Position numbers and translations under genes: made by a program. This document shows, one piece after another, positions 1 through 64,000 of a stretch of DNA of 64,000 nucleotides. The notes under the pieces are model-generated. The model searched no databases. It was not told the origin of the DNA and was given only the letters and a program-made list of their open reading frames with translations. The stretch is from IMG/VR virus record IMGVR_UViG_3300028763_000006, positions 1-64,000 of that record. One strand, given 5' to 3'. The stretch comes from an uncultured virus (IMG/VR IMGVR_UViG_3300028763_000006) (Duplodnaviria; Heunggongvirae; Uroviricota; Caudoviricetes). Positions within the stretch are counted from its first letter, which is position 1, and each line of letters starts with the position of its first letter.

Positions 1-1
1 A

Positions 2-352
2 TTTGAAAAAGTTCTTTCTTATATCTTTCAGAATGACATTCAAATAAATTTAATTCAGTGTGATGCTCAAATTCAAAAGGTTCTTCACATTAAAGATAAA
101 AAAGAAATTGAAAAAATGAAGATATCTGGGCTCGGTGGCACAACTTTAAATCCAGGAATTGACTATATTGCTGATCCTCACAACAAACTAAGTACATTTA
201 ACACTGTAATTTTGACTGACGGTTATACTGATAGTTTGGATTTCAAAAAAGTAAAAACACGAACTTTAATATTATCAACTGCAGAAAAATGTCCTATATC
301 ATATGATAATGGTAAAGTAAAACAGATTGTAAATATTGGAAAACAAGATTAA
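2..352 (+). CDS. vWA-domain protein, C-terminal part (5'-truncated by window edge); likely partner of the MoxR ATPase
   Basis: Frame is open from nt 2 (FEKVLSYIFQNDIQINLIQCDAQIQ...) into ORF 116..352. GGT and ILTDG MIDAS-type motifs. Confidence 0.75.
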   Translation, partial: FEKVLSYIFQNDIQINLIQCDAQIQKVLHIKDKKEIEKMKISGLGGTTLNPGIDYIADPHNKLSTFNTVILTDGYTDSLDFKKVKTRTLILSTAEKCPISYDNGKVKQIVNIGKQD

Positions 353-1155
353 ATATTAAATTGAGTTTCTATTTTAATATTTTTAGTAGAATTTATATAA
401 TTTTTAGTTATACATAAATTAGAAATATCACCTATTATATCAGGTGATATTTCTTTTTTAAATCCGTACCAAATAGATATTTTATGATCAATAGAAGGAT
501 AATTAACGTTGTGTCCATCAAGTGAAAAATTATTTTTTATATATTCATTATCATAATAATCTAAACCATTCCATTTCAATAATAACAATTTCTTATTTTT
601 TTTAGTTATTCTATTAACTTTCCTTTTATATAGCACAAAATCAGATATCATATAATCAGGTAATTGAATACCTAATTTTATTCTTGTATTTTTCATCTTA
701 TCAATAACTTCATCATTTTTACTTGCTCTATCAAAACCATATTTTATTAAATTTGTTTCTTTAATTTTATTTTTAAATTTTTCTACTTGAAAAGTACAGC
801 CATATCCATATTTTTCAATATTATTTTTATATCTTTTTTCTCTCATTTCAATAGACTGAAATGTATGTTCCACTCCATATTTTTCTTTATTAGTTTTTAT
901 ATTCTTATTCATTGAACATTTTTTACAACAATAATAATTGTGATGGGTTAAAGATTTTGTGTATGATCTCATTTTTATTTTATTTTCAAATCCGCAATCA
1001 TCACATTTTGCTATAATTTCATAATTACTATTATCAGATAATTGTGTAGTCAAAACTTCAATTTGATAACCTACTTTAACATCATAACCACAATTTTTAA
1101 AATGATTAAAATTCTTAGAATTTATAATAATTAATATTTTTTCTTCAATTATCAT
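349..1155 (-). CDS. Putative HNH homing endonuclease with Zn-ribbon and KYG repeats
   Basis: CDDC...CCKKC Zn motif; repeated (E/I)KYG units; C-terminal SIDHKIS...NLCITKNYINSTKN HNH-like motif. Confidence 0.65.
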   Translation of the reverse strand: MIIEEKILIIINSKNFNHFKNCGYDVKVGYQIEVLTTQLSDNSNYEIIAKCDDCGFENKIKMRSYTKSLTHHNYYCCKKCSMNKNIKTNKEKYGVEHTFQSIEMREKRYKNNIEKYGYGCTFQVEKFKNKIKETNLIKYGFDRASKNDEVIDKMKNTRIKLGIQLPDYMISDFVLYKRKVNRITKKNKKLLLLKWNGLDYYDNEYIKNNFSLDGHNVNYPSIDHKISIWYGFKKEISPDIIGDISNLCITKNYINSTKNIKIETQFNI

Positions 1156-1294
1156 TTTTAGATTTTATTTTTTCAAATTCTTTTTTAATTATTTTTTCAA
1201 CCCAATCATTTAATTTGAGTGAATTTTCTTTTGCATAAGTTTTTAACTCAGTGTGCAAATTTTCGTCTATTTTCATATTTTTCAATTTCTTCAT
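1145..1294 (-). CDS. 49-aa ribbon-helix-helix-like DNA-binding protein (not in ORF track)
   Basis: Manual translation MKKLKNMKIDENLHTELKTYAKENSLKLNDWVEKIIKKEFEKIKSKNDN*. Overlaps the HNH gene start; TATATA upstream. Confidence 0.6.
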   Translation of the reverse strand: MKKLKNMKIDENLHTELKTYAKENSLKLNDWVEKIIKKEFEKIKSKNDN

Positions 1295-1365
1295 AATCTA
1301 TATATAAATATAACAGTATCAAAAAAGATAAAAGTTTATCTTTTTTGAAAATAATTTAAATTTCT

Positions 1366-1396
1366 TTTGGTATATCAATTATTTTTATTACTTTTG
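1366..1396 (+). promoter_or_regulatory. Bacteroidota-type sigma70 promoter (-33 TTTG / -7 TAnnTTTG)
   Basis: TTTG 1366-1369, 19-nt spacer, TACTTTTG 1389-1396; ATG at 1414. Confidence 0.65.
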
Positions 1397-1413
1397 TAAT
1401 ACAAAAAACAAAC

Positions 1414-1593
1414 ATGATTTATATAATAGCATATTTGATATTAGCATTATTATGGGCTATTTATTGTTCATTTAGAACCAGTAAAATGGGAAGATTAGGT
1501 AGAAATTTTATAAATTTATTTATTACTTTTATTACAAATTTTTTAATTTTTCCTTATTCAGTTTATTACTCAATAAAAAACAAAAAAATATAA
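1414..1593 (+). CDS. 59-aa small membrane protein (not in ORF track)
   Basis: MIYIIAYLILALLWAIYCSFRTSKMGRLGRNFINLFITFITNFLIFPYSVYYSIKNKKI*; two hydrophobic segments; directly follows a promoter. Confidence 0.55.
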   Translation: MIYIIAYLILALLWAIYCSFRTSKMGRLGRNFINLFITFITNFLIFPYSVYYSIKNKKI

Positions 1594-1599
1594 AATAGT

Positions 1600-2754
1600 A
1601 TGACAAATAAAGAAAGATTATTATCATTATTTTCAGATGATGTAGAGTATAATTATCACATTGTACCTACAACTGAGCCAAATGGTAATCTGATTTATAT
1701 GATTAGAAATGGAAAAGAATTAAATTTAGAAACATTAGAATTTTCTACATTAAAAATAGCAGAAGAATTAGTCAATCAATGCTCAGTTAAAATTGAAAAA
1801 TTTGCACCATCAATTTATTTTACTGATGAAAGTGATATAAATGAATTATCAGGCAAATTAGATATTAAAATGTCTAAAAATTCAGATTTTTCAATTTTCA
1901 TTGATAGTATAAAAGATGAATATAGAATATTAGAAGTAACTGATTCACTTTTATATAAGAAAGATCCTGAAGCTTATCAAGAAGCTAAACAAAAAGAACA
2001 TATTGTTCATCAGAAAGAGTTGTGGGATGAATACGCTAAGCAAATAGAGAGTAAAACTAAAAGCAGAGAAGATGCATTGAAAGTATATCAAAATGACTTA
2101 ATTAATCTTTTAAAAGAGTATTTTGAAGGAGTAATAGAATACGAAAAACATGATTTTTTATTTGATATTGAATTTCAAAAAATAATTGGAAATTTAGTAA
2201 ATCCTGAAACATGGATAAAAATAAATGAAATACCATATGTTTGTAGGATTGATGTATTATCTATTGAAAAAGATAGAATTGAAGTATATTTAACAGATAA
2301 TAATGATTATTCATATACTGCAACATTAAGATTTCAAGATACTATGATTGAAACTGAAAATGTAGTAAAAATTGAAAATGGTGATATCGTTCCAAACATA
2401 TTACCAGATTATGAAATATTGTCAATATTATATGACATTAACTTAACATCAATAAAAGATTGGGAATTTAAGAATGAAACAGAAAAATTTGAATATGTAA
2501 TTGACTATTTAGTTCCTATTTTTAAAGAAGCAAAAGAAGCAAAAACTAAAGAATTTTTAAAAACATTATCTGACTCTGAAAGTTCTGAAAATAAAGAAGA
2601 AGTAAATGAATTATTAGAAAATCCACTTAATGCATTTAAATCAAATGATACGACAGAAGAACAATCTGATGATAGTAATAATGAGATAGAATCATTAACA
2701 ACAAAAATAAATGAAGAAGATATTGACAATGATGAATATGAAAGTATTCTATAA
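1600..2754 (+). CDS. Hypothetical protein with acidic C-terminus
   Basis: 384-aa ORF; no recognised motif. Confidence 0.6.
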   Translation: MTNKERLLSLFSDDVEYNYHIVPTTEPNGNLIYMIRNGKELNLETLEFSTLKIAEELVNQCSVKIEKFAPSIYFTDESDINELSGKLDIKMSKNSDFSIFIDSIKDEYRILEVTDSLLYKKDPEAYQEAKQKEHIVHQKELWDEYAKQIESKTKSREDALKVYQNDLINLLKEYFEGVIEYEKHDFLFDIEFQKIIGNLVNPETWIKINEIPYVCRIDVLSIEKDRIEVYLTDNNDYSYTATLRFQDTMIETENVVKIENGDIVPNILPDYEILSILYDINLTSIKDWEFKNETEKFEYVIDYLVPIFKEAKEAKTKEFLKTLSDSESSENKEEVNELLENPLNAFKSNDTTEEQSDDSNNEIESLTTKINEEDIDNDEYESIL

Positions 2755-2793
2755 AAAAATACAATAATATTTTTTTATATCAATAATAAGTAG

Positions 2794-2801
2794 TATCTTT
2801 G
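2794..2801 (+). promoter_or_regulatory. Bacteroidota-type -7 element TATCTTTG
   Basis: Intergenic, upstream of the AAA ATPase at 2868. Confidence 0.5.
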
Positions 2802-2867
2802 CAGTGTATTAAAAATATAAAATATCAATTAAACAAAACATTAATAAAACAGTAAATTGAATTAATT

Positions 2868-4139
2868 ATGTCAGAAAAAAACTTGAGTAAAGGTGTGACA
2901 ATGACGTCAGCAAAAAGATTTCCAGAAGGCTACGAAGCTCTATCAGATAGAGAAAAAAAGTATTTTAAGATGATGAATTCCAAAAGTGGAGTTCTATTTA
3001 TAACATCTGCTCCTGGATACGCGAAATCAGCAATCATGAGATCCATTGCTGGAAAAATTGGTTATCAATATTTTGATATTCGGTTATCAATGATTGATGA
3101 AACAGATGTTGGTTTATATCCATCATTAGATGAAGAAACAATTGATGGAGTATCTCAAAGGATGTTGGCTCACGTTGCACCTAAGTGGGCATATAAGGCT
3201 AATGACAAACCTACAATTATTCACTTTGAAGAATTGAACCGTTCCACTCTTGCAGTACGAAATGCAGCTCTTCAAATTTTACTTGAAAGAGAAATTGGAG
3301 CATTTTTCGCATTCAATTCAAATGTTCTTATGTGTTCTTCTGGTAATCTTGGTGAAGAAGATGGTACAGATGTAGAAGAATTTGACCAAGCTCTGAACAA
3401 TCGTTTAATTCACATTGAACACACAATGCCATTTCCTGAATGGGTTGATCAATATGCTAATAAAAATGTAGCACCAGTAATCGTTCAATTTTTGAAAACT
3501 CACACTGAACATTATTACAAGAAACCTGATCAAAGGAACACAACCAACAAAACGAGCAAAGCTTATGCAACTCCTCGTTCTTGGACATTTTTAAGTGATT
3601 ACATTTTTGAAAATCATGGTGAATGGATCGAAAAAACTGGTATTGATGGAACTACAATCAAAGACAGTGAAGGAAATGCAGTAATGATTAAGAAATTTCC
3701 AAATATCCGTACTTGGATCAGTGAAGTAAAAGAAATTGGACATGGTTATATTGGAGCATCAAACGCACCATTTATCAGATATTGTGAAGATACTCTTAAA
3801 ATTACACTTGATGATGTTCTTGATCGTTTTGACGACATTCTTGAAGATGTAAAAAACTTCAATCGTGATAAGAAATCTGAACTTCTTGCAAACATGAAGG
3901 AACGTAGTGTTTCAGTATTGAAACCTAAACAACTTGAAAATCTTGTTAAATTCCTTGGTACAATTTCAGATGATGAAGTTATTGGTTATTTACTTCATGT
4001 TCTTGATACTGAATATACATTATCTGAAGATTCTAAACCTAACAAAACTACTGAAAAGTTCTTAGCAGATAAGAGGTTTAATAAATTCAGAGACACTATC
4101 TTCAAACATGTTGATGATGATGAAGATAACAAAAAATAA
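2868..4139 (+). CDS. MoxR-like AAA+ ATPase
   Basis: Walker A variant SAPGYAKS, Walker B IIHFEELNR, SSGN, ALNNR, ATPRSW motif typical of phage MoxR ATPases. Confidence 0.8.
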   Translation: MSEKNLSKGVTMTSAKRFPEGYEALSDREKKYFKMMNSKSGVLFITSAPGYAKSAIMRSIAGKIGYQYFDIRLSMIDETDVGLYPSLDEETIDGVSQRMLAHVAPKWAYKANDKPTIIHFEELNRSTLAVRNAALQILLEREIGAFFAFNSNVLMCSSGNLGEEDGTDVEEFDQALNNRLIHIEHTMPFPEWVDQYANKNVAPVIVQFLKTHTEHYYKKPDQRNTTNKTSKAYATPRSWTFLSDYIFENHGEWIEKTGIDGTTIKDSEGNAVMIKKFPNIRTWISEVKEIGHGYIGASNAPFIRYCEDTLKITLDDVLDRFDDILEDVKNFNRDKKSELLANMKERSVSVLKPKQLENLVKFLGTISDDEVIGYLLHVLDTEYTLSEDSKPNKTTEKFLADKRFNKFRDTIFKHVDDDEDNKK

Positions 4140-4162
4140 TAATAAACATTATTATTAAACAC

Positions 4163-4195
4163 AAAAAAGCTACTAATTTAATTAGTAGCTTTTTT
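4163..4195. terminator. Bidirectional intrinsic terminator
   Basis: AAAAAAGCTACTAAT-TTA-ATTAGTAGCTTTTTT between convergent genes. Confidence 0.8.
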
Positions 4196-4201
4196 ATATC
4201 T

Positions 4202-4918
4202 TTATGATTTAGAAAACTCTAAAACACCCTCTTGATTTGTTTTTTCTGTATTACTTAAATCATCAAATGATTTGCATTTTATATGATCAACATAAATTGA
4301 ATTATTAAAATAATTATAAGTAATATCTTCTAACATATATTTATCTTTACACGATGTATAGTATTCATCCTGACTATTATACTTACAAAAAAAATATTTT
4401 AGTACATTCACTCTACCAGAAAAAAATCCAGTACAATAAGCAGGAGTATCAAATCCTCTATCATAATACTCATAAAATATAGCATCAGTATGTAACTCAG
4501 AATCTAATATATTTTCGTTATCGATTAACTCTTCATTGCTTATTTGATAATCATAATTTATAATATGAACATTTTCATAACCTCTATCTTTAGCAAATCT
4601 CATTCCATTATTAATTAGAGTATATGCTGCAAAACCATGTTCATAATCGAATAACTTATAGATTCTCTCTCCATTATCATCCAAACACCAGTAATAATAA
4701 GTAATATTATACTTACCATAATCTTCTTTATACAATAATGGATTATTACTATCATATAAAGAATATTTACACATTAGTTGAATATCAGAATCAATTGGAT
4801 AATTAGATGATATAAGAACATCATAATCAATAGATTCTACACATTTTTTAAGAAGTTCCTTTCTAAATATTGTATCAGCATGAGAAAGAACAATTGCTAA
4901 TGTTTTATTATTTTTCAT
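4202..4918 (-). CDS. Hypothetical protein, possible glycosyltransferase-like fold
   Basis: N-terminal beta strand, HG motif, NYD (DxD-like) motif, LE motif; weak. Confidence 0.35.
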   Translation of the reverse strand: MKNNKTLAIVLSHADTIFRKELLKKCVESIDYDVLISSNYPIDSDIQLMCKYSLYDSNNPLLYKEDYGKYNITYYYWCLDDNGERIYKLFDYEHGFAAYTLINNGMRFAKDRGYENVHIINYDYQISNEELIDNENILDSELHTDAIFYEYYDRGFDTPAYCTGFFSGRVNVLKYFFCKYNSQDEYYTSCKDKYMLEDITYNYFNNSIYVDHIKCKSFDDLSNTEKTNQEGVLEFSKS

Positions 4919-4951
4919 TTTTATTATTTTATTTTATTATCAAATTTTAAA

Positions 4952-4988
4952 AATAACTTCACACAAATATTATTTATGTGAAGTTATT
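4952..4988. terminator. Hairpin downstream of nrdJ
   Basis: AATAACTTCACA...TGTGAAGTTATT inverted repeat. Confidence 0.55.
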
Positions 4989-5008
4989 CTTAACTATTTG
5001 ATTATCAA

Positions 5009-7567
5009 CTATTCACATTTTGACCATCCACAAGCCTTACATGTTTTGCAACCATTTTCATATACTAAATCATCTCCTGTTGCTCCACAATTAGGACATT
5101 TTTCTCCAATAATTGCAGAATTGATATATTTCTTAATAATTCTTTTTACTCCACTCTTCCATGTTCCAAATGCAGCATTATCTGTCATTTCTAATGTATC
5201 AATAAGGTGAATGACACTTGGTAAGTGAATTCTATGTCTCAAGAAAGCAGATAATAATTTACTTGTATTCCATAATTCTCTATTAAATGCTCTGTTCAAG
5301 CCTTCCATAGTTACATTATATCCATCTTTATCTTTATAAACAAAGTCATATCTACTTTTACCTTCTTCACCATTTTTTGACTCTAATTTAATTCTAACAA
5401 TCTCTCCTTTTTCGACACTAATAGGAATAAGAAATGCTTCAGCTACACCAGTAAATAATTCGTATGGATATTTTTCACTTTTATCATCTACGTCCAATCC
5501 TAAGAATCCAATCCATTTTTCACCTTTATTTGTGAATCTAACAACATCGCATTCTAATTTTTTTGGACGTTTTCTTGCATTATTTTCTCCGGATTCTGAT
5601 ACTACATTTTTAGTAGTACCTTCATTTGACATAATAACACCTTCTCTTGATCCATCACGATAAACTGTGATACCTTTACAGCCACTTCTCCATCCTGTTT
5701 CATAAACTTTTGATACAATTTCTTCTGTTACATTATTTGGTAGATTAACTGTAACTGAAATAGAATGATCAACAAATTTCTGAATACTACCTTGCATCTT
5801 AACTTTTTCAACCCAATTTACATCATTAGCTGTTGCTTTATTGTATGGAGATTTTTCAATAATTGGTTTCAACTCTGAATCTTTCATCAATTTAACTTTT
5901 GCTACATCGTAACCATTAATTTCCAGCCACACTTCAAATTTCTTATGAAATACATAATATTCTTCCCATTTTTGTCCTTCTGCATCAATAAAGTCTACAC
6001 TAGCATTTTTATCACTTGGGTTTATCTTCCTTCTTCTCTTATATGACACTTTATATGCTGGCTCTATACCTGATGTAGTTTGAGTCAAGATTGAAACTGA
6101 GCCTGTTGGTGCAATCGTGAGCAGTGCGATATTTCTTCTACCATATTCTTTAAGCATTGAATCTAATTCAGGATCAACATCTTTCAATCTTTGAATGAAT
6201 GGATTATTAATCTCACTATCATAATCGTAGATTGGAAAAGCCCCTCTTTCTTTTGCCATTATAGAAGATGATTTATATGCTCCTATAGCTAATTTTTTAT
6301 GAACTTCTGTTGAAAAATCTGTTGCATCTGATGTACCATAAATCAATCCAAGTGCAGCTAGCATATCTCCTTCTGCTGTCACTCCTAATCCTGTTCTACG
6401 ACCTTTAATAGTCATATTTTGAATTTTAATCCAAGTTTCTCTTTCTACTCTTTTAGTATGATCAGTTTCTGGATCAATTTCAATTTTTTCTAAAATTTTA
6501 TCAATTTTTTCTAGTTCCAAATCAACAATATCATCCATAAATCTTTCTGCATAAATGGTATGTTCGTTAAATAAATCCCAATCAAAATATGCTTCTGGAG
6601 TAAAAGGATTTACCACATAACTATATAGATTAATAGCAAGTAATCTACAACTATCATATGGACACAAAGTTATTTCTCCACAAGGATTTGTTGAAACTGT
6701 TTTAAATCCATGTTGTTGATAACAATCTGGAACAGATTCTCTCATAACAGTATCCCAGAATAAAATACCAGGTTCTGCTGATTTCCATGCATTGTGAATA
6801 ATTTTCTTCCAAAGTTTATTTGCATCTATTTGTTTTGTAATTATTGGATTTTTTGAATCAATTGGAAACAATTGAGTAAACATACCAGAATTTATTGATG
6901 CTGTCATAAATTCATCTGTCAATTTAATTGATATATTTGCTCCAGTAACTTTTCCTTGTTCCAATTTAGCATCTATAAATGCTTCTGAATCAGGATGAAG
7001 AACAGAACACGATAACATCAATGCACCTCGTCTTCCTCCTTGTGCAACTTCATTTGTGGAATTTGAATATCTACTCATAAATGGAACCAGTCCAGTAGAA
7101 GTCAAAGCGGAATTTTTTACTGGCATTCCTGCTGGCCTAATATGAGAAAGATCATGTCCAACTCCTCCACGTCTTTTCATTAATTGTATTTGTTCTTCAT
7201 CAACTTGCATAATTGATCCGTAAGAATCAGCAGGATTTCCAATAACAAAGCAATTTGATATCGACACAACTTGATTATCATTACCAATTCCTGACATTGG
7301 AGAACCTTGTGGTATAATATATTTAAAATCTTTTATTAAATCAAATATAAAATCTTCAGATAATGGATTTTTATATTTTAGTTCTATTCTATGTAACTCT
7401 TTTGAGAGTCTTCTGTGCATATCATCAGGTGTCAATTCATAATAAACAGTATCATTATCAACTGTATCTTTTAACGCATACTTATTTACCCAAACATCAG
7501 AGGCTAATGTATCACCTTTGAAATATTTTAATGATGCATCAAATGCGTCTTCCCTTTTAAAATTCAT
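5009..7567 (-). CDS. nrdJ: Class II (adenosylcobalamin-dependent) ribonucleoside-diphosphate reductase
   Basis: SNCFV, TNPCGE catalytic motif, TIAPTGS, GCKGITVYRDGSR, C-terminal CPNC...CKACGWSKC; no beta subunit nearby. Confidence 0.9.
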   Translation of the reverse strand: MNFKREDAFDASLKYFKGDTLASDVWVNKYALKDTVDNDTVYYELTPDDMHRRLSKELHRIELKYKNPLSEDFIFDLIKDFKYIIPQGSPMSGIGNDNQVVSISNCFVIGNPADSYGSIMQVDEEQIQLMKRRGGVGHDLSHIRPAGMPVKNSALTSTGLVPFMSRYSNSTNEVAQGGRRGALMLSCSVLHPDSEAFIDAKLEQGKVTGANISIKLTDEFMTASINSGMFTQLFPIDSKNPIITKQIDANKLWKKIIHNAWKSAEPGILFWDTVMRESVPDCYQQHGFKTVSTNPCGEITLCPYDSCRLLAINLYSYVVNPFTPEAYFDWDLFNEHTIYAERFMDDIVDLELEKIDKILEKIEIDPETDHTKRVERETWIKIQNMTIKGRRTGLGVTAEGDMLAALGLIYGTSDATDFSTEVHKKLAIGAYKSSSIMAKERGAFPIYDYDSEINNPFIQRLKDVDPELDSMLKEYGRRNIALLTIAPTGSVSILTQTTSGIEPAYKVSYKRRRKINPSDKNASVDFIDAEGQKWEEYYVFHKKFEVWLEINGYDVAKVKLMKDSELKPIIEKSPYNKATANDVNWVEKVKMQGSIQKFVDHSISVTVNLPNNVTEEIVSKVYETGWRSGCKGITVYRDGSREGVIMSNEGTTKNVVSESGENNARKRPKKLECDVVRFTNKGEKWIGFLGLDVDDKSEKYPYELFTGVAEAFLIPISVEKGEIVRIKLESKNGEEGKSRYDFVYKDKDGYNVTMEGLNRAFNRELWNTSKLLSAFLRHRIHLPSVIHLIDTLEMTDNAAFGTWKSGVKRIIKKYINSAIIGEKCPNCGATGDDLVYENGCKTCKACGWSKCE

Positions 7568-7590
7568 GTTATTTCTATTTTTTGTTTTTA

Positions 7591-8298
7591 TTATATAAAA
7601 TTTATATTATTTAGGCTTGTTAAATACCCACGTTGTTTTAGTTCTACTATTATGTGTGTTGCATATTCTTTGTCTAACAACTTAAACATGTTAAATATAT
7701 TATCAGTGAAATAATAAGATAATTCAACGAATATTTCAGACTTACTATATTCTTTTCCGATATTATTCAATAACATTCTATAATAGTCATTAAATGCCTG
7801 TTTGTTTGGTTTTCTTCTATTTGAGGAAAAATCTAAATCTGTTTTATCACTTAGCAAATCATAAATATCTCTTTGAAGATTTAATCTATCTATGTAATCT
7901 TCATAGTGTTTACTTTCAAATTCATAAGATGATCCTGCTTCTATTGGCAATCCATCATTCAGATTAAAATCTTCTTGCTGATTAATATTATAATCATATT
8001 CTTGCTGATCACCACTATCTTCTACTTTACCTTTAAATATAGTATCTCTTGATAACGCATGTTTACCTTCAAGTTTATGATTATTAGTATTAAATTTAAC
8101 CATAATATCTATTTCATCTTCTTCATCTTCTTCTTCTTCTTCAATAGATGTATCATCAGTAACTGAACTATCATCATCTGACGAAATATCTAAATTTTCA
8201 TCTAATAGATTCAGATCATCTTCTAGTTCTTCTATTTCTTCTGATTCATTATTTAAATCATCATTTAAATAATCATCAATTTCTTCATTATTTTTCAT
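7591..8298 (-). CDS. Hypothetical protein with highly acidic N-terminus
   Basis: D/E-rich first ~65 aa; in an operon with the helicase and RNR. Confidence 0.6.
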   Translation of the reverse strand: MKNNEEIDDYLNDDLNNESEEIEELEDDLNLLDENLDISSDDDSSVTDDTSIEEEEEDEEDEIDIMVKFNTNNHKLEGKHALSRDTIFKGKVEDSGDQQEYDYNINQQEDFNLNDGLPIEAGSSYEFESKHYEDYIDRLNLQRDIYDLLSDKTDLDFSSNRRKPNKQAFNDYYRMLLNNIGKEYSKSEIFVELSYYFTDNIFNMFKLLDKEYATHIIVELKQRGYLTSLNNINFI

Positions 8299-8319
8299 TT
8301 ATTATTAATATTATTAGTT

Positions 8320-9660
8320 TTATTTAACTCCGATTAAAGCATCATTTTCCATAGTTAAAAAATTTGTATTAAAATCAAATCTTACTTGTTCTTCATGATG
8401 TTCTCCATCTCTCAATTTTAATATTTTAAGCCTATAAATATTATTTCTTTTCATTTCTGGATTCCTAATAATACCCCAAACAGAATCAGCGGTATCTGCA
8501 ATTGCCTTACTTTCAGGAATAGCAGCAAGATTAATATCTGATGCACCCCAAACACTTTTATCTGTTTGAGTTGCTGTTATAACTGCACATTCATATTTAT
8601 CAGCAATTCGTCTTAATCCTTCAGCTAAATGTTTACCTTTTAAATATAACATATTTGAGATATCAAATCCTTTTTCAATTGACATAATATTTATATAATC
8701 TACAATTACCATCCCAACTTTAATTCTTTTAACTTCTTCAAATTTTTTAATATAATTGTCAATATCAGTAACAGTACAATCACTAGTATTATATTTTTTT
8801 ACATATATTTTACCAGGTTGTGAATCAAATAATCCACCAACTGTTGATTGTGATTTGATATTGTTCAATTTGTGCTTCATATAAGTTGAATCTTTTGATT
8901 TCTCATCATATTCATCTACATTTATTTTAAGCCTCATTGAACCTAACCTTTTCATTACTTTCCTTGTTGCCATTTCTAATGTAATAAGTAGAACATTAGC
9001 TCCAGCATTTGCTGCGTTAGTTGCTATATTATGTAGCCACATTGATTTTCCAACATTGGTTTCTCCCATTATAACATTAAATGTAGATTTACTCCATCCT
9101 CCACCTAATATATTATCTATACTTGGCCAACCTGATGGAATACAATTCTTTGAAATCATTTGTTTATGAGATTCAGGATCATCAAAATCTGAACCTAAAT
9201 CATTATCATCATCATCTACCATAAGTACATTTGAAAACATGCCTTTCATTTTTTGAGCTATTTCAAGAGCATTATCATAATTAACTTCTTCAATTCCTCT
9301 AACCATATCAATACTTTTTAGTACGTCACCTTTTAATTGGTTTTGAATTTTCCATCCTTTAAACATAGGAAGTAACCATTCAGGACTGAAATCACTGTTA
9401 TCAGATTGAAGAAGTAATTTTATAACTTTATCATTTATTTTGTTATCAGAATCAGCAAGTTTAACCATTGAATAAATTTGTTGAGAACTTGGTACAGTAT
9501 GACTTTCACTTTTAATATATTCTTCTCTTATTACAGTGTAAATAAATTGTATATCAGAATTTCTAAAGAAAAAAGGATCTACTTTGGAAAATTGGTCAGG
9601 ATTGTCCAATATGTGAACAAAGTAATGTTTTTCCATGTTTGTGTTTGTTGTATCTGCCAT
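8320..9660 (-). CDS. Replicative DNA helicase, T4 gp41/DnaB-like
   Basis: GETNVGKS Walker A, ITLEM, IVDYIN, ITATQT, KLRDG; adjacent to UvsX as in T4-like phages. Confidence 0.9.
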   Translation of the reverse strand: MADTTNTNMEKHYFVHILDNPDQFSKVDPFFFRNSDIQFIYTVIREEYIKSESHTVPSSQQIYSMVKLADSDNKINDKVIKLLLQSDNSDFSPEWLLPMFKGWKIQNQLKGDVLKSIDMVRGIEEVNYDNALEIAQKMKGMFSNVLMVDDDDNDLGSDFDDPESHKQMISKNCIPSGWPSIDNILGGGWSKSTFNVIMGETNVGKSMWLHNIATNAANAGANVLLITLEMATRKVMKRLGSMRLKINVDEYDEKSKDSTYMKHKLNNIKSQSTVGGLFDSQPGKIYVKKYNTSDCTVTDIDNYIKKFEEVKRIKVGMVIVDYINIMSIEKGFDISNMLYLKGKHLAEGLRRIADKYECAVITATQTDKSVWGASDINLAAIPESKAIADTADSVWGIIRNPEMKRNNIYRLKILKLRDGEHHEEQVRFDFNTNFLTMENDALIGVK

Positions 9661-9727
9661 ATAAAAGTATTATATAAAAATTGTATTATTGTTTATTTAT
9701 TATCTATTATTTAATTATTATTTGTAT

Positions 9728-10972
9728 TTAAACAAATAATTTATCATCAGAATCAAGATCAAATTCTTCTGAAGTTAGCATATCTTTATCTTCAATTTCA
9801 TTCAATCTTTCATCAATTTCTTCTAATTCTTTCATACATTCTTCATATGAAGGATATTTGAAATAATCAAAAATAATTGGATCCATTTTTTCTAATACTT
9901 CTTGAGTAAATACTTTTCTATTGAATAATTGTGTTGCGGCAACTGATTTATCCAAATGTTTAACATACCATCTATTTGTTGGCTGATAAGTTATTTCGCC
10001 TGTTTCTTTATTTAATACTGGTTTAACTTTTGCTATACCAATCTTACTGAAATTTTCAGGAGTACAAAACAAATCCAATCCTTTAAATGGATTAATACCT
10101 TTTGTGTGATCAATTTCAAATTTAACCTTTTTTGGTTTAGCCAATCTATTTTTTCCGGCTTTTGCTGTAATCACAGAGCCAGAACGACCAAGATCCATCT
10201 CATCTTCTTCACCAGTTTTCAACTTTGCATCACTTAAAAATACAATACTACTAGCAGCATAATATAAACCTTCTCCACCTGACATGATTGTTTGAGGAAA
10301 CATATCTTGAGTTAAATAAACGTGATTAGTTGCTACCAATGGAATTCCTAAAAAACCTAAATCATTTGTGATAAGTCTAACAAGAGATTTGATTTGTTTT
10401 GCACGTGTCATATCTTGTTTAATATCTAATTTAAGAGTATCAGCTTTTTCTTTTTCTGAAGATAACATACCAATTGAATCTAAAAAGAAAATTGTTTTTG
10501 AAACATCCATTCCTTTTTCCTTAAGTTTTGTCATATCATCTAACATTGATGTCATAAACATTTTGATTTTTTCAACAATATTAGTTCTAATTAACATAAA
10601 TTTATTTGAATCAGATGTATCAATACCATACATATCGAAATCAGATTTTTCAATAGAAAACTCAGTATCAATCCATACAATATTATATCCTATTTTTTGC
10701 GCATTTCTAGCAATGTTAAGAGAAAGAAAAGATTTACCTGTTTGCTTTGGTCCAGCCAAAAGAGTTATTCTATTATTAGATATTCCACCATGTAAAATAC
10801 TTTTAGATAAAAGAGCATCTAAAATATAAACACCAGTTGAAATAAAACTTTTTTCCTTTTCAAAATCCTCAATTGATATAATCTCTTTTTTTGACATAGT
10901 ATCTATCAATCCAGAAATGTTAGAAAAATTAAAACTATTTTTTTGTGAAGTTTGTGTGGTTTTTTTTGCCAT
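9728..10972 (-). CDS. uvsX: RecA/UvsX-like recombinase
   Basis: AGPKQTGKS, IDTE, FLDSIGML, DMTRAK, NHVY, SGGEG, KNR motifs. Confidence 0.9.
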   Translation of the reverse strand: MAKKTTQTSQKNSFNFSNISGLIDTMSKKEIISIEDFEKEKSFISTGVYILDALLSKSILHGGISNNRITLLAGPKQTGKSFLSLNIARNAQKIGYNIVWIDTEFSIEKSDFDMYGIDTSDSNKFMLIRTNIVEKIKMFMTSMLDDMTKLKEKGMDVSKTIFFLDSIGMLSSEKEKADTLKLDIKQDMTRAKQIKSLVRLITNDLGFLGIPLVATNHVYLTQDMFPQTIMSGGEGLYYAASSIVFLSDAKLKTGEEDEMDLGRSGSVITAKAGKNRLAKPKKVKFEIDHTKGINPFKGLDLFCTPENFSKIGIAKVKPVLNKETGEITYQPTNRWYVKHLDKSVAATQLFNRKVFTQEVLEKMDPIIFDYFKYPSYEECMKELEEIDERLNEIEDKDMLTSEEFDLDSDDKLFV

Positions 10973-11223
10973 CTTTAATTTAATTATTTTTTATTATAAC
11001 AATCAGATATTATATGAAACAGTACATAAAAAGTTTTCATAATATTATTAGTTTCACAAATAAGATTGATATAATTACATACGTTGTATAATTAGTTTAA
11101 ATACTAATATATGTATTAATTTTATACACAAAATCGACAAAAGTTTTAAATATATTAGTATATTATTTTTGAATCGAACCTATTCAAAAATATATATAAT
11201 TCAAAATTAATATTATAAGATTT

Positions 11224-11625
11224 ATGGAATTCTACATAGTGTTCGTGAAAAACCGAAAAAAACTTGATAAATATATAAAAATAAATAAAATTCGTAACAA
11301 AACTATAATAGATATCAGACAACAATTGGATGATCATGGTTTAGAGGATGTAAACGAATGGAAAGAATATTTTAATCTTATAATTTATACTAAGATATCT
11401 CAAACAATAAGAAAAAATAAAGATGTATATTATATACCAAATTTACACAAAATTAATACATTAGAAATTGATGATATATTTCAAATAAAAGAAAATTTAA
11501 TAGGAAAAATAAATTTTAACTTATTATTTTTTTATGAAGATTTCAAAGACAATCAAAAACTATTTGATGATTTACTATCAAGCATTTCTTTATTTGACTC
11601 AATTCAAATAATTAGAGATTATTAA
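11224..11625 (+). CDS. Hypothetical protein
   Basis: 133-aa ORF, divergent from uvsX. Confidence 0.55.
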   Translation: MEFYIVFVKNRKKLDKYIKINKIRNKTIIDIRQQLDDHGLEDVNEWKEYFNLIIYTKISQTIRKNKDVYYIPNLHKINTLEIDDIFQIKENLIGKINFNLLFFYEDFKDNQKLFDDLLSSISLFDSIQIIRDY

Positions 11626-11674
11626 TATTCAGCAGAAGTTTTTTTTATATATAAGATAAATTATATAAATAAAA

Positions 11675-13705
11675 ATGGCGCATTATTCTGAAATGGATTT
11701 TTTATTTGACAGTGAAACAAATAGAAATTCAATCACACAGCAGTTAAATAATACAAGTGTTGGAAATACTCATAGCATTTTTAATTCTAAATATACGGTA
11801 TATAAAAAGAATGATAAAAGTGTTCTTGTTGCAGGAACCAATAAAATAAAAGCATATACACAGGAGAATATATATAATAATGAAAATAATAGTATAAATC
11901 CTTATGTTAAAATATTAAAAGATCCTACATTTAATACACTTGCACCTAAACCAGGAGCAGGATTAAGATTGAAACCATCATATTTTGCTTATCTACGTGA
12001 TTTAGGAGTATATCCTATTAATAGAATGGCTATTCTTAGAAGATATCCAGAAGGAGTTTTTGTACCTGAAAATTTGGGACTTATGAACGCTGAACCAGTA
12101 TCTACTATAATTGGATGGATTAAGCAAGATGATAATTTTGGAACCATAAATTTCAATGAAACTTGGGGAATTACAAACAAAAGATTTGATGAAAAAATAG
12201 CGGACATTGTTAAAAAAGTAACAAAAGTTGATATCGCTAACATTATACCTATACCAAGTTTTGCTCAAGGAATGTTATTTGAGATATACAAAAAAATGGG
12301 ATTGACAGGAGCAGGAGTGAATGAGGAGGCTGATAATGGCTCACCAAATTATTGGGGACTTAATAATATACCAATAGGGGATCCTAATGTATTAAAAGAA
12401 GGACCTTTCAGAGACCCAGAAACACAAAACATAAAATCATCTTTCAGTTTTGAGCTAATTACTGTATATGAGCAAAAATTGGTAGGTGAAGTTGATCCAG
12501 GTTCAGCAATGTTAGATATATTAGATAATATATATGCAATGGGCACATCAAATATGTCATTCTATTGGAGCGATTCATCAAAAATAATGCAAAAGGCAAA
12601 AGGTGCTGTAGATAAAAGAGGAAATAATTTAAGTGAATGGTGGGATTTAGTAGTGACAATAACAGAAAGTTTTTGGGAAACATTGAAAACATTATTCACA
12701 GAATTCACAACAGAAGCAACAGTGGCAGCAAAAACTTTATTAACAACAGAATCGACAAAAGATAAAAAAACTCAAGCAGAAAATGAAGCAGCCACAAAAA
12801 AAAGTCAAGAAAATCGAGCAAAATATGTAGGATGGAAAGATAATGCATCTTCGAATAGAAACAAATATAAGAAAGGTACTCCAGACTATTTAAAATGGGA
12901 CAAAAAATATAATGATGATGTTGAAGCAATTAAAAAAATAGACAATGAAGGAAAAACAGATCCATTATCTGCAGCAAAACAAAGTGTCGAGACTAATAGT
13001 GCAACAGCTAAAGTTGCAGCATCTTCGTTATTGACTAAAATTGTTGGAGAAGGATTAAAAATAATTCAAAAAATATTAACTAGTACTGTTGCAATTCACA
13101 GATTTGAACTTAGAGGGTCAATAGAATTGATGACTGGAGGTCAAGATAGTGCTGCGCCTTGGCATTTAACAATAGGAAATCCATATTCCCCTTGGTTAAA
13201 TACAAGTCACATAATAGTAAAAACATGTTCAGTTGAAACAAGCAATGAAATGGGATTCAATGATATGCCTCAAAGATTAACTGCAAAATTTCAATGCGAA
13301 TTTTCTAGATCATTAGGTAAACAAGAATTAATGAGAATGTTTAATAATACATACAGAAGAGAATATTCATCAATTCCAACAACTCCAATTCAATATCAAG
13401 GAGAAGTCAAGCCAGAGGCTGATAAAATATATGATGGAGGTAGTCTACCAGAAATAGTTGTAACACCAGATACTAATATGCCTGGTAACACTTCGGTATT
13501 AGACCCATCAATAGAAAATTATATGCACAGTAAGGATGGAAATTGGTACACATACAAACAAAGAAAGGCAATGGCTGCAAAAGCAGGAATTCAAAACTAT
13601 AGAGGAACTGCTGAGCAAAATACTCAATGGTTAGACTCTCTTAGGGCACAAGATAATGCTAATGGATTCGTTGATAAAGTTCAAAGTAATGATAACATAA
13701 CTTAA
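11675..13705 (+). CDS. Putative tail/baseplate protein with C-terminal DUF3597-like domain
   Basis: First gene of the baseplate block; PWHLTIGNPYSP motif; C-terminal RKAMAAKAGIQNYRGTAEQN. Confidence 0.55.
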   Translation: MAHYSEMDFLFDSETNRNSITQQLNNTSVGNTHSIFNSKYTVYKKNDKSVLVAGTNKIKAYTQENIYNNENNSINPYVKILKDPTFNTLAPKPGAGLRLKPSYFAYLRDLGVYPINRMAILRRYPEGVFVPENLGLMNAEPVSTIIGWIKQDDNFGTINFNETWGITNKRFDEKIADIVKKVTKVDIANIIPIPSFAQGMLFEIYKKMGLTGAGVNEEADNGSPNYWGLNNIPIGDPNVLKEGPFRDPETQNIKSSFSFELITVYEQKLVGEVDPGSAMLDILDNIYAMGTSNMSFYWSDSSKIMQKAKGAVDKRGNNLSEWWDLVVTITESFWETLKTLFTEFTTEATVAAKTLLTTESTKDKKTQAENEAATKKSQENRAKYVGWKDNASSNRNKYKKGTPDYLKWDKKYNDDVEAIKKIDNEGKTDPLSAAKQSVETNSATAKVAASSLLTKIVGEGLKIIQKILTSTVAIHRFELRGSIELMTGGQDSAAPWHLTIGNPYSPWLNTSHIIVKTCSVETSNEMGFNDMPQRLTAKFQCEFSRSLGKQELMRMFNNTYRREYSSIPTTPIQYQGEVKPEADKIYDGGSLPEIVVTPDTNMPGNTSVLDPSIENYMHSKDGNWYTYKQRKAMAAKAGIQNYRGTAEQNTQWLDSLRAQDNANGFVDKVQSNDNIT

Positions 13706-13718
13706 AATAATAATTAAT

Positions 13719-14203
13719 ATGAAAATACTATCATTTGATAATAACGGAAATTATAGAATAAAAAGAGACTCTGATCAAAATAATCTTTTTGATATATTTC
13801 AAAAAAACATAGTCAATAATCTATCAATAGGCAAAAGAATATATATTGTACCTAGAGAATATGAAATGAGATTAGATAGAATATCTGAGCATCTATATGG
13901 ATCTTCTGATTATGTAGAAGAGTTAATGATTATAATGATTTGATAAGTCCGTATTCTGTCAAAGAAGGACAATATATATATTTTTGTCAATATGAGGATT
14001 TGGTACAATTATACACAACAGATGAGATACCAACTCAGCAAGACAAGGCAAGACAAGCATTAATAAACTCTATTCAAACAGATAGAAACAAAAAGAATTT
14101 ATTTAATGATGCTAATTTACCAATATCAATAAAACCTACAATATTAAAGCAAGTTAGTGTAACAAATGACAACAAAATAAAAATAATAAATACCTTTGAA
14201 TAA
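13719..14203 (+). pseudogene. T4 gp53/LysM-like baseplate wedge gene split by a 1-nt frameshift (two ORFs in track)
   Basis: RLDRISEHLYGSSDYVEELMII then, after adding one A at ~13935, NDLISPYSVKEGQYIY restores a continuous gp53-like motif. May be an assembly error. Confidence 0.65.
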
Positions 14204-14217
14204 AAAAATATTAAAAT

Positions 14218-15681
14218 ATGATACAAGTTATTGAAAAAGCTAAAATAAAAACAAAAGAATTGAATTTTCAATTATACGACAAAGCAGCAACAGATGTTTT
14301 TGTTCAATCTCTTGATTATGTGCCTCTTGTATTTATTAGTAAATTATTTGATACTAGTAATCCTCCACTAAATGGGACAACAATAGATCCAAGTGATATA
14401 ATATCACTAAAATTATTCAATGATAAATTCTTACCGTCAGTAGAATTATTTTGTGAGGATTCTCTTGGTGTCATATTCACAGATTTCTATCCTTTTGATC
14501 ATGATACAATAATAAGTGTATTTGTGAAATCTAGTTCGGAGCAGTTAATGCCATTAAGAATGGATTTTAGGTTAACAGAATTACAAACAATAAAATCTGA
14601 TCCTGAATCTCATGGATTACAATTTTTAATAAAAGGAATATTAGATGTAGATGATTTGCAATATTCAAATTATGAATCAATAAACGCTACTAGTTATCAA
14701 GCAATAAAACAATTAGCTCTTAGAATGAATTTAGGATTTGCATCAAACATTGATGATAGTGCGGATTCAATGAAATGGATAAATCCAAGTGACGTCAATC
14801 AAGTATTCATAAAAGATATAACAAAATATTCTTATGTTTCAGACCAATCTTTTGTTTGGACATTTATTGATTTTTATTACAACTTGAATTACGTTGATGT
14901 TCAAGCAGAATTAAATAGTGTATTAAAAGATGAATCTCATAGTTTAGCAAATCCTCAATTAGAAAAAGTTCCACAAGAAAAAAATGTACTTTTATATTTG
15001 AGTAATAATGATGCTCTCAAAGGAACAAATCAATACTTTAGTAAATTTAATATTATGAATCAATCATATAGTATAAATTTAGAATTATGCTATCAAACAT
15101 ATTCGACTTGGTACACAAAAAATTCCAACACTGTAACAAAGAAACTAATAACAGATTTAGAAACAGATGAAAATAAAGTAGGAAGTAAATTAAAAATATT
15201 AAAAGATAAGCAATCACAAATATTCAATAATAATGTAAATGATGAATATTTCATTGGTAAAATGGATGATGAAAATGTTCATGAAAATTATAACTATGCT
15301 AAATTATCAAATGAATACAATCTAATTTCAATGGAAAGAATGAAATTAGTTCTAACATTAGATGTTATAAATTTTTCAATAAAAAGATTTCAAAATATTA
15401 AAGTAGAAGTTTTTAATATTAATGATTTATTTTCAAATAATGCGAACACAAAAAAACCATTAAATAACATAAACAATAAACTATCTGGATTTTGGTATGT
15501 AACAGGAATAAATTACATATTTAAATACGAAGAAGGAGTAGAGCAAGAGATTACACTAATGAGAAGAGATCTTAATATAGATTATGGAAATGGAAACAAT
15601 GAACAACACGATTTATCTGCAGCAGCTACATCAAATAATGCAGGAGGAACAACTGTCAGCACAGGACCAAAAACAAAATAA
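14218..15681 (+). CDS. Putative baseplate hub protein (gp27-like position)
   Basis: Between gp53-like and gp5-like genes; LSGFWYVTGINY...QEITLMRR C-terminal motif typical of hub proteins. Confidence 0.5.
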   Translation: MIQVIEKAKIKTKELNFQLYDKAATDVFVQSLDYVPLVFISKLFDTSNPPLNGTTIDPSDIISLKLFNDKFLPSVELFCEDSLGVIFTDFYPFDHDTIISVFVKSSSEQLMPLRMDFRLTELQTIKSDPESHGLQFLIKGILDVDDLQYSNYESINATSYQAIKQLALRMNLGFASNIDDSADSMKWINPSDVNQVFIKDITKYSYVSDQSFVWTFIDFYYNLNYVDVQAELNSVLKDESHSLANPQLEKVPQEKNVLLYLSNNDALKGTNQYFSKFNIMNQSYSINLELCYQTYSTWYTKNSNTVTKKLITDLETDENKVGSKLKILKDKQSQIFNNNVNDEYFIGKMDDENVHENYNYAKLSNEYNLISMERMKLVLTLDVINFSIKRFQNIKVEVFNINDLFSNNANTKKPLNNINNKLSGFWYVTGINYIFKYEEGVEQEITLMRRDLNIDYGNGNNEQHDLSAAATSNNAGGTTVSTGPKTK

Positions 15682-15690
15682 TAATGAAAT

Positions 15691-17163
15691 ATGAGTATAG
15701 TTGGAATGATAACAAGTGAAATTTTAGGTAATATTAATGATACCAGTAGTAACAGTGCAAAATACATTAAAGGGTATTCTGATCAATCTGCATTAGGACA
15801 ATTATCTAATAGTATGATAGGCAATTCCTTAGGATTAACTCAAGGACAAACTGATGCATATGATCCTAATCACATATCAGATGCAAAGCAAGAAGAATTT
15901 TGGTATACATCTGATGATACAACTAAAAGTTTTGGTAGAGACGTACAAAAAAAATATGATTCTGATACTAACACATTCAAAAGATCATTAAATATAAAAG
16001 ATGATGATTTCTATTATGAAGATCCACTTATACCATCGTTTGAATTATTCTTTGAACAAAATTCTCCATTCTTTGTGGAAAATTATTCAATTGAGAATAG
16101 TTTTTCATCTTTTATAAATAAATACACTAGCATAAGTTCAACAGATTACACAAATAGATTTAAACTTTGGCAAGAATTTAGAAACACATTTTTTAAAATA
16201 TTCGAAAATACATTAAACGGTAAATCGAACAGAAACATATCGGCCAAATCATATTATATAACAAAAATTGACGGAATTAATAATTTAAATAATAAAATGA
16301 CTAAATATGGAGAAGATAAAATTACAATAACACTAAATGAAGATGTGTCTATGATAGGCTGGTATTTAGCTGAATTATATAATACTATGATTTATAGTTA
16401 TAAGAATAAACGACACATGTTTCCTGAGAATGTTTTGAGATTTAATATGATGATTCAAATAAATGATATGAGGAATTTTACTATTCCACAAAATAAATCT
16501 ACATCATCTGATAATACATCAATTAATACTAATAATATAAATAATGATGTTAAAAATATTGCATCAAGCAAGTCATCAATAATATATACATTAAATGATT
16601 GCAATTTTAATTTTTTTGAGAGTAGAAATTATGGTGATAGTATAGAAATAGGAGGATATGGCAATGGAGTATCAAATACGCCATCCACAATTTCTTTTGA
16701 CATTTATTATAAATCAGTAGAAAGATCAAGTAGTTTTCCATTAATTAAAAATAGTTATACCATTGAACCATATGAAGATATTATAGCATCAAATGGTAAA
16801 TCTGATAATATTAGCAGTATAATGACTTATACCAAAGATTTGAAAGACATAGAAAGCAATAGTCCAATTCAATCTAAAGGATTTTTCAATAGTCTAATGA
16901 CTAAAGCTGAAACAACTATAAGTACAATAGGAAGCAACTATGTATCAAGTCTTGAAACAAAATTAAGAGAGTCAAGAGGATCAGCAGTAAATGGATTATT
17001 AAATCAATTCACTAAACTGACAGGCATAAATAAAATAGAGCCTGATAATGTTTATAACTCAGATTTTAACAACAGAACAAGTATAAAAAATCTTGGAAAA
17101 GAACTTGCTTCAGGATTATTAACAGATTTGATTGATGAAACAAAATCAGCTTTAAATTTTTAA
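15691..17163 (+). CDS. Putative virion structural protein
   Basis: Context in the baseplate operon only. Confidence 0.4.
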   Translation: MSIVGMITSEILGNINDTSSNSAKYIKGYSDQSALGQLSNSMIGNSLGLTQGQTDAYDPNHISDAKQEEFWYTSDDTTKSFGRDVQKKYDSDTNTFKRSLNIKDDDFYYEDPLIPSFELFFEQNSPFFVENYSIENSFSSFINKYTSISSTDYTNRFKLWQEFRNTFFKIFENTLNGKSNRNISAKSYYITKIDGINNLNNKMTKYGEDKITITLNEDVSMIGWYLAELYNTMIYSYKNKRHMFPENVLRFNMMIQINDMRNFTIPQNKSTSSDNTSINTNNINNDVKNIASSKSSIIYTLNDCNFNFFESRNYGDSIEIGGYGNGVSNTPSTISFDIYYKSVERSSSFPLIKNSYTIEPYEDIIASNGKSDNISSIMTYTKDLKDIESNSPIQSKGFFNSLMTKAETTISTIGSNYVSSLETKLRESRGSAVNGLLNQFTKLTGINKIEPDNVYNSDFNNRTSIKNLGKELASGLLTDLIDETKSALNF

Positions 17164-17180
17164 ATAAAATAATAAAATAA

Positions 17181-19025
17181 ATGGAATTATTAAGAGATTT
17201 TTACGTTGGAATAGTAGAAGAAAATATTGATTCAGCAAAAAAAGGTAGAATAAAAGTAAGAGTGCAAACATTATATCATGGAATTGATGTTAAAGATATT
17301 CCATGGGCTTATCCATTTGGAGATTTAAGTGGAAAAGAATTTTCTGTTCCAGCAATTGGTAAATTAGTTAATATTCTTTACTTATCAGATGATTTATATT
17401 CACCATATTATATATATTCAGAGAATAATAATATAAATTTACAAACTAGACTTAACGGGTTAAGTGATGATGAATATACAAGATTCACTGCATTATTATA
17501 TGATGATAGAACACAAATATATTCAGATGATACATCACTATCTCTTGATTATTATTATAATAAACTTTCATTAGAAAGAGATTCTATAAATTTAGAACTT
17601 AAAGACAATACTCAAACATTAAATTTAGGATCAAAAAACGCAGGTCAAGAAGCAGTATTAGGCACAAGATTTTTTGATTGGATGGATAAATTTATAAATG
17701 AATTTAGAAGCGTAACATCAATGATTGATAGTATTGGAGGACCACTAATAAAGACAAAACTTGATATGATATGTGATGAGTACACAGCGATAAGAGAAGA
17801 TTTTGTATCAAGAAATGTTAAAATTGTTGATAATGGAGCTGTTAGTTCAGCGGAAAGACCATCAGAAACATTTAGTTCAGTAAATGACACTGATTTGATA
17901 ATGCCAAATGATGCTGATTATGCAAACTTATTAAATCGTATAAATATGTTAAACTCCGCTGGATGTGAAGAATTAAAATCAAACACTGCAACAGATTATA
18001 TACCAACAAGTTCAGAAATGGTTCTTCCATTATTAGGTGTTAGAGTATCATGTAGATTTGGACCAAGACAACTTAAAGGAGAAGGAGTGACATTTCATGC
18101 AGGATTAGATATAGCAGCACCAATAGGAACTGTTGTGGTAAGTTCATTTGACGGTATTGTAGTATCAGCATCATTTGATAGTCAATATGGAGGAGGAAAC
18201 ACAATTGTAATAAAACACACAAATGGTTTCAAAACTGGATATTGTCATTTGAGTAAAATGTTAGTCAATGCAAATTCAATTGTAAAAACAGGAAATCCAA
18301 TAGGCTTAGTAGGAAACACTGGAGGACACACGACAGGACCACATTTACATTTCTCAGTAACTACTCCAGCAAATAAAAAAGTTGATCCCGAATTATATTT
18401 TGAATGGCCAGTAAGAAAAGGAGATGCTCAAAAAGGTTCAAATACAGGAAAAGGAGAATATAAAGGTAGTTCATATTCTGCATCATCATCAAGCATACCA
18501 TGTGATGTAAACAATAATATATCATTGGAAGATATATACGGCTCTCCTATAGTTATTGGTGATTCTGTTAGTGCAGAGTTAGCTAAAAAATCAGCAGATT
18601 CATATTTGGGTAGAAAAATGAGTGAAACAGAATGGAATATGTTAATAAGAGCGGTATACGCAGAAGCATCCCATAATACTGAAGAAAGAGCTTGGTGTAT
18701 GGCTGTAATGTTAAATAGAGCTAGAACAAAAGGAGGATCAAATAGTGTATATTCTATATTGACAGCAAAAAATCAATTTCAATCTGTCACTGGAACAAAT
18801 GCAAATGGACACAGACCAAGTAAAAATTTTACAGATGGTCCAAATGCTAAAAATCAAAAAAGTATATTTCAGTCTGCAATTTATATATTATCAAAAGTTC
18901 CTAAAAATATAGTAAAATTCACAGCAGCATCATCAAAAGCGTATGGAGCAGGAACTAATATTGGATATAGAAACAAATTACTTGCAAGTGGTGGAGTAAC
19001 AATAGGCGGAACAGTATTTGCATAA
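17181..19025 (+). CDS. Baseplate spike/tail lysin: gp5-like OB fold + M23 peptidase + SleB/Hydrolase_2-like domain
   Basis: N-terminal GIVEENID...GRIKVRV...PWAYP; HAGLD, YCHL and GPHLHF (M23); VYAEA...VMLNRAR...NQFQ (cell-wall hydrolase). Confidence 0.85.
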   Translation: MELLRDFYVGIVEENIDSAKKGRIKVRVQTLYHGIDVKDIPWAYPFGDLSGKEFSVPAIGKLVNILYLSDDLYSPYYIYSENNNINLQTRLNGLSDDEYTRFTALLYDDRTQIYSDDTSLSLDYYYNKLSLERDSINLELKDNTQTLNLGSKNAGQEAVLGTRFFDWMDKFINEFRSVTSMIDSIGGPLIKTKLDMICDEYTAIREDFVSRNVKIVDNGAVSSAERPSETFSSVNDTDLIMPNDADYANLLNRINMLNSAGCEELKSNTATDYIPTSSEMVLPLLGVRVSCRFGPRQLKGEGVTFHAGLDIAAPIGTVVVSSFDGIVVSASFDSQYGGGNTIVIKHTNGFKTGYCHLSKMLVNANSIVKTGNPIGLVGNTGGHTTGPHLHFSVTTPANKKVDPELYFEWPVRKGDAQKGSNTGKGEYKGSSYSASSSSIPCDVNNNISLEDIYGSPIVIGDSVSAELAKKSADSYLGRKMSETEWNMLIRAVYAEASHNTEERAWCMAVMLNRARTKGGSNSVYSILTAKNQFQSVTGTNANGHRPSKNFTDGPNAKNQKSIFQSAIYILSKVPKNIVKFTAASSKAYGAGTNIGYRNKLLASGGVTIGGTVFA

Positions 19026-19082
19026 AATCTATAAAACTTTTTTTATAAATATTTATATAACTCCATAAATAATTTTTTATAA

Positions 19083-20060
19083 ATGACAATATTTAAAAAT
19101 AAAAAAATATTAATCATAGGAGATGTTATGCTCGATTCTTATTTTTTTGGTAATGTTGATAGAATTTCACCAGAAGCACCTGTACCAATTGTAGATATAA
19201 TAAAAAAAGAAAATAAATTAGGCGGAGCTGCAAACGTAGCATACAACATAAAAAATCTTGGTGGTACTCCTATATTATGCTCAGTTATCGGTAAAGATAA
19301 TAATGGAGATGCAATATTATCTTTATTGAAAGAAAAAGAAATATCAACAAATTATATTATTCAATCTAGCATCAGAATAACTACAAACAAAACCAGAATA
19401 ATTGGAAATAAATGCCAAATTTTAAGAATAGATGAAGAAATAACTGAAGATTTAAATAATGAATCAGATAACCTAATTTCATTGGTTATCTCAACAATAG
19501 AAAATGAACATGTAGATTGCGTGTTATTTCAAGATTATGATAAAGGAGTATTAAATGAAAACATAATAAAAATTATAATCGAAAAAGCAAATTCATTAGG
19601 AATTTCTATATTAGTAGATCCTAAGAAAAAAAATTTCAACTATTACGAAAATATTAAACTATTCAAACCAAATTTTAAGGAATTCAAAGAAAGTATTAAT
19701 TTAAATATATCAGATAAAAATGAACTACTTAAAGAAGGATCCATTATACTTCATAATAAAGGAATAAATATTATATTTATTACACTATCAGAAAATGGTA
19801 TATTTATTTCTTATAAAAAAGAAGGTAAAATAATAAGTAAGATAATACCTACAACACAAAGAAACATAATTGATGTGTCTGGTGCTGGTGATTCTGTTAT
19901 ATCTGTTTTATCAATGTTAATTAATGATATAGAAATAGAAGAGATAGCAAAAATTTCAAATTTAGCAGGAGGAATTGCATGTGAAAAAGTTGGAGTAGTT
20001 TCAATTGATAAAAATAGATTACTAAATGAATATTATAATGATTCAAACAATACAAAATGA
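19083..20060 (+). CDS. rfaE: D-glycero-beta-D-manno-heptose-7-phosphate kinase (HldE/RfaE domain I, PfkB family)
   Basis: IGDVMLD, RISPEAPVP, GGAANVA, DYDKG, VDPK, DVSGAGD. Confidence 0.9.
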   Translation: MTIFKNKKILIIGDVMLDSYFFGNVDRISPEAPVPIVDIIKKENKLGGAANVAYNIKNLGGTPILCSVIGKDNNGDAILSLLKEKEISTNYIIQSSIRITTNKTRIIGNKCQILRIDEEITEDLNNESDNLISLVISTIENEHVDCVLFQDYDKGVLNENIIKIIIEKANSLGISILVDPKKKNFNYYENIKLFKPNFKEFKESINLNISDKNELLKEGSIILHNKGINIIFITLSENGIFISYKKEGKIISKIIPTTQRNIIDVSGAGDSVISVLSMLINDIEIEEIAKISNLAGGIACEKVGVVSIDKNRLLNEYYNDSNNTK

Positions 20061-20358
20061 AATATACAAATTATTAGATGATTTAATTATATCTGAAAAT
20101 AATAGTAATTCAAGGTACATGATAAAATCTTATATATCTAATATTCTAAATAAAAATATATCTAATAACAATATAAATTTATATAAAGTTATATGCGATG
20201 AAACAAACAACATAGAAATAGACTCCATATATATAGACGTTTATATTTTTATACATAATAGTAATTGCTCAACTGTAATTAGTTTTTTTAAAAATGTTAA
20301 TAAAATAAGCAGATTGAGAAAATTAAGAAAAGATAAGCTAAAAAAAATATACAAATGA
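20026..20358 (+). CDS. Small protein, RKxKL C-terminal family
   Basis: Ends LRKDKLKKIYK; contains VICDETNN. Confidence 0.55.
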   Translation: MNIIMIQTIQNEIYKLLDDLIISENNSNSRYMIKSYISNILNKNISNNNINLYKVICDETNNIEIDSIYIDVYIFIHNSNCSTVISFFKNVNKISRLRKLRKDKLKKIYK

Positions 20359-20555
20359 CAGCATCAGAACTTGATAATATAGCATATGGTTTATATTTAA
20401 AATATATAAATGAAATGTTGATAAATAAAAATATTGAGCACATAAAAATAGAAGAATTTATAAATTATAAAAAAATTTTCATATCTTTTTATAAAGATGC
20501 AAACATATTTTTAAGAAAAGAAAAAATAAATAACATAAATGAAAAATTATTATGA
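20355..20555 (+). CDS. Small protein, RKxKL C-terminal family
   Basis: Ends LRKEKINNINEKLL. Confidence 0.55.
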   Translation: MTASELDNIAYGLYLKYINEMLINKNIEHIKIEEFINYKKIFISFYKDANIFLRKEKINNINEKLL

Positions 20556-20829
20556 AGATGAAGAATCTGGATATGAAGATGAAGATGAATATGATGCAGA
20601 AAATAATCCAATAGAAGAAATTATAGATAAGTTGAATTTTTGTAGATTAGATTATTATAAACTTTACAAAAAAGATTTTAAAATTGCATCCATACGATTA
20701 AGACAGAATTTAGAATTTGTAATACAAACATCTAAACAACTAAAAAGGGATGCTCTTAAACACAGAAAAGAAATTGAAGAAAGACAAAGATTAGCAATAG
20801 AAGAAGCAAAAAATGAAGGAATATTATAA
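20539..20829 (+). CDS. Hypothetical protein, weak resemblance to Hc1/histone H1-like family
   Basis: KDFKIASIRLRQNL...KQLKRD pattern; acidic N-terminus. Confidence 0.35.
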   Translation: MKNYYEDEESGYEDEDEYDAENNPIEEIIDKLNFCRLDYYKLYKKDFKIASIRLRQNLEFVIQTSKQLKRDALKHRKEIEERQRLAIEEAKNEGIL

Positions 20830-21335
20830 TGACAAATGAATGGCTTAAGATTAAAGTAATTAGAGATATAAAAAATATCAAAAGAAATCAAAAATTATCT
20901 GGTATGTCATTATACACAATAAGAGACAAATATAGCATAACTTCAAAATTTACTAAAGAATATAGAAATCTAATAGAATTGATAAACAACTCATTAATAA
21001 AATGTGATAATACTAATATTTCAGAATCATATTTAAATAGTATTGATTTTGATTTATTCACAGAAGTATCAAAATTAAATAATGTAACAATAATAGACCA
21101 ACCATCATTTATATACGGTTCAATGAAAAATAATAATATAATTACACATCAAAGTAGTGTCATATCTTACGAAGGTGATCAATTAAATCACATAAAACAT
21201 TCTAATAATAGTATTTATCTATATCAGATAGAAAAAAATTATGCAAGATTCAAAGAAATGAGTGATAATAAATTCTTCAAAATTAATATAAAAAATAAAT
21301 TAAATAATTTAAGAATCAATGATAGTTTAATCTAA
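20829..21335 (+). CDS. Hypothetical protein
   Basis: 168-aa ORF; C-terminal IKNKLNNL resembles the RKxKL tag. Confidence 0.5.
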   Translation: MTNEWLKIKVIRDIKNIKRNQKLSGMSLYTIRDKYSITSKFTKEYRNLIELINNSLIKCDNTNISESYLNSIDFDLFTEVSKLNNVTIIDQPSFIYGSMKNNNIITHQSSVISYEGDQLNHIKHSNNSIYLYQIEKNYARFKEMSDNKFFKINIKNKLNNLRINDSLI

Positions 21336-21776
21336 TGTATTGGTATTTGACAATTTTTCATAGTAATCAGGACTAAATATATCTTTACCTTCCAAAATAT
21401 ATTTTAGGTAATTCTTATCAGGTAATATATTTTTTCTAACCATAGATGAATTAGCAACATAAATTAATGCTCTAACTTTTTCGTCATCACAAAAAACATC
21501 AATTTCTTCTCTTGTATAATGCATGGGATGTCCTTCAAATTTATCTATTCTTTTAATATCAGACTCTTCAATCTCATATAACGCACCTTCGACAATATCA
21601 TCATCAGATGGAATAACATTAGCAAATCCTAAATAACAATTTTTCTTAGATACTTTATTAAAAACTAATTTATAATTTTCTAACGTTGCGAATTTTCTTG
21701 ATGAAAAATTAATATTTCTTTCATTTTTCATTCTATACTCAGATATATTACTACCATATGCAAAATATTTTATCAT
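21327..21776 (-). CDS. Gamma-glutamylcyclotransferase (GGCT/AIG2-like)
   Basis: YFAYGSN, VEGALY, IDKFEG, Y-x-R motifs. Confidence 0.85.
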   Translation of the reverse strand: MIKYFAYGSNISEYRMKNERNINFSSRKFATLENYKLVFNKVSKKNCYLGFANVIPSDDDIVEGALYEIEESDIKRIDKFEGHPMHYTREEIDVFCDDEKVRALIYVANSSMVRKNILPDKNYLKYILEGKDIFSPDYYEKLSNTNTLD

Positions 21777-21880
21777 TATTACTTAATTATTTTTTTTATA
21801 TATTAAAAAATATCAGTTCAATGAATATGAATAAACAATTCATTTTTTTTATAATACAAAAAATAAAATAATATCATATA

Positions 21881-22315
21881 ATGAGCACAACAATTAACAA
21901 TATAGATTTTGATATCACAAATCTAAAAATAACAAACAACTCATTACCAATACAATTTAGTGGTGGGAGACTACAACATTATACCAATATGCAAAGTTCT
22001 ACAATAGAAATGACAGCAACAACATCATTAAATAACTTCGAAAAATTAAAAGATTGGTGCTTCAGTGATCAATATAATTATAAATCAGTTCATAAAGTTA
22101 ATACTGATTACAACGGTAGAATATTAAATGGAGTATTTCCTGTAAAATTTGAAATTAATCAAGATTACAATTTAATAGAAACTGATTTCTCTGTTGACTA
22201 TGTATATTATGATGATGATTTAATTAAAGCAATAAGAAAGAAGGAAGAAAGAAAGAAAAGAAAAGATAAGATAAATAAATTAAATCATATTTGTGAATTA
22301 AGTAATAAAATTTAA
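21881..22315 (+). CDS. Small protein, RKxKL family
   Basis: RKDKINKL near the C-terminus; similar to the next ORF (ATTS-x-x-N). Confidence 0.55.
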   Translation: MSTTINNIDFDITNLKITNNSLPIQFSGGRLQHYTNMQSSTIEMTATTSLNNFEKLKDWCFSDQYNYKSVHKVNTDYNGRILNGVFPVKFEINQDYNLIETDFSVDYVYYDDDLIKAIRKKEERKKRKDKINKLNHICELSNKI

Positions 22316-22322
22316 TATTTAT

Positions 22323-22688
22323 ATGCTAGTTTCAAACAAAATAAATTTCAAAAAATATATCATAAATATAAAAATATATGATATGTTATTCAAATTATCA
22401 GATATTATATTTTATGGTGATTACATAAAAATATCAGCAACAACATCTAATGAAAATTATAAATTTATAAGCAATTTATTAGATTATAGCATCAATTCTC
22501 ACATAAAAAAACAAGATGTGACAATATATAAAGACACAAAAATACTTGGTATTTCTATAATAGATTTTGATTTCAACCAATGGAATATGAATGTTGAATT
22601 CAATGCTGAACGCATAATAGGTGATATCGAAAACAGCTTAATTCAGTTAGAAAGAAAAGAAAAAATTAAAAAAATAAATAATATATGA
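22323..22688 (+). CDS. Small protein, RKxKL family
   Basis: Ends ERKEKIKKINNI. Confidence 0.55.
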   Translation: MLVSNKINFKKYIINIKIYDMLFKLSDIIFYGDYIKISATTSNENYKFISNLLDYSINSHIKKQDVTIYKDTKILGISIIDFDFNQWNMNVEFNAERIIGDIENSLIQLERKEKIKKINNI

Positions 22689-23041
22689 AAGATGACATAT
22701 GCAGTGACAATTTCAGTAGATATGGACAAAAATATTCTGAATTGATATTAAAATATCTAAATATTAAATATTATCATTCAAGAATCGATTGGTCAATATT
22801 GATAATAATTAAAAATGATGATTATTTATTGCGTAGTATATTAGACAATTTTTTTTATTTTGAAAAAATAACTAATTTAGATGATGATACATTTTTAAAC
22901 TATTATTCTATAGAAATAGACAATGAAAACACACATGTCTTAAAAATTGTAGATTTTTCAACTAATGTTTTTAAATCATATAAGAAAATTCTAAGAAAAA
23001 TTAAATTAAAATTTATAGAAGGATGTCAAAAATATTCATAA
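22685..23041 (+). CDS. Small protein, RKxKL family
   Basis: LRKIKLKFIE near the C-terminus. Confidence 0.55.
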   Translation: MKDDICSDNFSRYGQKYSELILKYLNIKYYHSRIDWSILIIIKNDDYLLRSILDNFFYFEKITNLDDDTFLNYYSIEIDNENTHVLKIVDFSTNVFKSYKKILRKIKLKFIEGCQKYS

Positions 23042-24003
23042 TAAGTAACACAAATTTTAATATATCTAAAAATATATCAGCAAAAGATTGGCTTAAAAAT
23101 ATGGAGATTTATTATAACAATGAATTTATTCCATATCTAACAGAAAATGTAAAACCAAATGATATTCTAATTCATTTAGGTAACTTTCTATACAAATCAA
23201 AGAATATTGATTTGACTGTTCTAAATTTCATACAAAAATTATTTGAAAGAATATCAGAAATTTTACCTGTTTATATAATAGAAGGAGAAAATGATAAACT
23301 ATCACTTAACATACTTAAAAATTTCAAAAACATAGAAGTAATTAATGAGCCTACTCAAATAAAATTATTAGTTGAACAAGTATTCACAATATTACCATAT
23401 AATACAAAAATTGAAGATATTGATAAATTTGAATCAGATATATGTTTCTTCAATTTTGACTATTTAAATTCATCAAAAAAAGACATCATCATAAACAAAT
23501 TAAGAAAATTTAAAAAGTGTTATAATGGATTTTATGATAAAAATGGTGTAGTAAAAAACATAAAAAATTTAGGATCACCATACAATACAGAAAGTGATGA
23601 AACCAAAGGATTCATCATACTTGATGTTTATAATGATAAAGATAAATTTGTAAAAAATAAAATAAGTCCAAATTTCAAAAAGATTTCAATAAATTCCGAA
23701 TCAGATTTAAATATTAATAAAGAAATATTTAATAATAATTATGTTAGTCTTAATATAAATAAAAAAATATTAATTGACAACAAAATCAAAATAGATATGT
23801 TAATTTCAGAAAATGACATAGTGAATATAAGTTATTCAGATGATGAAATAATAAAAGATAAGGAAGATATATTGGAATTAAATGAAAGTTCATTATCATT
23901 AAATGAAATGGTGATTGACTATATAAACAAATCAGATTCTATCAATAAAAATAAAATATTAGAAGAATTTAAAACCATAATAGAATTAAATAAAAAAAAG
24001 TGA
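23023..24003 (+). CDS. gp47/SbcD/Mre11-like metallophosphoesterase, catalytically degenerate
   Basis: Motif spacing of T4 gp47 (IIS-x-T-x-F, IHLG, G-x-x-D, LGSPY, KGFIILD, N-x-x-SP-x-F) but metal ligands are replaced. Confidence 0.7.
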   Translation: MSKIFIISNTNFNISKNISAKDWLKNMEIYYNNEFIPYLTENVKPNDILIHLGNFLYKSKNIDLTVLNFIQKLFERISEILPVYIIEGENDKLSLNILKNFKNIEVINEPTQIKLLVEQVFTILPYNTKIEDIDKFESDICFFNFDYLNSSKKDIIINKLRKFKKCYNGFYDKNGVVKNIKNLGSPYNTESDETKGFIILDVYNDKDKFVKNKISPNFKKISINSESDLNINKEIFNNNYVSLNINKKILIDNKIKIDMLISENDIVNISYSDDEIIKDKEDILELNESSLSLNEMVIDYINKSDSINKNKILEEFKTIIELNKKK

Positions 24004-24024
24004 TTTCAATTGAAATCACTTTTT
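23995..24024. terminator. Bidirectional terminator/palindrome
   Basis: AAAAAGTGATTTCAATTGAAATCACTTTTT between convergent genes. Confidence 0.75.
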
Positions 24025-24029
24025 TATGG

Positions 24030-24215
24030 TCATATTTGTATTCTTGATAAAATTGCTAATAATCCAAAAACTTTAAGAAGCCAAATAACCAAAATGATAA
24101 TAACTACAATGTTCAAGATATTTTTTATTTTGGCATCCATAGGAATATACGAATTCACCAACCATAAAATAATACCAACCACGATCAAAACCAATAATAC
24201 TGTTAATATAGACAT
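24030..24215 (-). CDS. Small two-TM membrane protein (Thivi_2564-like)
   Basis: LIVVGIILWLVNSYIPMDAKIKNILNIVV...WLL..FG pattern. Confidence 0.7.
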   Translation of the reverse strand: MSILTVLLVLIVVGIILWLVNSYIPMDAKIKNILNIVVIIILVIWLLKVFGLLAILSRIQI

Positions 24216-24291
24216 AGTTTTTTATTATATATATAAAATGTGAAATATGTTAAATAGCCAAATAAAAAATGATTTCAATTGAAATATTTTG

Positions 24292-24675
24292 TTAATATGT
24301 GAATATTTTATCTCTTAATTTTTTACATTCTAAATACTCTTCAGTGTTCAATTTTTCTACATAATTTTTAAAATCTATATAAATATCTGGAAATTTCACA
24401 CCTTCATCTGTACTAGGTTGTTTACGATCATAATGATATTTTAAGGACCATTCTTCATTAATACTATCAAAATATTTAATAATATCATCTTTACATGTGA
24501 AATAATTTATCATAAATTGATATGGATTTTTAAATTCTTTTTTTATACCCATTTTAGCCAATTCTATCATATCTTCAAGTTCTTGTTCTGCATTTATATC
24601 ATCTTTATGAGATAAAATTTCATCTATATTTTTAAACATATTGACTACTGTATCAAAAATTTCTATATTCATCAT
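24292..24675 (-). CDS. Hypothetical protein (possible UVR-like C-terminus)
   Basis: Ends EEYLECKKLRDKI. Confidence 0.5.
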   Translation of the reverse strand: MMNIEIFDTVVNMFKNIDEILSHKDDINAEQELEDMIELAKMGIKKEFKNPYQFMINYFTCKDDIIKYFDSINEEWSLKYHYDRKQPSTDEGVKFPDIYIDFKNYVEKLNTEEYLECKKLRDKIFTY

Positions 24676-24689
24676 TTTTAGTTTTTTAT

Positions 24690-25841
24690 TTAAAATCCTA
24701 TTTTATTAGTATCATTATCTGAATCAATTAATTGCTTTCCACCATCAACTTCTTCATAAATATCAGCCAATGTAGCGGGTTCATTGTATTTTTTATTCAA
24801 TCCTATATGTTCAGATAGTTTAGTTGCTTGCTTAGATGTCAATTTTTTAAACTTACAATCAACCATAAGTCTTCCTTTTCTTAACAATGCCTTATCTATT
24901 ATCTTTTTATCTACATTAAATGTTGCTATTATTTGCATATCCATATGATCATTTAATAATCCATCACTAATATTCAAAATATTACTAACAGCTTGATTTC
25001 TTTCTTCTTGAGGAGATGTCAATATTGATTCTGCATCTTCCAATAATAATATAGCATTTTTAAATTTTGAAATAAATGATATTAATCCAGGACTTGCTAT
25101 ATCCATCATCAAAAATGATGGAACATAAATTATAGTTTTTTCATTTGCTAATTCAGAAACAAGTTTACGAAGATACATAGTTTTTCCACAGCCTTCTAAT
25201 CCATGAAATAAAAATAATCCATGTTTATTTTTTTTTATTTTTTTTAATATTTCTACGTGTTTATCAACAAAAGAGTCACCATAATTTAAATCTATATCAA
25301 TATCATAATCTTTTATTGAAGCAGGATGTAATTCATAGCCCATTGAATTGGATGCTATTATAAAAAAGGTTTTATTTATTGGTTGAACAAATACAATATC
25401 TCTAAGTTCATTAGATATAGTATCTACGTATTCTATTGCATCTGAATCAAAGTATATCAACAAATCTGATATTTTATTTTTTTGTGATTCTTCTGTGTCA
25501 TATAATTGAATATCATTTATTTTTTCTTCATCATAGAATTGAATAATAAGTTTAAATGGCTTATCAACTTTAATTATATATTTATAACTTTTTTCAACTC
25601 TATTCTTAGTATCAGAATGTACATCACAAAAAAACGTAATATTTTCAGGTTTCAATTTAAATTTATTATTTATATATTTCCAAAAGTCATCTGAATATAT
25701 TTGATCGCTTAAAAAAAGTCTATTTACAATTTTTCCAAATTCAGTGAGAGAATAAACATCCTCTCTTCTATCTAATGCTTGATCTGTTAATAGATAAGGT
25801 GGTAATTTATTCGATATTGATTTTTCATTCATATCACTCAT
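24690..25841 (-). CDS. AAA+ ATPase
   Basis: GLEGCGKT, LLLEDAE, LNISDGLL, ATFN, ALLRKGRL. Confidence 0.85.
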   Translation of the reverse strand: MSDMNEKSISNKLPPYLLTDQALDRREDVYSLTEFGKIVNRLFLSDQIYSDDFWKYINNKFKLKPENITFFCDVHSDTKNRVEKSYKYIIKVDKPFKLIIQFYDEEKINDIQLYDTEESQKNKISDLLIYFDSDAIEYVDTISNELRDIVFVQPINKTFFIIASNSMGYELHPASIKDYDIDIDLNYGDSFVDKHVEILKKIKKNKHGLFLFHGLEGCGKTMYLRKLVSELANEKTIIYVPSFLMMDIASPGLISFISKFKNAILLLEDAESILTSPQEERNQAVSNILNISDGLLNDHMDMQIIATFNVDKKIIDKALLRKGRLMVDCKFKKLTSKQATKLSEHIGLNKKYNEPATLADIYEEVDGGKQLIDSDNDTNKIGF

Positions 25842-25914
25842 TATTATAATACTTTATTTTAAATAATATATGATATAATTTTTTAATAGTTTATTTTTAA
25901 TATATAGATTAACT

Positions 25915-26193
25915 ATGAGATACATAAAAACATTTGAAGATAAATCAGATAAAATAGAAGTAGGAGACTATGTTATCATTAAAAATAATACAGCATGTCA
26001 TCCGAAATTTAATCATTTTTTTATAAATCCTTGTGAAGTCACATCATTAGATAATTCAGCAATTGATGGACACAACATAAAATTAAAATGTAAAACAGAT
26101 AATATATGGTGGAAGAAAACAGACATCTATTATCATTCAAAAAGAAAAGAAGATGTAGAATCAATTTTAAATACAAGAAAATTCAATTTATGA
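25915..26193 (+). CDS. KFNL-tag family small protein
   Basis: MRYIKTFE...VGDYV...NTRKFNL*. Confidence 0.75.
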   Translation: MRYIKTFEDKSDKIEVGDYVIIKNNTACHPKFNHFFINPCEVTSLDNSAIDGHNIKLKCKTDNIWWKKTDIYYHSKRKEDVESILNTRKFNL

Positions 26194-26203
26194 GAAAAAT
26201 CAT

Positions 26204-26512
26204 ATGAAAAATATTAGATTATATGAAGAATATATAATCACAAACTATGAAGTTGGTGATTACATTTTATTTAAAGATGATTATCTAAAGTTCTGGAAGA
26301 AAAATAAATCTGGAATATCTAATGATGTTTTCAAATTTGCAAAAATAACTGGATTAAACGCAAAAAATGATGATAGATATATTCTTGAAGTAATAGAAGA
26401 TAATGATATAGTTACATATTATTTAGAAGAAAAATATTTTGAAAGAAAATTAACATCAGAAGAAATAGAAGAATTTGAAATAACAAAAAAGTCATTAAAA
26501 TTTAATATATGA
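26204..26512 (+). CDS. KFNL-tag family small protein
   Basis: MKNIRLYEE...VGDYI...KFNI*. Confidence 0.75.
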   Translation: MKNIRLYEEYIITNYEVGDYILFKDDYLKFWKKNKSGISNDVFKFAKITGLNAKNDDRYILEVIEDNDIVTYYLEEKYFERKLTSEEIEEFEITKKSLKFNI

Positions 26513-27111
26513 TAAAAAATTATACACAATACATAAAAGAATCATACAATGAAATACACAGCAACTACGTAATGATAGATGATGATGAAACTGATAAGAT
26601 ATATATCGGAAAGGTAAAATTATCAAACAGAAATAATTTTGTAGATTTATCATATTTTTATTGGTTTGATAAGTCTAAATTAAAATTAGAAAAAATTAGC
26701 GGTACAATTAGATTTAATGATTACACATTAAATATTACATATCAATCTGATAGCTTAAAAAACTGTTTAATTAAAATATCTAACCTATATGACGGCATAC
26801 AAAAATTCAAGACTTATAAAAAATATATCATAGGAGAAAATGATAAATATATAGGATTATACGAAGTTGAATATTCTGAACCATGGATTAAATATATGAA
26901 TAAATATCCAAATGTAAAATTACATTTTTCATATTATCCTGAATCAGAAAGAAAGAAAATATTTGACCATACAAACTCTAAATATGAGAATTCACCAAAA
27001 TCAATAATGAGTTTCAACGTAGATATGAATACAATAAAAGAATTTGATTCATTTGATGACGCATATTCAGTGTTAGAGATAAAGCAAGACGCAAACAAAT
27101 TTAATTTGTAA
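26509..27111 (+). CDS. KFNL-tag family protein
   Basis: MIKNYTQYIKE...DANKFNL*. Confidence 0.75.
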   Translation: MIKNYTQYIKESYNEIHSNYVMIDDDETDKIYIGKVKLSNRNNFVDLSYFYWFDKSKLKLEKISGTIRFNDYTLNITYQSDSLKNCLIKISNLYDGIQKFKTYKKYIIGENDKYIGLYEVEYSEPWIKYMNKYPNVKLHFSYYPESERKKIFDHTNSKYENSPKSIMSFNVDMNTIKEFDSFDDAYSVLEIKQDANKFNL

Positions 27112-27147
27112 ATATATAATTTCGAGTAAAAAAAAAAATTAAAATAT

Positions 27148-27567
27148 ATGATATATTTAAAAAAATTTGAATCAGAAAATATAATGGAAAACGAACAATG
27201 TTTTGTTTTCCTCCAAGGAAATGATGCAAATGAAGAACATTACTATGATTTGGTTCGTGAAAGTAAAAATGACAATTTAATACTTTATCCAGAAAGATCC
27301 ATGACATTTGCTGATACTGTTGATTATAAACGTTATGTTAAATCAGTAGTTACTGAAAATCCATTTATAATATCTTGTTATCCAAGAGAGAATGTATGGA
27401 TATTACAAGATGATGATTGGACTCATCCAGATCAACAAACATATGGAGCTAGTGTAAATCTTATAACATCTTCAATTTTACAATATAGAAACACTATACC
27501 AACTTCTGTGTTAGGCGGTGGTAAATTTAAAGATAAAGTTAAAAAGTTAAAAAATTATAATGATTAA
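27148..27567 (+). CDS. Protein with the N-terminal tag only
   Basis: MIYLKKFESE...; no KFNL end. Confidence 0.65.
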   Translation: MIYLKKFESENIMENEQCFVFLQGNDANEEHYYDLVRESKNDNLILYPERSMTFADTVDYKRYVKSVVTENPFIISCYPRENVWILQDDDWTHPDQQTYGASVNLITSSILQYRNTIPTSVLGGGKFKDKVKKLKNYND

Positions 27568-27585
27568 AAAATTATTACACACATA

Positions 27586-27852
27586 ATGAAATACGTTAAA
27601 AAATACGAAAATTTAAAAAAAGTCACTCCAAATTTCAAAGAAGGAGACTATGTCATTTGCATAGATAGCGAAGACTCAATCTTAACTAAAGACATGATAT
27701 ATTTAGTGAAAAAAATATTAAAAAATGTAAATGGTTATTATGTTTGTAAAGTAAATAGTAAATTAGGAAAAATTGGTGAAAATTTAGGAACATTTTTATG
27801 TGATAGATTTATATCAGAAATTGAATATAATACAAACAAATTTAATTTATAA
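27586..27852 (+). CDS. KFNL-tag family small protein
   Basis: MKYVKKYE...EGDYV...NTNKFNL*. Confidence 0.75.
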   Translation: MKYVKKYENLKKVTPNFKEGDYVICIDSEDSILTKDMIYLVKKILKNVNGYYVCKVNSKLGKIGENLGTFLCDRFISEIEYNTNKFNL

Positions 27853-27855
27853 AAA

Positions 27856-28437
27856 ATGATAAAAAAATATTTACAATACATAACTGAATCAATAACAACC
27901 GATGTTGATGGATTATTGAACAGTATAAATGACACTAAAATAGATTTCTTTAAAATTGGATTATCAAATGATGATTATATAGAAAAAACTATAGATTTTT
28001 TATATGATGATAGTGATTTTAATCAACAATTATTTAAACAGAATCTCAAAAAAGGAGAGATGGAAACTACAATGGAAATTGAGAATTTTTTAAGAAAAGA
28101 CATTGACATGAAATTTTTCTTTCTATATAGTAGAGATGAAACAGTTTTAGATAATCCAAATTATATAATTTTACAATATTACAAAGATGATAAATGGTAC
28201 CCTATTGAAATATATTCAATAAAAGGAAAAGTGGAAGAATTCTACAAAAAACTAACAGCAAAAACTATAAAATTAACTCTTGATAATATTACATATATTT
28301 ATCAAACATCTAATTCTGGTAATAATTGGTTATTAAAAGAACCAGAAAAGAAAACTTCTAAATTCAAAGAAAATATAAATACAGATGATATAAAAACGTT
28401 AATAAAGGGCGGAGCTAAATTAAAAATTATAGACTAA
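27856..28437 (+). CDS. Protein with the N-terminal tag only
   Basis: MIKKYLQYITE... Confidence 0.65.
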   Translation: MIKKYLQYITESITTDVDGLLNSINDTKIDFFKIGLSNDDYIEKTIDFLYDDSDFNQQLFKQNLKKGEMETTMEIENFLRKDIDMKFFFLYSRDETVLDNPNYIILQYYKDDKWYPIEIYSIKGKVEEFYKKLTAKTIKLTLDNITYIYQTSNSGNNWLLKEPEKKTSKFKENINTDDIKTLIKGGAKLKIID

Positions 28438-28800
28438 ATGAAATATTTGAAAACATATGAAAACTTAAATGTTCCTAAAGAATACATTCTTTGTTTACTT
28501 GATCACAAAGATAGATGGGATAGAAATTTCTATCATGAAGGTAAAGAACCTGTATATGTAATATTCAAAGTTTTAAAGCATGAAAAAAATAATAGTAATT
28601 ATTATGATACAGATTTGAAAATAATTTATGAATATCAAGATGAAGATAATTATTGTGATCGTAGATGGGACAAAATAAGAAACGAAGAAAGATTATTTTT
28701 TGAAAGTATAAAAGATAAAATAATCTATCAATCCAACAATTCAAAAGATGTATTAAACAAACTAAATATAATTAGGCAATCAAACAAATTTAATCTATAA
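28438..28800 (+). CDS. KFNL-tag family small protein
   Basis: MKYLKTYE...QSNKFNL*. Confidence 0.75.
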   Translation: MKYLKTYENLNVPKEYILCLLDHKDRWDRNFYHEGKEPVYVIFKVLKHEKNNSNYYDTDLKIIYEYQDEDNYCDRRWDKIRNEERLFFESIKDKIIYQSNNSKDVLNKLNIIRQSNKFNL

Positions 28801-28801
28801 C

Positions 28802-29122
28802 ATGAATCATTTAAAAAAATTTGAGAACATAAATAAAGAAGATATAGATTACAATAAAATTTATTTATATAAGAATAAAGGTGGATATGTAGCAATTGGA
28901 AAAATAAAATTAATCAATAATTGCTACACATTTTATGAATATTATGATAATCATGATACCTTTGAATTTGGAAATCTAATAGTAAAAATAGATTATTCTA
29001 AATATTATGAGGATGATTATATGAGGATGAATTCAGAAGATTTTGATTATTTAAATATTGCACCACAAGATGAAATCAAAAAATACAATTTTGCATTAGA
29101 CTCTAAAAAATTCAATTTATAA
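28802..29122 (+). CDS. KFNL-tag family small protein
   Basis: MNHLKKFE...DSKKFNL*. Confidence 0.75.
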   Translation: MNHLKKFENINKEDIDYNKIYLYKNKGGYVAIGKIKLINNCYTFYEYYDNHDTFEFGNLIVKIDYSKYYEDDYMRMNSEDFDYLNIAPQDEIKKYNFALDSKKFNL

Positions 29123-29123
29123 T

Positions 29124-29396
29124 ATGAAACATTTAAAAATATTTGAGACATTTGATGAAGAATATAATATTGGCGATTGTGTAATAGTCATCAGTGAATT
29201 TAATAACATAGATGATGAGCCAATGATAATAATATCTGATAATGATTTTGGTAGTTACACATGTAAGTTTTTAAATCAAGGTAGCCATGACTATCCTGAT
29301 GTTAAAATTTATCCAGATGAGATTACAAGAAAAGCAACATCAGAAGATTTAGAAATATCTAAAATGTCTATAACAACAAGTAAATTCAATTTATGA
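29124..29396 (+). CDS. KFNL-tag family small protein
   Basis: MKHLKIFE...IGDCV...TTSKFNL*. Confidence 0.75.
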   Translation: MKHLKIFETFDEEYNIGDCVIVISEFNNIDDEPMIIISDNDFGSYTCKFLNQGSHDYPDVKIYPDEITRKATSEDLEISKMSITTSKFNL

Positions 29397-29918
29397 TTTT
29401 ATTTCAAAACATTGTCCGAAGTCAGAAAACAACAAATCAAATTTTTCATAATTTGAACCAAAGTAAATGAAGCAGCAAGCCATTGGAGCACCTTTTTTAT
29501 CTTCAACACCTTCACTCCAAAATTTCAATCTTGTATCTTTTAAAAAACACAAACCTTTTGCTTTTTTGAATATTAAATCTTTAAAATGCTTAGTGTTAGT
29601 AGCAACTGGAATCAGATACAAAATTTCACTTTTATAATTTTCATTTGCATCGACTCCTTTTTTAATCCAATCATATATTCTTGTTTTATTTTCAACATCT
29701 GAACCATAAGGAGGATTAACAAATAAAGTTTTATAGTTCCAACTTTCTTTTAATCCATCTGTTGGTAAAATATATTTAATTTTAGCATCTATCATACTAG
29801 TTTCATTACTACATGGATCTAATACTACTTCTCCTAACATTTTATTTATTAATTCTACAAATTTAGGTGGAGTGTTCCATGTTTTATTTTTAGATATACT
29901 ATTTCTTCCTGCAGTCAT
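29391..29918 (-). CDS. Phage DNA N6-adenine methyltransferase (Dam-family)
   Basis: WNTP, LDPC, DGL..SW, FVNPPY, RLKF motifs. Confidence 0.85.
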   Translation of the reverse strand: MTAGRNSISKNKTWNTPPKFVELINKMLGEVVLDPCSNETSMIDAKIKYILPTDGLKESWNYKTLFVNPPYGSDVENKTRIYDWIKKGVDANENYKSEILYLIPVATNTKHFKDLIFKKAKGLCFLKDTRLKFWSEGVEDKKGAPMACCFIYFGSNYEKFDLLFSDFGQCFEIKS

Positions 29919-29968
29919 TAAATTGATTATTATTTTTTAATATATATAGAAAAATAAGGTTTCAAAAC

Positions 29969-30658
29969 ATGATTGTCTATAAAAAAATTTTAGAATATTT
30001 AGATAATAAAGAAAAGAATGAAAACTACAAATTAATTGATTATACTAGATTATCAGATAGTTTAACTAATGATCAAATTAAAGATTTGTGTAAAGAAGCG
30101 GAAGATAATAATTTTTATGCAATTTCTGTATTACCAGAATTTGTAGCATCAGTAGAATCATTCGTTAAAAATGAAATTAAAGTATCTGCATTAATTGATT
30201 TTCCTAAAGGAAATTCAATCACAAAATATAAACTTGATCAAATTGATAAATCAATTGTCAATGGAGCTGATGAAATTGATGTTGTACTTAATTATGAATT
30301 GATAAAAAAAGATAAAACAGAAGAATTAGAAACAGAAATAAGAAAATTGACGGAATATTGTCACAAAGAAGGTTCAATCATAAAATTAACAATTGAAATT
30401 GGAGCACTTAACAATGAAGAAATTGAAAAAATTTGTAGAATGTGCATTGAAAATAATGTAGATTATATATCTACATCTACTGGAAAATTACCTAATGATG
30501 AATCATTTGAACAAAAAATTGAGAAAGTTAAATTCATGAGAAAAATATTACCTGATTATGTTAAAATAAAATTCACTGGTGGTATTAGAACAACCGAACA
30601 AATAAAAGAGATTAAATCTCTGGTAGATAGAATCGGAACAAGTATAATTCCACAATAA
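29969..30658 (+). CDS. deoC: Deoxyribose-phosphate aldolase homologue lacking the Schiff-base Lys
   Basis: IDYT-x-L, FPKG, GADEIDVV, K-x-x-IE, STSTG (canonical KTSTG), K-x-x-GGIR, RIGTS. Confidence 0.8.
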   Translation: MIVYKKILEYLDNKEKNENYKLIDYTRLSDSLTNDQIKDLCKEAEDNNFYAISVLPEFVASVESFVKNEIKVSALIDFPKGNSITKYKLDQIDKSIVNGADEIDVVLNYELIKKDKTEELETEIRKLTEYCHKEGSIIKLTIEIGALNNEEIEKICRMCIENNVDYISTSTGKLPNDESFEQKIEKVKFMRKILPDYVKIKFTGGIRTTEQIKEIKSLVDRIGTSIIPQ

Positions 30659-30670
30659 AAAATATAATTT

Positions 30671-31003
30671 ATGAAACATTTAAAATACTTTGAAAATAAA
30701 ATAAAAAAATACGAAATTGGAGATTTTGTTATAGGTAAAGTTGATTGGACAGAAACAGACGGTTATACAATTGATGAGATAAATAATTACTTGAGTAATG
30801 AAGCAGGAGAAATAGTAGACATGGAACTAAATGGAATAGATGATGATTTCATAACTCTACGTTATATGAATTTATCACTACCTATGTTTGAGTTTTGTGA
30901 AGATATAATATGTTTTGATACTAATCAAATACTAAGATATGCAACACAGAAGGAAATAGAAATATTTAAAATGAAAGAAAACACAGAAAAATTCAATTTA
31001 TAA
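30671..31003 (+). CDS. KFNL-tag family small protein
   Basis: MKHLKYFE...IGDFV...NTEKFNL*. Confidence 0.75.
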   Translation: MKHLKYFENKIKKYEIGDFVIGKVDWTETDGYTIDEINNYLSNEAGEIVDMELNGIDDDFITLRYMNLSLPMFEFCEDIICFDTNQILRYATQKEIEIFKMKENTEKFNL

Positions 31004-31035
31004 AAAAAGTGATTATCAATTGATAATCACTTTTT
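31004..31035. terminator. Bidirectional terminator/palindrome
   Basis: AAAAAGTGATTATCAATTGATAATCACTTTTT between convergent genes. Confidence 0.8.
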
Positions 31036-31037
31036 AT

Positions 31038-31832
31038 TTATTTTAAAATATTAAAATATTTATTAAAAATAGCTATTCTGTCATCCAACCCATTTGTACC
31101 TCCATTAATACGTTTAGTTAATTCAGTTATAACTTGGGTAGAACTTCCTTTATCACAAATAGTCCATAAATTATTAGTGTTGAAGAAAAAAGCTGCACTC
31201 ATCAATGGATATTTAGTTGCTACCAAACCTGGATTAGTCAATAAATCTTCAGTAACAAGTTTATCAAATGCAGAATAATTCACTTTACCAGTAAGTTGAA
31301 TATAACCCCTTCCGCAATATTTATAACCATCACCAGATGCTTCATCTCCATTACCCATTCGATTTGCATATGCTCTATCAGCTATTTGTTCTGGTTTTCT
31401 TGCATATGATTCATTTAATTTTCCTGGAAAATATTTAGGAAAAGTAGATTTCAGTGCAGAAGCAGAATAATTTAAATTTTCTTTCACAGCAGTAAAATTC
31501 ATACTCTCGTGAGCACACTGTGATAAAAAATGACATAATCTAAGAGATGTTGTAATATTAAACTTTGCTGCAGTATCAGGTATTTGAGCCAATACTACAT
31601 CTGGAATATGTCCTTTTAATTTGTCAATAATTGTTTGTTCCATATTTTTATCATTATTTTTATTTGTAGTGGTACTTGTAGTAGTACTTGTAGTAGTACT
31701 TGTAGCAACTCTTTCAATAGTACTTGAAGTAGTAGTACTTGTAGTCGTACTTGTAGTAGTACTTGTATCAGAACTTGAACTATTTATTAAATCAAATATA
31801 AACTTGAAAAAACTTTTTAATAATTCTATCAT
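31038..31832 (-). CDS. GH19 (chitinase/lysozyme-like) endolysin with N-terminal Ser/Thr-rich extension
   Basis: HFLSQCAHES, ENLNYS, YANRMGNG, GRGYIQLTGK-x-NY, TKRINGG-x-NGL-x-DR. Confidence 0.9.
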   Translation of the reverse strand: MIELLKSFFKFIFDLINSSSSDTSTTTSTTTSTTTSSTIERVATSTTTSTTTSTTTNKNNDKNMEQTIIDKLKGHIPDVVLAQIPDTAAKFNITTSLRLCHFLSQCAHESMNFTAVKENLNYSASALKSTFPKYFPGKLNESYARKPEQIADRAYANRMGNGDEASGDGYKYCGRGYIQLTGKVNYSAFDKLVTEDLLTNPGLVATKYPLMSAAFFFNTNNLWTICDKGSSTQVITELTKRINGGTNGLDDRIAIFNKYFNILK

Positions 31833-31866
31833 TTTTATAAGTATATATAATTATTTTTATATATAC

Positions 31867-31898
31867 TTTGGTATTACCAATATAAAAATGTATATTTG
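31867..31898 (+). promoter_or_regulatory. Bacteroidota-type promoter
   Basis: TTTG 31867-70, 20-nt spacer, TATATTTG 31891-98; ATG at 31927. Confidence 0.6.
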
Positions 31899-31926
31899 CA
31901 TTCTAAAAAATTACACAGACATTTTA

Positions 31927-32577
31927 ATGATAACAAATTTTAAAAATTTTAATATGAATGAATCTCTATCAAATTTTGACTTGAGCAAATTAGTAACGAT
32001 TATATCAATAAATAAAGACTCAGAAGGAAACTGGATTTATAAAACAGATGATAGAAAAGAATTTAAACTACCAAAAGAACAAGCAGGAAAATTAACATTG
32101 ATTGATGATAATTTTGCAAATTTTGTAAACTCTGGACATCCAATAACAAAATATTTCGAAATAACAGATGATAATATTATATCATATGTAGCGAATTTTG
32201 CTGTTGATGCTGTGGCTTTAAGAGAGGGTAGGGTTTATCTAATAGAAAGGCAAGACGGTAGAGGCTGGGCTTTACCAGGAGGCTTTATTGATGCTGGAGA
32301 AACACCTCAGCAAGCAGTTCTAAGAGAACTAACTGAAGAAACAAAGGCAAAGAGTGATGACATTAAAAGTATAGAGTCATTAGATATGATTAGAACTAAT
32401 GATCCAAGAGAAATAAATTTCTTCACATTTCCTTTTGTTATTCATATAAAAAATACATCAGAGCTATCATTTGATGATGATGCAAAAAGTGGAAAATGGA
32501 TGTTATTAAATAGGGCGTCAAAATCACAATTAGCATTCTCTCATCACAATGATATTCTCAAAAAAGTATCATTCTAA
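31927..32577 (+). CDS. Nudix hydrolase (start reassigned to 31927)
   Basis: WALPGGFIDAGETPQQAVLRELTEET Nudix box, DPR, LAFSH; begins MITNFKNF. The upstream part of the tracked ORF is antisense to the endolysin Thr repeat. Confidence 0.85.
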   Translation: MITNFKNFNMNESLSNFDLSKLVTIISINKDSEGNWIYKTDDRKEFKLPKEQAGKLTLIDDNFANFVNSGHPITKYFEITDDNIISYVANFAVDAVALREGRVYLIERQDGRGWALPGGFIDAGETPQQAVLRELTEETKAKSDDIKSIESLDMIRTNDPREINFFTFPFVIHIKNTSELSFDDDAKSGKWMLLNRASKSQLAFSHHNDILKKVSF

Positions 32578-32593
32578 TTGTCAAAAAGATCAT

Positions 32594-32627
32594 AAAAAAA
32601 GCTGAAATTTAAATTTCAGCTTTTTTT
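32594..32627. terminator. Bidirectional terminator
   Basis: AAAAAAAGCTGAAATTTAAATTTCAGCTTTTTTT. Confidence 0.8.
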
Positions 32628-33102
32628 ATAAATTAAATTTAGAAGTGTCTTTATATAGATTAAAATAAGTCAGATTAATATTAGAAATAATGTTATTTAC
32701 ATCATTCTGTTTAATAATACTTGAAAAACTATAATATTCACCATAATCTTCTTTTGGCGACATTATATGTCTTAAAAATGATAGAGTATATGACCATTTA
32801 TCTTCATAAACTTTTTTTACAGATTTACCCCAATGAAAATCTATTTTAATATCAACATTATTAATTATAGTAAAAAGAACATAAAAAATAACATCAAATT
32901 CTGATGTAGGAAAACTACATCTATTAATAGTTATCATATGTTCATAATCTGGAGGTGAATTTGTAGAATAAAATAAATCAGTATCAATAGTTTTTAAAAA
33001 ATCAACAATTTTATCACCTAACTTAATTACTTTATAATGAGAATCAAGATGAGCCACAAATTCTTCAGTATAAACTACATGTTCCTCAAATTTTATAATC
33101 AT
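32626..33102 (-). CDS. KFNL-tag family protein
   Basis: MIIKFEE...DTSKFNL*. Confidence 0.7.
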   Translation of the reverse strand: MIIKFEEHVVYTEEFVAHLDSHYKVIKLGDKIVDFLKTIDTDLFYSTNSPPDYEHMITINRCSFPTSEFDVIFYVLFTIINNVDIKIDFHWGKSVKKVYEDKWSYTLSFLRHIMSPKEDYGEYYSFSSIIKQNDVNNIISNINLTYFNLYKDTSKFNL

Positions 33103-33105
33103 AAA

Positions 33106-33567
33106 TTATATGTTAAATTTTTTAATGTCATTTGAAAGATCATATTCTTTAATTGACAATTTTTTAATTAAATATGGAATATCAGTAATATTTATTGAAC
33201 TATGAAAAGAATAATATTGAAAAGTGTTATCAAAAGGCAATAGTAGTTTTTTAATAAACAGCAAAAAATCTTCACATTTTATCATATCTGTCATCCGACT
33301 GCAGTTTTCTATATCTATTCTAATAGAAGGAGTATATTCTATCCAATCAAATTGTTCATCTTTAATATAAAATGATATACTGAAAATTTCACCAAATGAA
33401 ATATTGTTTTTATAAAAAGTTAATTTATAATATTCATTATCCGCACGCCAACTGGATTGACATTCAATATTCTCACCTTTAATAATATGGTTAAAAATCA
33501 ACAAAAAAGATTTTGCCAATTTTTCAACGTATTTTTTTGAATTATAGCAATTATAATTATACATCAT
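33106..33567 (-). CDS. KFNL-tag family protein
   Basis: Ends DIKKFNI*; resembles the neighbouring ORF (YYSF-x-S-x-I). Confidence 0.7.
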   Translation of the reverse strand: MMYNYNCYNSKKYVEKLAKSFLLIFNHIIKGENIECQSSWRADNEYYKLTFYKNNISFGEIFSISFYIKDEQFDWIEYTPSIRIDIENCSRMTDMIKCEDFLLFIKKLLLPFDNTFQYYSFHSSINITDIPYLIKKLSIKEYDLSNDIKKFNI

Positions 33568-34364
33568 TACAATTTATTTAATTTTTCTTGTGATTTTTTA
33601 ATTGATATCTCAGCAGATTTTATTCTGTCTTGTTTCCAATAAATATGCTGTCTTTTCCAACTATCAACACAACTATCAACATATTCTTTTTGATGTATTT
33701 CCCAACTCTCTTTAGTATAATTTTGCTTTGCATAACAATCATCACTTAATGCATTCCATGTAGTTAACAATAACCGTCCATGTTCTCCTTTTATCAACAA
33801 ATCAATAATTTCATCATCTGTCAATACAATAGATTCTGATATTTCTTTTTCACAAGAAGATATTATATTTTTATCATATTCTATTTCTTTTTGTAATTTT
33901 TCTTTTTTATTTAATTTTTTAATTTTTTCTGAATAAATATTTGTCAATTCAGTATTATTAGTTTGAGGTAAAGTGGTTTTTGTAATATACCTGTAATGAG
34001 CTTTTTGAATATTATAGCCACCTGCAATAATAACTTCGGTTGAGAAATTGTGAATCACTTCATCTCTTTCAATTTTTGCAATAATCTCAAGATTTCCTTT
34101 ATTAGAATAACGTGTGCTTAAATAAATAAGTTTATCTGTTGTCTTTGTGTATTTTTCAATTGATCTTATCATATCAAATACCAAATACAATATAGTATTC
34201 TCCTTTTGAAATTCAGTAAAATATCTACCAGTTTCTTCATAAAAATTTTCTTCATATTTAACCATCAATTTTTCTAAAGTTGGTTCAATTGTAGTAAGAA
34301 TCTTATCAATCAACTCATTCTTAAACTTAATATCCAAAAAGCCTTTATAATTTAGAACACTCAT
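33567..34364 (-). CDS. Hypothetical protein
   Basis: Conserved-looking IIAGGYNIQKAHYRY motif. Confidence 0.6.
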   Translation of the reverse strand: MSVLNYKGFLDIKFKNELIDKILTTIEPTLEKLMVKYEENFYEETGRYFTEFQKENTILYLVFDMIRSIEKYTKTTDKLIYLSTRYSNKGNLEIIAKIERDEVIHNFSTEVIIAGGYNIQKAHYRYITKTTLPQTNNTELTNIYSEKIKKLNKKEKLQKEIEYDKNIISSCEKEISESIVLTDDEIIDLLIKGEHGRLLLTTWNALSDDCYAKQNYTKESWEIHQKEYVDSCVDSWKRQHIYWKQDRIKSAEISIKKSQEKLNKL

Positions 34365-34402
34365 GATTATATATTTTTAATTATTAATTATTAATTTATA
34401 CA

Positions 34403-34434
34403 CAAAGATAATACATAATCAAATGATAATCAAA
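34403..34434 (-). promoter_or_regulatory. Bacteroidota-type promoter
   Basis: Minus-strand TTTG (34431-34), 20-nt spacer, TATCTTTG (34403-10). Confidence 0.6.
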
Positions 34435-34458
34435 AATAATCATTCATATTAAGGATTA

Positions 34459-35685
34459 TTAATCAATGTTACTATTAATATACAAGGTCTCTACATTTTT
34501 TATTTTATTAGTTGAAATTAGTGTATCTTTATTATCATATATTTCTTCATTTTTCAATGAATTATCAACTTGTTTATTATCAGGATATAAATTTTCATTT
34601 TTTAATTTATTATCATAATATACATTTTCAAATAATTTTTCATTTGTTAATTTATTATTAGAATCTACATTTTTAAATATATCTGAATCCCTCAATTTAT
34701 TATGAGAATCCACATTTAAATACAATTCTTCATAATTTAGTGTATTATCTATTTCTATATTATTATACATTTTTTCATTAGTTAAAACATTATTATATTC
34801 AGAATTTTTAAATATCTCTTCATTACTCAAAGAATTATTTACTATTATACTATCATCAAACAAACTTTCATTAGACAATATATTATTCACTATTGTATTT
34901 TCATCATATAATTGCTCATTTGTTAATTTATTATCAGAACCTATATTTTTAAATAAATCTTCATTAATAAGTTTATTATCTGAACCTATATTTTTAAATA
35001 AATCTTCATTGATTAGATTATTATTTGATTCTATATTTTTAAATAAATCCTCATTAATTAAAGAATTATTCGATATAGTATTTTCATCATATAATTGCTC
35101 ATTTGTTAATTTATTGTCTGAACCTATATTTTTAAATAAATCTTCATTGATTAGATTATTATTTGATTCTATATTTTTAAATAAATCCTCATTTGTTAAT
35201 GTGTTGTCTGAACCTATATTTTTAAATAAATCTTCATTTGTTAAAGAATTATTATCTATTATATTATTAAATAATATTTCTTTATTTGGAGTTTTAATTA
35301 TATTTATATTTTTAAATAATATCTCTTTTCTTGGTGTTTTAATTACATCTACATTTTTAAATAATATTTCTTTTCTTGGTGTTTTAATTAGTGAATTATT
35401 AGTAAATAAATATTCTTTATTTGGAGTTTTATTTCTTGATATGACATTTTCTGAATTACCAGTAACATCATCATTAACTCCAAATTCATATATAGATTTT
35501 GGAGGAGTTCTTGCTACAACAATTTCATAATTTCCAGTAACATCACCCAATAATTTTCTTCTGATATTTATTGATGATGGTTGAGTATAAACAGTTTCAT
35601 TATTAGGTGTTAATCCTAATAATCCATGATTATTAACTACAATATTATCAATTACATAATTATTATTTAAATTACCCATTTCCAT
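34459..35685 (-). CDS. Protein with about 20 tandem 15/16-aa repeats
   Basis: KTP[RN]KE-x-LF-x-N x4, then N-x-L-x-NE-x-L[FY]-x-N repeats. Confidence 0.7.
   Translation of the reverse strand: MEMGNLNNNYVIDNIVVNNHGLLGLTPNNETVYTQPSSINIRRKLLGDVTGNYEIVVARTPPKSIYEFGVNDDVTGNSENVISRNKTPNKEYLFTNNSLIKTPRKEILFKNVDVIKTPRKEILFKNINIIKTPNKEILFNNIIDNNSLTNEDLFKNIGSDNTLTNEDLFKNIESNNNLINEDLFKNIGSDNKLTNEQLYDENTISNNSLINEDLFKNIESNNNLINEDLFKNIGSDNKLINEDLFKNIGSDNKLTNEQLYDENTIVNNILSNESLFDDSIIVNNSLSNEEIFKNSEYNNVLTNEKMYNNIEIDNTLNYEELYLNVDSHNKLRDSDIFKNVDSNNKLTNEKLFENVYYDNKLKNENLYPDNKQVDNSLKNEEIYDNKDTLISTNKIKNVETLYINSNID
34880..35430 (-). repeat. ~45-bp coding tandem repeat
   Basis: Recurrent ATATTTTTAAATAAATC(T/C)TCATT units on the + strand. 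Confidence 0.75.
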
Positions 35686-36124
35686 CTAATTTTCTTTTCT
35701 TAATCATTTCCTCAATATATTGATCAGTAGGCAATTTAATACTTGGATCTGACTTCTTAATAGGTTTATCAGAATTATCTTTAATACCTTCTTTATCATT
35801 TATCTCTTTAACTATTGAAGCTAAATATTGTTCTGGACTCATTTTTAAATCATCATCAGTATAAATCATACCATAAACAGTATCATCATTAAATATATAA
35901 AATTCTTTTGATGATAAAGTAAAATCTTGATAAAAAATCAACTTACCTATTGAACCATATGTCAGAACTTGTTTTCCTGTCATTTCCAAATATTTATTCA
36001 TAAATGGATCTTTAATTCTAACTGTTTCTTGTTTTAAATCAATAAAATTTTCTCCCAAATTCATTTTAAAAATTGATATCTTTCTAAATATATTTAGCAT
36101 TTGTGTATTTGATACTATTATCAT
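35672..36124 (-). CDS. Hypothetical protein
   Basis: 150-aa ORF in an operon. Confidence 0.6.
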   Translation of the reverse strand: MIIVSNTQMLNIFRKISIFKMNLGENFIDLKQETVRIKDPFMNKYLEMTGKQVLTYGSIGKLIFYQDFTLSSKEFYIFNDDTVYGMIYTDDDLKMSPEQYLASIVKEINDKEGIKDNSDKPIKKSDPSIKLPTDQYIEEMIKKRKLDGNG

Positions 36125-36672
36125 TGTGTATAAATATTATCTTTTAAGTCATTTTTATCTGTTCCTTCGTCATCTGATTTATCTTTTAATTGACCTAATT
36201 TATCAATCATAAAATCTTCTTTTATATCTTCAACATCAACCTCTTCGACCAATTCTCCTTTTTCTTCCATTTCATCGTTAAATTGATGAATTTTCAATAA
36301 TATTTTATTTATTTCCAATGCTTTACCTTCAGTTGGAGTTTCAATTGGAGCAGCACCTTGTTCTTGAGATTGAGAATTATCAGTTCCTTTCATTTGATCT
36401 AGTCTAACCATAAATATAACTCTATATCTAAAAAATGAATCTTCATCTTCATCTTTATCTTCAGTTTCTTCTATAGGTTCAGAAAAATTAAAAATTAAAA
36501 ATTTTTCCATTGGATTAGAATTAGAAATATCTATTTGACCATCCAATGAGCAGCCTTGAGCAGCCAATGAACCTTCACTAAACCATTTTTCGATTTGAGA
36601 TTTTAATTCCTTAAAAAATACTGTTATTTTATAATCAGCAGATTCTACATATTCTTCAAAAAGTTTCTTCAT
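36121..36672 (-). CDS. Acidic protein with N-terminal tag-like start
   Basis: MKKLFEEYVE... Confidence 0.6.
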   Translation of the reverse strand: MKKLFEEYVESADYKITVFFKELKSQIEKWFSEGSLAAQGCSLDGQIDISNSNPMEKFLIFNFSEPIEETEDKDEDEDSFFRYRVIFMVRLDQMKGTDNSQSQEQGAAPIETPTEGKALEINKILLKIHQFNDEMEEKGELVEEVDVEDIKEDFMIDKLGQLKDKSDDEGTDKNDLKDNIYTQ

Positions 36673-36748
36673 TTATAATAATTATTTTAAAGTATATATA
36701 AAAATAACTTCATAGAAAATCACATAAAAAAATTAATATATAAGAAAC

Positions 36749-37105
36749 ATGAAGTATATTAAAAAATTCGAAGGTTCTAATGAAAAAGGTAAATTTTGGA
36801 AAATAAATACAGATGAGCCATATTTTGAAATATCATTACATAAACTTGGATTTGATGACTCAATAAAGGAGACAATTTACAGTATGAATAACTACCACAT
36901 AAAAAATAGCGGGTTAGTTTATATTTATATAATTGACACAAACACATCATGGATGGGAATATCTGTAACATGGAGTCAAGTTTCAGATTTCAGAAAAGAT
37001 ACTGCAATAGAAAACGGTAATGAGTATATGGGAGAAGTCGATATAACAGAAGAAGATATTAAAAAATGGAAACTAATTAAAACAGCCGAAAAATTTAATT
37101 TATGA
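36749..37105 (+). CDS. KFNL-tag family small protein
   Basis: MKYIKKFE...TAEKFNL*. Confidence 0.75.
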   Translation: MKYIKKFEGSNEKGKFWKINTDEPYFEISLHKLGFDDSIKETIYSMNNYHIKNSGLVYIYIIDTNTSWMGISVTWSQVSDFRKDTAIENGNEYMGEVDITEEDIKKWKLIKTAEKFNL

Positions 37106-37743
37106 AATATCTAAAAGCATTTGAATCAGAAGTATCATCAGGTAATGCATCAGGAAAGGCTGGGGTTGGATCAATTCCATTTGGAAGAGGTTATATGCAA
37201 TCAGGTGGAAACAATGGAGCCAGTGGCATAGTATTCACTGCGGTTGGAGAACCATCTTATACTACATACAAAAGTATGAAGCATTCGAAAAAAGAATTGA
37301 AAGAGAAAAGAAGAAGATTGAAAATGTATAAAAAATTCAAAAAAGATTCTATAATATCAGAGAGAATTGTTGAGATTGATCAAAGTTCATGGAATTGGGG
37401 ATCAGAAACAAATGATGAAAATATAGGCAAATATGTTATAATGAATGAATTTGAAAAAGATGCATTTGCATCTACTAGAGAAAATAAAAAAGAATTAAAT
37501 GATTTTGTTAAAAATAATAGTGGTAAAATAGTAGCATCAAAAAAATCAGGAGTTGGTGTTACTTATATGATAAAGTATAATAATATACCTGAGTATTTAA
37601 AAAAATATTTTGTTAGTTTTAACTTTACAAATGACGCAGAACATAAATATATGAGAGCAATAAAAAGACATAACACAATTGAATTCATAGGATCAAAAGA
37701 AGAATGTGAAATTAAAATATCAACAAAAAAATATAATTTATAA
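37102..37743 (+). CDS. KFNL-tag family protein with Gly-rich and basic segments
   Basis: MKYLKAFE...STKKYNL*. Confidence 0.75.
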   Translation: MKYLKAFESEVSSGNASGKAGVGSIPFGRGYMQSGGNNGASGIVFTAVGEPSYTTYKSMKHSKKELKEKRRRLKMYKKFKKDSIISERIVEIDQSSWNWGSETNDENIGKYVIMNEFEKDAFASTRENKKELNDFVKNNSGKIVASKKSGVGVTYMIKYNNIPEYLKKYFVSFNFTNDAEHKYMRAIKRHNTIEFIGSKEECEIKISTKKYNL

Positions 37744-38186
37744 TGATAATACATTTCAAGGAATTTATAACAGAAGGATTTTTAAATATATTCAATAAAA
37801 AAAAAGAATCTATTGAAAATGATAATGAGAAAATTCTCAGAATGATTTATGATAAAGAGCCAGAACTACAAAAGTATAAATTTGAAGTAGATTCTTGGAA
37901 TAGAAGAGGAGATTTATTACCAAGAGAAAAAAGAAATGATGAAATAATAACCAACCTAAATGGAATTGATGTTATTTTTGATACAGTAACAAAAATTTAC
38001 GAAATTTCTATTGCGCCTAGATACGATTTTGATTTTTCTCTTAGAATACTCAATTTAATTGATGAAAATTATGACACACTTTCTCATAATTTATACAAAT
38101 CTAGTATATCAACAAAATCAATATTATTCACAGAAATGAGTGAAGAAAGAAAATTTGAATTAGACACAAAAAAATATAATCTATAA
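37743..38186 (+). CDS. KFNL-tag family protein
   Basis: MIIHFKEFITE...DTKKYNL*. Confidence 0.75.
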   Translation: MIIHFKEFITEGFLNIFNKKKESIENDNEKILRMIYDKEPELQKYKFEVDSWNRRGDLLPREKRNDEIITNLNGIDVIFDTVTKIYEISIAPRYDFDFSLRILNLIDENYDTLSHNLYKSSISTKSILFTEMSEERKFELDTKKYNL

Positions 38187-38187
38187 G

Positions 38188-38580
38188 ATGAAAAAATTTG
38201 ATGAATTTATAAAAGAAGATGCATTTGCAACTATGGGAAACACAGGAGGAATGGGTGCTATTGTAGCTGCTCAACCAGGAAGTATTCCAGGATCTCAAGG
38301 AACTACTGGTTCTGGTGATATTAGTCAGCCTCTTGCTACATATTCTAAACCCGTAGTAAATTTAAAAAGACATAAAAAATCTAAGAAAAATAAAATGAGA
38401 AAAGTAGAATCATTTGATATTTTCATGAAAGAAGAAAATGAGATAATAGACAATTTCACTGCAAGATATTATGATAATTATGATGATGAAGAAGAACCAA
38501 GTTATGAAGTAAATATTCAAGATATTGAAGAAAATAATATTAAAAAAATTCAAATGTACGAAAAAGATGAAAATAAATAA
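38188..38580 (+). CDS. N-tagged Gly-rich/basic/acidic protein
   Basis: MKKFDEFIKE...GNTGGMG...KRHKKSKKNK. Confidence 0.65.
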   Translation: MKKFDEFIKEDAFATMGNTGGMGAIVAAQPGSIPGSQGTTGSGDISQPLATYSKPVVNLKRHKKSKKNKMRKVESFDIFMKEENEIIDNFTARYYDNYDDEEEPSYEVNIQDIEENNIKKIQMYEKDENK

Positions 38581-38863
38581 ATTTAGCCAACTAAATGAAT
38601 CTAATGAAATACCATATAATAAATCATTAGGATATGATATGTCAATGATAGATTATCTAGCCAAAAGTTTTCAATTATGGACAGATGCATAAGATTTATC
38701 ACCAAAATCCGCTGATGAATATAGCATAGATGAATTAACAGATGTTCAGTATGATTATATAAAAAAATTCATAATTTTATGGGATTCAACTGAAGAATTT
38801 GAGAGAGATTATAATATAAATGGAATTAAATTAGAACAAAAAGCAAAAAAATTTAATATATAA
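38567..38863 (+). pseudogene. KFNL-tag family gene interrupted by an in-frame TAA (not in ORF track)
   Basis: MKINKFSQLNE...WTDA*DLSPK...QKAKKFNI*; stop at 38690-38692. Confidence 0.7.
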
Positions 38864-38874
38864 AATAAGAAATA

Positions 38875-39420
38875 ATGGATAGTATAAGATCAAAATATCA
38901 GAAATATGGAGTTAAAAATTTCTATGAATGGAATTTTGATCAATATAATAATCCGCATGAGCCAATAATACAAAAATCAATAAAATTTGTAAATGATAAT
39001 TGGAATATAAATTTCAACAAATCATTAGATTTGGCTGCAGGTAAAGGAGAAATTTCTAAAACATTAATAAATCTTGGATATAAAAACATTGATGCTTGTG
39101 ATGCATATTCATGTGATTACTACAAAACAAACGACAACACAAAATGTGAAAAAATATCATTTGATGATATCATAAACGGTTCATTAGATAATAAAAAATA
39201 TAATATCATAATTTGCAGTTTTGCACTACACTTATTAGAGCAATCAAAATTACCAACATTTCTATATAAATTAACTCAAATTAGTAACCAATTACTAATA
39301 TTATCACCTCACAAAAGACCAGAAATAAGAGAAGAATGGGGCTGGAAACTTCAAAATGAAATAGTTATAGAAAAAGTCAGAACTAGACTATTTGATAATA
39401 TTTTTTCTAAACAATCTTAA
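38875..39420 (+). CDS. Class I SAM-dependent methyltransferase
   Basis: LDLAAGKGE, DACD, IICSFALHL. Confidence 0.75.
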   Translation: MDSIRSKYQKYGVKNFYEWNFDQYNNPHEPIIQKSIKFVNDNWNINFNKSLDLAAGKGEISKTLINLGYKNIDACDAYSCDYYKTNDNTKCEKISFDDIINGSLDNKKYNIIICSFALHLLEQSKLPTFLYKLTQISNQLLILSPHKRPEIREEWGWKLQNEIVIEKVRTRLFDNIFSKQS

Positions 39421-39460
39421 TAATTTTTTATATAACATTATAAAATAAAATTATAAAATA

Positions 39461-40468
39461 ATGGACTATAAAAAGGATTATTATAAAGAATTAGGATTAA
39501 ATAAAGATTCATCTGAGGAAGAAATAAAAAAGAAATATCGAAAGCTTGCAATAAAATATCATCCTGACAAAAATCAAGGAGATAAAGAAAGCGAGGAAAA
39601 ATTCAAATCAGTATCAGAAGCTTACGAAGTATTATCTGATAATTCAAAAAAACAAGAATATGACACGCGTAGTCCAAATGGAAATTCATTTTCACAATTT
39701 GGTGGGCAAGAATCAAGTTTTTTTGGAGGAGGCATGAATTCTAGTTTTTTCAATCAATTCTTTGGTGGAAATAGTCCATTTGGAAATTTTTCCGGTAAAG
39801 AAGAATTTTCTGAAAACTTAGACATAAACATAAATGTAGATATAGATTTTAAACAGATATATAAAAATGATAAAATTAAAGTAAAATACAACAAATTAAT
39901 TAGTTGTGATGACTGCAAAGGTACTGGATTTGATAAATCTGGACATTCAGATGATTGTGATGTATGTGATGGTACAGGAATAAATAATGGAAGAGATTGT
40001 GAGTACTGTCAAGGTACTGGAAAAATTCATAGTGATAAATGCAAAAAATGTAATGGGGAAAAAGTAATATTAAAAGAAACTGAAATAGAATTACAAAACA
40101 TATCGGAAATTAGATCCTCCAATAGAAATTTGCAATATGGTTATGGTAGTCAATCAAAATACTATAAAGATAGAGTAGGAAGCTTAATTTTAAATATAAA
40201 TATTATAAATAGAAGTAAATGCAGCATAATAAATAATTATGATTTAATTTCAGAATTAGATATACATTTTCAAGATGCCATTGATGGAAGCAAAATATAT
40301 TATACTCATGTTGATGATACTAAATTAGAAATTAAATTACCTAATAAAACCAAGGACAAAGATACAATAAAAATAAAAGAAAAAGGTTTATTAAGACAGA
40401 ATGGCAAAAGAGCAGATTTATATCTGAAATTAAATATTGTCATAGACTATGACAAATTAAATATATAA
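39461..40468 (+). CDS. dnaJ: DnaJ chaperone
   Basis: J domain with HPD, G/F region, four CxxCxG(xG) motifs, C-terminal domain. Confidence 0.92.
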
Positions 40469-40489
40469 TAAAAATAAAAATAAAATGAT

Positions 40490-40774
40490 ATGAAAAGAAA
40501 CGATTTTGATGTTGCTGCAGGATTAATATATAGAATTGATAAACTTGAAAAAACCATTTTCGAATTACAATCAATAACAAAGTGTGATAAATTTAAAATA
40601 ACAGGACAAAGTTCTGATAAATTATTCAACATAAGTGAAGTTGAACTAAATACAGGTGACATTTCAACTGAAGTATTCTCTCAAGATATTCTTGAATATT
40701 TCATAAATACACTAAATTTGGAATTAAATGAATTAAGAGAAAATTTTGATAAATTATTTTCAAAGGAAGACTAA
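40490..40774 (+). CDS. Hypothetical protein
   Basis: 94-aa ORF. Confidence 0.55.
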   Translation: MKRNDFDVAAGLIYRIDKLEKTIFELQSITKCDKFKITGQSSDKLFNISEVELNTGDISTEVFSQDILEYFINTLNLELNELRENFDKLFSKED

Positions 40775-40794
40775 TAAATTTAAAATATTTATAT

Positions 40795-40830
40795 AAAAAG
40801 AAAGTCAATCATAAGATTGACTTTCTTTTT
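40795..40830. terminator. Bidirectional terminator
   Basis: AAAAAGAAAGTCAATC-ATAA-GATTGACTTTCTTTTT. Confidence 0.75.
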
Positions 40831-41308
40831 CATTATCAAATATTTCTTGTAATTTAAGTTTACGTACAATTCTTTTAGATTCTGATAAAATTTCATCTTT
40901 TGATTTATAACAAATAATATTATTCAAATCAATATACAATCTATCACTACATATTGAAGTTCTATAATATCTATACGTATCCATAGGAATATAGTCATCA
41001 TAATATATAGGTCTGCGTATTAAATATTTAAGATCATTATCAAGTAAGTATTTAAAATTATGCTGTACCTTTTTTAATATTTCAGAATAAACATCATTCC
41101 AATTTTCACCAATTTTAGAATCCAAAAAATCAGACAAAGGTTTATTGTCATAATGATGACAATGATAATTGTCTCCATATTTTTTCATTGATTCATGATA
41201 AGGTAAATCTGAAAACAAATCAATATCATTATTTCTTTTTGTTTTAACATATTGATATTGTCGTCTTGAAAAATTAGATCTTCTATATAAAAATTTATTT
41301 TTAAGCAT
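40805..41308 (-). CDS. Hypothetical protein, RKxKL family
   Basis: PL..FL.SKIGENWNDVYSEI motif; VRKLKLQEI near the C-terminus. Confidence 0.6.
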   Translation of the reverse strand: MLKNKFLYRRSNFSRRQYQYVKTKRNNDIDLFSDLPYHESMKKYGDNYHCHHYDNKPLSDFLDSKIGENWNDVYSEILKKVQHNFKYLLDNDLKYLIRRPIYYDDYIPMDTYRYYRTSICSDRLYIDLNNIICYKSKDEILSESKRIVRKLKLQEIFDNEKESQSYD

Positions 41309-41328
41309 AATTAGAAGTCATTAATTTT

Positions 41329-41775
41329 TTATGACTCCTTAATAAGATCTCTATATTTTGCAGCGGTTTCGTAATCTTCTACATTAACACAATCCAGCAT
41401 TTTCTCATTAAGAATTCCTTGTTGTATTCCACGTATTTCAGGATCATCATATTTATAATTTTCTATCAAATCTTGAAATATATTAAAATATTTTTCTGTT
41501 TCACGAATAACATCTTCTTTTTTAAGATTAGCAACTTTAAACATATCTATCATATCAATATGTTCATTTACCTTTTTCATTTTATTATAAACACCATAAG
41601 CATCTAGCATAAGCTCATCAATATGTAAAACATTAGAATCCACTAAAACACTATCTATTGATATAGATTTATCAAGCAACATTTGATGATTAAATTTTTT
41701 GTGCTCAAATAAATAAAATGTTTGAACCCAAAAAATAAGGGTTCTGATGTCGTTAACATTAATCTTTGTTTTCAT
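41329..41775 (-). CDS. Protein with C-terminal UvrB/UvrC (UVR) motif
   Basis: Ends EDYETAAKYRDLIKES. Confidence 0.65.
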   Translation of the reverse strand: MKTKINVNDIRTLIFWVQTFYLFEHKKFNHQMLLDKSISIDSVLVDSNVLHIDELMLDAYGVYNKMKKVNEHIDMIDMFKVANLKKEDVIRETEKYFNIFQDLIENYKYDDPEIRGIQQGILNEKMLDCVNVEDYETAAKYRDLIKES

Positions 41776-41788
41776 AATTTCAATATAA

Positions 41789-42181
41789 TTATTTAAATTG
41801 TTTTATTTTTTCTTTTTCAATAATCTCATCAATAATAATCAAATCACTAAGAGATAAACTATTAAGAATATTATTAAAATCATCTAAATTTAGTGATTTT
41901 ATTTTTTCTATTAATTCTTCAATAAATGGAATTTTTTCTAATCGTTCAAGTTTATCCGCTCTTTCTTTTTTTATATCTGGACCTGGTTTCAATTTACCTG
42001 ATTTGTATAAATCTATCAAATCTTTACTTTCTTTCAATCCTAATTTAGAATATTCTTTCATCATTTTAACAGACATAATATATTCAGTTCCTGAAATGTA
42101 TGCTTCAAATTCAGATTTGTGATCAAATAAAATTTTTGCGCCTAATATTAAATGATCTGCATTAATAATTACTGAATTCAT
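41789..42181 (-). CDS. Protein with ribosomal L7/L12 C-terminal-like motif
   Basis: IMSVKMMKEYSKLGLKESKDLID versus the L7/L12 consensus IKxxRxxTGLGLKEAKDLVE. Confidence 0.55.
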   Translation of the reverse strand: MNSVIINADHLILGAKILFDHKSEFEAYISGTEYIMSVKMMKEYSKLGLKESKDLIDLYKSGKLKPGPDIKKERADKLERLEKIPFIEELIEKIKSLNLDDFNNILNSLSLSDLIIIDEIIEKEKIKQFK

Positions 42182-42222
42182 AATGAAATATTTTATTTAA
42201 AATTATACATCTATTTATGCAG

Positions 42223-42253
42223 CAAAGATAATACAATATTTTTAAATAACAAA
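42223..42253 (-). promoter_or_regulatory. Bacteroidota-type promoter
   Basis: Minus-strand TTTG (42250-53), 19-nt spacer, TATCTTTG (42223-30). Confidence 0.6.
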
Positions 42254-42255
42254 AA

Positions 42256-42567
42256 CTAATTGAATATTTTTTTCAATTTCTTTTTTCTTAGCATTTTTAT
42301 TCCACCAATAATCTCTACATTATCAAACTTAAATTCTTCACGTTCATTTTTTTTAGAAACATACAAAGTACTATACATTACTAACAAAAAGTATTGTTCT
42401 TTGAAAAGTGGATGGTCTTTTTTTATTTTATTTTTCAATTGAAATGTTTTCAATTGAAATAAATATGTAATAAAAGCATCACTTTTTGAAGATAACTCAA
42501 TAGGATTTTTATTTTTTATATGAAAATCAATATCCTTAATGAAATCATATAATTGATAATTTGACAT
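42256..42567 (-). CDS. Small protein, RKxKL family
   Basis: Ends LRKKKLKKIFN. Confidence 0.55.
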   Translation of the reverse strand: MSNYQLYDFIKDIDFHIKNKNPIELSSKSDAFITYLFQLKTFQLKNKIKKDHPLFKEQYFLLVMYSTLYVSKKNEREEFKFDNVEIIGGIKMLRKKKLKKIFN

Positions 42568-42572
42568 AATTT

Positions 42573-43775
42573 TTAATCTAAATAAATAGTAGGAACAGAT
42601 GATAAATAATACAGATTTAAATTTTGATTAATTAATATAGCATCTGATGGCTGATAGCCTAATTCTCCATCATTAAATACAACATCATTAAATAATCCAC
42701 AAATAAACAATCCATTGTTAATTGTTCCTCCTGACCAAAATCCATTCCACCAAGTTCCATTATTGAATGTTCCATTTTCCCATATTCCTTCTAACCAAGT
42801 TCCATTATTAAATGTACCATTTAAATGAGTACCTCCATACCAAGTACCATTATTCCATGTTCCTCCTGACCAAATAGTTCTATTATGATTATCTGACAAT
42901 GATGTTAAACCTGATTGAATATTCAATCCTGAATGAAATTCTCCTTGATAAAATATACCATCATGCCAAATAACAGAAGGGAAAGCCAATTCTGTTGTAC
43001 CAGACACAGGCCATGAACCAAATCTACTTCTAACATTAATATCTGTTTGATTAAATTCACCATTCCACCAATGACTAGCAGAAGAGCCCAATGATTGAAC
43101 AACTTCAGTATTACCAATAAAATCTCCTCCATTAAATTTTCCATTCCACCATTCATACCCTTGAAATGTTCCATTTAAAAATGTTCCATTAACCCACTCA
43201 CTATTATAAAATATACCATCTTTAAATATACTATCATTAACATAATAGCTCAACCAAACAGCATTTCTAAAAATACCATTATTAAATATACCAGTTTCCC
43301 ATCTAGTATGATAATAAATAATCTCACTATTTAACATTTGATCCCAAGTATCAACGTCTTTATCAGTACCTTGATCAATTCCTGGTCCGAAATATCCATT
43401 AAAAAATTCGCCTCTTCTCCAAATACCACGTCTAAATTGTGAATATATTGGATTATTTTTTTCTATAATTCTTATATTTCTTTGTAATAATTGATTAGTA
43501 TCAAAGCGATAAGAATAGAATTTTCCATTTTTCCATTCACCATCTTCCCATATTCCAGAATACCAAGTACCATCTTCCCATTCTCCTGCTTTCCAAGTAC
43601 CTGAATACCAAACCAATCCATAATCATCCTGTCCTATTATTGCATTCTCAATAATTGCATTTAATAACCAAATATATTTTCTTTTGATAATATCTGGTGT
43701 TAATCCATCAATCATAACACAATTTAATAATGCATCAGAATAATTGGTTATATTATAAATTTTTGTTGTTGCCAT
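42573..43775 (-). CDS. G-x-[WF]-x-x pentapeptide-repeat (beta-solenoid) protein
   Basis: GTWKA GEWED GTWYS GIWED GEWKN GKFYS and many further units. Confidence 0.7.
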   Translation of the reverse strand: MATTKIYNITNYSDALLNCVMIDGLTPDIIKRKYIWLLNAIIENAIIGQDDYGLVWYSGTWKAGEWEDGTWYSGIWEDGEWKNGKFYSYRFDTNQLLQRNIRIIEKNNPIYSQFRRGIWRRGEFFNGYFGPGIDQGTDKDVDTWDQMLNSEIIYYHTRWETGIFNNGIFRNAVWLSYYVNDSIFKDGIFYNSEWVNGTFLNGTFQGYEWWNGKFNGGDFIGNTEVVQSLGSSASHWWNGEFNQTDINVRSRFGSWPVSGTTELAFPSVIWHDGIFYQGEFHSGLNIQSGLTSLSDNHNRTIWSGGTWNNGTWYGGTHLNGTFNNGTWLEGIWENGTFNNGTWWNGFWSGGTINNGLFICGLFNDVVFNDGELGYQPSDAILINQNLNLYYLSSVPTIYLD

Positions 43776-43860
43776 ATTAACCTATATATAAAAAAACTTC
43801 ATTTAAAATAAAACATATAAAAAAATAATGACTAAAAAATAAAAATTAAATTGAATTAAT

Positions 43861-44217
43861 ATGGATATGAAAAAAACAATATTTCTTGATATTGATGGTA
43901 CATTATTTAAACACAAAGGTAATTTATCAAATATACTATTTGAAGAGTCTGAAATTTTACCAGGAGTTATTGAAAAAATAAATAAATGGAATTCAGATGG
44001 ACACAAAATAATATTAACTACTGGAAGAACAGAATCTATGAGAAAAAGAACAGATGAACAATTACAAAAAAATGGAATATTTTATGATCAATTAATAATG
44101 GGATTAACAAGAGGAGAAAGAATAATTATAAATGACAAGAAGCCAGACAATGACATGATTACTGCATCTGCTGTTGAAATAAATAGAAATGTAGGCTTAA
44201 TAAATATTAATATTTGA
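43861..44217 (+). CDS. HAD-superfamily phosphatase
   Basis: FLDIDGT, LTTGR, YDQLIMG, IND-K. Confidence 0.8.
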   Translation: MDMKKTIFLDIDGTLFKHKGNLSNILFEESEILPGVIEKINKWNSDGHKIILTTGRTESMRKRTDEQLQKNGIFYDQLIMGLTRGERIIINDKKPDNDMITASAVEINRNVGLININI

Positions 44218-44273
44218 TTTATATCAATGTAATTAAAATATTTTATATTACATTTACAAAAAATTAATGAATT

Positions 44274-44558
44274 ATGAAATTTTTTAGTATATTCAAAAAG
44301 AAAAAAGAAGAAGATAAAAAAGAAAAAAAGAAAAAATTCATACTTGATGACTCATCAAATATTGAAAAATTCAATTATTGGTTTTGTCATGAATATGAAG
44401 GTTATGACGGAAGAAAAGGTGCAATTGGAATATTCAAAAGACTAGATAAACTATCACCTAACATGATAGAAGATTGGTTTAAACATTTGAATGTTTATTA
44501 TGAATTCACAGATATATCCAGAATGATAGATTTAATTAGATTAAATTGGAGAAATTAA
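44274..44558 (+). CDS. Hypothetical protein
   Basis: 94-aa ORF with Lys-rich N-terminus. Confidence 0.5.
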   Translation: MKFFSIFKKKKEEDKKEKKKKFILDDSSNIEKFNYWFCHEYEGYDGRKGAIGIFKRLDKLSPNMIEDWFKHLNVYYEFTDISRMIDLIRLNWRN

Positions 44559-44594
44559 AATAAAACCAAAACTTAATTGTTTTGGTTTTATTTT
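44557..44594. terminator. Bidirectional terminator
   Basis: AAAATAAAACCAAAAC-TTAATT-GTTTTGGTTTTATTTT. Confidence 0.75.
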
Positions 44595-44595
44595 A

Positions 44596-46941
44596 TTAGG
44601 CTATTGCATCTACTATCGTGGTTGCATCAAATACTAATTTATTAACTCCTGTTGAACTAACAAATAAAATTTTTGTGTATGTAAGATAAACATAAGTTGA
44701 TATTGTAAAATTAGAATGTGAAAAATTATTATTAACCTGATTTGACTGAAAATTACTACCAATAACATTAAACATAAAGTTACATCCGATATTATTTCCA
44801 GTAAAATTATTTCCAACAGTATTTTGTGTATATTCATTTCCTATTATATTAACACTAAAATCACTTCCGATTACATTAGTAACAAAATTGTCTTCTATTG
44901 AGTTAGCTTGAAAATTCGAAATAATGTTATTATTACTGAAATTGGTTCCAATTCTATTACCTGCAAAATTGTCACCTGATATGATATTAATTTGAAATCT
45001 ATCACCAACAATATTAGACGTAAAATTATTATCTATAGTATTCTGATAAAATCCATTACCAATATCATTTGAATCAAATCCAGATTTAATATTATTCTGA
45101 TAAAATCCATTTTTAATTGAATTAGAATTAAAAAGATTTGTGATTATATTATATCGAAAATTATACCCAATAATATTAATTTTAAAATTGTCACCAATTT
45201 TATTATATTGAAAATTATCACAAACAATATTATTAATAAAATTAATACCAATAATATTATGATGATGCAGATTATTCATTATATTATATTGAAAATTAGA
45301 CTTAATAATATTGTTAAAAAATTGAATTTTAATATTATTATACATAAATGTTGCTCCAATTGAATTAGTATAAAAAGAATATTTTATCACATTAAGTACA
45401 AAATTCTTTGAAATTATATTTTTTGAAAAATTTTGTCCAATTGAATTTTGACTAAATCCATAACCAATTGAATTACCTTCATTAATATTTCCGTTATAAT
45501 AACCAAAATAATTACCAATTGAATTATTATTAAAATTGGATCCAATTGAGTTGTGCATAAACCCACTTCCAATTGAGTTATTATAAAAACTTTCACCAAT
45601 TGAGTTATTAGTAAAATTAAATCCTATCGTGTTACCATAAAATATATTTCCAAAAATAACACTAGTACAATTATTAAGAATATTATTATATCCATTATAA
45701 GATCCTATATGATTATTATAAATATTACTAGTATATGACACAAACATAGCATAGTCTGAATATAATGTTGTACAAGGTATATTTGAGTTTATGTTATTAT
45801 AATTAATTGCAGTTGTACTCACATAACTTAAATTATTCCATTCAAATAATTTCCAAACATTGTCATTATCAGAAGATGGATTAATTCCAGTCACTCCACT
45901 ATTTAAACAAACATAAATAGTTACTCCACTATATAAAACTACATCATTATTGTTATATGTAGTTGAAGGATCCCAAATATTAGTAACATTTATTTGCCAT
46001 CTACGAAACTTAACATTTCTAAAATCAAAAGGAATATTATTATTCTGAAGAGTATCAATTCTTCTATAAATATAACCCTTTGTACAACCAGGTACAATTG
46101 CTTGATCACTTACTGAATTATAATAAATTATATCTTTAGGATATAAAACTGAATAAGCTTCAGGTTTTAATGTGTTTGAGCTACTTGCAGTTACTAATAA
46201 AGGTTCTGTTATTCCACTATTGATATCAGAAGTACCTACAATAGTATGAACTGTCTGATAATCTGTAATCGAATAAGTTCTATTAATATTTAATCCATTA
46301 GAAAGGATCAAAGCTCTCAAATCTGCATATAATATATTAGTGACACCTGATGTAGTATTTATTCCATTTATTCCATTTATTCCATTTATTCCTGATGTTC
46401 CATTTGTACCACTCGCACCTGATGATCCATTAGTTCCATTTGATCCATTAGTTCCATTTATACCTGATGTACCAGTTTGACCATTTATACCTGATGTACC
46501 AGTTTGACCATTTATACCTGATGTACCTGATGACCCAGCTGGTCCAATTGGAATATTAGTATATGACAGCACTCCATCAACATCTGAAACTAATATTTTA
46601 CCTACTCCATATCCAGGAGATAAACAAGTAATACCAGATTCAATATTTATATTTTTAGTGTGTAGAGTATCAGTATCTGAGTCAAAATATAAAGTATCAG
46701 TTGTTGTACCAGAATCTTCAAAAAAATACATTTGTTTTATTGTATTTTCTCCTACTCTCATCCACACATTTTCATCCGTTTCATTAAGAAAAAACTCTCC
46801 GATATAAATATCAGTTGTTCTCCATGATGGTAGCAATGTATGATCATCATGTGATCCTCCCAACGCTGGAATTGTTGCAACATCACCAGAAACAGTATTT
46901 CGTTTTACAATAACTCTACTATATTTTTCAACTTTAGACAT
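44596..46941 (-). CDS. Putative tail fibre/spike: collagen-like G-x-x repeat plus C-terminal 11-aa beta-helix repeats (start reassigned to MSKVEK)
   Basis: GSSGTSGINGQTGTSGING... triplets; many N-x-I-G-x-x-F-x-x-N units; IGEFFLNETD..VW N-terminal fibre motif. Confidence 0.7.
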   Translation of the reverse strand: MSKVEKYSRVIVKRNTVSGDVATIPALGGSHDDHTLLPSWRTTDIYIGEFFLNETDENVWMRVGENTIKQMYFFEDSGTTTDTLYFDSDTDTLHTKNINIESGITCLSPGYGVGKILVSDVDGVLSYTNIPIGPAGSSGTSGINGQTGTSGINGQTGTSGINGTNGSNGTNGSSGASGTNGTSGINGINGINGINTTSGVTNILYADLRALILSNGLNINRTYSITDYQTVHTIVGTSDINSGITEPLLVTASSSNTLKPEAYSVLYPKDIIYYNSVSDQAIVPGCTKGYIYRRIDTLQNNNIPFDFRNVKFRRWQINVTNIWDPSTTYNNNDVVLYSGVTIYVCLNSGVTGINPSSDNDNVWKLFEWNNLSYVSTTAINYNNINSNIPCTTLYSDYAMFVSYTSNIYNNHIGSYNGYNNILNNCTSVIFGNIFYGNTIGFNFTNNSIGESFYNNSIGSGFMHNSIGSNFNNNSIGNYFGYYNGNINEGNSIGYGFSQNSIGQNFSKNIISKNFVLNVIKYSFYTNSIGATFMYNNIKIQFFNNIIKSNFQYNIMNNLHHHNIIGINFINNIVCDNFQYNKIGDNFKINIIGYNFRYNIITNLFNSNSIKNGFYQNNIKSGFDSNDIGNGFYQNTIDNNFTSNIVGDRFQINIISGDNFAGNRIGTNFSNNNIISNFQANSIEDNFVTNVIGSDFSVNIIGNEYTQNTVGNNFTGNNIGCNFMFNVIGSNFQSNQVNNNFSHSNFTISTYVYLTYTKILFVSSTGVNKLVFDATTIVDAIA
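46454..46528. repeat. 27-bp tandem repeat in the collagen-like segment
   Basis: CCATTTATACCTGATGTACCAGTTTGA x2 plus a partial third copy. Confidence 0.85.
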
Positions 46942-46997
46942 TAATAATTTATTATTTTTATTATATATTATTTTATTAAACAAAAAATATACACTTT

Positions 46998-49151
46998 TTA
47001 TATATTAGAATTTTTACCACCGTCAATTAATGTATATAATAACGGAGGATTATTTGGTCCAGGTAAACTAACATCTAATCCAGAATCCATAATATCTCCT
47101 AATTCATTTCCTTTCATACCATTCAAAGAATCTTCATCACCTCCATTCAAAACATTCCAATAAATTTCAATGGTAGAACCAGACAATACTGTTAAAGGAA
47201 CTGGTAATCTTGATTTTCTATCAGAACCAATATATACCAATTCAATTGTAGAAAAATATAAAAGAGGATCAGCATTTTTATCAATATTAGATCCTAAATT
47301 GAATAACTTTAATATGAATTCATTATTTTCATTTTCATATAATAGTCCAGTAGCGTACAATCTAAAATACTTATCTAATACTAAAATATCAGCATATGAT
47401 TTACAGATATATTTTCTTTCATTATCATTTTTTTGAATATACCAATCATATGGAACATTCATATAAACTTGATATAATATATCTGATATGTTTAATAAAC
47501 CATCTATATTTTGAATTGATATTATATCAGTAGCAGGATAAAAAGGAAATGATGAAGGTTTTTCAATTATCATTTCTGTATCATGAACACTATAAATTAA
47601 AGACTTACCATTAATTATTACTCCTGATATATTAATATATGTATATTCTTTAAATTTATTTAATAATCCTCCTTGTGCATAAATAATTCTTATTCTATTA
47701 TTATCAGTATATTGATATGTGAATCCAGTAAGTAAAAAATTATTATAAAGAGAATAATCTTCTTTGAATCCATTAGGTTCTAGTCTATTCAAATTATCGA
47801 ATAACTTATAACTAACATATTGATTATATGTAATAAAAGAATGATCAATCCAATTATTATTATCATTTAACGATATTTTCAATCCATCATAATCAAAATA
47901 TTTATCATATTCACAAATTTTTGCAGTAAATCTTATATCTAAATAATTTGTATTATAAGTTCTAACTTTTATATCATAATAATCAGAATATGGTGAGTTA
48001 AAAGACAATTTATCAAGAGCATCTTCCCAACTTATTCCAACATTTAGATTTTCCACCGAAAATGAATTGGGTTTTAAATCATTCATTATTCTATTTGGAA
48101 TAGTTTCTTCTAAAATTAAATAACCTGATTTAATATCCTTTATAAAGGTATTTAATTTTAGAATACTTATTGAATTTAAATCTAATGTATCACCACTATA
48201 AATATTTAACTCAATATAATCTCCTATCACACAATCAAAATATTGTGAATAAGGAATAGCAGTAAATCCTTTTAATATATTATTACTAATTTTATTGGTA
48301 ATACCAGTAAATTCTGAACTAATAGTTAATCCTGATCTAATAATATATGAATTGTGATGATAATCTATTTTAGCAATTTCTGAAGATAAATACAAACTAT
48401 TAATATCAAAATCTATTTCGTTATATTTTTCTGCATTAGTATTTAATTGTTTTCTTGCAACATCATAATCTGTAAAAAAAATTTTAGATGTACTTCCAGA
48501 ATCCGAATATAATCTTTCTAAATCATATTTAACTAAATTTTTAAGTATAAAAGATTTACCTTCAATAAAATATTTAACTTCTCCTGTAATTGGAAAAGTA
48601 GAACCTGCATTAGATAAAAAGAATTGTTTATCAGAATTATTACCTAATTTAACACTACAACTAAATTTATCAGATTTTTCTCTATTATTTAAAACATTAG
48701 AATTTATTAAAAAATTTTTATTTGTTACAGTATAAATATCATTTTCTGACTCACTACCTATATTTTGATTTTTTAACAAAATTAAATGTCCTGGCTTGAT
48801 ATTAACTCCATTAATTTGAGTCCATTGTTTAGATATGTCAATGTGGGTATCTGCTGCTACATCTACAAATATTATATTTTTAAGTACTCTATCAATAACA
48901 TCATATTCATTATACATATTAACAATAGAATAACCATCTCCTGTTAATAGATTTTCTTTATTATAAATATCATCTAAACTATTAATATATGTATATGTGA
49001 CTCCTGTTAAATATTTATTAAATCTAAAATAAATATCTCCAACTGCAATAAATTTATCTTCATCATATTTAACAGAACGAGTTTTCTGAACAAATGTTCC
49101 ATCATTTTGTTTAATCCAATCAAATTTTCTAGATTTTCTATTTTTTTGCAT
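46998..49151 (-). CDS. Putative virion structural/tail-associated protein
   Basis: VDVAA...INGVNIKPGHLILLKNQ...ENDIY resembles a common tail-fibre motif; IDGG C-terminus. Confidence 0.55.
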   Translation of the reverse strand: MQKNRKSRKFDWIKQNDGTFVQKTRSVKYDEDKFIAVGDIYFRFNKYLTGVTYTYINSLDDIYNKENLLTGDGYSIVNMYNEYDVIDRVLKNIIFVDVAADTHIDISKQWTQINGVNIKPGHLILLKNQNIGSESENDIYTVTNKNFLINSNVLNNREKSDKFSCSVKLGNNSDKQFFLSNAGSTFPITGEVKYFIEGKSFILKNLVKYDLERLYSDSGSTSKIFFTDYDVARKQLNTNAEKYNEIDFDINSLYLSSEIAKIDYHHNSYIIRSGLTISSEFTGITNKISNNILKGFTAIPYSQYFDCVIGDYIELNIYSGDTLDLNSISILKLNTFIKDIKSGYLILEETIPNRIMNDLKPNSFSVENLNVGISWEDALDKLSFNSPYSDYYDIKVRTYNTNYLDIRFTAKICEYDKYFDYDGLKISLNDNNNWIDHSFITYNQYVSYKLFDNLNRLEPNGFKEDYSLYNNFLLTGFTYQYTDNNRIRIIYAQGGLLNKFKEYTYINISGVIINGKSLIYSVHDTEMIIEKPSSFPFYPATDIISIQNIDGLLNISDILYQVYMNVPYDWYIQKNDNERKYICKSYADILVLDKYFRLYATGLLYENENNEFILKLFNLGSNIDKNADPLLYFSTIELVYIGSDRKSRLPVPLTVLSGSTIEIYWNVLNGGDEDSLNGMKGNELGDIMDSGLDVSLPGPNNPPLLYTLIDGGKNSNI

Positions 49152-49172
49152 CTATAAACTTTATTTCTTTAG

Positions 49173-49451
49173 TTGTATATATTAAAAATAAATAAGGTAA
49201 TTATGAAAGTCATAAAAAAAGGTAGCATTGTAACTCAGGATAAAAATTTTTTTTATTATTGGACATGTCCAAAATTTAAATTAGAAGTAATTAAAATTGA
49301 TGGACGAATAGCTTATTTTAAATATGACATTATAATGAAAAATTCAAATAATATAATGCAATCAACTAAAAGCATAAACATTGATTATATAAAAATAGAC
49401 ATATCAGAAACAAGAAAACAAAAATTATTAAAAATAAATGAGCGAATTTGA
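49173..49451 (+). CDS. Small protein, RKxKL family (start probably MKVIKK)
   Basis: Ends TRKQKLLKINERI. Confidence 0.55.
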   Translation: MYILKINKVIMKVIKKGSIVTQDKNFFYYWTCPKFKLEVIKIDGRIAYFKYDIIMKNSNNIMQSTKSINIDYIKIDISETRKQKLLKINERI

Positions 49452-49770
49452 TGAAATAAATTCCTTAAAAGAAGGAACAGAAAAAATAGATAAACTAATA
49501 AATTTCTATAAAGTAACGGTAAAAATTAATGAATGGTTAAATGGGACAAATAAAAATTCTATTATACACTTCAAAGATAGAATTGAATATAAAAGAAATA
49601 ATCAATATCATAGACTAAATGGACCTGCTATTGATTATGAGAATGAAGACAAAAATAAATATTACTATAAGGGAATATTATACAATTCAAAAGATGAATG
49701 GTCGAAGATTACACAAAAAGAAGTAAGAAAAACAAAACTAAAAAGAATAAAAAAAGAAAGTTCAGAATAA
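49438..49770 (+). CDS. HRxxGPA-motif protein, RKxKL family
   Basis: YHRLNGPAI...YYYKG; ends VRKTKLKRIKKESSE. Confidence 0.65.
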   Translation: MSEFDEINSLKEGTEKIDKLINFYKVTVKINEWLNGTNKNSIIHFKDRIEYKRNNQYHRLNGPAIDYENEDKNKYYYKGILYNSKDEWSKITQKEVRKTKLKRIKKESSE

Positions 49771-49785
49771 TCTGAACTTTCTTTT
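49752..49785. terminator. Bidirectional terminator
   Basis: AAAAGAAAGTTCAGA-ATAA-TCTGAACTTTCTTTT. Confidence 0.75.
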
Positions 49786-50056
49786 ATTTTTTATAAATTA
49801 TACAAAATGGAGTATTATCACATATCTCTAAATAACTTTGATATTTTTTTCTCACCAATTCTGGATCAGGATTAGGATTAGAATCTGACAATGGAATTAT
49901 CTTCTTTAATAATTTATAATTTATATCATTAGGCTCTCCTTTATATAAAACTTTATCTATTTTATCTGATAATATAAAATCAACAATATCTTCATTTAAT
50001 TTTACTCTTTTATCATATGTTTTAAAATAAATATTTTCTTTAATATTAATTTCCAC
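49784..50056 (-). CDS. Hypothetical protein
   Basis: 90-aa ORF with GTG start. Confidence 0.5.
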   Translation of the reverse strand: MEINIKENIYFKTYDKRVKLNEDIVDFILSDKIDKVLYKGEPNDINYKLLKKIIPLSDSNPNPDPELVRKKYQSYLEICDNTPFCIIYKK

Positions 50057-50136
50057 AATAATTTCATTTTTTCTTAATATATAACTATTTAAGAAAAAAG
50101 TTTATATTTCAAATGTTCATATCTAAATCAAATATA

Positions 50137-51198
50137 TTATACTATAAACCAATTATATCCATCAGTTATAAATGTTACAGTTTTATAAGCTGGTATAGAA
50201 TACGGCGGAGCTACTCCATCAATATTACCGCCTAAAGAACCTACTGTTATAATTGATGAAGATGTGTTGATATATCTATATAAAGTTTTTATTACTCCAT
50301 TTCCAGGACTCATAAGGGATTCAGAATGAGTAGAAAATGTCGTTACTACAGTTTCAAAATTGCTCACTATATTTCTATTATAAAGTTGGTTATTAGAAAT
50401 ACAATTCTCAATTTTAAGCAATGGTAAATTTCCAGTAATTGTAATTTGAAATGTTCCACAATTCAATCCTTTTATAAATACATCATTTCCTGTAATATTT
50501 ATTCCATCTATCATCACATCAGCATTACCTGTAAGAGAAACAATATCAATCCACTGTCCATCAACTGTAAATTTATTTGTACCAAAAGTATAATTTGAAG
50601 GTGGTACAATTATAGTGAATCTATTAGTTGCATCCGAGCTATAATCTCTGGCATTGGTATATGCATCTTGTAATTCAGCAGCATTAACATTAGAATCATA
50701 GCTATCACCTTTTAATAGAATATAATTACTTCCCTGAAGACCACTCTTTGGTTCTTCAATCATCATTCTTAATACAGTACCTTGTGAAGCATCCAATGCG
50801 GTTCCAGTAGAACCCATAGTAAGATTGTTAGTTAACGTAATAGCTTCAATAAGATTTGATCCAGTACCACACCATAATTTATAATCTAAAATATTTACAT
50901 ATAATTCTCCTTTAATAGGACTGCCTTTTACAATCCATCCGGAACCAGTTTTTTTGTATATTAAACTTTGTGTAGTATTATAAGTTAAATCATTCAAATT
51001 ACCTGCTTGAATAGGAAGATTAGTTGGACCAAAACTAATCAATTTATTGACCCTTCCAGACAATAATGGAGATTCCCAAAGCTGACTCACTGGTATTAAG
51101 TTATTCTCATAATTAGGATTTACACCGTCTATAGCACAAAACATTGTTGTATTGTCTATATTTATAATAGGTTTCTGAGACCATTTTTCATTTGCCAT
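50137..51198 (-). CDS. Putative tail-fibre-associated structural protein
   Basis: ALDASQG..L motif, beta-helix-like core, C-terminal VTFITDGYNWFIV typical of fibre tips. Confidence 0.55.
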   Translation of the reverse strand: MANEKWSQKPIINIDNTTMFCAIDGVNPNYENNLIPVSQLWESPLLSGRVNKLISFGPTNLPIQAGNLNDLTYNTTQSLIYKKTGSGWIVKGSPIKGELYVNILDYKLWCGTGSNLIEAITLTNNLTMGSTGTALDASQGTVLRMMIEEPKSGLQGSNYILLKGDSYDSNVNAAELQDAYTNARDYSSDATNRFTIIVPPSNYTFGTNKFTVDGQWIDIVSLTGNADVMIDGINITGNDVFIKGLNCGTFQITITGNLPLLKIENCISNNQLYNRNIVSNFETVVTTFSTHSESLMSPGNGVIKTLYRYINTSSSIITVGSLGGNIDGVAPPYSIPAYKTVTFITDGYNWFIV

Positions 51199-51230
51199 AT
51201 TTTTTATTTATTTTTTATACATTAAAAATA

Positions 51231-52133
51231 CTAATCAAATTTTTTCTTCAATTTTATATCTATATTACTCAAATATCCAGTTTTTATATGAACGTCATTT
51301 TCATCATCATCAATAATATCATCAGTATCATATTCAAAATCAAAAATAAATAAGTCATAATCTTCTCTTTCTTTTGGTAATTTATCAAAATCATTATTCT
51401 TACTCAAATACATATCATCATAATTCCAACCAACTACCAATTTATCTAATTCTTTATTTTTAATATTTAGTGGTTGATTATCTTCTATCATACCAGAATA
51501 TTTAGATGATTTATCTTTTTTGTATCCTCTCCAATATAAACAATAACCATGATTTATTTTTTTAATCGGATAATTAATAATACTATTAATCCATTCATCA
51601 TCCTTTATAATTTTAAATCCATCTTGAACATATATTTCTCCAAATAGTTCTTTTATTTTAGGTATGAATTTTTTAAGAAATTCAGGAATTGTCAATCTAA
51701 CTCCATTATAATATCCACCATCACTATCAAACCATCCAGAGTCTTTCAATCTTTCTATTTTTGATTTAATTATTATAAATTTTTTAGTATACTTACTAAT
51801 ATTTTTTATTTTTTGAGTTTTTATCAATTCTTCATTTTCGTGAAACCATATTCGTTTTCTTGATCCATAACTTCCTACTTCAATTGAAGGGAATGCAAAA
51901 GGAGAAATCTTATAATTATCACTTATTTTATCTCCATCTAATTCTAACTTAAATAAGGTAACAGGAGAATCACCAACATAATGATTCATACTTTTATTTC
52001 TTGTAGTTGAAATATTTGTAAATTTATAAGATGATATTGAATTTGTATTTAATATATATTCACACTTACTCAAATCAAATATATGATATAAACTACCCAA
52101 TTGCTTACCTTCATAACATTTTAAATACTTCAT
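51231..52133 (-). CDS. N-tagged protein, possible ADP-ribosyltransferase fold
   Basis: MKYLKCYE start; LYH...ISTTR...ENEE (H/R-S-ExE-like triad). Confidence 0.45.
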   Translation of the reverse strand: MKYLKCYEGKQLGSLYHIFDLSKCEYILNTNSISSYKFTNISTTRNKSMNHYVGDSPVTLFKLELDGDKISDNYKISPFAFPSIEVGSYGSRKRIWFHENEELIKTQKIKNISKYTKKFIIIKSKIERLKDSGWFDSDGGYYNGVRLTIPEFLKKFIPKIKELFGEIYVQDGFKIIKDDEWINSIINYPIKKINHGYCLYWRGYKKDKSSKYSGMIEDNQPLNIKNKELDKLVVGWNYDDMYLSKNNDFDKLPKEREDYDLFIFDFEYDTDDIIDDDENDVHIKTGYLSNIDIKLKKKFD

Positions 52134-52155
52134 TTAGTTATTTATTTAATTTATA

Positions 52156-52581
52156 TTAAATATTGAATTTGCCTGCTATTGAATATAACTCAATATCAGA
52201 TTCTTTCAAATTACGAATAATTTCAATCGCATCATTATAATATTTAACATCAAATGTAACAGAAAAATAATCCCAATAATTATCAATATGAGATTTATAT
52301 GGCTCAATTATAATATTATTTTCTATCAATTTATTTATAATTAAATCTGAAATAAATTCTATTTTAGGATCAAAATCATATGCAGTGAAACCTATACAAA
52401 TTTTATTTTTATTTTTATTAATACTTATATAATTTTGATTTTTTTTATAATCATTACCTTCAAATTTAATTTCATTTTTTGATATGAAACAAGAAAAGTT
52501 ATTATTTAATTTAAGACGCAAAGTATTTAATAATTCTGCTGAAAAAAATTTACTTTCGAATATTTTAAAATTTTTAATCAT
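52156..52581 (-). CDS. KFNL-tag family protein (start reassigned)
   Basis: MIKNFKIFE...IAGKFNI*. Confidence 0.7.
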   Translation of the reverse strand: MIKNFKIFESKFFSAELLNTLRLKLNNNFSCFISKNEIKFEGNDYKKNQNYISINKNKNKICIGFTAYDFDPKIEFISDLIINKLIENNIIIEPYKSHIDNYWDYFSVTFDVKYYNDAIEIIRNLKESDIELYSIAGKFNI

Positions 52582-52591
52582 ATTTTTCTTT

Positions 52592-52945
52592 TTATTCGTA
52601 AATTGATTGTCCATGTTTATCATTATGTAAATCATGAATAGCAACAAAGTAATCACCACTAATATACAATGAATCCAATTTTATATACATATTAAAAATT
52701 ACAGGAGTTTTAGATCCTGTCATCAAACTATATCTTCTGGCAATATCTATATCAGGAGAAAACCAAGTTCCATTTTTAAATTTACCTGTTCTTATTATTT
52801 TTTTTGAATTCTCTCTATTTGTACCATGATACAATAAAATATATACATCACCGTCGATATACATTTTTTCAATTCCTCTATCAGTAACATTTTTTAAGTA
52901 TTCATCTGACAAATGATTCTCATATATTTTAAATTCTATTATCAT
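52592..52945 (-). CDS. N-tagged protein, possible ART/PARP-like fold
   Basis: MIIEFKIYE start; LYHGT...II..G..GTWFSPD...ARRY. Confidence 0.45.
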   Translation of the reverse strand: MIIEFKIYENHLSDEYLKNVTDRGIEKMYIDGDVYILLYHGTNRENSKKIIRTGKFKNGTWFSPDIDIARRYSLMTGSKTPVIFNMYIKLDSLYISGDYFVAIHDLHNDKHGQSIYE

Positions 52946-53015
52946 AATATGTTATATATTATTTTTTACATATAAGAAATTGTTTTTTTATATATATAAG
53001 AAAAAACCAATTTCT

Positions 53016-56000
53016 GTGGACAATTCAAAGTATATTTTTTTCAATAAAGAAGGGTTTCCTCACAATTTTACATACAATAAATATTCTGAAAGTTGGAATG
53101 GTAAAATAATATTTGATGAAAATTCAGATCAGACATTTAAAACACAAAGTTTATATATGTTTGAAAGTGTTAATCCAATAGATTTTACTGTTCCTGCAAA
53201 TTTACTATCAATGAACTATAACAATAATAGTGGAATGACAATTTCAGGATTATCTAAATCTGGTGATACTATTTATCAAAATGAAACAATAACCAACATA
53301 ACAAAAGTCAATGATTCTACTGATTTTTATTCTAAGTGGATATATGGAATAGATTTTCATAAAAAATTCCCAGTAGGTACAGTGATTAATTTTTCAGGTA
53401 TAACAAACTCATCAGATTTTAGTAATGATAAATACTTCAATGTATTATCAGTTAAAAAGAACGCTTTTTTAATTATAACAAATACAAGTAATGACATTTT
53501 CAATTATACATTTTCATCTGGTACAACAAGTTCATTAAACATGATTTCTATTAATGATTATAATAGAAAATTATCAGATAATAATTTATTAATTCAAAAT
53601 TTATATTCAGGAAAAGTTTTTTCATTAATAAACACTACACATAATGATGGAATTGTTAGTGTAATAGAATCTGGAACAACTAAATCATATTTAAATGAAA
53701 TACAAATTGATGATGAAATAGATAAAATTTTTACATTAACAATAGAATTATTCACTGAAAGACCAACTATTTTACAAAATAATATCATATTAAATTCTTC
53801 TTCATACAATACTGGAACTCTTAATATTGGTAAATATGCATATTTATTAGCTCCTACTACAATTTATACAGAATCAGGAATAGAGCAATCTAAAATGAAC
53901 GTAATATTTGAAGATGATTTAGGTAATAAATTATTCAGTGGATATACTTTTACAATTGAATCATTAGTGACAGACAATATTTTAGGCGATAAATTTTTGA
54001 ATTTCAAGACATTTTACGATTCATCTAATGTAAAATATAAATCATATAGTGTAACTAGTAATACAACACAATGGAACACTATTCAATTTGAAGGAACATT
54101 AGATATTAAAATTGGTAGTATAATACAACTAAATGGAGTAAAAGACATTAATAATACAGGTTCTACATTTTTAATGGATAATAGAGAATTTAGTGTCATA
54201 AATGTTAGTTATGATTTAAGTTCAGATACAACTATGTTATTTGTATCTGGGTATATTATAGATGAAAATAATTCAACTTATACAATAACACAGAAACTAC
54301 AATCAAATCAAATAAAAAATGTATATTTCACATCATCTGGTGACATATCTGAATTTAACAGAACTACAATTAGTAATGCATATTGTTATTCAACATCAAA
54401 TATTATAAATTTATCACAAATGTATATTAGTGGAAAAACTAATAATATATCATATGATACTATAACAGTTTTTCTAAATAAATATAAAAACATATTAAAT
54501 AGATATGGTATAGATGCTTATTATTCAAATAGAAATAATATTGATTATTTGTCTATTGAAAGTCTATATGGCACAAATAGTAATTATTTTTCAGTTTCTG
54601 GCTATTCAAATAGTGTTAAAATAAATGATAATTTTTATTTAACGAACAGCGGAACAACTACAAAATATGACATTATAATAAATGAAACTTTAATACAAGA
54701 AAAAACAAATAAATCTGATTTAGATTTATATAAAACTGATGCGCATTCAGAAATAGTACTAAGATTACAAAATGATAATGATAGATTTGGATTCAATTTA
54801 AAATTAAATGGAAATGAATATAGCATAGGTTTTTCTATTGATTCACAAACTACTATTAATAATTTCATTAATACATACGGTGATATCATGTATAGTAATG
54901 GTTATACTATATATAGTGGATATAGTATTAATCACACAGGTTATACTTTAAATATCAAGTCAGATAACGATATTTGGGATTTAGGCGTAATAATAAATAT
55001 ATTATCTACATATGAAATAATTGAAAATCAAAGAAATAATGCGATATTATTATCTGGAAATGAAATAAAAACAGATACAAATCTATTTGATTTAAACTTG
55101 GCTACAGGAATGTTATTAAAAATTACAGGCAGTACATATGAAATTAATAACAAAGAATATAATATATTATATTTATCTGAATCAGCTATAATATTATCAT
55201 ATCAAGGAGTATTTAACACTGAATATAATTCAATAATTGGAGGAACAACAAGAGAGTTCATCAGAAAGCCAAGAGGAGAATATAATAAAGATGTATATTT
55301 AAAAGCATACTGGGAAGTACCATATCAAGATGAAATTGATGAATCAATATTCTTCTATGATATATCTGGGGATCAACTAACTCCTTTTAATGACATTGAT
55401 AAATTAAAATACACAGGACAAAAACCATTAATTGATTTAACTAATAATATAGTATTTCTTAATAATATACCAAATACTAATATTACACAGGTGAAAAATC
55501 CTAAATATCAGCAAACAGTTTTTACTGGATTGACGTATAAATTAGAACAATTAGATTCATCAATTTCTCATAATTATATACCAGAGCCATTAGAAATTTT
55601 CATAGGATATAATTCTACTGAAGAAGGTGTAAATACTAGAACATTAAAAATTGATAAAATTATAACTCCTGTGAATAATACTAATTATTTATCATTAAGT
55701 GGATATACAAACTCTGGAAATACACTTTCATTGAATAATTTTACATTAAGTGGAAATGTTATTAATTTTTTATCTACATTTGATTTTAATTTTAAAAATT
55801 ATTTTGAAATAGATCAACTAATAACAATAAAATTTGAAGACAAAAATAATAAAAATCAAATAATAAATGAAAATATAAACATCTATAAAATATCAGATTT
55901 AACAAGAAATAAAATATTTATTGACACTGGTTATACTTATGTAAATGATTCAAGTGGTTATACATATGATGACTCTGGATTTACATATTTTAATACTACT

Positions 56001-57269
56001 GGATCAACATTTTATTATGACATTGAAATTCAGCCTAAAGAAATATTATCTTGTGTATTATATGGACAAACTGAGATCGAAGACATTAGATTTAAAGTAA
56101 ATCTAAATAATGTAGGGGTACAATTAGAAGATGATGTTTATAACATTTTATATCTATCTGATATTGAAGATAACGCAATAGATTATACTCTATTCAATCG
56201 CAAAAGAAAAGAAATGTTATTAAATTATAGAGAGGTTTATGATTATATTGGTTCATATAAAGCATTAATAAATGCTATCAATTTCTTTGGTTATAATGAT
56301 TTATATTTATCAGAATATTACAGAAATATAGATAAATCATCAACACTTTACGGTAGTTTGCATAAAATATTAATTCCTGATATATTTGATAATAGTGTTC
56401 CTGGTTGGAATGAAACAGATTTTATAAGTAGTAAATATCAAAATAAAATATCATGGAAAAAAACAAATTTATTCAATCTATCATATTCAATAACTGATTA
56501 CGATGGAAACAATATTTTAATCTATTCATTAGATGAAGTTCAAACAAAATTGACTAAATTAAAAACTTGGTTGAGAAGACATATAGTACCATTATCCACC
56601 AATTTAGTTGATATAACAGGAGTTTCTGATACTAGTCAAACACTATATCAAAATTATGATGAATCAAATCAAGTTAAAAAATCAGTAGTAGACAGAAGTT
56701 CATCAGTAGTAAATTTCAATTACACGGCAACTTTAAATTTTGGTTCAGATTATTTAGTTACTGTTAATTTCTATACTTTATTCGGTGCAACAGGCACTAC
56801 AATAGATAATAATGAAATACCTAATGAGTTTTCTGTTAAAATAAAAACTTTCTATCTTTCTGGTACAACATTTATTGAACCAACAGAAACTTTAATACCT
56901 GTTCAATATTTTAAATTACATAAAAATGATTTATCATCATTTAGTTTTAGTTTAAATAAAGATGTTGATCCATATATTTATGTTGAAACAACTACTTATG
57001 ATAATGGAGGAAGTGGAATTGGATATGTTAATAATAAATTATTCTATTATGATGAGCCAAGAAATTATTGGTTAGTTAATAATAATTTTGATTTAACAAA
57101 AATGAAATATTATCAAACTACTGATCATATAACAAATACTGTTCAATATTGGGACAATTCAAATGCTACTTATAATAATAGCAGCACAATTATTTCATCA
57201 CCAGTGGAAACTATCGTAAAAGTAAATTCTTTAAATAAAACATACATATCTAAAATAATACCAAAATAA
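53016..57269 (+). CDS. Very large putative virion structural (baseplate-like) protein; GTG start at 53016 likely
   Basis: ~1400 aa, Ser/Thr/Asn-rich with recurrent SGT/SGY; IGSYKALINAINFFGY motif. Confidence 0.6.
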   Translation: MDNSKYIFFNKEGFPHNFTYNKYSESWNGKIIFDENSDQTFKTQSLYMFESVNPIDFTVPANLLSMNYNNNSGMTISGLSKSGDTIYQNETITNITKVNDSTDFYSKWIYGIDFHKKFPVGTVINFSGITNSSDFSNDKYFNVLSVKKNAFLIITNTSNDIFNYTFSSGTTSSLNMISINDYNRKLSDNNLLIQNLYSGKVFSLINTTHNDGIVSVIESGTTKSYLNEIQIDDEIDKIFTLTIELFTERPTILQNNIILNSSSYNTGTLNIGKYAYLLAPTTIYTESGIEQSKMNVIFEDDLGNKLFSGYTFTIESLVTDNILGDKFLNFKTFYDSSNVKYKSYSVTSNTTQWNTIQFEGTLDIKIGSIIQLNGVKDINNTGSTFLMDNREFSVINVSYDLSSDTTMLFVSGYIIDENNSTYTITQKLQSNQIKNVYFTSSGDISEFNRTTISNAYCYSTSNIINLSQMYISGKTNNISYDTITVFLNKYKNILNRYGIDAYYSNRNNIDYLSIESLYGTNSNYFSVSGYSNSVKINDNFYLTNSGTTTKYDIIINETLIQEKTNKSDLDLYKTDAHSEIVLRLQNDNDRFGFNLKLNGNEYSIGFSIDSQTTINNFINTYGDIMYSNGYTIYSGYSINHTGYTLNIKSDNDIWDLGVIINILSTYEIIENQRNNAILLSGNEIKTDTNLFDLNLATGMLLKITGSTYEINNKEYNILYLSESAIILSYQGVFNTEYNSIIGGTTREFIRKPRGEYNKDVYLKAYWEVPYQDEIDESIFFYDISGDQLTPFNDIDKLKYTGQKPLIDLTNNIVFLNNIPNTNITQVKNPKYQQTVFTGLTYKLEQLDSSISHNYIPEPLEIFIGYNSTEEGVNTRTLKIDKIITPVNNTNYLSLSGYTNSGNTLSLNNFTLSGNVINFLSTFDFNFKNYFEIDQLITIKFEDKNNKNQIINENINIYKISDLTRNKIFIDTGYTYVNDSSGYTYDDSGFTYFNTTGSTFYYDIEIQPKEILSCVLYGQTEIEDIRFKVNLNNVGVQLEDDVYNILYLSDIEDNAIDYTLFNRKRKEMLLNYREVYDYIGSYKALINAINFFGYNDLYLSEYYRNIDKSSTLYGSLHKILIPDIFDNSVPGWNETDFISSKYQNKISWKKTNLFNLSYSITDYDGNNILIYSLDEVQTKLTKLKTWLRRHIVPLSTNLVDITGVSDTSQTLYQNYDESNQVKKSVVDRSSSVVNFNYTATLNFGSDYLVTVNFYTLFGATGTTIDNNEIPNEFSVKIKTFYLSGTTFIEPTETLIPVQYFKLHKNDLSSFSFSLNKDVDPYIYVETTTYDNGGSGIGYVNNKLFYYDEPRNYWLVNNNFDLTKMKYYQTTDHITNTVQYWDNSNATYNNSSTIISSPVETIVKVNSLNKTYISKIIPK

Positions 57270-57281
57270 ATATATAACAAC

Positions 57282-57587
57282 ATGACAGATTATGATACTC
57301 TTTATATAAGAAGTTTTAGCGGTATGACTGGATCTACAATGAATAGTGGTATCACATCAAGTGGTACCACTGATTTTCATCAGTTTATAGATGAAAACGG
57401 TAATGTATCTCAAATACCAAAAATTAAAAAAATAAGATATAAATATTACATTGACCCTGATACTCCTGATAGAATAATAACTGAATCTTGTGTAATAGGA
57501 GTAGATGATGAAGAAAGTGGTCCATGTAGCTTCGGCGTAGCACTGGGCATTGGTGACGATACAATGTGCTTAGCTAAATATGATTAG
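57282..57587 (+). CDS. Hypothetical protein, probably structural
   Basis: SG(M/T)T motifs as in the upstream gene; preceded by TATATA. Confidence 0.5.
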   Translation: MTDYDTLYIRSFSGMTGSTMNSGITSSGTTDFHQFIDENGNVSQIPKIKKIRYKYYIDPDTPDRIITESCVIGVDDEESGPCSFGVALGIGDDTMCLAKYD

Positions 57588-57891
57588 AAATATATTCTAA
57601 ATATAAATTATTCATAAATCTTTCAATATTAATACATATTGAAAATTTGCCATAGATATCATCTTTCTCATTATAACATCTGAATCCAACATTATCTACA
57701 AAAAACAATCTAATAAGTTTATTATCAATTAATAAGCCTTGTCTTTTTGATAACATCTTAAGTTGTTCATCATCAAATTTAATCAATAAATTATCAATAG
57801 TATTATCAATGCTAATATCATATTTTTTGTTTTTAAGTTTTTCTAAACTATCTTTAAGTGAAAAAAAATCATTCATCATTTTTATCATCAT
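57574..57891 (-). CDS. Hypothetical protein
   Basis: ORF in a short minus-strand operon. Confidence 0.5.
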   Translation of the reverse strand: MMIKMMNDFFSLKDSLEKLKNKKYDISIDNTIDNLLIKFDDEQLKMLSKRQGLLIDNKLIRLFFVDNVGFRCYNEKDDIYGKFSICINIERFMNNLYLEYISNHI

Positions 57892-58237
57892 TTTTTGAAT
57901 CTGATATGCATGTTTTTCCTACAATATTCAATTCTCCTTTTTTTATCATATCTAATAGAGTAGGAATTGTATATGTAATAACATCACTAATTAATATAAA
58001 TGTATCATATTTACCGTATTTATCACCATGTATAAATTCATCTAAATCCATTTTTGAGATTTCTTCTGTGCCATCTTTGAAAATTGTATTAACTACAACT
58101 AATTGATTTTTTTTTAATTTATCATAACATTCATGAGTAGAAATATTTACACCATCTGTTAAATTGTTTGTATCTGGATTAAGAACAAATAAAAATAAAT
58201 TACCATCTATTCTTAATACCACGCCATCATACTTCAT
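57869..58237 (-). CDS. Hypothetical protein
   Basis: 122-aa ORF. Confidence 0.5.
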   Translation of the reverse strand: MKYDGVVLRIDGNLFLFVLNPDTNNLTDGVNISTHECYDKLKKNQLVVVNTIFKDGTEEISKMDLDEFIHGDKYGKYDTFILISDVITYTIPTLLDMIKKGELNIVGKTCISDSKNDDKNDE

Positions 58238-58478
58238 ATATCTTTATTAATTTTAAATATCTACTTAACTTTTTATTATTTTCTACTAATCTGTTTATAT
58301 CTATTATAACATCATTTATTGATAAAAAATCAATATTATTTAAATTATATGCAAAAAATTCTATTACATCAATTCTTTTTTCAAAAAATTTATTTTTTGG
58401 ACTTCCACATTTTTTAGCATAAACTAAGTGAAAACCATCAAAACTATCTATCTTATCATCAATTATTCCTTTTAACAT
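58227..58478 (-). CDS. Small protein with RKxKL-like C-terminus
   Basis: Ends SRYLKLIKIYEV. Confidence 0.5.
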   Translation of the reverse strand: MLKGIIDDKIDSFDGFHLVYAKKCGSPKNKFFEKRIDVIEFFAYNLNNIDFLSINDVIIDINRLVENNKKLSRYLKLIKIYEV

Positions 58479-58530
58479 CTATTTTAAGAACTTGTTTTTA
58501 TTTATATATAAAAAAAAATCAAAACAGTTT

Positions 58531-59244
58531 ATGATATTTATAGGATTAGATGTATCAAAAATTTCAACTGCACTATGTATTGAAAAAAATGGAATCACTA
58601 AATTATTTAGTTATTCTACTCAAAAAGATAATAATATATGGGTTAAAGATACCAACTCTATTATTAATTACAGACATATTAAATATTCATATCTAGATGA
58701 AGATGATTATAGTAAATCTGAAATACTGAAGTTACAAAATTTTGATGAAGTTACAGATTTAATAATAAATGATATTTTTAATAATGTAGGAATATTAGAT
58801 AGTATTAGAATAGGAATTGAAGGATTTTCTTATAATTCAAAAGGTCCAATATTTGATTTAATAGAATTTACAACTCTACTAAAATATAAATTATTACATA
58901 GAATAAATAAATACGGGGAAATTCAAATTTTTTCACCAATAACACTTAAAATGGAAGCTTGTAAAATGGCATATAAACCTAGAATAGAAACTAAAGGAAA
59001 AAAGGTAATTAAAGAAATAATACACAATGAAAATGATGAAGGTAAAAATGCTAAAGACTTTGATAAATGGGACATGCTTTACGCTTTAATTAAAAGTGAT
59101 GTGAAATTAGAACTAAAGGATTGGTGTGTAGAAAATATGGAAAAAATATCTAAGATAAAAAAAGTACCTAAGCCAATAGATGATGAGATTGATGCTATAT
59201 TTCTATCACAAATAATAAAAAAACAATATAATCAAAGAAAATAA
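58531..59244 (+). CDS. RuvC-like Holliday junction resolvase (start reassigned to MIFIGLD)
   Basis: IGLDVS...IGIEGFSY...P.TLK...DDEIDA acidic triad of the RNase H fold. Confidence 0.75.
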   Translation: MIFIGLDVSKISTALCIEKNGITKLFSYSTQKDNNIWVKDTNSIINYRHIKYSYLDEDDYSKSEILKLQNFDEVTDLIINDIFNNVGILDSIRIGIEGFSYNSKGPIFDLIEFTTLLKYKLLHRINKYGEIQIFSPITLKMEACKMAYKPRIETKGKKVIKEIIHNENDEGKNAKDFDKWDMLYALIKSDVKLELKDWCVENMEKISKIKKVPKPIDDEIDAIFLSQIIKKQYNQRK

Positions 59245-59397
59245 TTAATATATAATCATTGTATATTTCAAGCATTTAAGTGGGGGAAATATATAATATA
59301 TATAGTATATATATCATGATCTTGCATCTTTTTTATAAATGATTGATTATTAATAATATACAAACTAAGAAAATTATACAAAATTTAAAATTTAAAT

Positions 59398-60300
59398 ATG
59401 TTTGAAGACGGTAAAGAATACAAATTTAAAAATAAAGACATAAAAGTATTTGGTCCAAAAGCTAATGAGGCTCAGCAGATTGATCCTAATATCATACCAA
59501 AATTTCCTATCAATAAACCTGTTAAATTTGATGTAGAACTAATGAAAAAGGCAATTAAGTATGGATTAGTTATACTTATTAATTATAGAGGTGAAGAAGA
59601 TCGTTGGAAAGGTGGTAGAGAAAGAACTATTCAGCCTATGGTACTTGGTGTTAATAAAAATACTAAAAATATGTTGGTGAGAGGGTTTCATCTTGAAGGA
59701 TGGTCAGTGTCTCAAAAAGCAGAAACAAAAAAAGTGTGGAGATTATTTAAAACTGATAATATTGTATCAATGACATTCACAGGAAACTTTTTCCGTTTAC
59801 CTCCTATTGGATATAAGATGAATGATAGGGTAATGACAGAAAAAATATTAGCCAAAGCAGATTTTAATGAAATAAGAAGAAACCAGAACACTTTATTAAA
59901 AGGTGGACAGATACAATCAGAAGAAGAAACAACTATCTCCACCCCAACGGGAGGAGTAGTGAGCATTGAAATAACCAACTCTAATAGTCAGATAGATTTA
60001 AAAACACCGTCAAAGAATTTACTTATAAACAAAAACAATTATGATCCTAATAGATTTTTGAGAGATTCAAGTACAAAATCTATGAAATTTTCAGTTATGA
60101 AAAGTATGTTTGGTAATAATTATCTTGTATTAGTAGGTGCGATGGGTACAATTAATAGACAAATTAAAGTATATGATGGTAAAAAATTAATAGGTAATTA
60201 TAGATGTATTAAAACATTTTTAGGATCTGATTTAAGTAATAATAAAATTGTAGATGGTAAAAATATATTTGACTTATACGTATTTAATAGAAAAATTTAA
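59398..60300 (+). CDS. WYL-domain protein
   Basis: INYRG...RTIQP..LG...LVRGF...WRLFKTDNI. Confidence 0.7.
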   Translation: MFEDGKEYKFKNKDIKVFGPKANEAQQIDPNIIPKFPINKPVKFDVELMKKAIKYGLVILINYRGEEDRWKGGRERTIQPMVLGVNKNTKNMLVRGFHLEGWSVSQKAETKKVWRLFKTDNIVSMTFTGNFFRLPPIGYKMNDRVMTEKILAKADFNEIRRNQNTLLKGGQIQSEEETTISTPTGGVVSIEITNSNSQIDLKTPSKNLLINKNNYDPNRFLRDSSTKSMKFSVMKSMFGNNYLVLVGAMGTINRQIKVYDGKKLIGNYRCIKTFLGSDLSNNKIVDGKNIFDLYVFNRKI

Positions 60301-60303
60301 AAT

Positions 60304-60651
60304 ATGAAGCACTTAAGATTATTTGAGAATGAGTTATCGTATAAATATAAAGTAGGTGATTATGTATTAATTAACTATGATACTAAATCTAAAACATTAT
60401 CAAAGTTGAAGGATTTTGTAAATATTCATATAGGAAAAATACTGTTTATTGACGATAAAAGTTTAATTATTCAATATAATAATCCACCAGATAAATTGAA
60501 TCATTTTTTTTCTGATAAAGTAGTAGGCAATAAAAATATTAAAAATTCTGTGTTTTTTTGGAATAAAATAAATACAATAAGAAGATTGGCAACAGAAGAT
60601 GAAATATCAGAATATGAAGTAGTTAAAAATACAAATAAATTTAATATATGA
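60304..60651 (+). CDS. KFNL-tag family small protein
   Basis: MKHLRLFE...YKVGDYV...NTNKFNI*. Confidence 0.75.
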   Translation: MKHLRLFENELSYKYKVGDYVLINYDTKSKTLSKLKDFVNIHIGKILFIDDKSLIIQYNNPPDKLNHFFSDKVVGNKNIKNSVFFWNKINTIRRLATEDEISEYEVVKNTNKFNI

Positions 60652-60989
60652 AACATTTGAAATTATATGAATCTAATCTCATACCTAAATATAAAGTAGG
60701 TGATTATGTTCATTTAGGTATGGAGCCAGATTTTACTTATGATGATTGCTTAGGACAAATACTTAAAATAGATAAAAACGGATTCATAAAAGAACCTGAA
60801 GAAACAGATTCAGATAAAAATCATGATTATTATATTAATACATTAAATCCTTACCCATATAAAGTTAAAATATTAGATGGTAAATTCGATGCAGAAGAAG
60901 GTTTAATAGATAGATATCTGAATAAAGATGAAATAGAATATTTTGAGTATTTATTAAAGAATAATGATACTAAAAAATTTAATATATGA
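60648..60989 (+). CDS. KFNL-tag family small protein
   Basis: MKHLKLYE...YKVGDYV...DTKKFNI*. Confidence 0.75.
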   Translation: MKHLKLYESNLIPKYKVGDYVHLGMEPDFTYDDCLGQILKIDKNGFIKEPEETDSDKNHDYYINTLNPYPYKVKILDGKFDAEEGLIDRYLNKDEIEYFEYLLKNNDTKKFNI

Positions 60990-61246
60990 GTAAATTAATT
61001 AATGATATACATAAAATGTTGGGGTATATTAAAATCATACAACAATATAATTTTTTTTCACAATTAGGAAACGAAGAAGAAATTGATTATTTAAGAGATA
61101 AAGTAGATAACCTTTATTATATCGATGATACAGATAAACTCATAAAAGATTTTGAATGGTGTGCTGATATGGTTAATCAGCTTTACAATGAAGTTGATCC
61201 TGAATTCAAAAAGAAATTATTAAAAGAAGAACAAGAGCAAGATTAA
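60986..61246 (+). CDS. Hypothetical protein
   Basis: 86-aa ORF. Confidence 0.55.
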   Translation: MSKLINDIHKMLGYIKIIQQYNFFSQLGNEEEIDYLRDKVDNLYYIDDTDKLIKDFEWCADMVNQLYNEVDPEFKKKLLKEEQEQD

Positions 61247-61247
61247 C

Positions 61248-61278
61248 AAAAAAACTCAGATTAAATCTGAGTTTTTTT
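61248..61278. terminator. Bidirectional terminator
   Basis: AAAAAAACTCAGA-TTAAA-TCTGAGTTTTTTT. Confidence 0.8.
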
Positions 61279-61751
61279 TATCTACCATATCTATCACCAG
61301 GATATTTCTTATCAATTTCTTTCCACATTTCAAATGAACGTTTAAATAACTCAAATTTATTTTCAATGAAATCAGTTACCCCGTCATCTGTTGTACTATC
61401 TATATTAAAATGTTCAATAACATTTGATGGTAAATTCTCAAGATTGTTTTTTATTCCTAAAAAATAATATTTACTTTTTTCAGTTAAATAATAATTTATA
61501 GATTCAATTAATTTTTTAATATAATCTGATTCACCATAATCCGATAATGTATCACCCATTAGACTTATTTTTCTTTCATCATTTTTCTCTCTTTCCACTG
61601 TATATGCATCACTTGTTATTCCTTTTTGACTAGGATTTTTATCAAAGTCTTCATCTGAAATTGGTTTTTTATGTTCGCCATCAATTTTTCCACCATATGG
61701 AAATTTTATATATTCTTTTATATATTCTCCATAGTCTACTATTTTTTTCAT
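61278..61751 (-). CDS. Protein with N-terminal tag-like start
   Basis: MKKIVDYGEYIKE... Confidence 0.6.
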   Translation of the reverse strand: MKKIVDYGEYIKEYIKFPYGGKIDGEHKKPISDEDFDKNPSQKGITSDAYTVEREKNDERKISLMGDTLSDYGESDYIKKLIESINYYLTEKSKYYFLGIKNNLENLPSNVIEHFNIDSTTDDGVTDFIENKFELFKRSFEMWKEIDKKYPGDRYGR

Positions 61752-61769
61752 GCCTTTTATATTTTTTTT

Positions 61770-62114
61770 TTATATATTAAATTTATTAGTTGATATTAAT
61801 AAATCCAAATCATCTCTTGTTATTATTGACCAATTATCCTTATTATTCCAATCATAATCTGGATATTTGTCTAATATATAATCTAATCTACGCTCTGCTT
61901 GTTTTGTTGTAAAAAAACAAGCTGTGTTATTAATATTATAAATTGTATTTGAATTAAATTTATTAATATCAATAGAAGATATTACATCACTAGATTCATA
62001 TGGAAGATTCATCAATATCAATTTATCACCTTTAGTTGGTCTATTCAAAATTAATAAATATTTTTGTTTATTTTCTTCTTTCTTTTTAAATATGTTAAAT
62101 TTTTCTACTATCAT
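61770..62114 (-). CDS. KFNL-tag family protein (paralogue of 62117..62455)
   Basis: MIVEKFNIFK...STNKFNI*. Confidence 0.75.
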   Translation of the reverse strand: MIVEKFNIFKKKEENKQKYLLILNRPTKGDKLILMNLPYESSDVISSIDINKFNSNTIYNINNTACFFTTKQAERRLDYILDKYPDYDWNNKDNWSIITRDDLDLLISTNKFNI

Positions 62115-62116
62115 AA

Positions 62117-62455
62117 TTATAAATTAAATTTATTTGTAGTGAATAAAAAATTCAACTCGTCAAAAGTTTTTATCATCCAATTATTTCTATTAGTCCATTG
62201 AGAATCACTATATTTATGTAGTATATTATCTAATCTATCATTGGCTAATTCAATTGTAGGAAAACTTTCAATATTATTATTTTTCCCTTTTAGAATATTT
62301 ATATTACTTGAATTTATTTCATCAGTAGTAATAAAATCCTCAATTCCGTGAGTAAGTTTATATAATATAGAATAATCTCCTTCATTTGGTCTGTGTAAAA
62401 TCAAGAAATATTTTTCTTCTTTGTTTTTAAATATATTAAATCTTTCTATTATCAC
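62117..62455 (-). CDS. KFNL-tag family protein
   Basis: MIIERFNIFK...TTNKFNL*. Confidence 0.75.
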   Translation of the reverse strand: MIIERFNIFKNKEEKYFLILHRPNEGDYSILYKLTHGIEDFITTDEINSSNINILKGKNNNIESFPTIELANDRLDNILHKYSDSQWTNRNNWMIKTFDELNFLFTTNKFNL

Positions 62456-62470
62456 ATTCTAATATTATTT

Positions 62471-62902
62471 TTATAAATTAAATTTCATAGTAGATTTTAT
62501 CCATGTTGGAGTATAATTTACCGCATTTAGAAATAAATAGAATGAAAAAATGAAATATGAACTCTTCCAATCCATTGATGTTTTATTCGTATATTCTTCT
62601 ATTTCATAATATAATTTAGGAGTATTTTCTATTTTTGTTATTATAGAATTTAATGTATATTTTTTTATTTCTCTTTGAGTTTTTTTATCTTTCTTTTTAT
62701 CCTCTGTTTTCCAGACATCAGGATGTTTATACATAAATATTAGCATAGAAAATTCATCATAACAAGAAATTGGTATATTTCTATATGTGTAATTATCAGT
62801 TATTTTTTCACCATATTTATTCTTATATATTTTTTCATAATTATTTATAAAAATTTCAGTATCAGAGCTAATTTTTATGACTATATTATTTTTTTCTATC
62901 AT
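62471..62902 (-). CDS. KFNL-tag family protein (no clear N-tag)
   Basis: Ends STMKFNL*. Confidence 0.7.
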   Translation of the reverse strand: MIEKNNIVIKISSDTEIFINNYEKIYKNKYGEKITDNYTYRNIPISCYDEFSMLIFMYKHPDVWKTEDKKKDKKTQREIKKYTLNSIITKIENTPKLYYEIEEYTNKTSMDWKSSYFIFSFYLFLNAVNYTPTWIKSTMKFNL

Positions 62903-62993
62903 ATTAAATTTGTTTATAAGTACAATTTACAAAATTATAAAAAATACTCACAAAATATTAATAAATTGCATATTATTATATTTTTTTATATTA

Positions 62994-63431
62994 TTACAAG
63001 TTAAATTTGTTCGCATTTCTTATTAAATTCAATTCTTCAATAATAATTTTTTGTTTTTCTGTTATATTTCCATAAATAGTAAATGGTGAATTGACATTAA
63101 TTCTATATTCAATATTAGGATAATTTTTTAATATTAATGATAATATCACAAATTCTTTTTCTTTGTGTTGTAGTGTTCCTTTATATCCAACAGTACATTC
63201 ATGAACTTTATCAATAATACCTGTACATCCTTCTACAATTGGTATGAATTCAAATAAACTATTATCATAACCATAATTAAAATTAAATTTAACTACTTTA
63301 CCAGGAGCTAACAAATCTGTAATAAATTTTTTTATTTTATTCTGGTTTCCATTATAATAAATCATCAAATCATTTAAAATTAATGTTGTTTCATTTTCTA
63401 CATTCTCAAATACTTTAAAATTTGTTATCAT
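62994..63431 (-). CDS. KFNL-tag family protein
   Basis: MITNFKVFE...NANKFNL*. Confidence 0.75.
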   Translation of the reverse strand: MITNFKVFENVENETTLILNDLMIYYNGNQNKIKKFITDLLAPGKVVKFNFNYGYDNSLFEFIPIVEGCTGIIDKVHECTVGYKGTLQHKEKEFVILSLILKNYPNIEYRINVNSPFTIYGNITEKQKIIIEELNLIRNANKFNL

Positions 63432-63850
63432 ATATTAAATTTTTTTGCTTCTCTTTTTATATTTATATCATTAACAATTTTTTTAATTTCATCAGGAACA
63501 TAGCCATAAATAGTAGTTGGAGAATTTGTGTCTACATCATGATCATATTTTATTCTTTTTAATATTATTGTTAAATATATATAATGAAATTCATTACTAA
63601 ATCCATATGATCTACCTCGTATTACACCTTTGTGATGTTTATTTGAATGCATAAAATTGGTTACTCCATTAATCATCATGGTACATTTTTTACAATCAAA
63701 TTCAACTATATTGTTATCATTATAATCAAGTAATTTAAATATGAAATTTCTTATTGAGTCATCATCACCATCGAAATAATCTATTACGTCATTTAAAATT
63801 ATTGTAATCTTATCTTCTGAGTTCTCAAATATTTTGAATTCTGTTATCAT
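63428..63850 (-). CDS. KFNL-tag family protein (start reassigned; paralogue of 62994..63431)
   Basis: MITEFKIFE...EAKKFNI*. Confidence 0.75.
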   Translation of the reverse strand: MITEFKIFENSEDKITIILNDVIDYFDGDDDSIRNFIFKLLDYNDNNIVEFDCKKCTMMINGVTNFMHSNKHHKGVIRGRSYGFSNEFHYIYLTIILKRIKYDHDVDTNSPTTIYGYVPDEIKKIVNDINIKREAKKFNI

Positions 63851-63962
63851 GTAGGTATATATATAATTATTTTTCAAAAAATATAAACAATTTAAATATT
63901 TTTCTATAATATAAAAAGTATAATTTTTTCAAATAATTATACAATATTTCAAATTAAATTGT

Positions 63963-63970
63963 TATCTTTG
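63963..63970 (+). promoter_or_regulatory. Bacteroidota-type -7 element TATCTTTG
   Basis: Intergenic at the window end; its gene would lie beyond the window. Confidence 0.4.
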
Positions 63971-64000
63971 TAAAAACCACATAAGATAAAAAATAATATT

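Follow-up and report, generated by a model that had tools for sequence, protein, structure and literature searches.

Why should so many small, divergent proteins of one phage end in the same four residues? The window, a 64,000-nucleotide stretch of a 119-kb record of an uncultured virus, contains 21 ORFs (minimum length 40 aa) that end in K[FY]N[LI], referred to below as the tag. An earlier note on this DNA had counted 22; the left coordinates of 21 match ours exactly, while the one given at 38567 is a broken remnant: its frame opens only at 38513, is interrupted by a TAA at 38690 and ends KAKKFNI-stop at 38849-38863, behind the ORF at 38188-38580. Six-frame translation of the window gave 25 tag-stop sites, of which 21 are the ORF ends, one is the remnant and three lie in frames without an ORF, versus about 3.9 expected from motif frequency multiplied by stop frequency. 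Most tagged proteins also start alike, with MK[HY][LI]KxFE (the N-motif). The ORFs concerned are:

25915..26193, plus: tagged, 92 aa, MRYIKTFE...TRKFNL, SH3-like family
26204..26512, plus: tagged, 102 aa, MKNIRLYE...SLKFNI
26509..27111, plus: tagged, 200 aa, MIKNYTQYIKE...ANKFNL, N-terminus of I-x-E type
27148..27567, plus: N-motif only, 139 aa, MIYLKKFE..., without the tag
27586..27852, plus: tagged, 88 aa, MKYVKKYE...TNKFNL
28438..28800, plus: tagged, 120 aa, MKYLKTYE...SNKFNL
28802..29122, plus: tagged, 106 aa, MNHLKKFE...SKKFNL
29124..29396, plus: tagged, 90 aa, MKHLKIFE...TSKFNL
30671..31003, plus: tagged, 110 aa, MKHLKYFE...TEKFNL, followed by hairpin and T-run
32626..33102, minus: tagged, 158 aa, MIIKFEEH...TSKFNL, followed by hairpin and T-run
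33106..33567, minus: tagged, 153 aa, ...IKKFNI, without a clear N-motif
36749..37105, plus: tagged, 118 aa, MKYIKKFE...AEKFNL
37102..37743, plus: tagged, 213 aa, MKYLKAFE...TKKYNL
37743..38186, plus: tagged, 147 aa, MIIHFKEF...TKKYNL
38188..38580, plus: starts MKKFDEFIKE, patterned as T4 MKTYQEFIAE; frame ends untagged
38513..38863, plus: the broken remnant, in a different frame from 38188..38580
51231..52133, minus: N-motif only, 300 aa, MKYLKCYE..., upstream of same-strand tail-fibre-like genes
52156..52635, minus: tagged, ...AGKFNI, MIKNFKIFE from the likely true start
60304..60651, plus: tagged, 115 aa, MKHLRLFE...TNKFNI, modelled as an SH3-like barrel with C-terminal helix
60648..60989, plus: tagged, 113 aa, MKHLKLYE...TKKFNI
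61770..62114, minus: tagged, 114 aa, MIVEKFNIF...TNKFNI
62117..62455, minus: tagged, 112 aa, paralog of 61770, cores 43% identical
62471..62902, minus: tagged, 143 aa, ...TMKFNL, without N-motif
62994..63431, minus: tagged, 145 aa, MITNFKVFE...ANKFNL
63428..63877, minus: tagged, MITEFKIFE...AKKFNI, ATG start at 63850, paralog of 62994

Greedy calling of the whole record gave 25 tagged ORFs among 183, or 26 of 184 once the ORF at 62117-62455, lost to the overlap rule, was added back; internally, K[FY]N[LI] occurred five times in 36,650 residue positions. A genome-wide count, as proposed in the earlier note, gave 38 tagged ORFs of 397 in G001, the longer twin contig of the record, and 75 of 401 in its relative G003 (internal sites: 12 in 71,139 and 11 in 51,176, respectively). 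Shuffling the residues left, on average, 0.089 and 0.095 such ORFs in a genome, and none of 2000 shuffles yielded more than two. We regard C-terminal enrichment of the tag as confirmed in this clade of huge peat-soil phages, in which a tenth to a fifth of the proteins bear it. The phage is related to Mahaphage genomes and shares a DnaB-like helicase, at 57% identity, with LR756501, a 735-kb record. The number of tag-pattern sites exceeded a reversed-pattern control in G001 and G003-G006, exceeded it slightly in G007 (30 vs 14) and LR756502, and showed no excess in LR756501 (15 vs 16), Lak-A2 or LR756508.

The constraint on the tag acts on the protein, at its extreme C-terminus. Synonymous codon use, which the earlier note had pointed out, is plain in G001: the aromatic position is written TTT 24 times, TTC nine and TAT five; the asparagine AAT 31 times and AAC seven; the last residue ATA 17, TTA 11, CTA four, TTG three and ATT three; and the stop is TAA in 24 cases and TGA in 14. 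At each tag position synonymous variation matches or exceeds that of the genome, and 33 of 113 tagged genes lack a coupled gene downstream, so the selection seen here is at the protein level, as that note had argued. The terminal position itself matters, because an internal copy in a fusion protein, P0020, has decayed. Further details from the same source also held: 34 of 38 G001 tags have T, S or A at residue -6, an acidic amphipathic helix occupies positions -17 to -9, and tags do abut terminators, with a hairpin and T-run after 30671-31003 and 32626-33102.

We found that the tag does not stand alone but forms one half of a signature with two ends. By strict regular expression, 66 G003 ORFs carried both ends, eight the N-terminal end only, 13 the C-terminal end only and 314 neither (Fisher p = 7e-53); the corresponding numbers in G001 were 21, 15, 19 and 342 (p = 8e-15). 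A position matrix trained on G003 N-termini and then scored on G001 reached at least 6 bits in 18 of 38 tagged versus 14 of 359 untagged ORFs. The full signature pairs an N-terminal M-K-[HY]-[LI]-K-x-[FY]-E with a C-terminal helix ending [DN]-[TSA]-x-K-[FY]-N-[LI], which spans the last turn of the helix and an overhang; shifted N-motif variants include MITKFKIFE and MKKYDQFINE. The N-motif also starts enzymes without the tag (an NT5C-like nucleotidase and an AAA protein). In LR756502 the tag is missing from 16 of 16 N-motif ORFs, so the two ends are separable. The terminal label proposed in the earlier note thus stands as a protein-level feature of the extreme C-terminus on different folds, but it is tied statistically to an N-motif that the note had missed.

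What lies between the two ends differs widely. The tagged proteins are small, soluble and mildly acidic (median pI 5.4-5.8), and their genes form tandem arrays of up to 11. The set is fast-evolving, and its recognisable cores are binder modules (an SH3-like barrel, ankyrin repeats and one weak LRR_4 match). After profile iteration, 30 of the 113 belong to an SH3-like family and 13 to an ankyrin family, and 70 match no assigned family; DUF4240 is also represented. Ankyrin proteins make up 11 of the 75 tagged proteins of G003 and one in the 119-kb record. The cores, described earlier as largely unrelated, are so only in part, since about a quarter form the one SH3-like family. Could the shared ends then be an ordinary structural or oligomerisation feature of paralogous families, kept by descent and with no separate reader? 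The two family sizes and the tandem arrays would fit this, as would an SH3-like profile search with 2,649 representatives at E <= 0.001, in which 142 of the best 150 carried the strict tag and the other eight near variants. In the ankyrin model (mean pLDDT 95.9), moreover, the K and F of the tag make the last turn of a confident helix. However, identical ends occur on SH3-like, ankyrin, weak LRR_4, DUF4240 and unassigned cores, the N-motif occurs without the tag in LR756502 and on the two enzymes, and the internal copy in P0020 has decayed. The SH3-like model (60304..60651) also has low-confidence tails, with residues 1-12 below 50 and a mean pLDDT of 48 for the final five-residue block. We consider descent without a reader an unlikely account. 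A terminal label read in trans fits the protein-level C-terminal constraint, the different folds and the upkeep of the tag across thousands of diverged relatives.

The most likely mechanism for such a label, which we put forward tentatively, is that it marks capsid cargo, as a two-ended signal on proteins loaded into the head. In its favour, the tails lie outside the confident fold in both models, the final three-residue block of the ankyrin model averaging 64. The N-motif, acting like the T4 capsid-targeting sequence, would bring a protein to the prohead core, and the free C-terminal peptide would dock, as a second signal, on a single head-assembly partner shared by all these proteins; candidates are the portal, the inner shell and the scaffold/protease. 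Short C-terminal peptides of unrelated cargo proteins dock in this manner inside the HK97-fold shell of encapsulins. The docking logic would be the same for K[FY]N[LI]-COOH, although the peptide sequences are dissimilar, an encapsulin is not a phage head and the pocket in the phage shell is hypothetical. Like the internal or ejection proteins of T4, the tagged set might reach the next host together with the DNA and would then be a ready-made arsenal against it. Packaging, partner and delivery are all things that we infer. Against cargo loading stands the separation of the two ends in LR756502, which makes a docking role for the C-terminal tag less certain.

The T-even internal proteins are described as diverse, with only a targeting sequence in common (PMC3012670); those of T4 are called basic, and residues 4 and 7 are said to act in targeting, residues 8 and 10 in processing (PMC9026906). 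Like the T4 proteins with this sequence (IPI, IPII, IPIII and Alt), the tagged proteins are small and diverse and share a short terminal peptide. The pattern M-K-x-hydrophobic-x-x-F is found in both: IPII and IPIII start MKTYQEFIAE and IPI MKTFKEF, and in the phage N-motif residue 4 is hydrophobic, residue 7 is aromatic (F or Y) and residue 8 is E; a subset (MKKYDQFINE, MKSFDQYINE, MKKFDEFIKE) carries I at position 8 and E at position 10. Several features speak against cargo. In the main variant residue 8 is E and the (L/I)-x-E processing site of T4 is lacking, the tagged proteins are acidic whereas those of T4 are basic, and the cargo set would be very large, at a tenth to a fifth of the ORFs or dozens to about 100 genes per contig versus three or four in T4. 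The additional strict C-terminal tag is not known from T4, and T4 gp67 and gp68 have no motif in common with the tagged proteins.

Head genes of the relatives provide a further link to T4. Mahaphage relatives carry T4-type portal, protease and capsid genes: Portal_T4 matched in LR756502 (E = 1.3e-57), Gp23 scored above cut-off in four of 10 records, and Peptidase_S77 matched at E <= 0.01 in four of the 10, above cut-off in two. A strict-tag ORF was present at nine of 68 loci around LR756501-type capsid genes. At eight of these nine it was small and inside the head cluster, in seven of the eight it had an N-motif-type start, and at six it lay between portal and protease, the position of T4 genes 67/68. 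No head gene was found on the window's own contig or 11 other tag-clade contigs, all of them fragments (Portal_T4 and a gp4-like protein, none of 12; Gp23 and S77, no match in the six searched except a stray Gp23 in a 99-aa frame of G004, E = 0.002), so a common phage origin of the head-cluster loci and tag-rich contigs is an assumption. The capsid interior or portal, named earlier as one possible reader, thus gains circumstantial support from the T4-like N-motif and the head-cluster genes, but no partner was identified. Read by eye, a TTTTTATATATA-type upstream element precedes most tagged arrays and also baseplate and fibre-like genes; since a TATATATA-type element also stands ahead of the enzyme genes Dam, DeoC, NUDIX and DnaJ, the element does not prove late expression.

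The tail might instead be read by an AAA+ protease, as a docking peptide or as a degron: variable binders would catch targets and the tail would plug these adaptors into the phage's own ClpC-ClpP, or else it would mark the tagged proteins for timed destruction. The record encodes ClpS, ClpP, DnaJ, peptide deformylase and an unfoldase of the ClpA/C type (844 aa) that has Clp_N and an IGF loop. Extreme C-terminal peptides are the usual currency of AAA+ machines; the ssrA tag and the SspB XB peptide are such docking tails, with a free carboxylate as here, and E. coli HslU ends RFIL, matching the [KR]-F-x-L form of the tag. Substrate receptors combine a binder domain with a conserved C-terminal module, a layout that the tagged proteins share. 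The same holds for poxvirus ANK/PRANC and ASB/SOCS-box proteins, where variable repeat binders carry a folded module of 40-50 residues that binds ubiquitin-ligase parts, whereas here, in a bacterial virus, just four residues at the end of a helix are invariant. However, presence of the Clp genes and abundance of the tag do not go together among relatives: a Clp_N unfoldase is encoded in LR756501 and both ClpS and Clp_N in G007, yet neither record is rich in tag-pattern sites, and four tag-rich contigs (fragments of 168-330 kb) have neither ClpS nor Clp_N. PDZ_2 and the Proteasome/HslV family each gave no match on five contigs, the latter none in a Bacteroides control genome either, and the coupled N-motif would be left unexplained. 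The AAA ATPase or protease suggested by the earlier note is therefore a doubtful reader.

Still less probable is that the tail docks many different binders to one hub protein of a Bacteroidota host. Abundance of the tag in one subclade only would fit host-specific adaptation, and TAnnTTTG promoters, which we take to be of the host-type consensus, are present. Bacteroidetes hosts are predicted for the largest Mahaphage genomes (Al-Shayeb et al.). Against a hub stand the tagged genes inside head clusters and the phage-type element upstream of most arrays, where a host-type one would be expected for immediate takeover; no candidate partner was found.

Conservation of the nucleic acid itself, as a junction hairpin, translational-coupling element or recombination site across the stop and start, is very improbable: a AAATTTAATATATGAAATATATT pattern recurs at many gene junctions, the K-F-N-I codons read Y-I-K-F when reverse-complemented and ATGA stop/start overlaps occur within arrays, but this reading is largely refuted by the synonymous change at all tag positions, by the uncoupled tags, by the three off-frame window matches, which terminate no ORF, and by the lack of covariation between the final residue of the tag and residues 3-4 of the gene that follows (I and L, respectively: 16 and 10 before YI, three and seven before YL, three and six before HI, four and four before HL).

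The earlier note had listed 22 ORFs of the window as ending in K[FY]N[LI]. We confirmed 21 of them as intact ORFs; the 22nd is a broken remnant, in which the N-terminal part (MKKFDEFIKE...) as well as the C-terminal one (...KAKKFNI) can still be recognised:

window 38188-38863: tagged gene disrupted by a change of frame, with a TAA in frame at 38690

Tagged ORFs account for 26 of the 184 in the 119-kb record, 38 of the 397 in its longer twin contig (G001) and 75 of the 401 in G003, a 168-kb relative. The endings are more frequent than chance would give, as the claim of a common tag implied: residue shuffles yielded about 0.09 tagged ORFs per genome, with a maximum of 2 in 2000 shuffles, against the 38 and 75 observed. 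Inside proteins K[FY]N[LI] is rare, with 12 sites in 71,139 residues (G001) and 11 in 51,176 (G003). We also counted the degenerate DNA pattern of the tag on both strands and compared it with its reversed control.

Table. Matches to the tag pattern vs its reversed control
G001 (longer twin contig): 50 vs 9
G003 (related contig): 88 vs 12
G004 (related contig): 119 vs 18
G005 (related contig): 68 vs 10
G006 (related contig): 89 vs 13
G007 (related contig): 30 vs 14
LR756502: 18 vs 8
LR756508: 3 vs 6
LR756501: 15 vs 16
Lak-A2: 19 vs 16

Since some records show an excess over the reversed control and others none, the tag is a trait of one subclade and not a by-product of A+T-rich composition. We consider it very likely to be real. 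Full-text searches with four spellings of the tag found no description of it in print, and the portions of jumbo-phage and huge-phage papers that were searched are silent on it.

The record itself is 119,069 bp long at 24% G+C, the window being its first 64 kb, and is contained in G001, a 235,318-bp IMG/VR contig with 100% identity at the protein used for finding it; the record ends at G001 position 143,562. CheckV rates G001 as 33% complete, which suggests a full genome of roughly 0.7 Mb. In addition to a ribonucleotide reductase, a DnaB-like helicase and a RecA-like protein, the window encodes:

window 17181-19025: baseplate hub with M23 peptidase
window 44596-46941: collagen-like fibre protein

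The DnaB-like helicase shares 57% identity with its counterpart in the 735-kb record LR756501, less with those of 635-642-kb records and 32% with those of Lak phages. Portions of Al-Shayeb et al. 2020 (PMC7162821) assign to the 'Mahaphage' clade both the Lak phages and the genomes larger than 634 kb, with Bacteroidetes predicted as hosts. The array-region sequence is represented in 24 listed public runs, all labelled as peat metagenomes; 12 of them contain at least half of the sampled words, and none is an RNA run. Named phages gave no match to 20 kb of the window by megablast and nothing at E <= 0.1 by tblastn with one tagged protein. An exact 15-mer scan of viral contigs with the commonest tag codons returned scattered single matches among the matches listed.

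Most tagged proteins also share a start that was absent from the earlier note, M-K-[HY]-[LI]-K-x-[FY]-E or one of its shifted forms (such as MITKFKIFE, MIIKFEEH and MKKYDQFINE), which we refer to as the N-motif. With strict regular expressions, 66 G003 proteins carried both ends, 8 the N-motif only, 13 the tag only and 314 neither (p = 7e-53); the corresponding counts in G001 were 21, 15, 19 and 342 (p = 8e-15). Many of the tag-only cases have shifted N-motif variants. A position matrix trained on G003 reached at least 6 bits in 18 of the 38 tagged G001 proteins vs 14 of the 359 untagged ones. The two ends of the signature are separable, because in the related record LR756502 none of the 16 ORFs with a strict N-motif (reversed control, 0) carries the tag. 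Pfam assigned no family to any of these 16. In the record of the window, too, the N-motif occurs without the tag, its bearers being an AAA protein and an NT5C-like nucleotidase; one AAA protein, at G001 153819-155255, starts with the variant MKTLKNYD.

The N-motif is reminiscent of phage T4. As described in sections of a review (PMC9026906), T4 propeptides of 10-19 residues bring internal proteins to the prohead core, with residues 4 and 7 responsible for targeting and residues 8 and 10 for processing. The T-even internal proteins form a highly diverse set in which only the targeting sequence is conserved, according to part of a second source (PMC3012670). IPII and IPIII of T4 start with MKTYQEFIAE and IPI with MKTFKEF. 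The N-motif matches the T4 targeting sequence (CTS) in its M-K start, a hydrophobic residue 4 (here L/I) and F/Y at residue 7, a likeness of pattern, not of function. In T4 the gp21-type protease cuts at an (L/I)-x-E site spanning residues 8-10. Such a site is present in a subset here (MKKYDQFINE, MKSFDQYINE and MKKFDEFIKE, with I at 8 and E at 10, and MIKNYTQYIKE); in the main variant residue 8 is E, and some members only have L/I at P3.

T4-type head genes are present in relatives of the phage: Gp23 scored over its cut-off in four of ten records and Peptidase_S77 at E <= 0.01 in four of ten, and Portal_T4 matched in LR756502 at E = 1.3e-57. The head region of LR756502 (locus L196) further contains:

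L196:5909-6433: homolog of T4 gp4 (BLASTP E = 1e-15), a head-completion protein with a TnsA-like nuclease fold
L196:11272-13371: prohead protease fused to a scaffold-like region, in which we counted by eye about a dozen SEYIAEN repeats with I-A-E sites

Among 68 capsid loci of the LR756501 type, nine include an ORF with the strict tag. In one of these (L295) it is a 543-aa endonuclease-like ORF and probably a chance match; in the other eight loci the tagged ORF is small and lies within the head cluster:

L318, L319, L320, L324, L335, L344: small tagged ORF between portal and protease genes, the site of T4 core genes 67 and 68
L341: two tagged ORFs beside the gp4-like gene
L337: tagged ORF adjoining the portal gene

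An N-motif-type start was found in seven of the eight loci, the L319 ORF being cut by the contig end, and the cores of these ORFs vary between loci. T4 gp67 and gp68 have no motif in common with the tagged proteins. On contigs of the tag clade, portal (Portal_T4) and gp4-like genes were found in none of 12, the window's own included, all of which are fragments rated 5-70% complete, and Gp23 capsid and S77 protease had no real match in the six searched, again all fragments. A tag-rich array and a head cluster have thus yet to be observed together on a single molecule. Head clusters of relatives are also interrupted by large endonuclease-like ORFs (520-545 aa).

Two other head-protein termini were considered as kin of the tag and dropped. 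The gp4-like homolog of LR756502-type phages ends in ...HLK[KR]FN[LVI] (L196 and 35 of 80 related loci), and the protease-scaffold protein ends in ERFKN[ILV] in 53 of its 73 relatives (loci L197-L276); in loci with tagged head-cluster genes the ends are instead KKYGIIK, or one resembling it, and FDKLSS. ERFKN[ILV] may be a docking tail of the protease-scaffold's own, putative but conserved.

We tentatively take a cargo-loading label for the phage head as the best single reading of the signature, although we stop short of calling it probable: by analogy with T4, the N-motif would act as a targeting sequence and the C-terminal tag as a second docking peptide. The putative loading peptide has an analogue in encapsulin cargo tags, in that one K[FY]N[LI] end is common to SH3-like and ankyrin proteins, one weak LRR_4 match, a DUF4240 protein and, among the 113 cores, the 70 that are unassigned. 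A more speculative extension, which we consider doubtful, is a high-capacity loading code, in which the T4-like N-peptide and the K[FY]N[LI] end would load at least a hundred binder proteins into a giant head for injection as an anti-host arsenal. The loaded binders, of SH3-like, ankyrin and orphan folds, would be pre-made and injected together, and such an arsenal, if true, would be the phage counterpart of secretion-system effector repertoires. Were the signature a loading signal, it would provide a simple sequence rule to identify the proteins that uncultured megaphages inject as their arsenal, and a catalogue of thousands of candidate anti-defence or host-control binders (2,649 representatives in the SH3-like family alone). 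It would then also offer a compact tag that could be moved onto foreign proteins to pack them into phage heads.

Docking to a protease, as a degron or adaptor tail, is attractive in view of the phage's own Clp genes:

record 69201-72641 (L001:6201-9641): ClpS and an 844-aa unfoldase of the ClpA/C type (with Clp_N and IGF loop), together with two unknown proteins of 92 aa and 107 aa
record 105897-106649 (L003:6828-7580) and window 39461-40468: further proteostasis genes, namely ClpP, DnaJ and peptide deformylase

Of the N-degron pocket, the phage ClpS retains N-D-D and H. A Clp/AAA+ docking tag of the ssrA or SspB-XB type finds no backing in the distribution of ClpS (three of ten records) and Clp_N (three of ten), which bears no relation to tag excess. 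A Clp_N unfoldase occurs in LR756501, where the tag is not in excess; the unfoldase of LR756502 lacks the N-domain and is accompanied by ClpS; the related contig G007 has both ClpS and Clp_N and few tags; and four tag-rich contigs, which are fragments, have neither. HslU ends in RFIL, of the same [KR]-F-x-L form as the tag, but the Proteasome family, and with it an HslU-type tail into HslV, was missing from all five records searched; the Bacteroides thetaiotaomicron control also lacked a match. Overall, we regard protease docking as unlikely.

We hold it equally unlikely that the tag is a structural feature of the families that carry it. The cores had been described as largely unrelated, which applies to most of the set but overlooks two families. 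When 12 residues were trimmed from the start and 20 from the end of the 113 tagged proteins (G001 and G003), the cores fell into 76 BLASTP clusters, and full-length homology among all the proteins, as expected of one ordinary paralogous family, was not seen. Profile iteration on these cores joined 30 into an SH3-like family and 13 into an ankyrin family, without overlap, and left 70 in neither. With Pfam we found ankyrin repeats in 11 of the 75 tagged G003 proteins and in a single protein of the window's record, an LRR_4 match that barely reaches its cut-off and one DUF4240 match; nothing scored over the cut-offs among the window's tagged ORFs. PHROGs gave no family for 26 of 27 tagged or neighbouring proteins and one weak match of unknown function. 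Among 1.84 billion proteins the SH3-like profile recovered 2,649 representatives (50% identity) at E <= 0.001; of the best 150, 142 have the strict tag, eight near variants of it, and 135 a strict N-motif start. The tagged proteins are soluble and mildly acidic (median pI 5.4-5.8), and their genes occur in runs of up to 11.

Towards the C-terminus, information content climbs over the last 17 residues to a total of about 26 bits. The acidic helix that had been noticed before the tag was borne out as an amphipathic helix at -17 to -9, followed by [DN]-[TSA]-[NK]-K-[FY]-N-[LI]. We examined AlphaFold2 models of one SH3-like and one ankyrin member. The SH3-like model (ORF 60304-60651; mean pLDDT 77.5) has a small barrel and a helix at residues 98-110, with residues 1-12 below 50 pLDDT and an average of 48 in the final five-residue block. 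The ankyrin model (record positions 114382-114813; mean pLDDT 95.9) shows the repeats, and its C-terminal helix (residues 126-141) takes in the K and F of the tag, the final three-residue block averaging 64. Foldseek searches of the PDB with the SH3-like model found nothing at E <= 0.001, the top matches being eL21-like barrels at E about 0.01, and the ESM Atlas gave viral 'hypothetical protein' clusters and nothing else.

Whatever its partner, a four-residue C-terminal peptide on 10-19% of ORFs and on unrelated folds points to a single hub on which these phages depend. That this hub is the host's strikes us as improbable. The ending itself fits a PDZ class II ligand (F/Y at -3, L/I at -1), yet PDZ_2 (PF13180) was found in none of five tag-rich contigs, while 14 of 14 controls matched, and we discarded this candidate. 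Apart from the tagged set, G001 and G003 had just 14 weak homolog pairs in common, not enough to screen by presence/absence for a tag reader.

A nucleic-acid signal is very improbable: synonymous variation at each tag position is comparable to, or higher than, that of the genome, in agreement with the protein-level constraint proposed in the earlier note, and we rejected a junction hairpin or translational coupling in view of the 33 of 113 tagged genes without a close same-strand gene downstream and the absence of co-variation between the last tag residue and the start of the next gene. Three off-frame matches to the tag in the window terminate no ORF. In P0020 (243 aa), a natural fusion of two SH3-like units and a single example, the first unit's tag is lost, having decayed at the internal junction (...IDASKLQVNIISKKLKHLKLYE...), and the terminal KYNL is intact. 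That the tag is a protein-level terminal label is, in our judgement, probable.

Promoter elements were read by eye in intergenic regions. A TAnnTTTG-type element, which we take to be the Bacteroidetes promoter consensus, lies 5' of ClpS, ClpP, ligase, SbcCD-like and other genes, and also 5' of gene 33567-34364, which leads two tagged genes at 32626-33567. The second element, a T-run with TATATATA after it, lies 5' of baseplate and fibre-like genes and of most tagged arrays (25915, 36749, 63428, 99825, 115439), as well as of Dam, DeoC, NUDIX and DnaJ. Example sites are:

upstream of 2868, 33567 (-), 41789 (-): TAnnTTTG element
upstream of 11675, 25915, 36749, 42573 (-), 46998 (-): T-run and TATATATA element

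The latter element is often palindromic in divergent gaps and may therefore serve both directions. The elements suggest that the tagged arrays are not immediate-early genes and do not prove late expression.

A second recurrent C-terminal motif on small proteins is a basic helix, R-K-x-K-L-x-K-[IL] (for example ...LRKDKLKKIYK, ...ERKEKIKKINNI and ...LRKKKLKKIFN), which may represent another family or another label:

window 20026-20358, 20355-20555, 22323-22688, 42256-42567, 49203-49451, 49438-49770: small proteins with the basic motif
G001 167768-168377 and several G003 ORFs: the same motif elsewhere

At G001 217172-222409 (L014:3172-8406), 12 paralogs (132-168 aa) lie in tandem, with varied C-termini and a common N-terminal region, M-x-K-E-E-L-S-x-W-F-x-x-K-F-N-x-C-Y-P-V; this is an ordinary paralog array and a useful contrast to the tagged set. 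A 268-aa DUF7487 protein at window 349-1155 (-) ends in ...ETQFNI, and another DUF7487 protein lies in the LR756502 head region (L196:10714-11097). Finally, several MoxR-like AAA and DUF2201 (metallopeptidase plus VWA-like) proteins are encoded at window 2868-4139, L009:5210-6835 and L010:8736-13255.

Follow-up and report, generated by a model that had tools for sequence, protein, structure and literature searches.

A short N-terminal leader shared by many genes of a Mahaphage-like megaphage resembles the capsid-targeting sequence of T4

The nearest known counterparts of the peptide reported here are the leaders of the T4 internal proteins (IPs) IPI, IPII, and IPIII, ten-residue N-terminal peptides with Lys2 and hydrophobic residues at positions 4 and 7 that are removed by gp21 (accessible portions of PMC9026906, PMC3012670, and PMC12373910); targeting is ascribed to residues 4 and 7 (PMC9026906). 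SPN3US and phiKZ offer a parallel: many proteins inside the head, the head ejection proteins, bear N-terminal propeptides that are cut after Glu and for which a targeting role has been proposed, but these propeptides are mostly longer than 100 residues, have an A-x-E or S-x-E motif, and come from another phage group (PMC5694885, accessible portion). The cultured Agrobacterium phage Atu_ph07, which is T4-related and has a 490-kb genome, contains many virion proteins that are dispersed and have no known function, and we found no mention of a leader in the accessible text of its description (PMC6102473). We also found no prior description of such a leader in megaphages in the literature searched, which was thin on subscription journals.

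Here, we analyze 64,000 nucleotides of an uncultured virus (positions 1 to 64,000 of IMG/VR record IMGVR_UViG_3300028763_000006; the window), which is part of a Mahaphage-like megaphage genome. Roughly one window gene in four opens with a common short peptide. We consider it probable (roughly 0.7) that this leader directs proteins to the prohead, as the T4 capsid-targeting sequence does.

Frequency of the leader and the proteins that carry it

We defined a strict leader pattern as M-x1-3-[LIFVY]-[KR]-x-[FY]-E (short form) or M-x1-6-[FY]-x-x-[FY]-[IL]-x-E (long form) and compared it with a null in which the first 24 residues of each ORF were permuted 5000 times, preserving N-terminal composition. 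The strict pattern matched 21 of the 86 window ORFs, against 0.28 expected (mean; maximum 3), which agrees with an earlier note on this DNA that had counted more than 20; all nine example peptides quoted there were found. A loose pattern matched 25 window ORFs (shuffle mean 4.1, maximum 12) and none of the 54 overlapping shadow ORFs. We regard the loose matches at 20539, 42573, and 46998 as chance, and two further leaders lie at internal starts (52581, minus strand, and 31927, plus strand). Over the whole 119-kb contig, the loose pattern matched 36 of 180 ORFs where ∼6 to 8 are expected by chance, and the 235-kb record that includes the entire contig (G001) gave 64 of 391. The leader is on ∼16 to 25% of genes here, compared with three in T4. 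Clustering the bodies of the 36 contig leader genes gave 34 clusters, so that, as in T4, otherwise unrelated proteins have the leader alone in common. Individual genes are listed in Table 1; the GD-type body named there is presumably SH3-like. No tRNA was found in the window.

Table 1. Leader genes and associated features of the window
Position	Strand	Feature	Leader	C-terminal end	Remarks
25900..25906	+	ATATATA, putative late-promoter motif			Head of first leader array; function presumed
25915..26193	+	92 aa, GD-type body	MRYIKTFE, short	KFNL	
26204..26512	+	102 aa, GD-type body	MKNIRLYE, short	KFNI	
26509..27111	+	200 aa	MIKNYTQYIKE, long	KFNL	
27148..27567	+	139 aa	MIYLKKFE, short	no KFNL	ATATATA at 27112
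27586..27852	+	88 aa, GD-type body	MKYVKKYE, short	KFNL	
27856..28437	+	193 aa, conserved protein	MIKKYLQYITE, long	no KFNL	Orthologues: short and long leader fused
28438..28800	+	120 aa	MKYLKTYE, short	KFNL	
28802..29122	+	106 aa	MNHLKKFE, short	KFNL	
29124..29396	+	90 aa, GD-type body	MKHLKIFE, short	KFNL	
29969..30658	+	DeoC aldolase	19-aa leader-like extension		ATATATA at 29940; extension fails pattern, orthologues pass
30671..31003	+	110 aa, GD-type body	MKHLKYFE, short	KFNL	
31927..32577	+	Nudix-family protein, match below curated cut-offs	MITNFKNF		Probable start 31927
32626..33102	-	158 aa	MIIKFEE, possibly degenerate	KFNL	Fails pattern
36121..36672	-	183 aa	MKKLFEEYVE, loose pattern only	no KFNL	ATATATA near 36693
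36749..37105	+	118 aa	MKYIKKFE, short	KFNL	ATATATA at 36736
37102..37743	+	213 aa	MKYLKAFE, short	KYNL	
37743..38186	+	147 aa	MIIHFKEFITE, long	KYNL	
38188..38580	+	130 aa, copy of major capsid protein segment after leader	MKKFDEFIKE, long		
51231..52133	-	300 aa	MKYLKCYE, short	no KFNL	
52156..52581	-	∼141 aa	MIKNFKIFE	KFNI	Probable start 52581
52592..52945	-	117 aa, ADP-ribosyltransferase-like fold (lead only)	MIIEFKIYE		ATATATA near 52953
60304..60651	+	115 aa, GD-type body	MKHLRLFE, short	KFNI	
60648..60989	+	113 aa, GD-type body	MKHLKLYE, short	KFNI	
61278..61751	-	157 aa	MKKIVDYGEYIKE, long	no KFNL	
61770..62455	-	Two similar ORFs (61770-62114; GTG-start 62117-62455)	Possibly degenerate	KFN[LI]	Fail pattern
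62994..63431	-	145 aa	MITNFKVFE	KFNL	Paralogue of 63428..63850 gene
63428..63850	-	140 aa	MITEFKIFE	KFNI	ATATATA near 63856

Among orthologue pairs, the leader is present in both members in 33, discordant in 19, and in neither in 86; orthologues retain it though its sequence differs. The presumed cargo encoded on the contig has a slight excess of acidic residues (median net charge per residue –0.028 for the 36 leader genes versus –0.002 for 144 others), unlike the T4 IPs, which are basic. A predicted membrane helix occurs in 0 of the 36 contig leader genes and, in the megaphage record LR756501, in 7 of 133 leader genes versus 117 of 886 others. Scans of the leader proteins with Pfam, PHROGs, and NCBIfam mostly gave no match (for Pfam, none for 93 of the 109 LR756501 leader proteins of at least 100 aa, and several of the 16 with a match are probably chance leader matches), and these scans recognized no anti-defense family among the window leader genes. 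The 52592 protein matched ART-PolyVal at E 2.6e-5, below the cut-off; it has no sequence match among solved structures and four homologues, all close relatives. The cargo had earlier been called unusually variable, a description that our comparison did not support: a homologue in the phage’s known gene set exists for 16 of 37 leader and KFNL genes and, among the other genes in related loci, for 95 of 185 (p 0.47), the reference being a 33% complete record of the window’s phage.

Register, cut site, and the scaffold repeat

The T4 likeness proposed in the earlier note was borne out at the level of register: M1-K2-x-hydrophobic4-x-x-F7 is common to the window leaders and to those of IPI, IPII, and IPIII, taken from the T4 record. 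By definition, all 31 anchored leaders have the F/Y anchor; in 19 of them L/F/I/Y/V stands three residues before it, with Lys a further two residues upstream. The targeting residues 4 and 7 of T4 are aromatic; in most of the short forms here, position 4 is aliphatic. A profile trained on the window ranked the three IPs second, fourth, and fifth among 67 T4 proteins, with modest scores.

The long form (7 of 36 contig matches) closes in an I/L-x-E cut site, which likens it to the gp21-removed T4 leaders, but short forms are the majority here and most of them lack I/L-x-E: only 9 of 23 have [ILMV]-[FY]-E. Cleavage at the leader Glu, as implied earlier, is therefore doubtful for the short form. 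N, S, A, G, or T follows the Glu in 21 of 28 short-form leaders and 27 of 41 LR756501 long-form leaders (background ∼0.25), with a weak preference in LR756501 short forms (9 of 21). Only 15 of 30 leaders have a further hydrophobic residue two past the Glu, which we count against the prohead-loading reading. An unprocessed Glu would be weaker counter-evidence than the earlier note held, because IPIII with an uncleavable leader is still packaged in T4 according to the accessible part of PMC9026906.

The clade’s protease-scaffold has the long form, Y/F-x-x-Y/F-I-x-E, as its repeat, and the end of this form resembles the end of the capsid propeptide. In LR756501, the pattern occurs at 53 N-termini versus 3.9 expected and at 54 internal sites, 14 of them in the protease-scaffold; there are 13 in the orthologue of the close relative G003 and 13 to 14 in each of five further loci. 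This fusion of protease to a repeat-bearing scaffold differs from T4. Because the long-form pattern is absent from T4 gp22 and the Atu_ph07 scaffold has only two matches to that phage’s own leader, scaffold mimicry is not general. The gp21-like protease that the earlier note proposed to locate was present, with scaffold and gp23-like capsid, in G003 and in LR756501, a further likeness of the clade to T4; none of the three genes was found in the 33% complete G001. In the 38188 gene, the leader replaces the capsid propeptide: the protein aligns with the stretch of the major capsid protein just downstream of the predicted propeptide (45% identity over 51 columns, pairwise E 2e-9), and leader Glu10 falls within one residue of the capsid’s M-N-E43.

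If the leader is a prohead-targeting signal, it would fold into a short helix in which Lys is followed by hydrophobic residues at a spacing of three, and would bind the protease-scaffold core, probably because the long form is identical in pattern to the scaffold’s own repeat unit. The shell would close round the core, and the gp21-like protease would cut the long form behind I/L-x-E, the way the capsid propeptide is predicted to be cut. Short-form leaders (K-x-F/Y-E) would correspond to the first half of this signal; they may load but be cut poorly, be cut at F/Y-E, or stay uncut. Dozens of species from this fragment, and about a hundred per full genome, would then lie in the head at low copy number. 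The earlier proposal that many protein species are packaged accordingly seems probable to us, given the resemblance of the leader on 21 of 86 ORFs to the T4 head-loading tag.

T4 gp67 and gp68 are accessory core proteins that help to build the prohead. By analogy, the peptide could be only a prohead-protease or core-binding site on such proteins, later degraded or expelled, rather than a mark of mature cargo. Identity with a repeat of the scaffold, the protein expected to be chopped, fits this account, as do the acidic cargo, the placement of leader genes beside head genes in relatives, and the leader on a MoxR-like ATPase pair together with a partner. However, a single N-terminal site takes off only about ten residues, some bodies are intact enzyme domains that begin straight behind the leader (at residue 20 in DeoC and residue 13 in NT5C), and leader proteins of Atu_ph07 persist in virions (below), so that we judge this account unlikely.

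Gene units and other terminal tags

Of the 36 leader genes on the contig, 31 belong to units that begin with ATATATA, which precedes 13 of 13 unit-leading leader genes (two of them chance matches) versus 22 of 75 others. The corresponding LR756501 counts are 51 of 59 versus 134 of 402, and there the motif also stands upstream of the portal, protease, and capsid genes. ATATATA is common in this 24% GC DNA (26 of 88 in a reverse-complement control), and no ATATATA-headed unit was found for the clear leader genes 60304 and 60648. TA-nn-TTTG, which we take to be the consensus of a host-type element, was rarer before leader genes, though not significantly (0 of 13 versus 9 of 75), as was TATCTTTG (0 of 59 versus 17 of 402). 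The association suggests that leader genes may be transcribed late from a motif common to head genes. This late-type motif sets the window apart from T4, in which no TATAAATA late promoter was found within 110 nt of the ip genes; for the same reason, early-only expression would argue less strongly against packaging than had been supposed.

The megaphage leader also differs from that of T4 in being coupled to a second, lineage-specific tag. Among window ORFs, 15 have leader and KFNL end, 10 the leader only (including the three chance matches), 5 KFNL only, and 56 neither (p 1e-6). The two are thus separable, as the earlier note held, yet strongly associated, and the seven leader genes that it listed as lacking KFN[LI] (27148, 27856, 36121, 38188, 51231, 52592, and 61278) do lack it. 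Other terminal tags are R-x-x-K-[LI] (30 of 180 contig genes) and DPYGEExW (87 of 1019 LR756501 genes).

Such tags, for which T4 has no counterpart, together with the lack of a cut site in most short forms, would suit a leader that is one of several terminal address tags, docking proteins to some other partner (a chaperone, protease adaptor, or assembly-site anchor) in the late-infected cytoplasm and unrelated to encapsidation. We think this improbable, because it leaves unexplained the match to the T4 IP leaders, the scaffold repeat, the capsid propeptide end, and the Atu_ph07 result. Least probable is that both tags arise as side effects of cassette organization at the DNA level (conserved stop-start junctions that provide translational coupling and recombination arms) with no peptide function: many genes do abut as KFN[LI]-stop/ATG or ATGA overlaps, the same array holds different bodies in relatives, and one body type occurs with either tag set, but leader codons vary synonymously with conservative substitutions (F/Y, L/I, K/R), stand-alone genes have the leader, LR756501 has 133 leader matches and a single KFN end, and the shuffle null retains N-terminal composition.

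Cultured phages and consequences of head loading

New here are a proteomic proxy from Atu_ph07 and a cultured phage, MA9V-1, in which the reading can be tested. Atu_ph07 has its own leader, M-[KRQ]-hydrophobic-x-x-L-x-E, a pattern that we chose post hoc, after sight of the virion list, and 18 of the 19 ORFs with it are in the published virion mass spectrometry list (base rate 15%). Eleven of these 18 proteins form one family; counted as independent leader families, 8 of 9 are in virions, and a held-out top 20 contained 9 virion proteins (p 0.001). Atu_ph07 is therefore like the window in having a short leader on many virion proteins and unlike it in leader sequence; the window pattern is at chance level there (7 of 36 in virions, p 0.64). 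We used 136 of the 140 rows of the virion table, leaving out gp63, 133, 325, and 482, which cross locus borders; rows were mapped by mass and position, with three corrected by hand, and our set of 829 ORFs, versus 714 annotated, slightly lowers the base rate.

Release of some leader proteins into the cell with the DNA, argued by analogy, is conceivable at a little under even odds. If the prohead-loading reading is right, the leader would predict from sequence alone which megaphage genes, out of hundreds without annotation, have products that ride in the particle and can act before any phage gene expression, giving a function class for 10 to 25% of megaphage genes and a short list for counter-defense screens. 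The leader’s agreement with the scaffold repeat offers a testable answer to the old question of what a capsid-targeting sequence binds. More speculatively, and in our view doubtfully, Mahaphage-like megaphages might use a two-ended peptide code, in which a scaffold-mimicking leader loads about a hundred species per head and a second tag, which differs between lineages (KFN[LI] in this phage, DPYGEExW for LR756501), guides them once they are ejected. Early proteins would bear a third tag, and bodies would be swapped between routes, giving an injected arsenal far larger than any described.

The cultured relatives PTm1 (1 of 63) and MaF61 (1 of 47) have leader matches at about chance level in the 50 kb examined, so that T4-like phages of Bacteroidota do not share the expansion as a rule. 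No mass spectrometry was found in the accessible part of the MA9V-2 publication. In MA9V-1, a cultured Chryseobacterium phage, at least three annotated genes, among them MA9V1_146, 150, and 207, begin with the long form (a match at 174368 was dropped, as it is not an annotated start), which makes the claim testable now.

Frequency and forms of the leader

An earlier note had described more than 20 ORFs opening with a common N-terminal leader. This count is borne out by a strict search pattern, which matched 21 of the 86 window ORFs where 0.28 would be expected (at most 3 in 5000 shuffles), while a loose pattern matched 25 of 86 (4.1 expected; 0 of 54 shadow ORFs). By the loose pattern, the leader occurs in 36/180 genes of the 119-kb contig, 64/391 of the 235-kb record of the same phage (G001), and 133/1019 of the 735-kb relative LR756501. 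Because the background of this pattern is 3 to 4%, roughly 35 to 45 of the 133 are chance matches. The 36 contig proteins, trimmed at both ends, fell into 34 clusters; thus, the leader genes are not a single paralogue family. Leader codons show synonymous variation. A GD-type motif is common to seven leader proteins and also opens five leaderless genes, whose C-terminal end is R-K-x-K-L. Of two contig leader genes (81300–81809 and 81952–82212), the longer contains the domain of the shorter twice in tandem.

The leader has a short form (M-K-[YH]-[LI]-K-x-[FY]-E) and a long form (M-(I)-K-x-[YF]-x-x-[FY]-I-x-E). In 3 of 11 aligned orthologues of gene 27856 the two forms are fused, the short one first and the long one immediately after it, so the short form corresponds to the first half of the signal. 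The capsid-targeting signal is established in T4, and similar leaders are known on other T-even proteins (PMC9026906 and PMC12373910). IPII and IPIII start MKTYQEFIAE in the T4 record, and IPI starts MKTFKEF. As described in PMC9026906, IPIII targeting is governed by residues 4 and 7 and processing by residues 8 and 10, gp21 cleaves after L/I-x-E, and packaging persists when the leader is uncleavable. The long form fits both halves of this rule, upholding the resemblance to IPI/II/III leaders, whereas the short form retains the hydrophobic 4/7 pair but ends [ILMV]-[FY]-E in only 9 of 23 cases. Cleavage at the leader Glu is predicted for the long form, with its I-x-E end, and is doubtful for the short form. 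None of the papers listed by the literature searches describes this leader in megaphages.

Association with a putative late-promoter motif and head genes

ATATATA, a putative late-promoter motif, lies within 50 nt upstream of all 13 unit-heading leader genes compared to 22 of 75 other unit-heading genes. ATATATA-headed units on the contig hold 31/36 leader genes versus 41/144 others, and only 3/30 genes with a C-terminal R-x-x-K-[LI] tag; in LR756501 they hold 106/133 leader genes versus 331/886 others. There the motif also precedes the portal, protease, and capsid genes.

The gp21-like prohead protease that the earlier note suggested looking for is present in a close relative, G003 (93% identity to the window phage at gene 27856), as a 781-aa protein in which the protease is fused to a scaffold; G003 also has genes for a portal and a late sigma factor. 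The long-form pattern matches the G003 scaffold 13 times, and ten of these matches follow a 14-residue period; the LR756501 orthologue accounts for 14 of that genome's 54 internal long-form matches, and the protease-scaffold in five more loci has 13 to 14 each. In window gene 38188, a long-form leader is followed by a copy of capsid residues 46–96, and the leader Glu aligns within 1 residue of capsid M-N-E43; LR756501 has a similar gene. Judged from sequence, the leader motif may bind the prohead core and be cut there.

Two small LR756501 proteins (L016:19760 and L004:11314) are composed of head-gene pieces, one with three scaffold repeats and the other with a prohead-protease-like domain, and DPYGEExW forms the C-terminal end of each. 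Fragments of the capsid and portal also occur in several cases. In comparison loci L075, L078, L081, and L083, several 500–660-aa ORFs with similar N-termini lie at differing positions between the portal, protease, and capsid genes and are probably homing endonucleases.

Virion proteins of cultured phages and leader cargo

Searches found no cultured phage combining the exact window leader with virion proteomics; we therefore used as a proxy the virion list of the giant Agrobacterium phage Atu_ph07 (PMC6102473, Table S5), mapping 136 of its 140 rows to the genome. The window pattern had no predictive value for Atu_ph07 virion proteins (7/36, p 0.64). A short leader particular to Atu_ph07, M-[KRQL]-[WYFL]-x-x-[LI]-x-E, is found on 19 ORFs, of which 18 are in the virion compared to 15% of remaining ORFs, with the pattern picked after viewing the list and 11 of the 18 proteins forming one family. 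Counted by family, 8 of 9 belong to the virion. When a profile built from the first 50 kb was used to rank the 763 other ORFs, 9 of its top 20 were virion proteins (p 0.001). This supports the view that, in giant T4-related phages, a short leader ending in Glu is a mark of particle proteins, although the Atu_ph07 leader differs in sequence and an internal location is not implied. In the cultured Chryseobacterium phage MA9V-1, the proteins MA9V1_146, 150, and 207 begin with the long form, and F-I-N-E sites occur in both the capsid propeptide and the scaffold. Atu_ph07 (L027:244-26334) also has small ORFs lined up on one strand in long arrays and sharing C-terminal endings (for example F-x-x-R and Y-x-E-I-A-P-x-C); except for gp443, these were not detected in the virion list.

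Leader protein bodies mostly had no family match in Pfam, PHROGs, and NCBIfam scans, and the recognisable cargo included no known anti-defence protein. T4 internal proteins inhibit type IV restriction enzymes (PMC12373910), and an anti-restriction role for the cargo would be an analogy carried over from them. The supposedly unusual variability of the cargo did not survive a single comparison, in which it was no more variable than its neighbours. We conclude that the leader probably works like the T4 capsid-targeting sequence (probability about 0.7). Membership in the T4-type class is unproven because the cargo, unlike T4 internal proteins, is not basic, and loading and cleavage are here predictions from sequence.

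Recognisable leader cargo and genes with the R-x-x-K-[LI] tag
Feature	Position	Record
DeoC, leader gene	29969	window
Nudix protein, leader gene	31927	window
ADP-ribosyltransferase-like fold (lead only)	52592	window
5'-nucleotidase, leader gene		contig, outside window
MoxR-like ATPase pair, leader genes		G001
CCA-enzyme-like protein, leader gene		G001
R-x-x-K-[LI] tag genes	20026-23041, 42256-42567, 49203-49770, 58227-58478	window
R-x-x-K-[LI] tag genes	92046-116395	contig

Three adjacent G001 leader genes (L069:10733-15255) code for a pair of MoxR-like AAA ATPases together with a partner; a similar ATPase at window 2868–4139 has no leader.

Other tags and relatives

On the contig, the leader is associated with a second, C-terminal tag, KFN[LI] (p 8e-10). 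LR756501 has the leader and practically no KFN end, and carries a DPYGEExW motif in 87 of 1019 ORFs (L004-L018), 30 of them leader genes; thus, the leader is conserved throughout the clade and the second tag differs between lineages. DPYGEExW stands directly after the leader, internally, or C-terminally, in up to 4 copies per protein, and also occurs on leaderless and apparent membrane proteins. Among the 180 contig genes, 30 carry the R-x-x-K-[LI] tag, which almost never shares a gene with the leader (1 overlap).

The window (64 kb, 24.5% GC) starts a 119-kb record entirely contained in G001, whose completeness is estimated at 33%. Its DnaB is nearest to that of LR756501 (57% identity), followed by 634–642-kb phages and Lak phages, all assigned to the Mahaphage clade, for which Bacteroidetes hosts are predicted (Al-Shayeb et al., PMC7162821). 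Sequencing runs containing window DNA are labelled peat metagenome.
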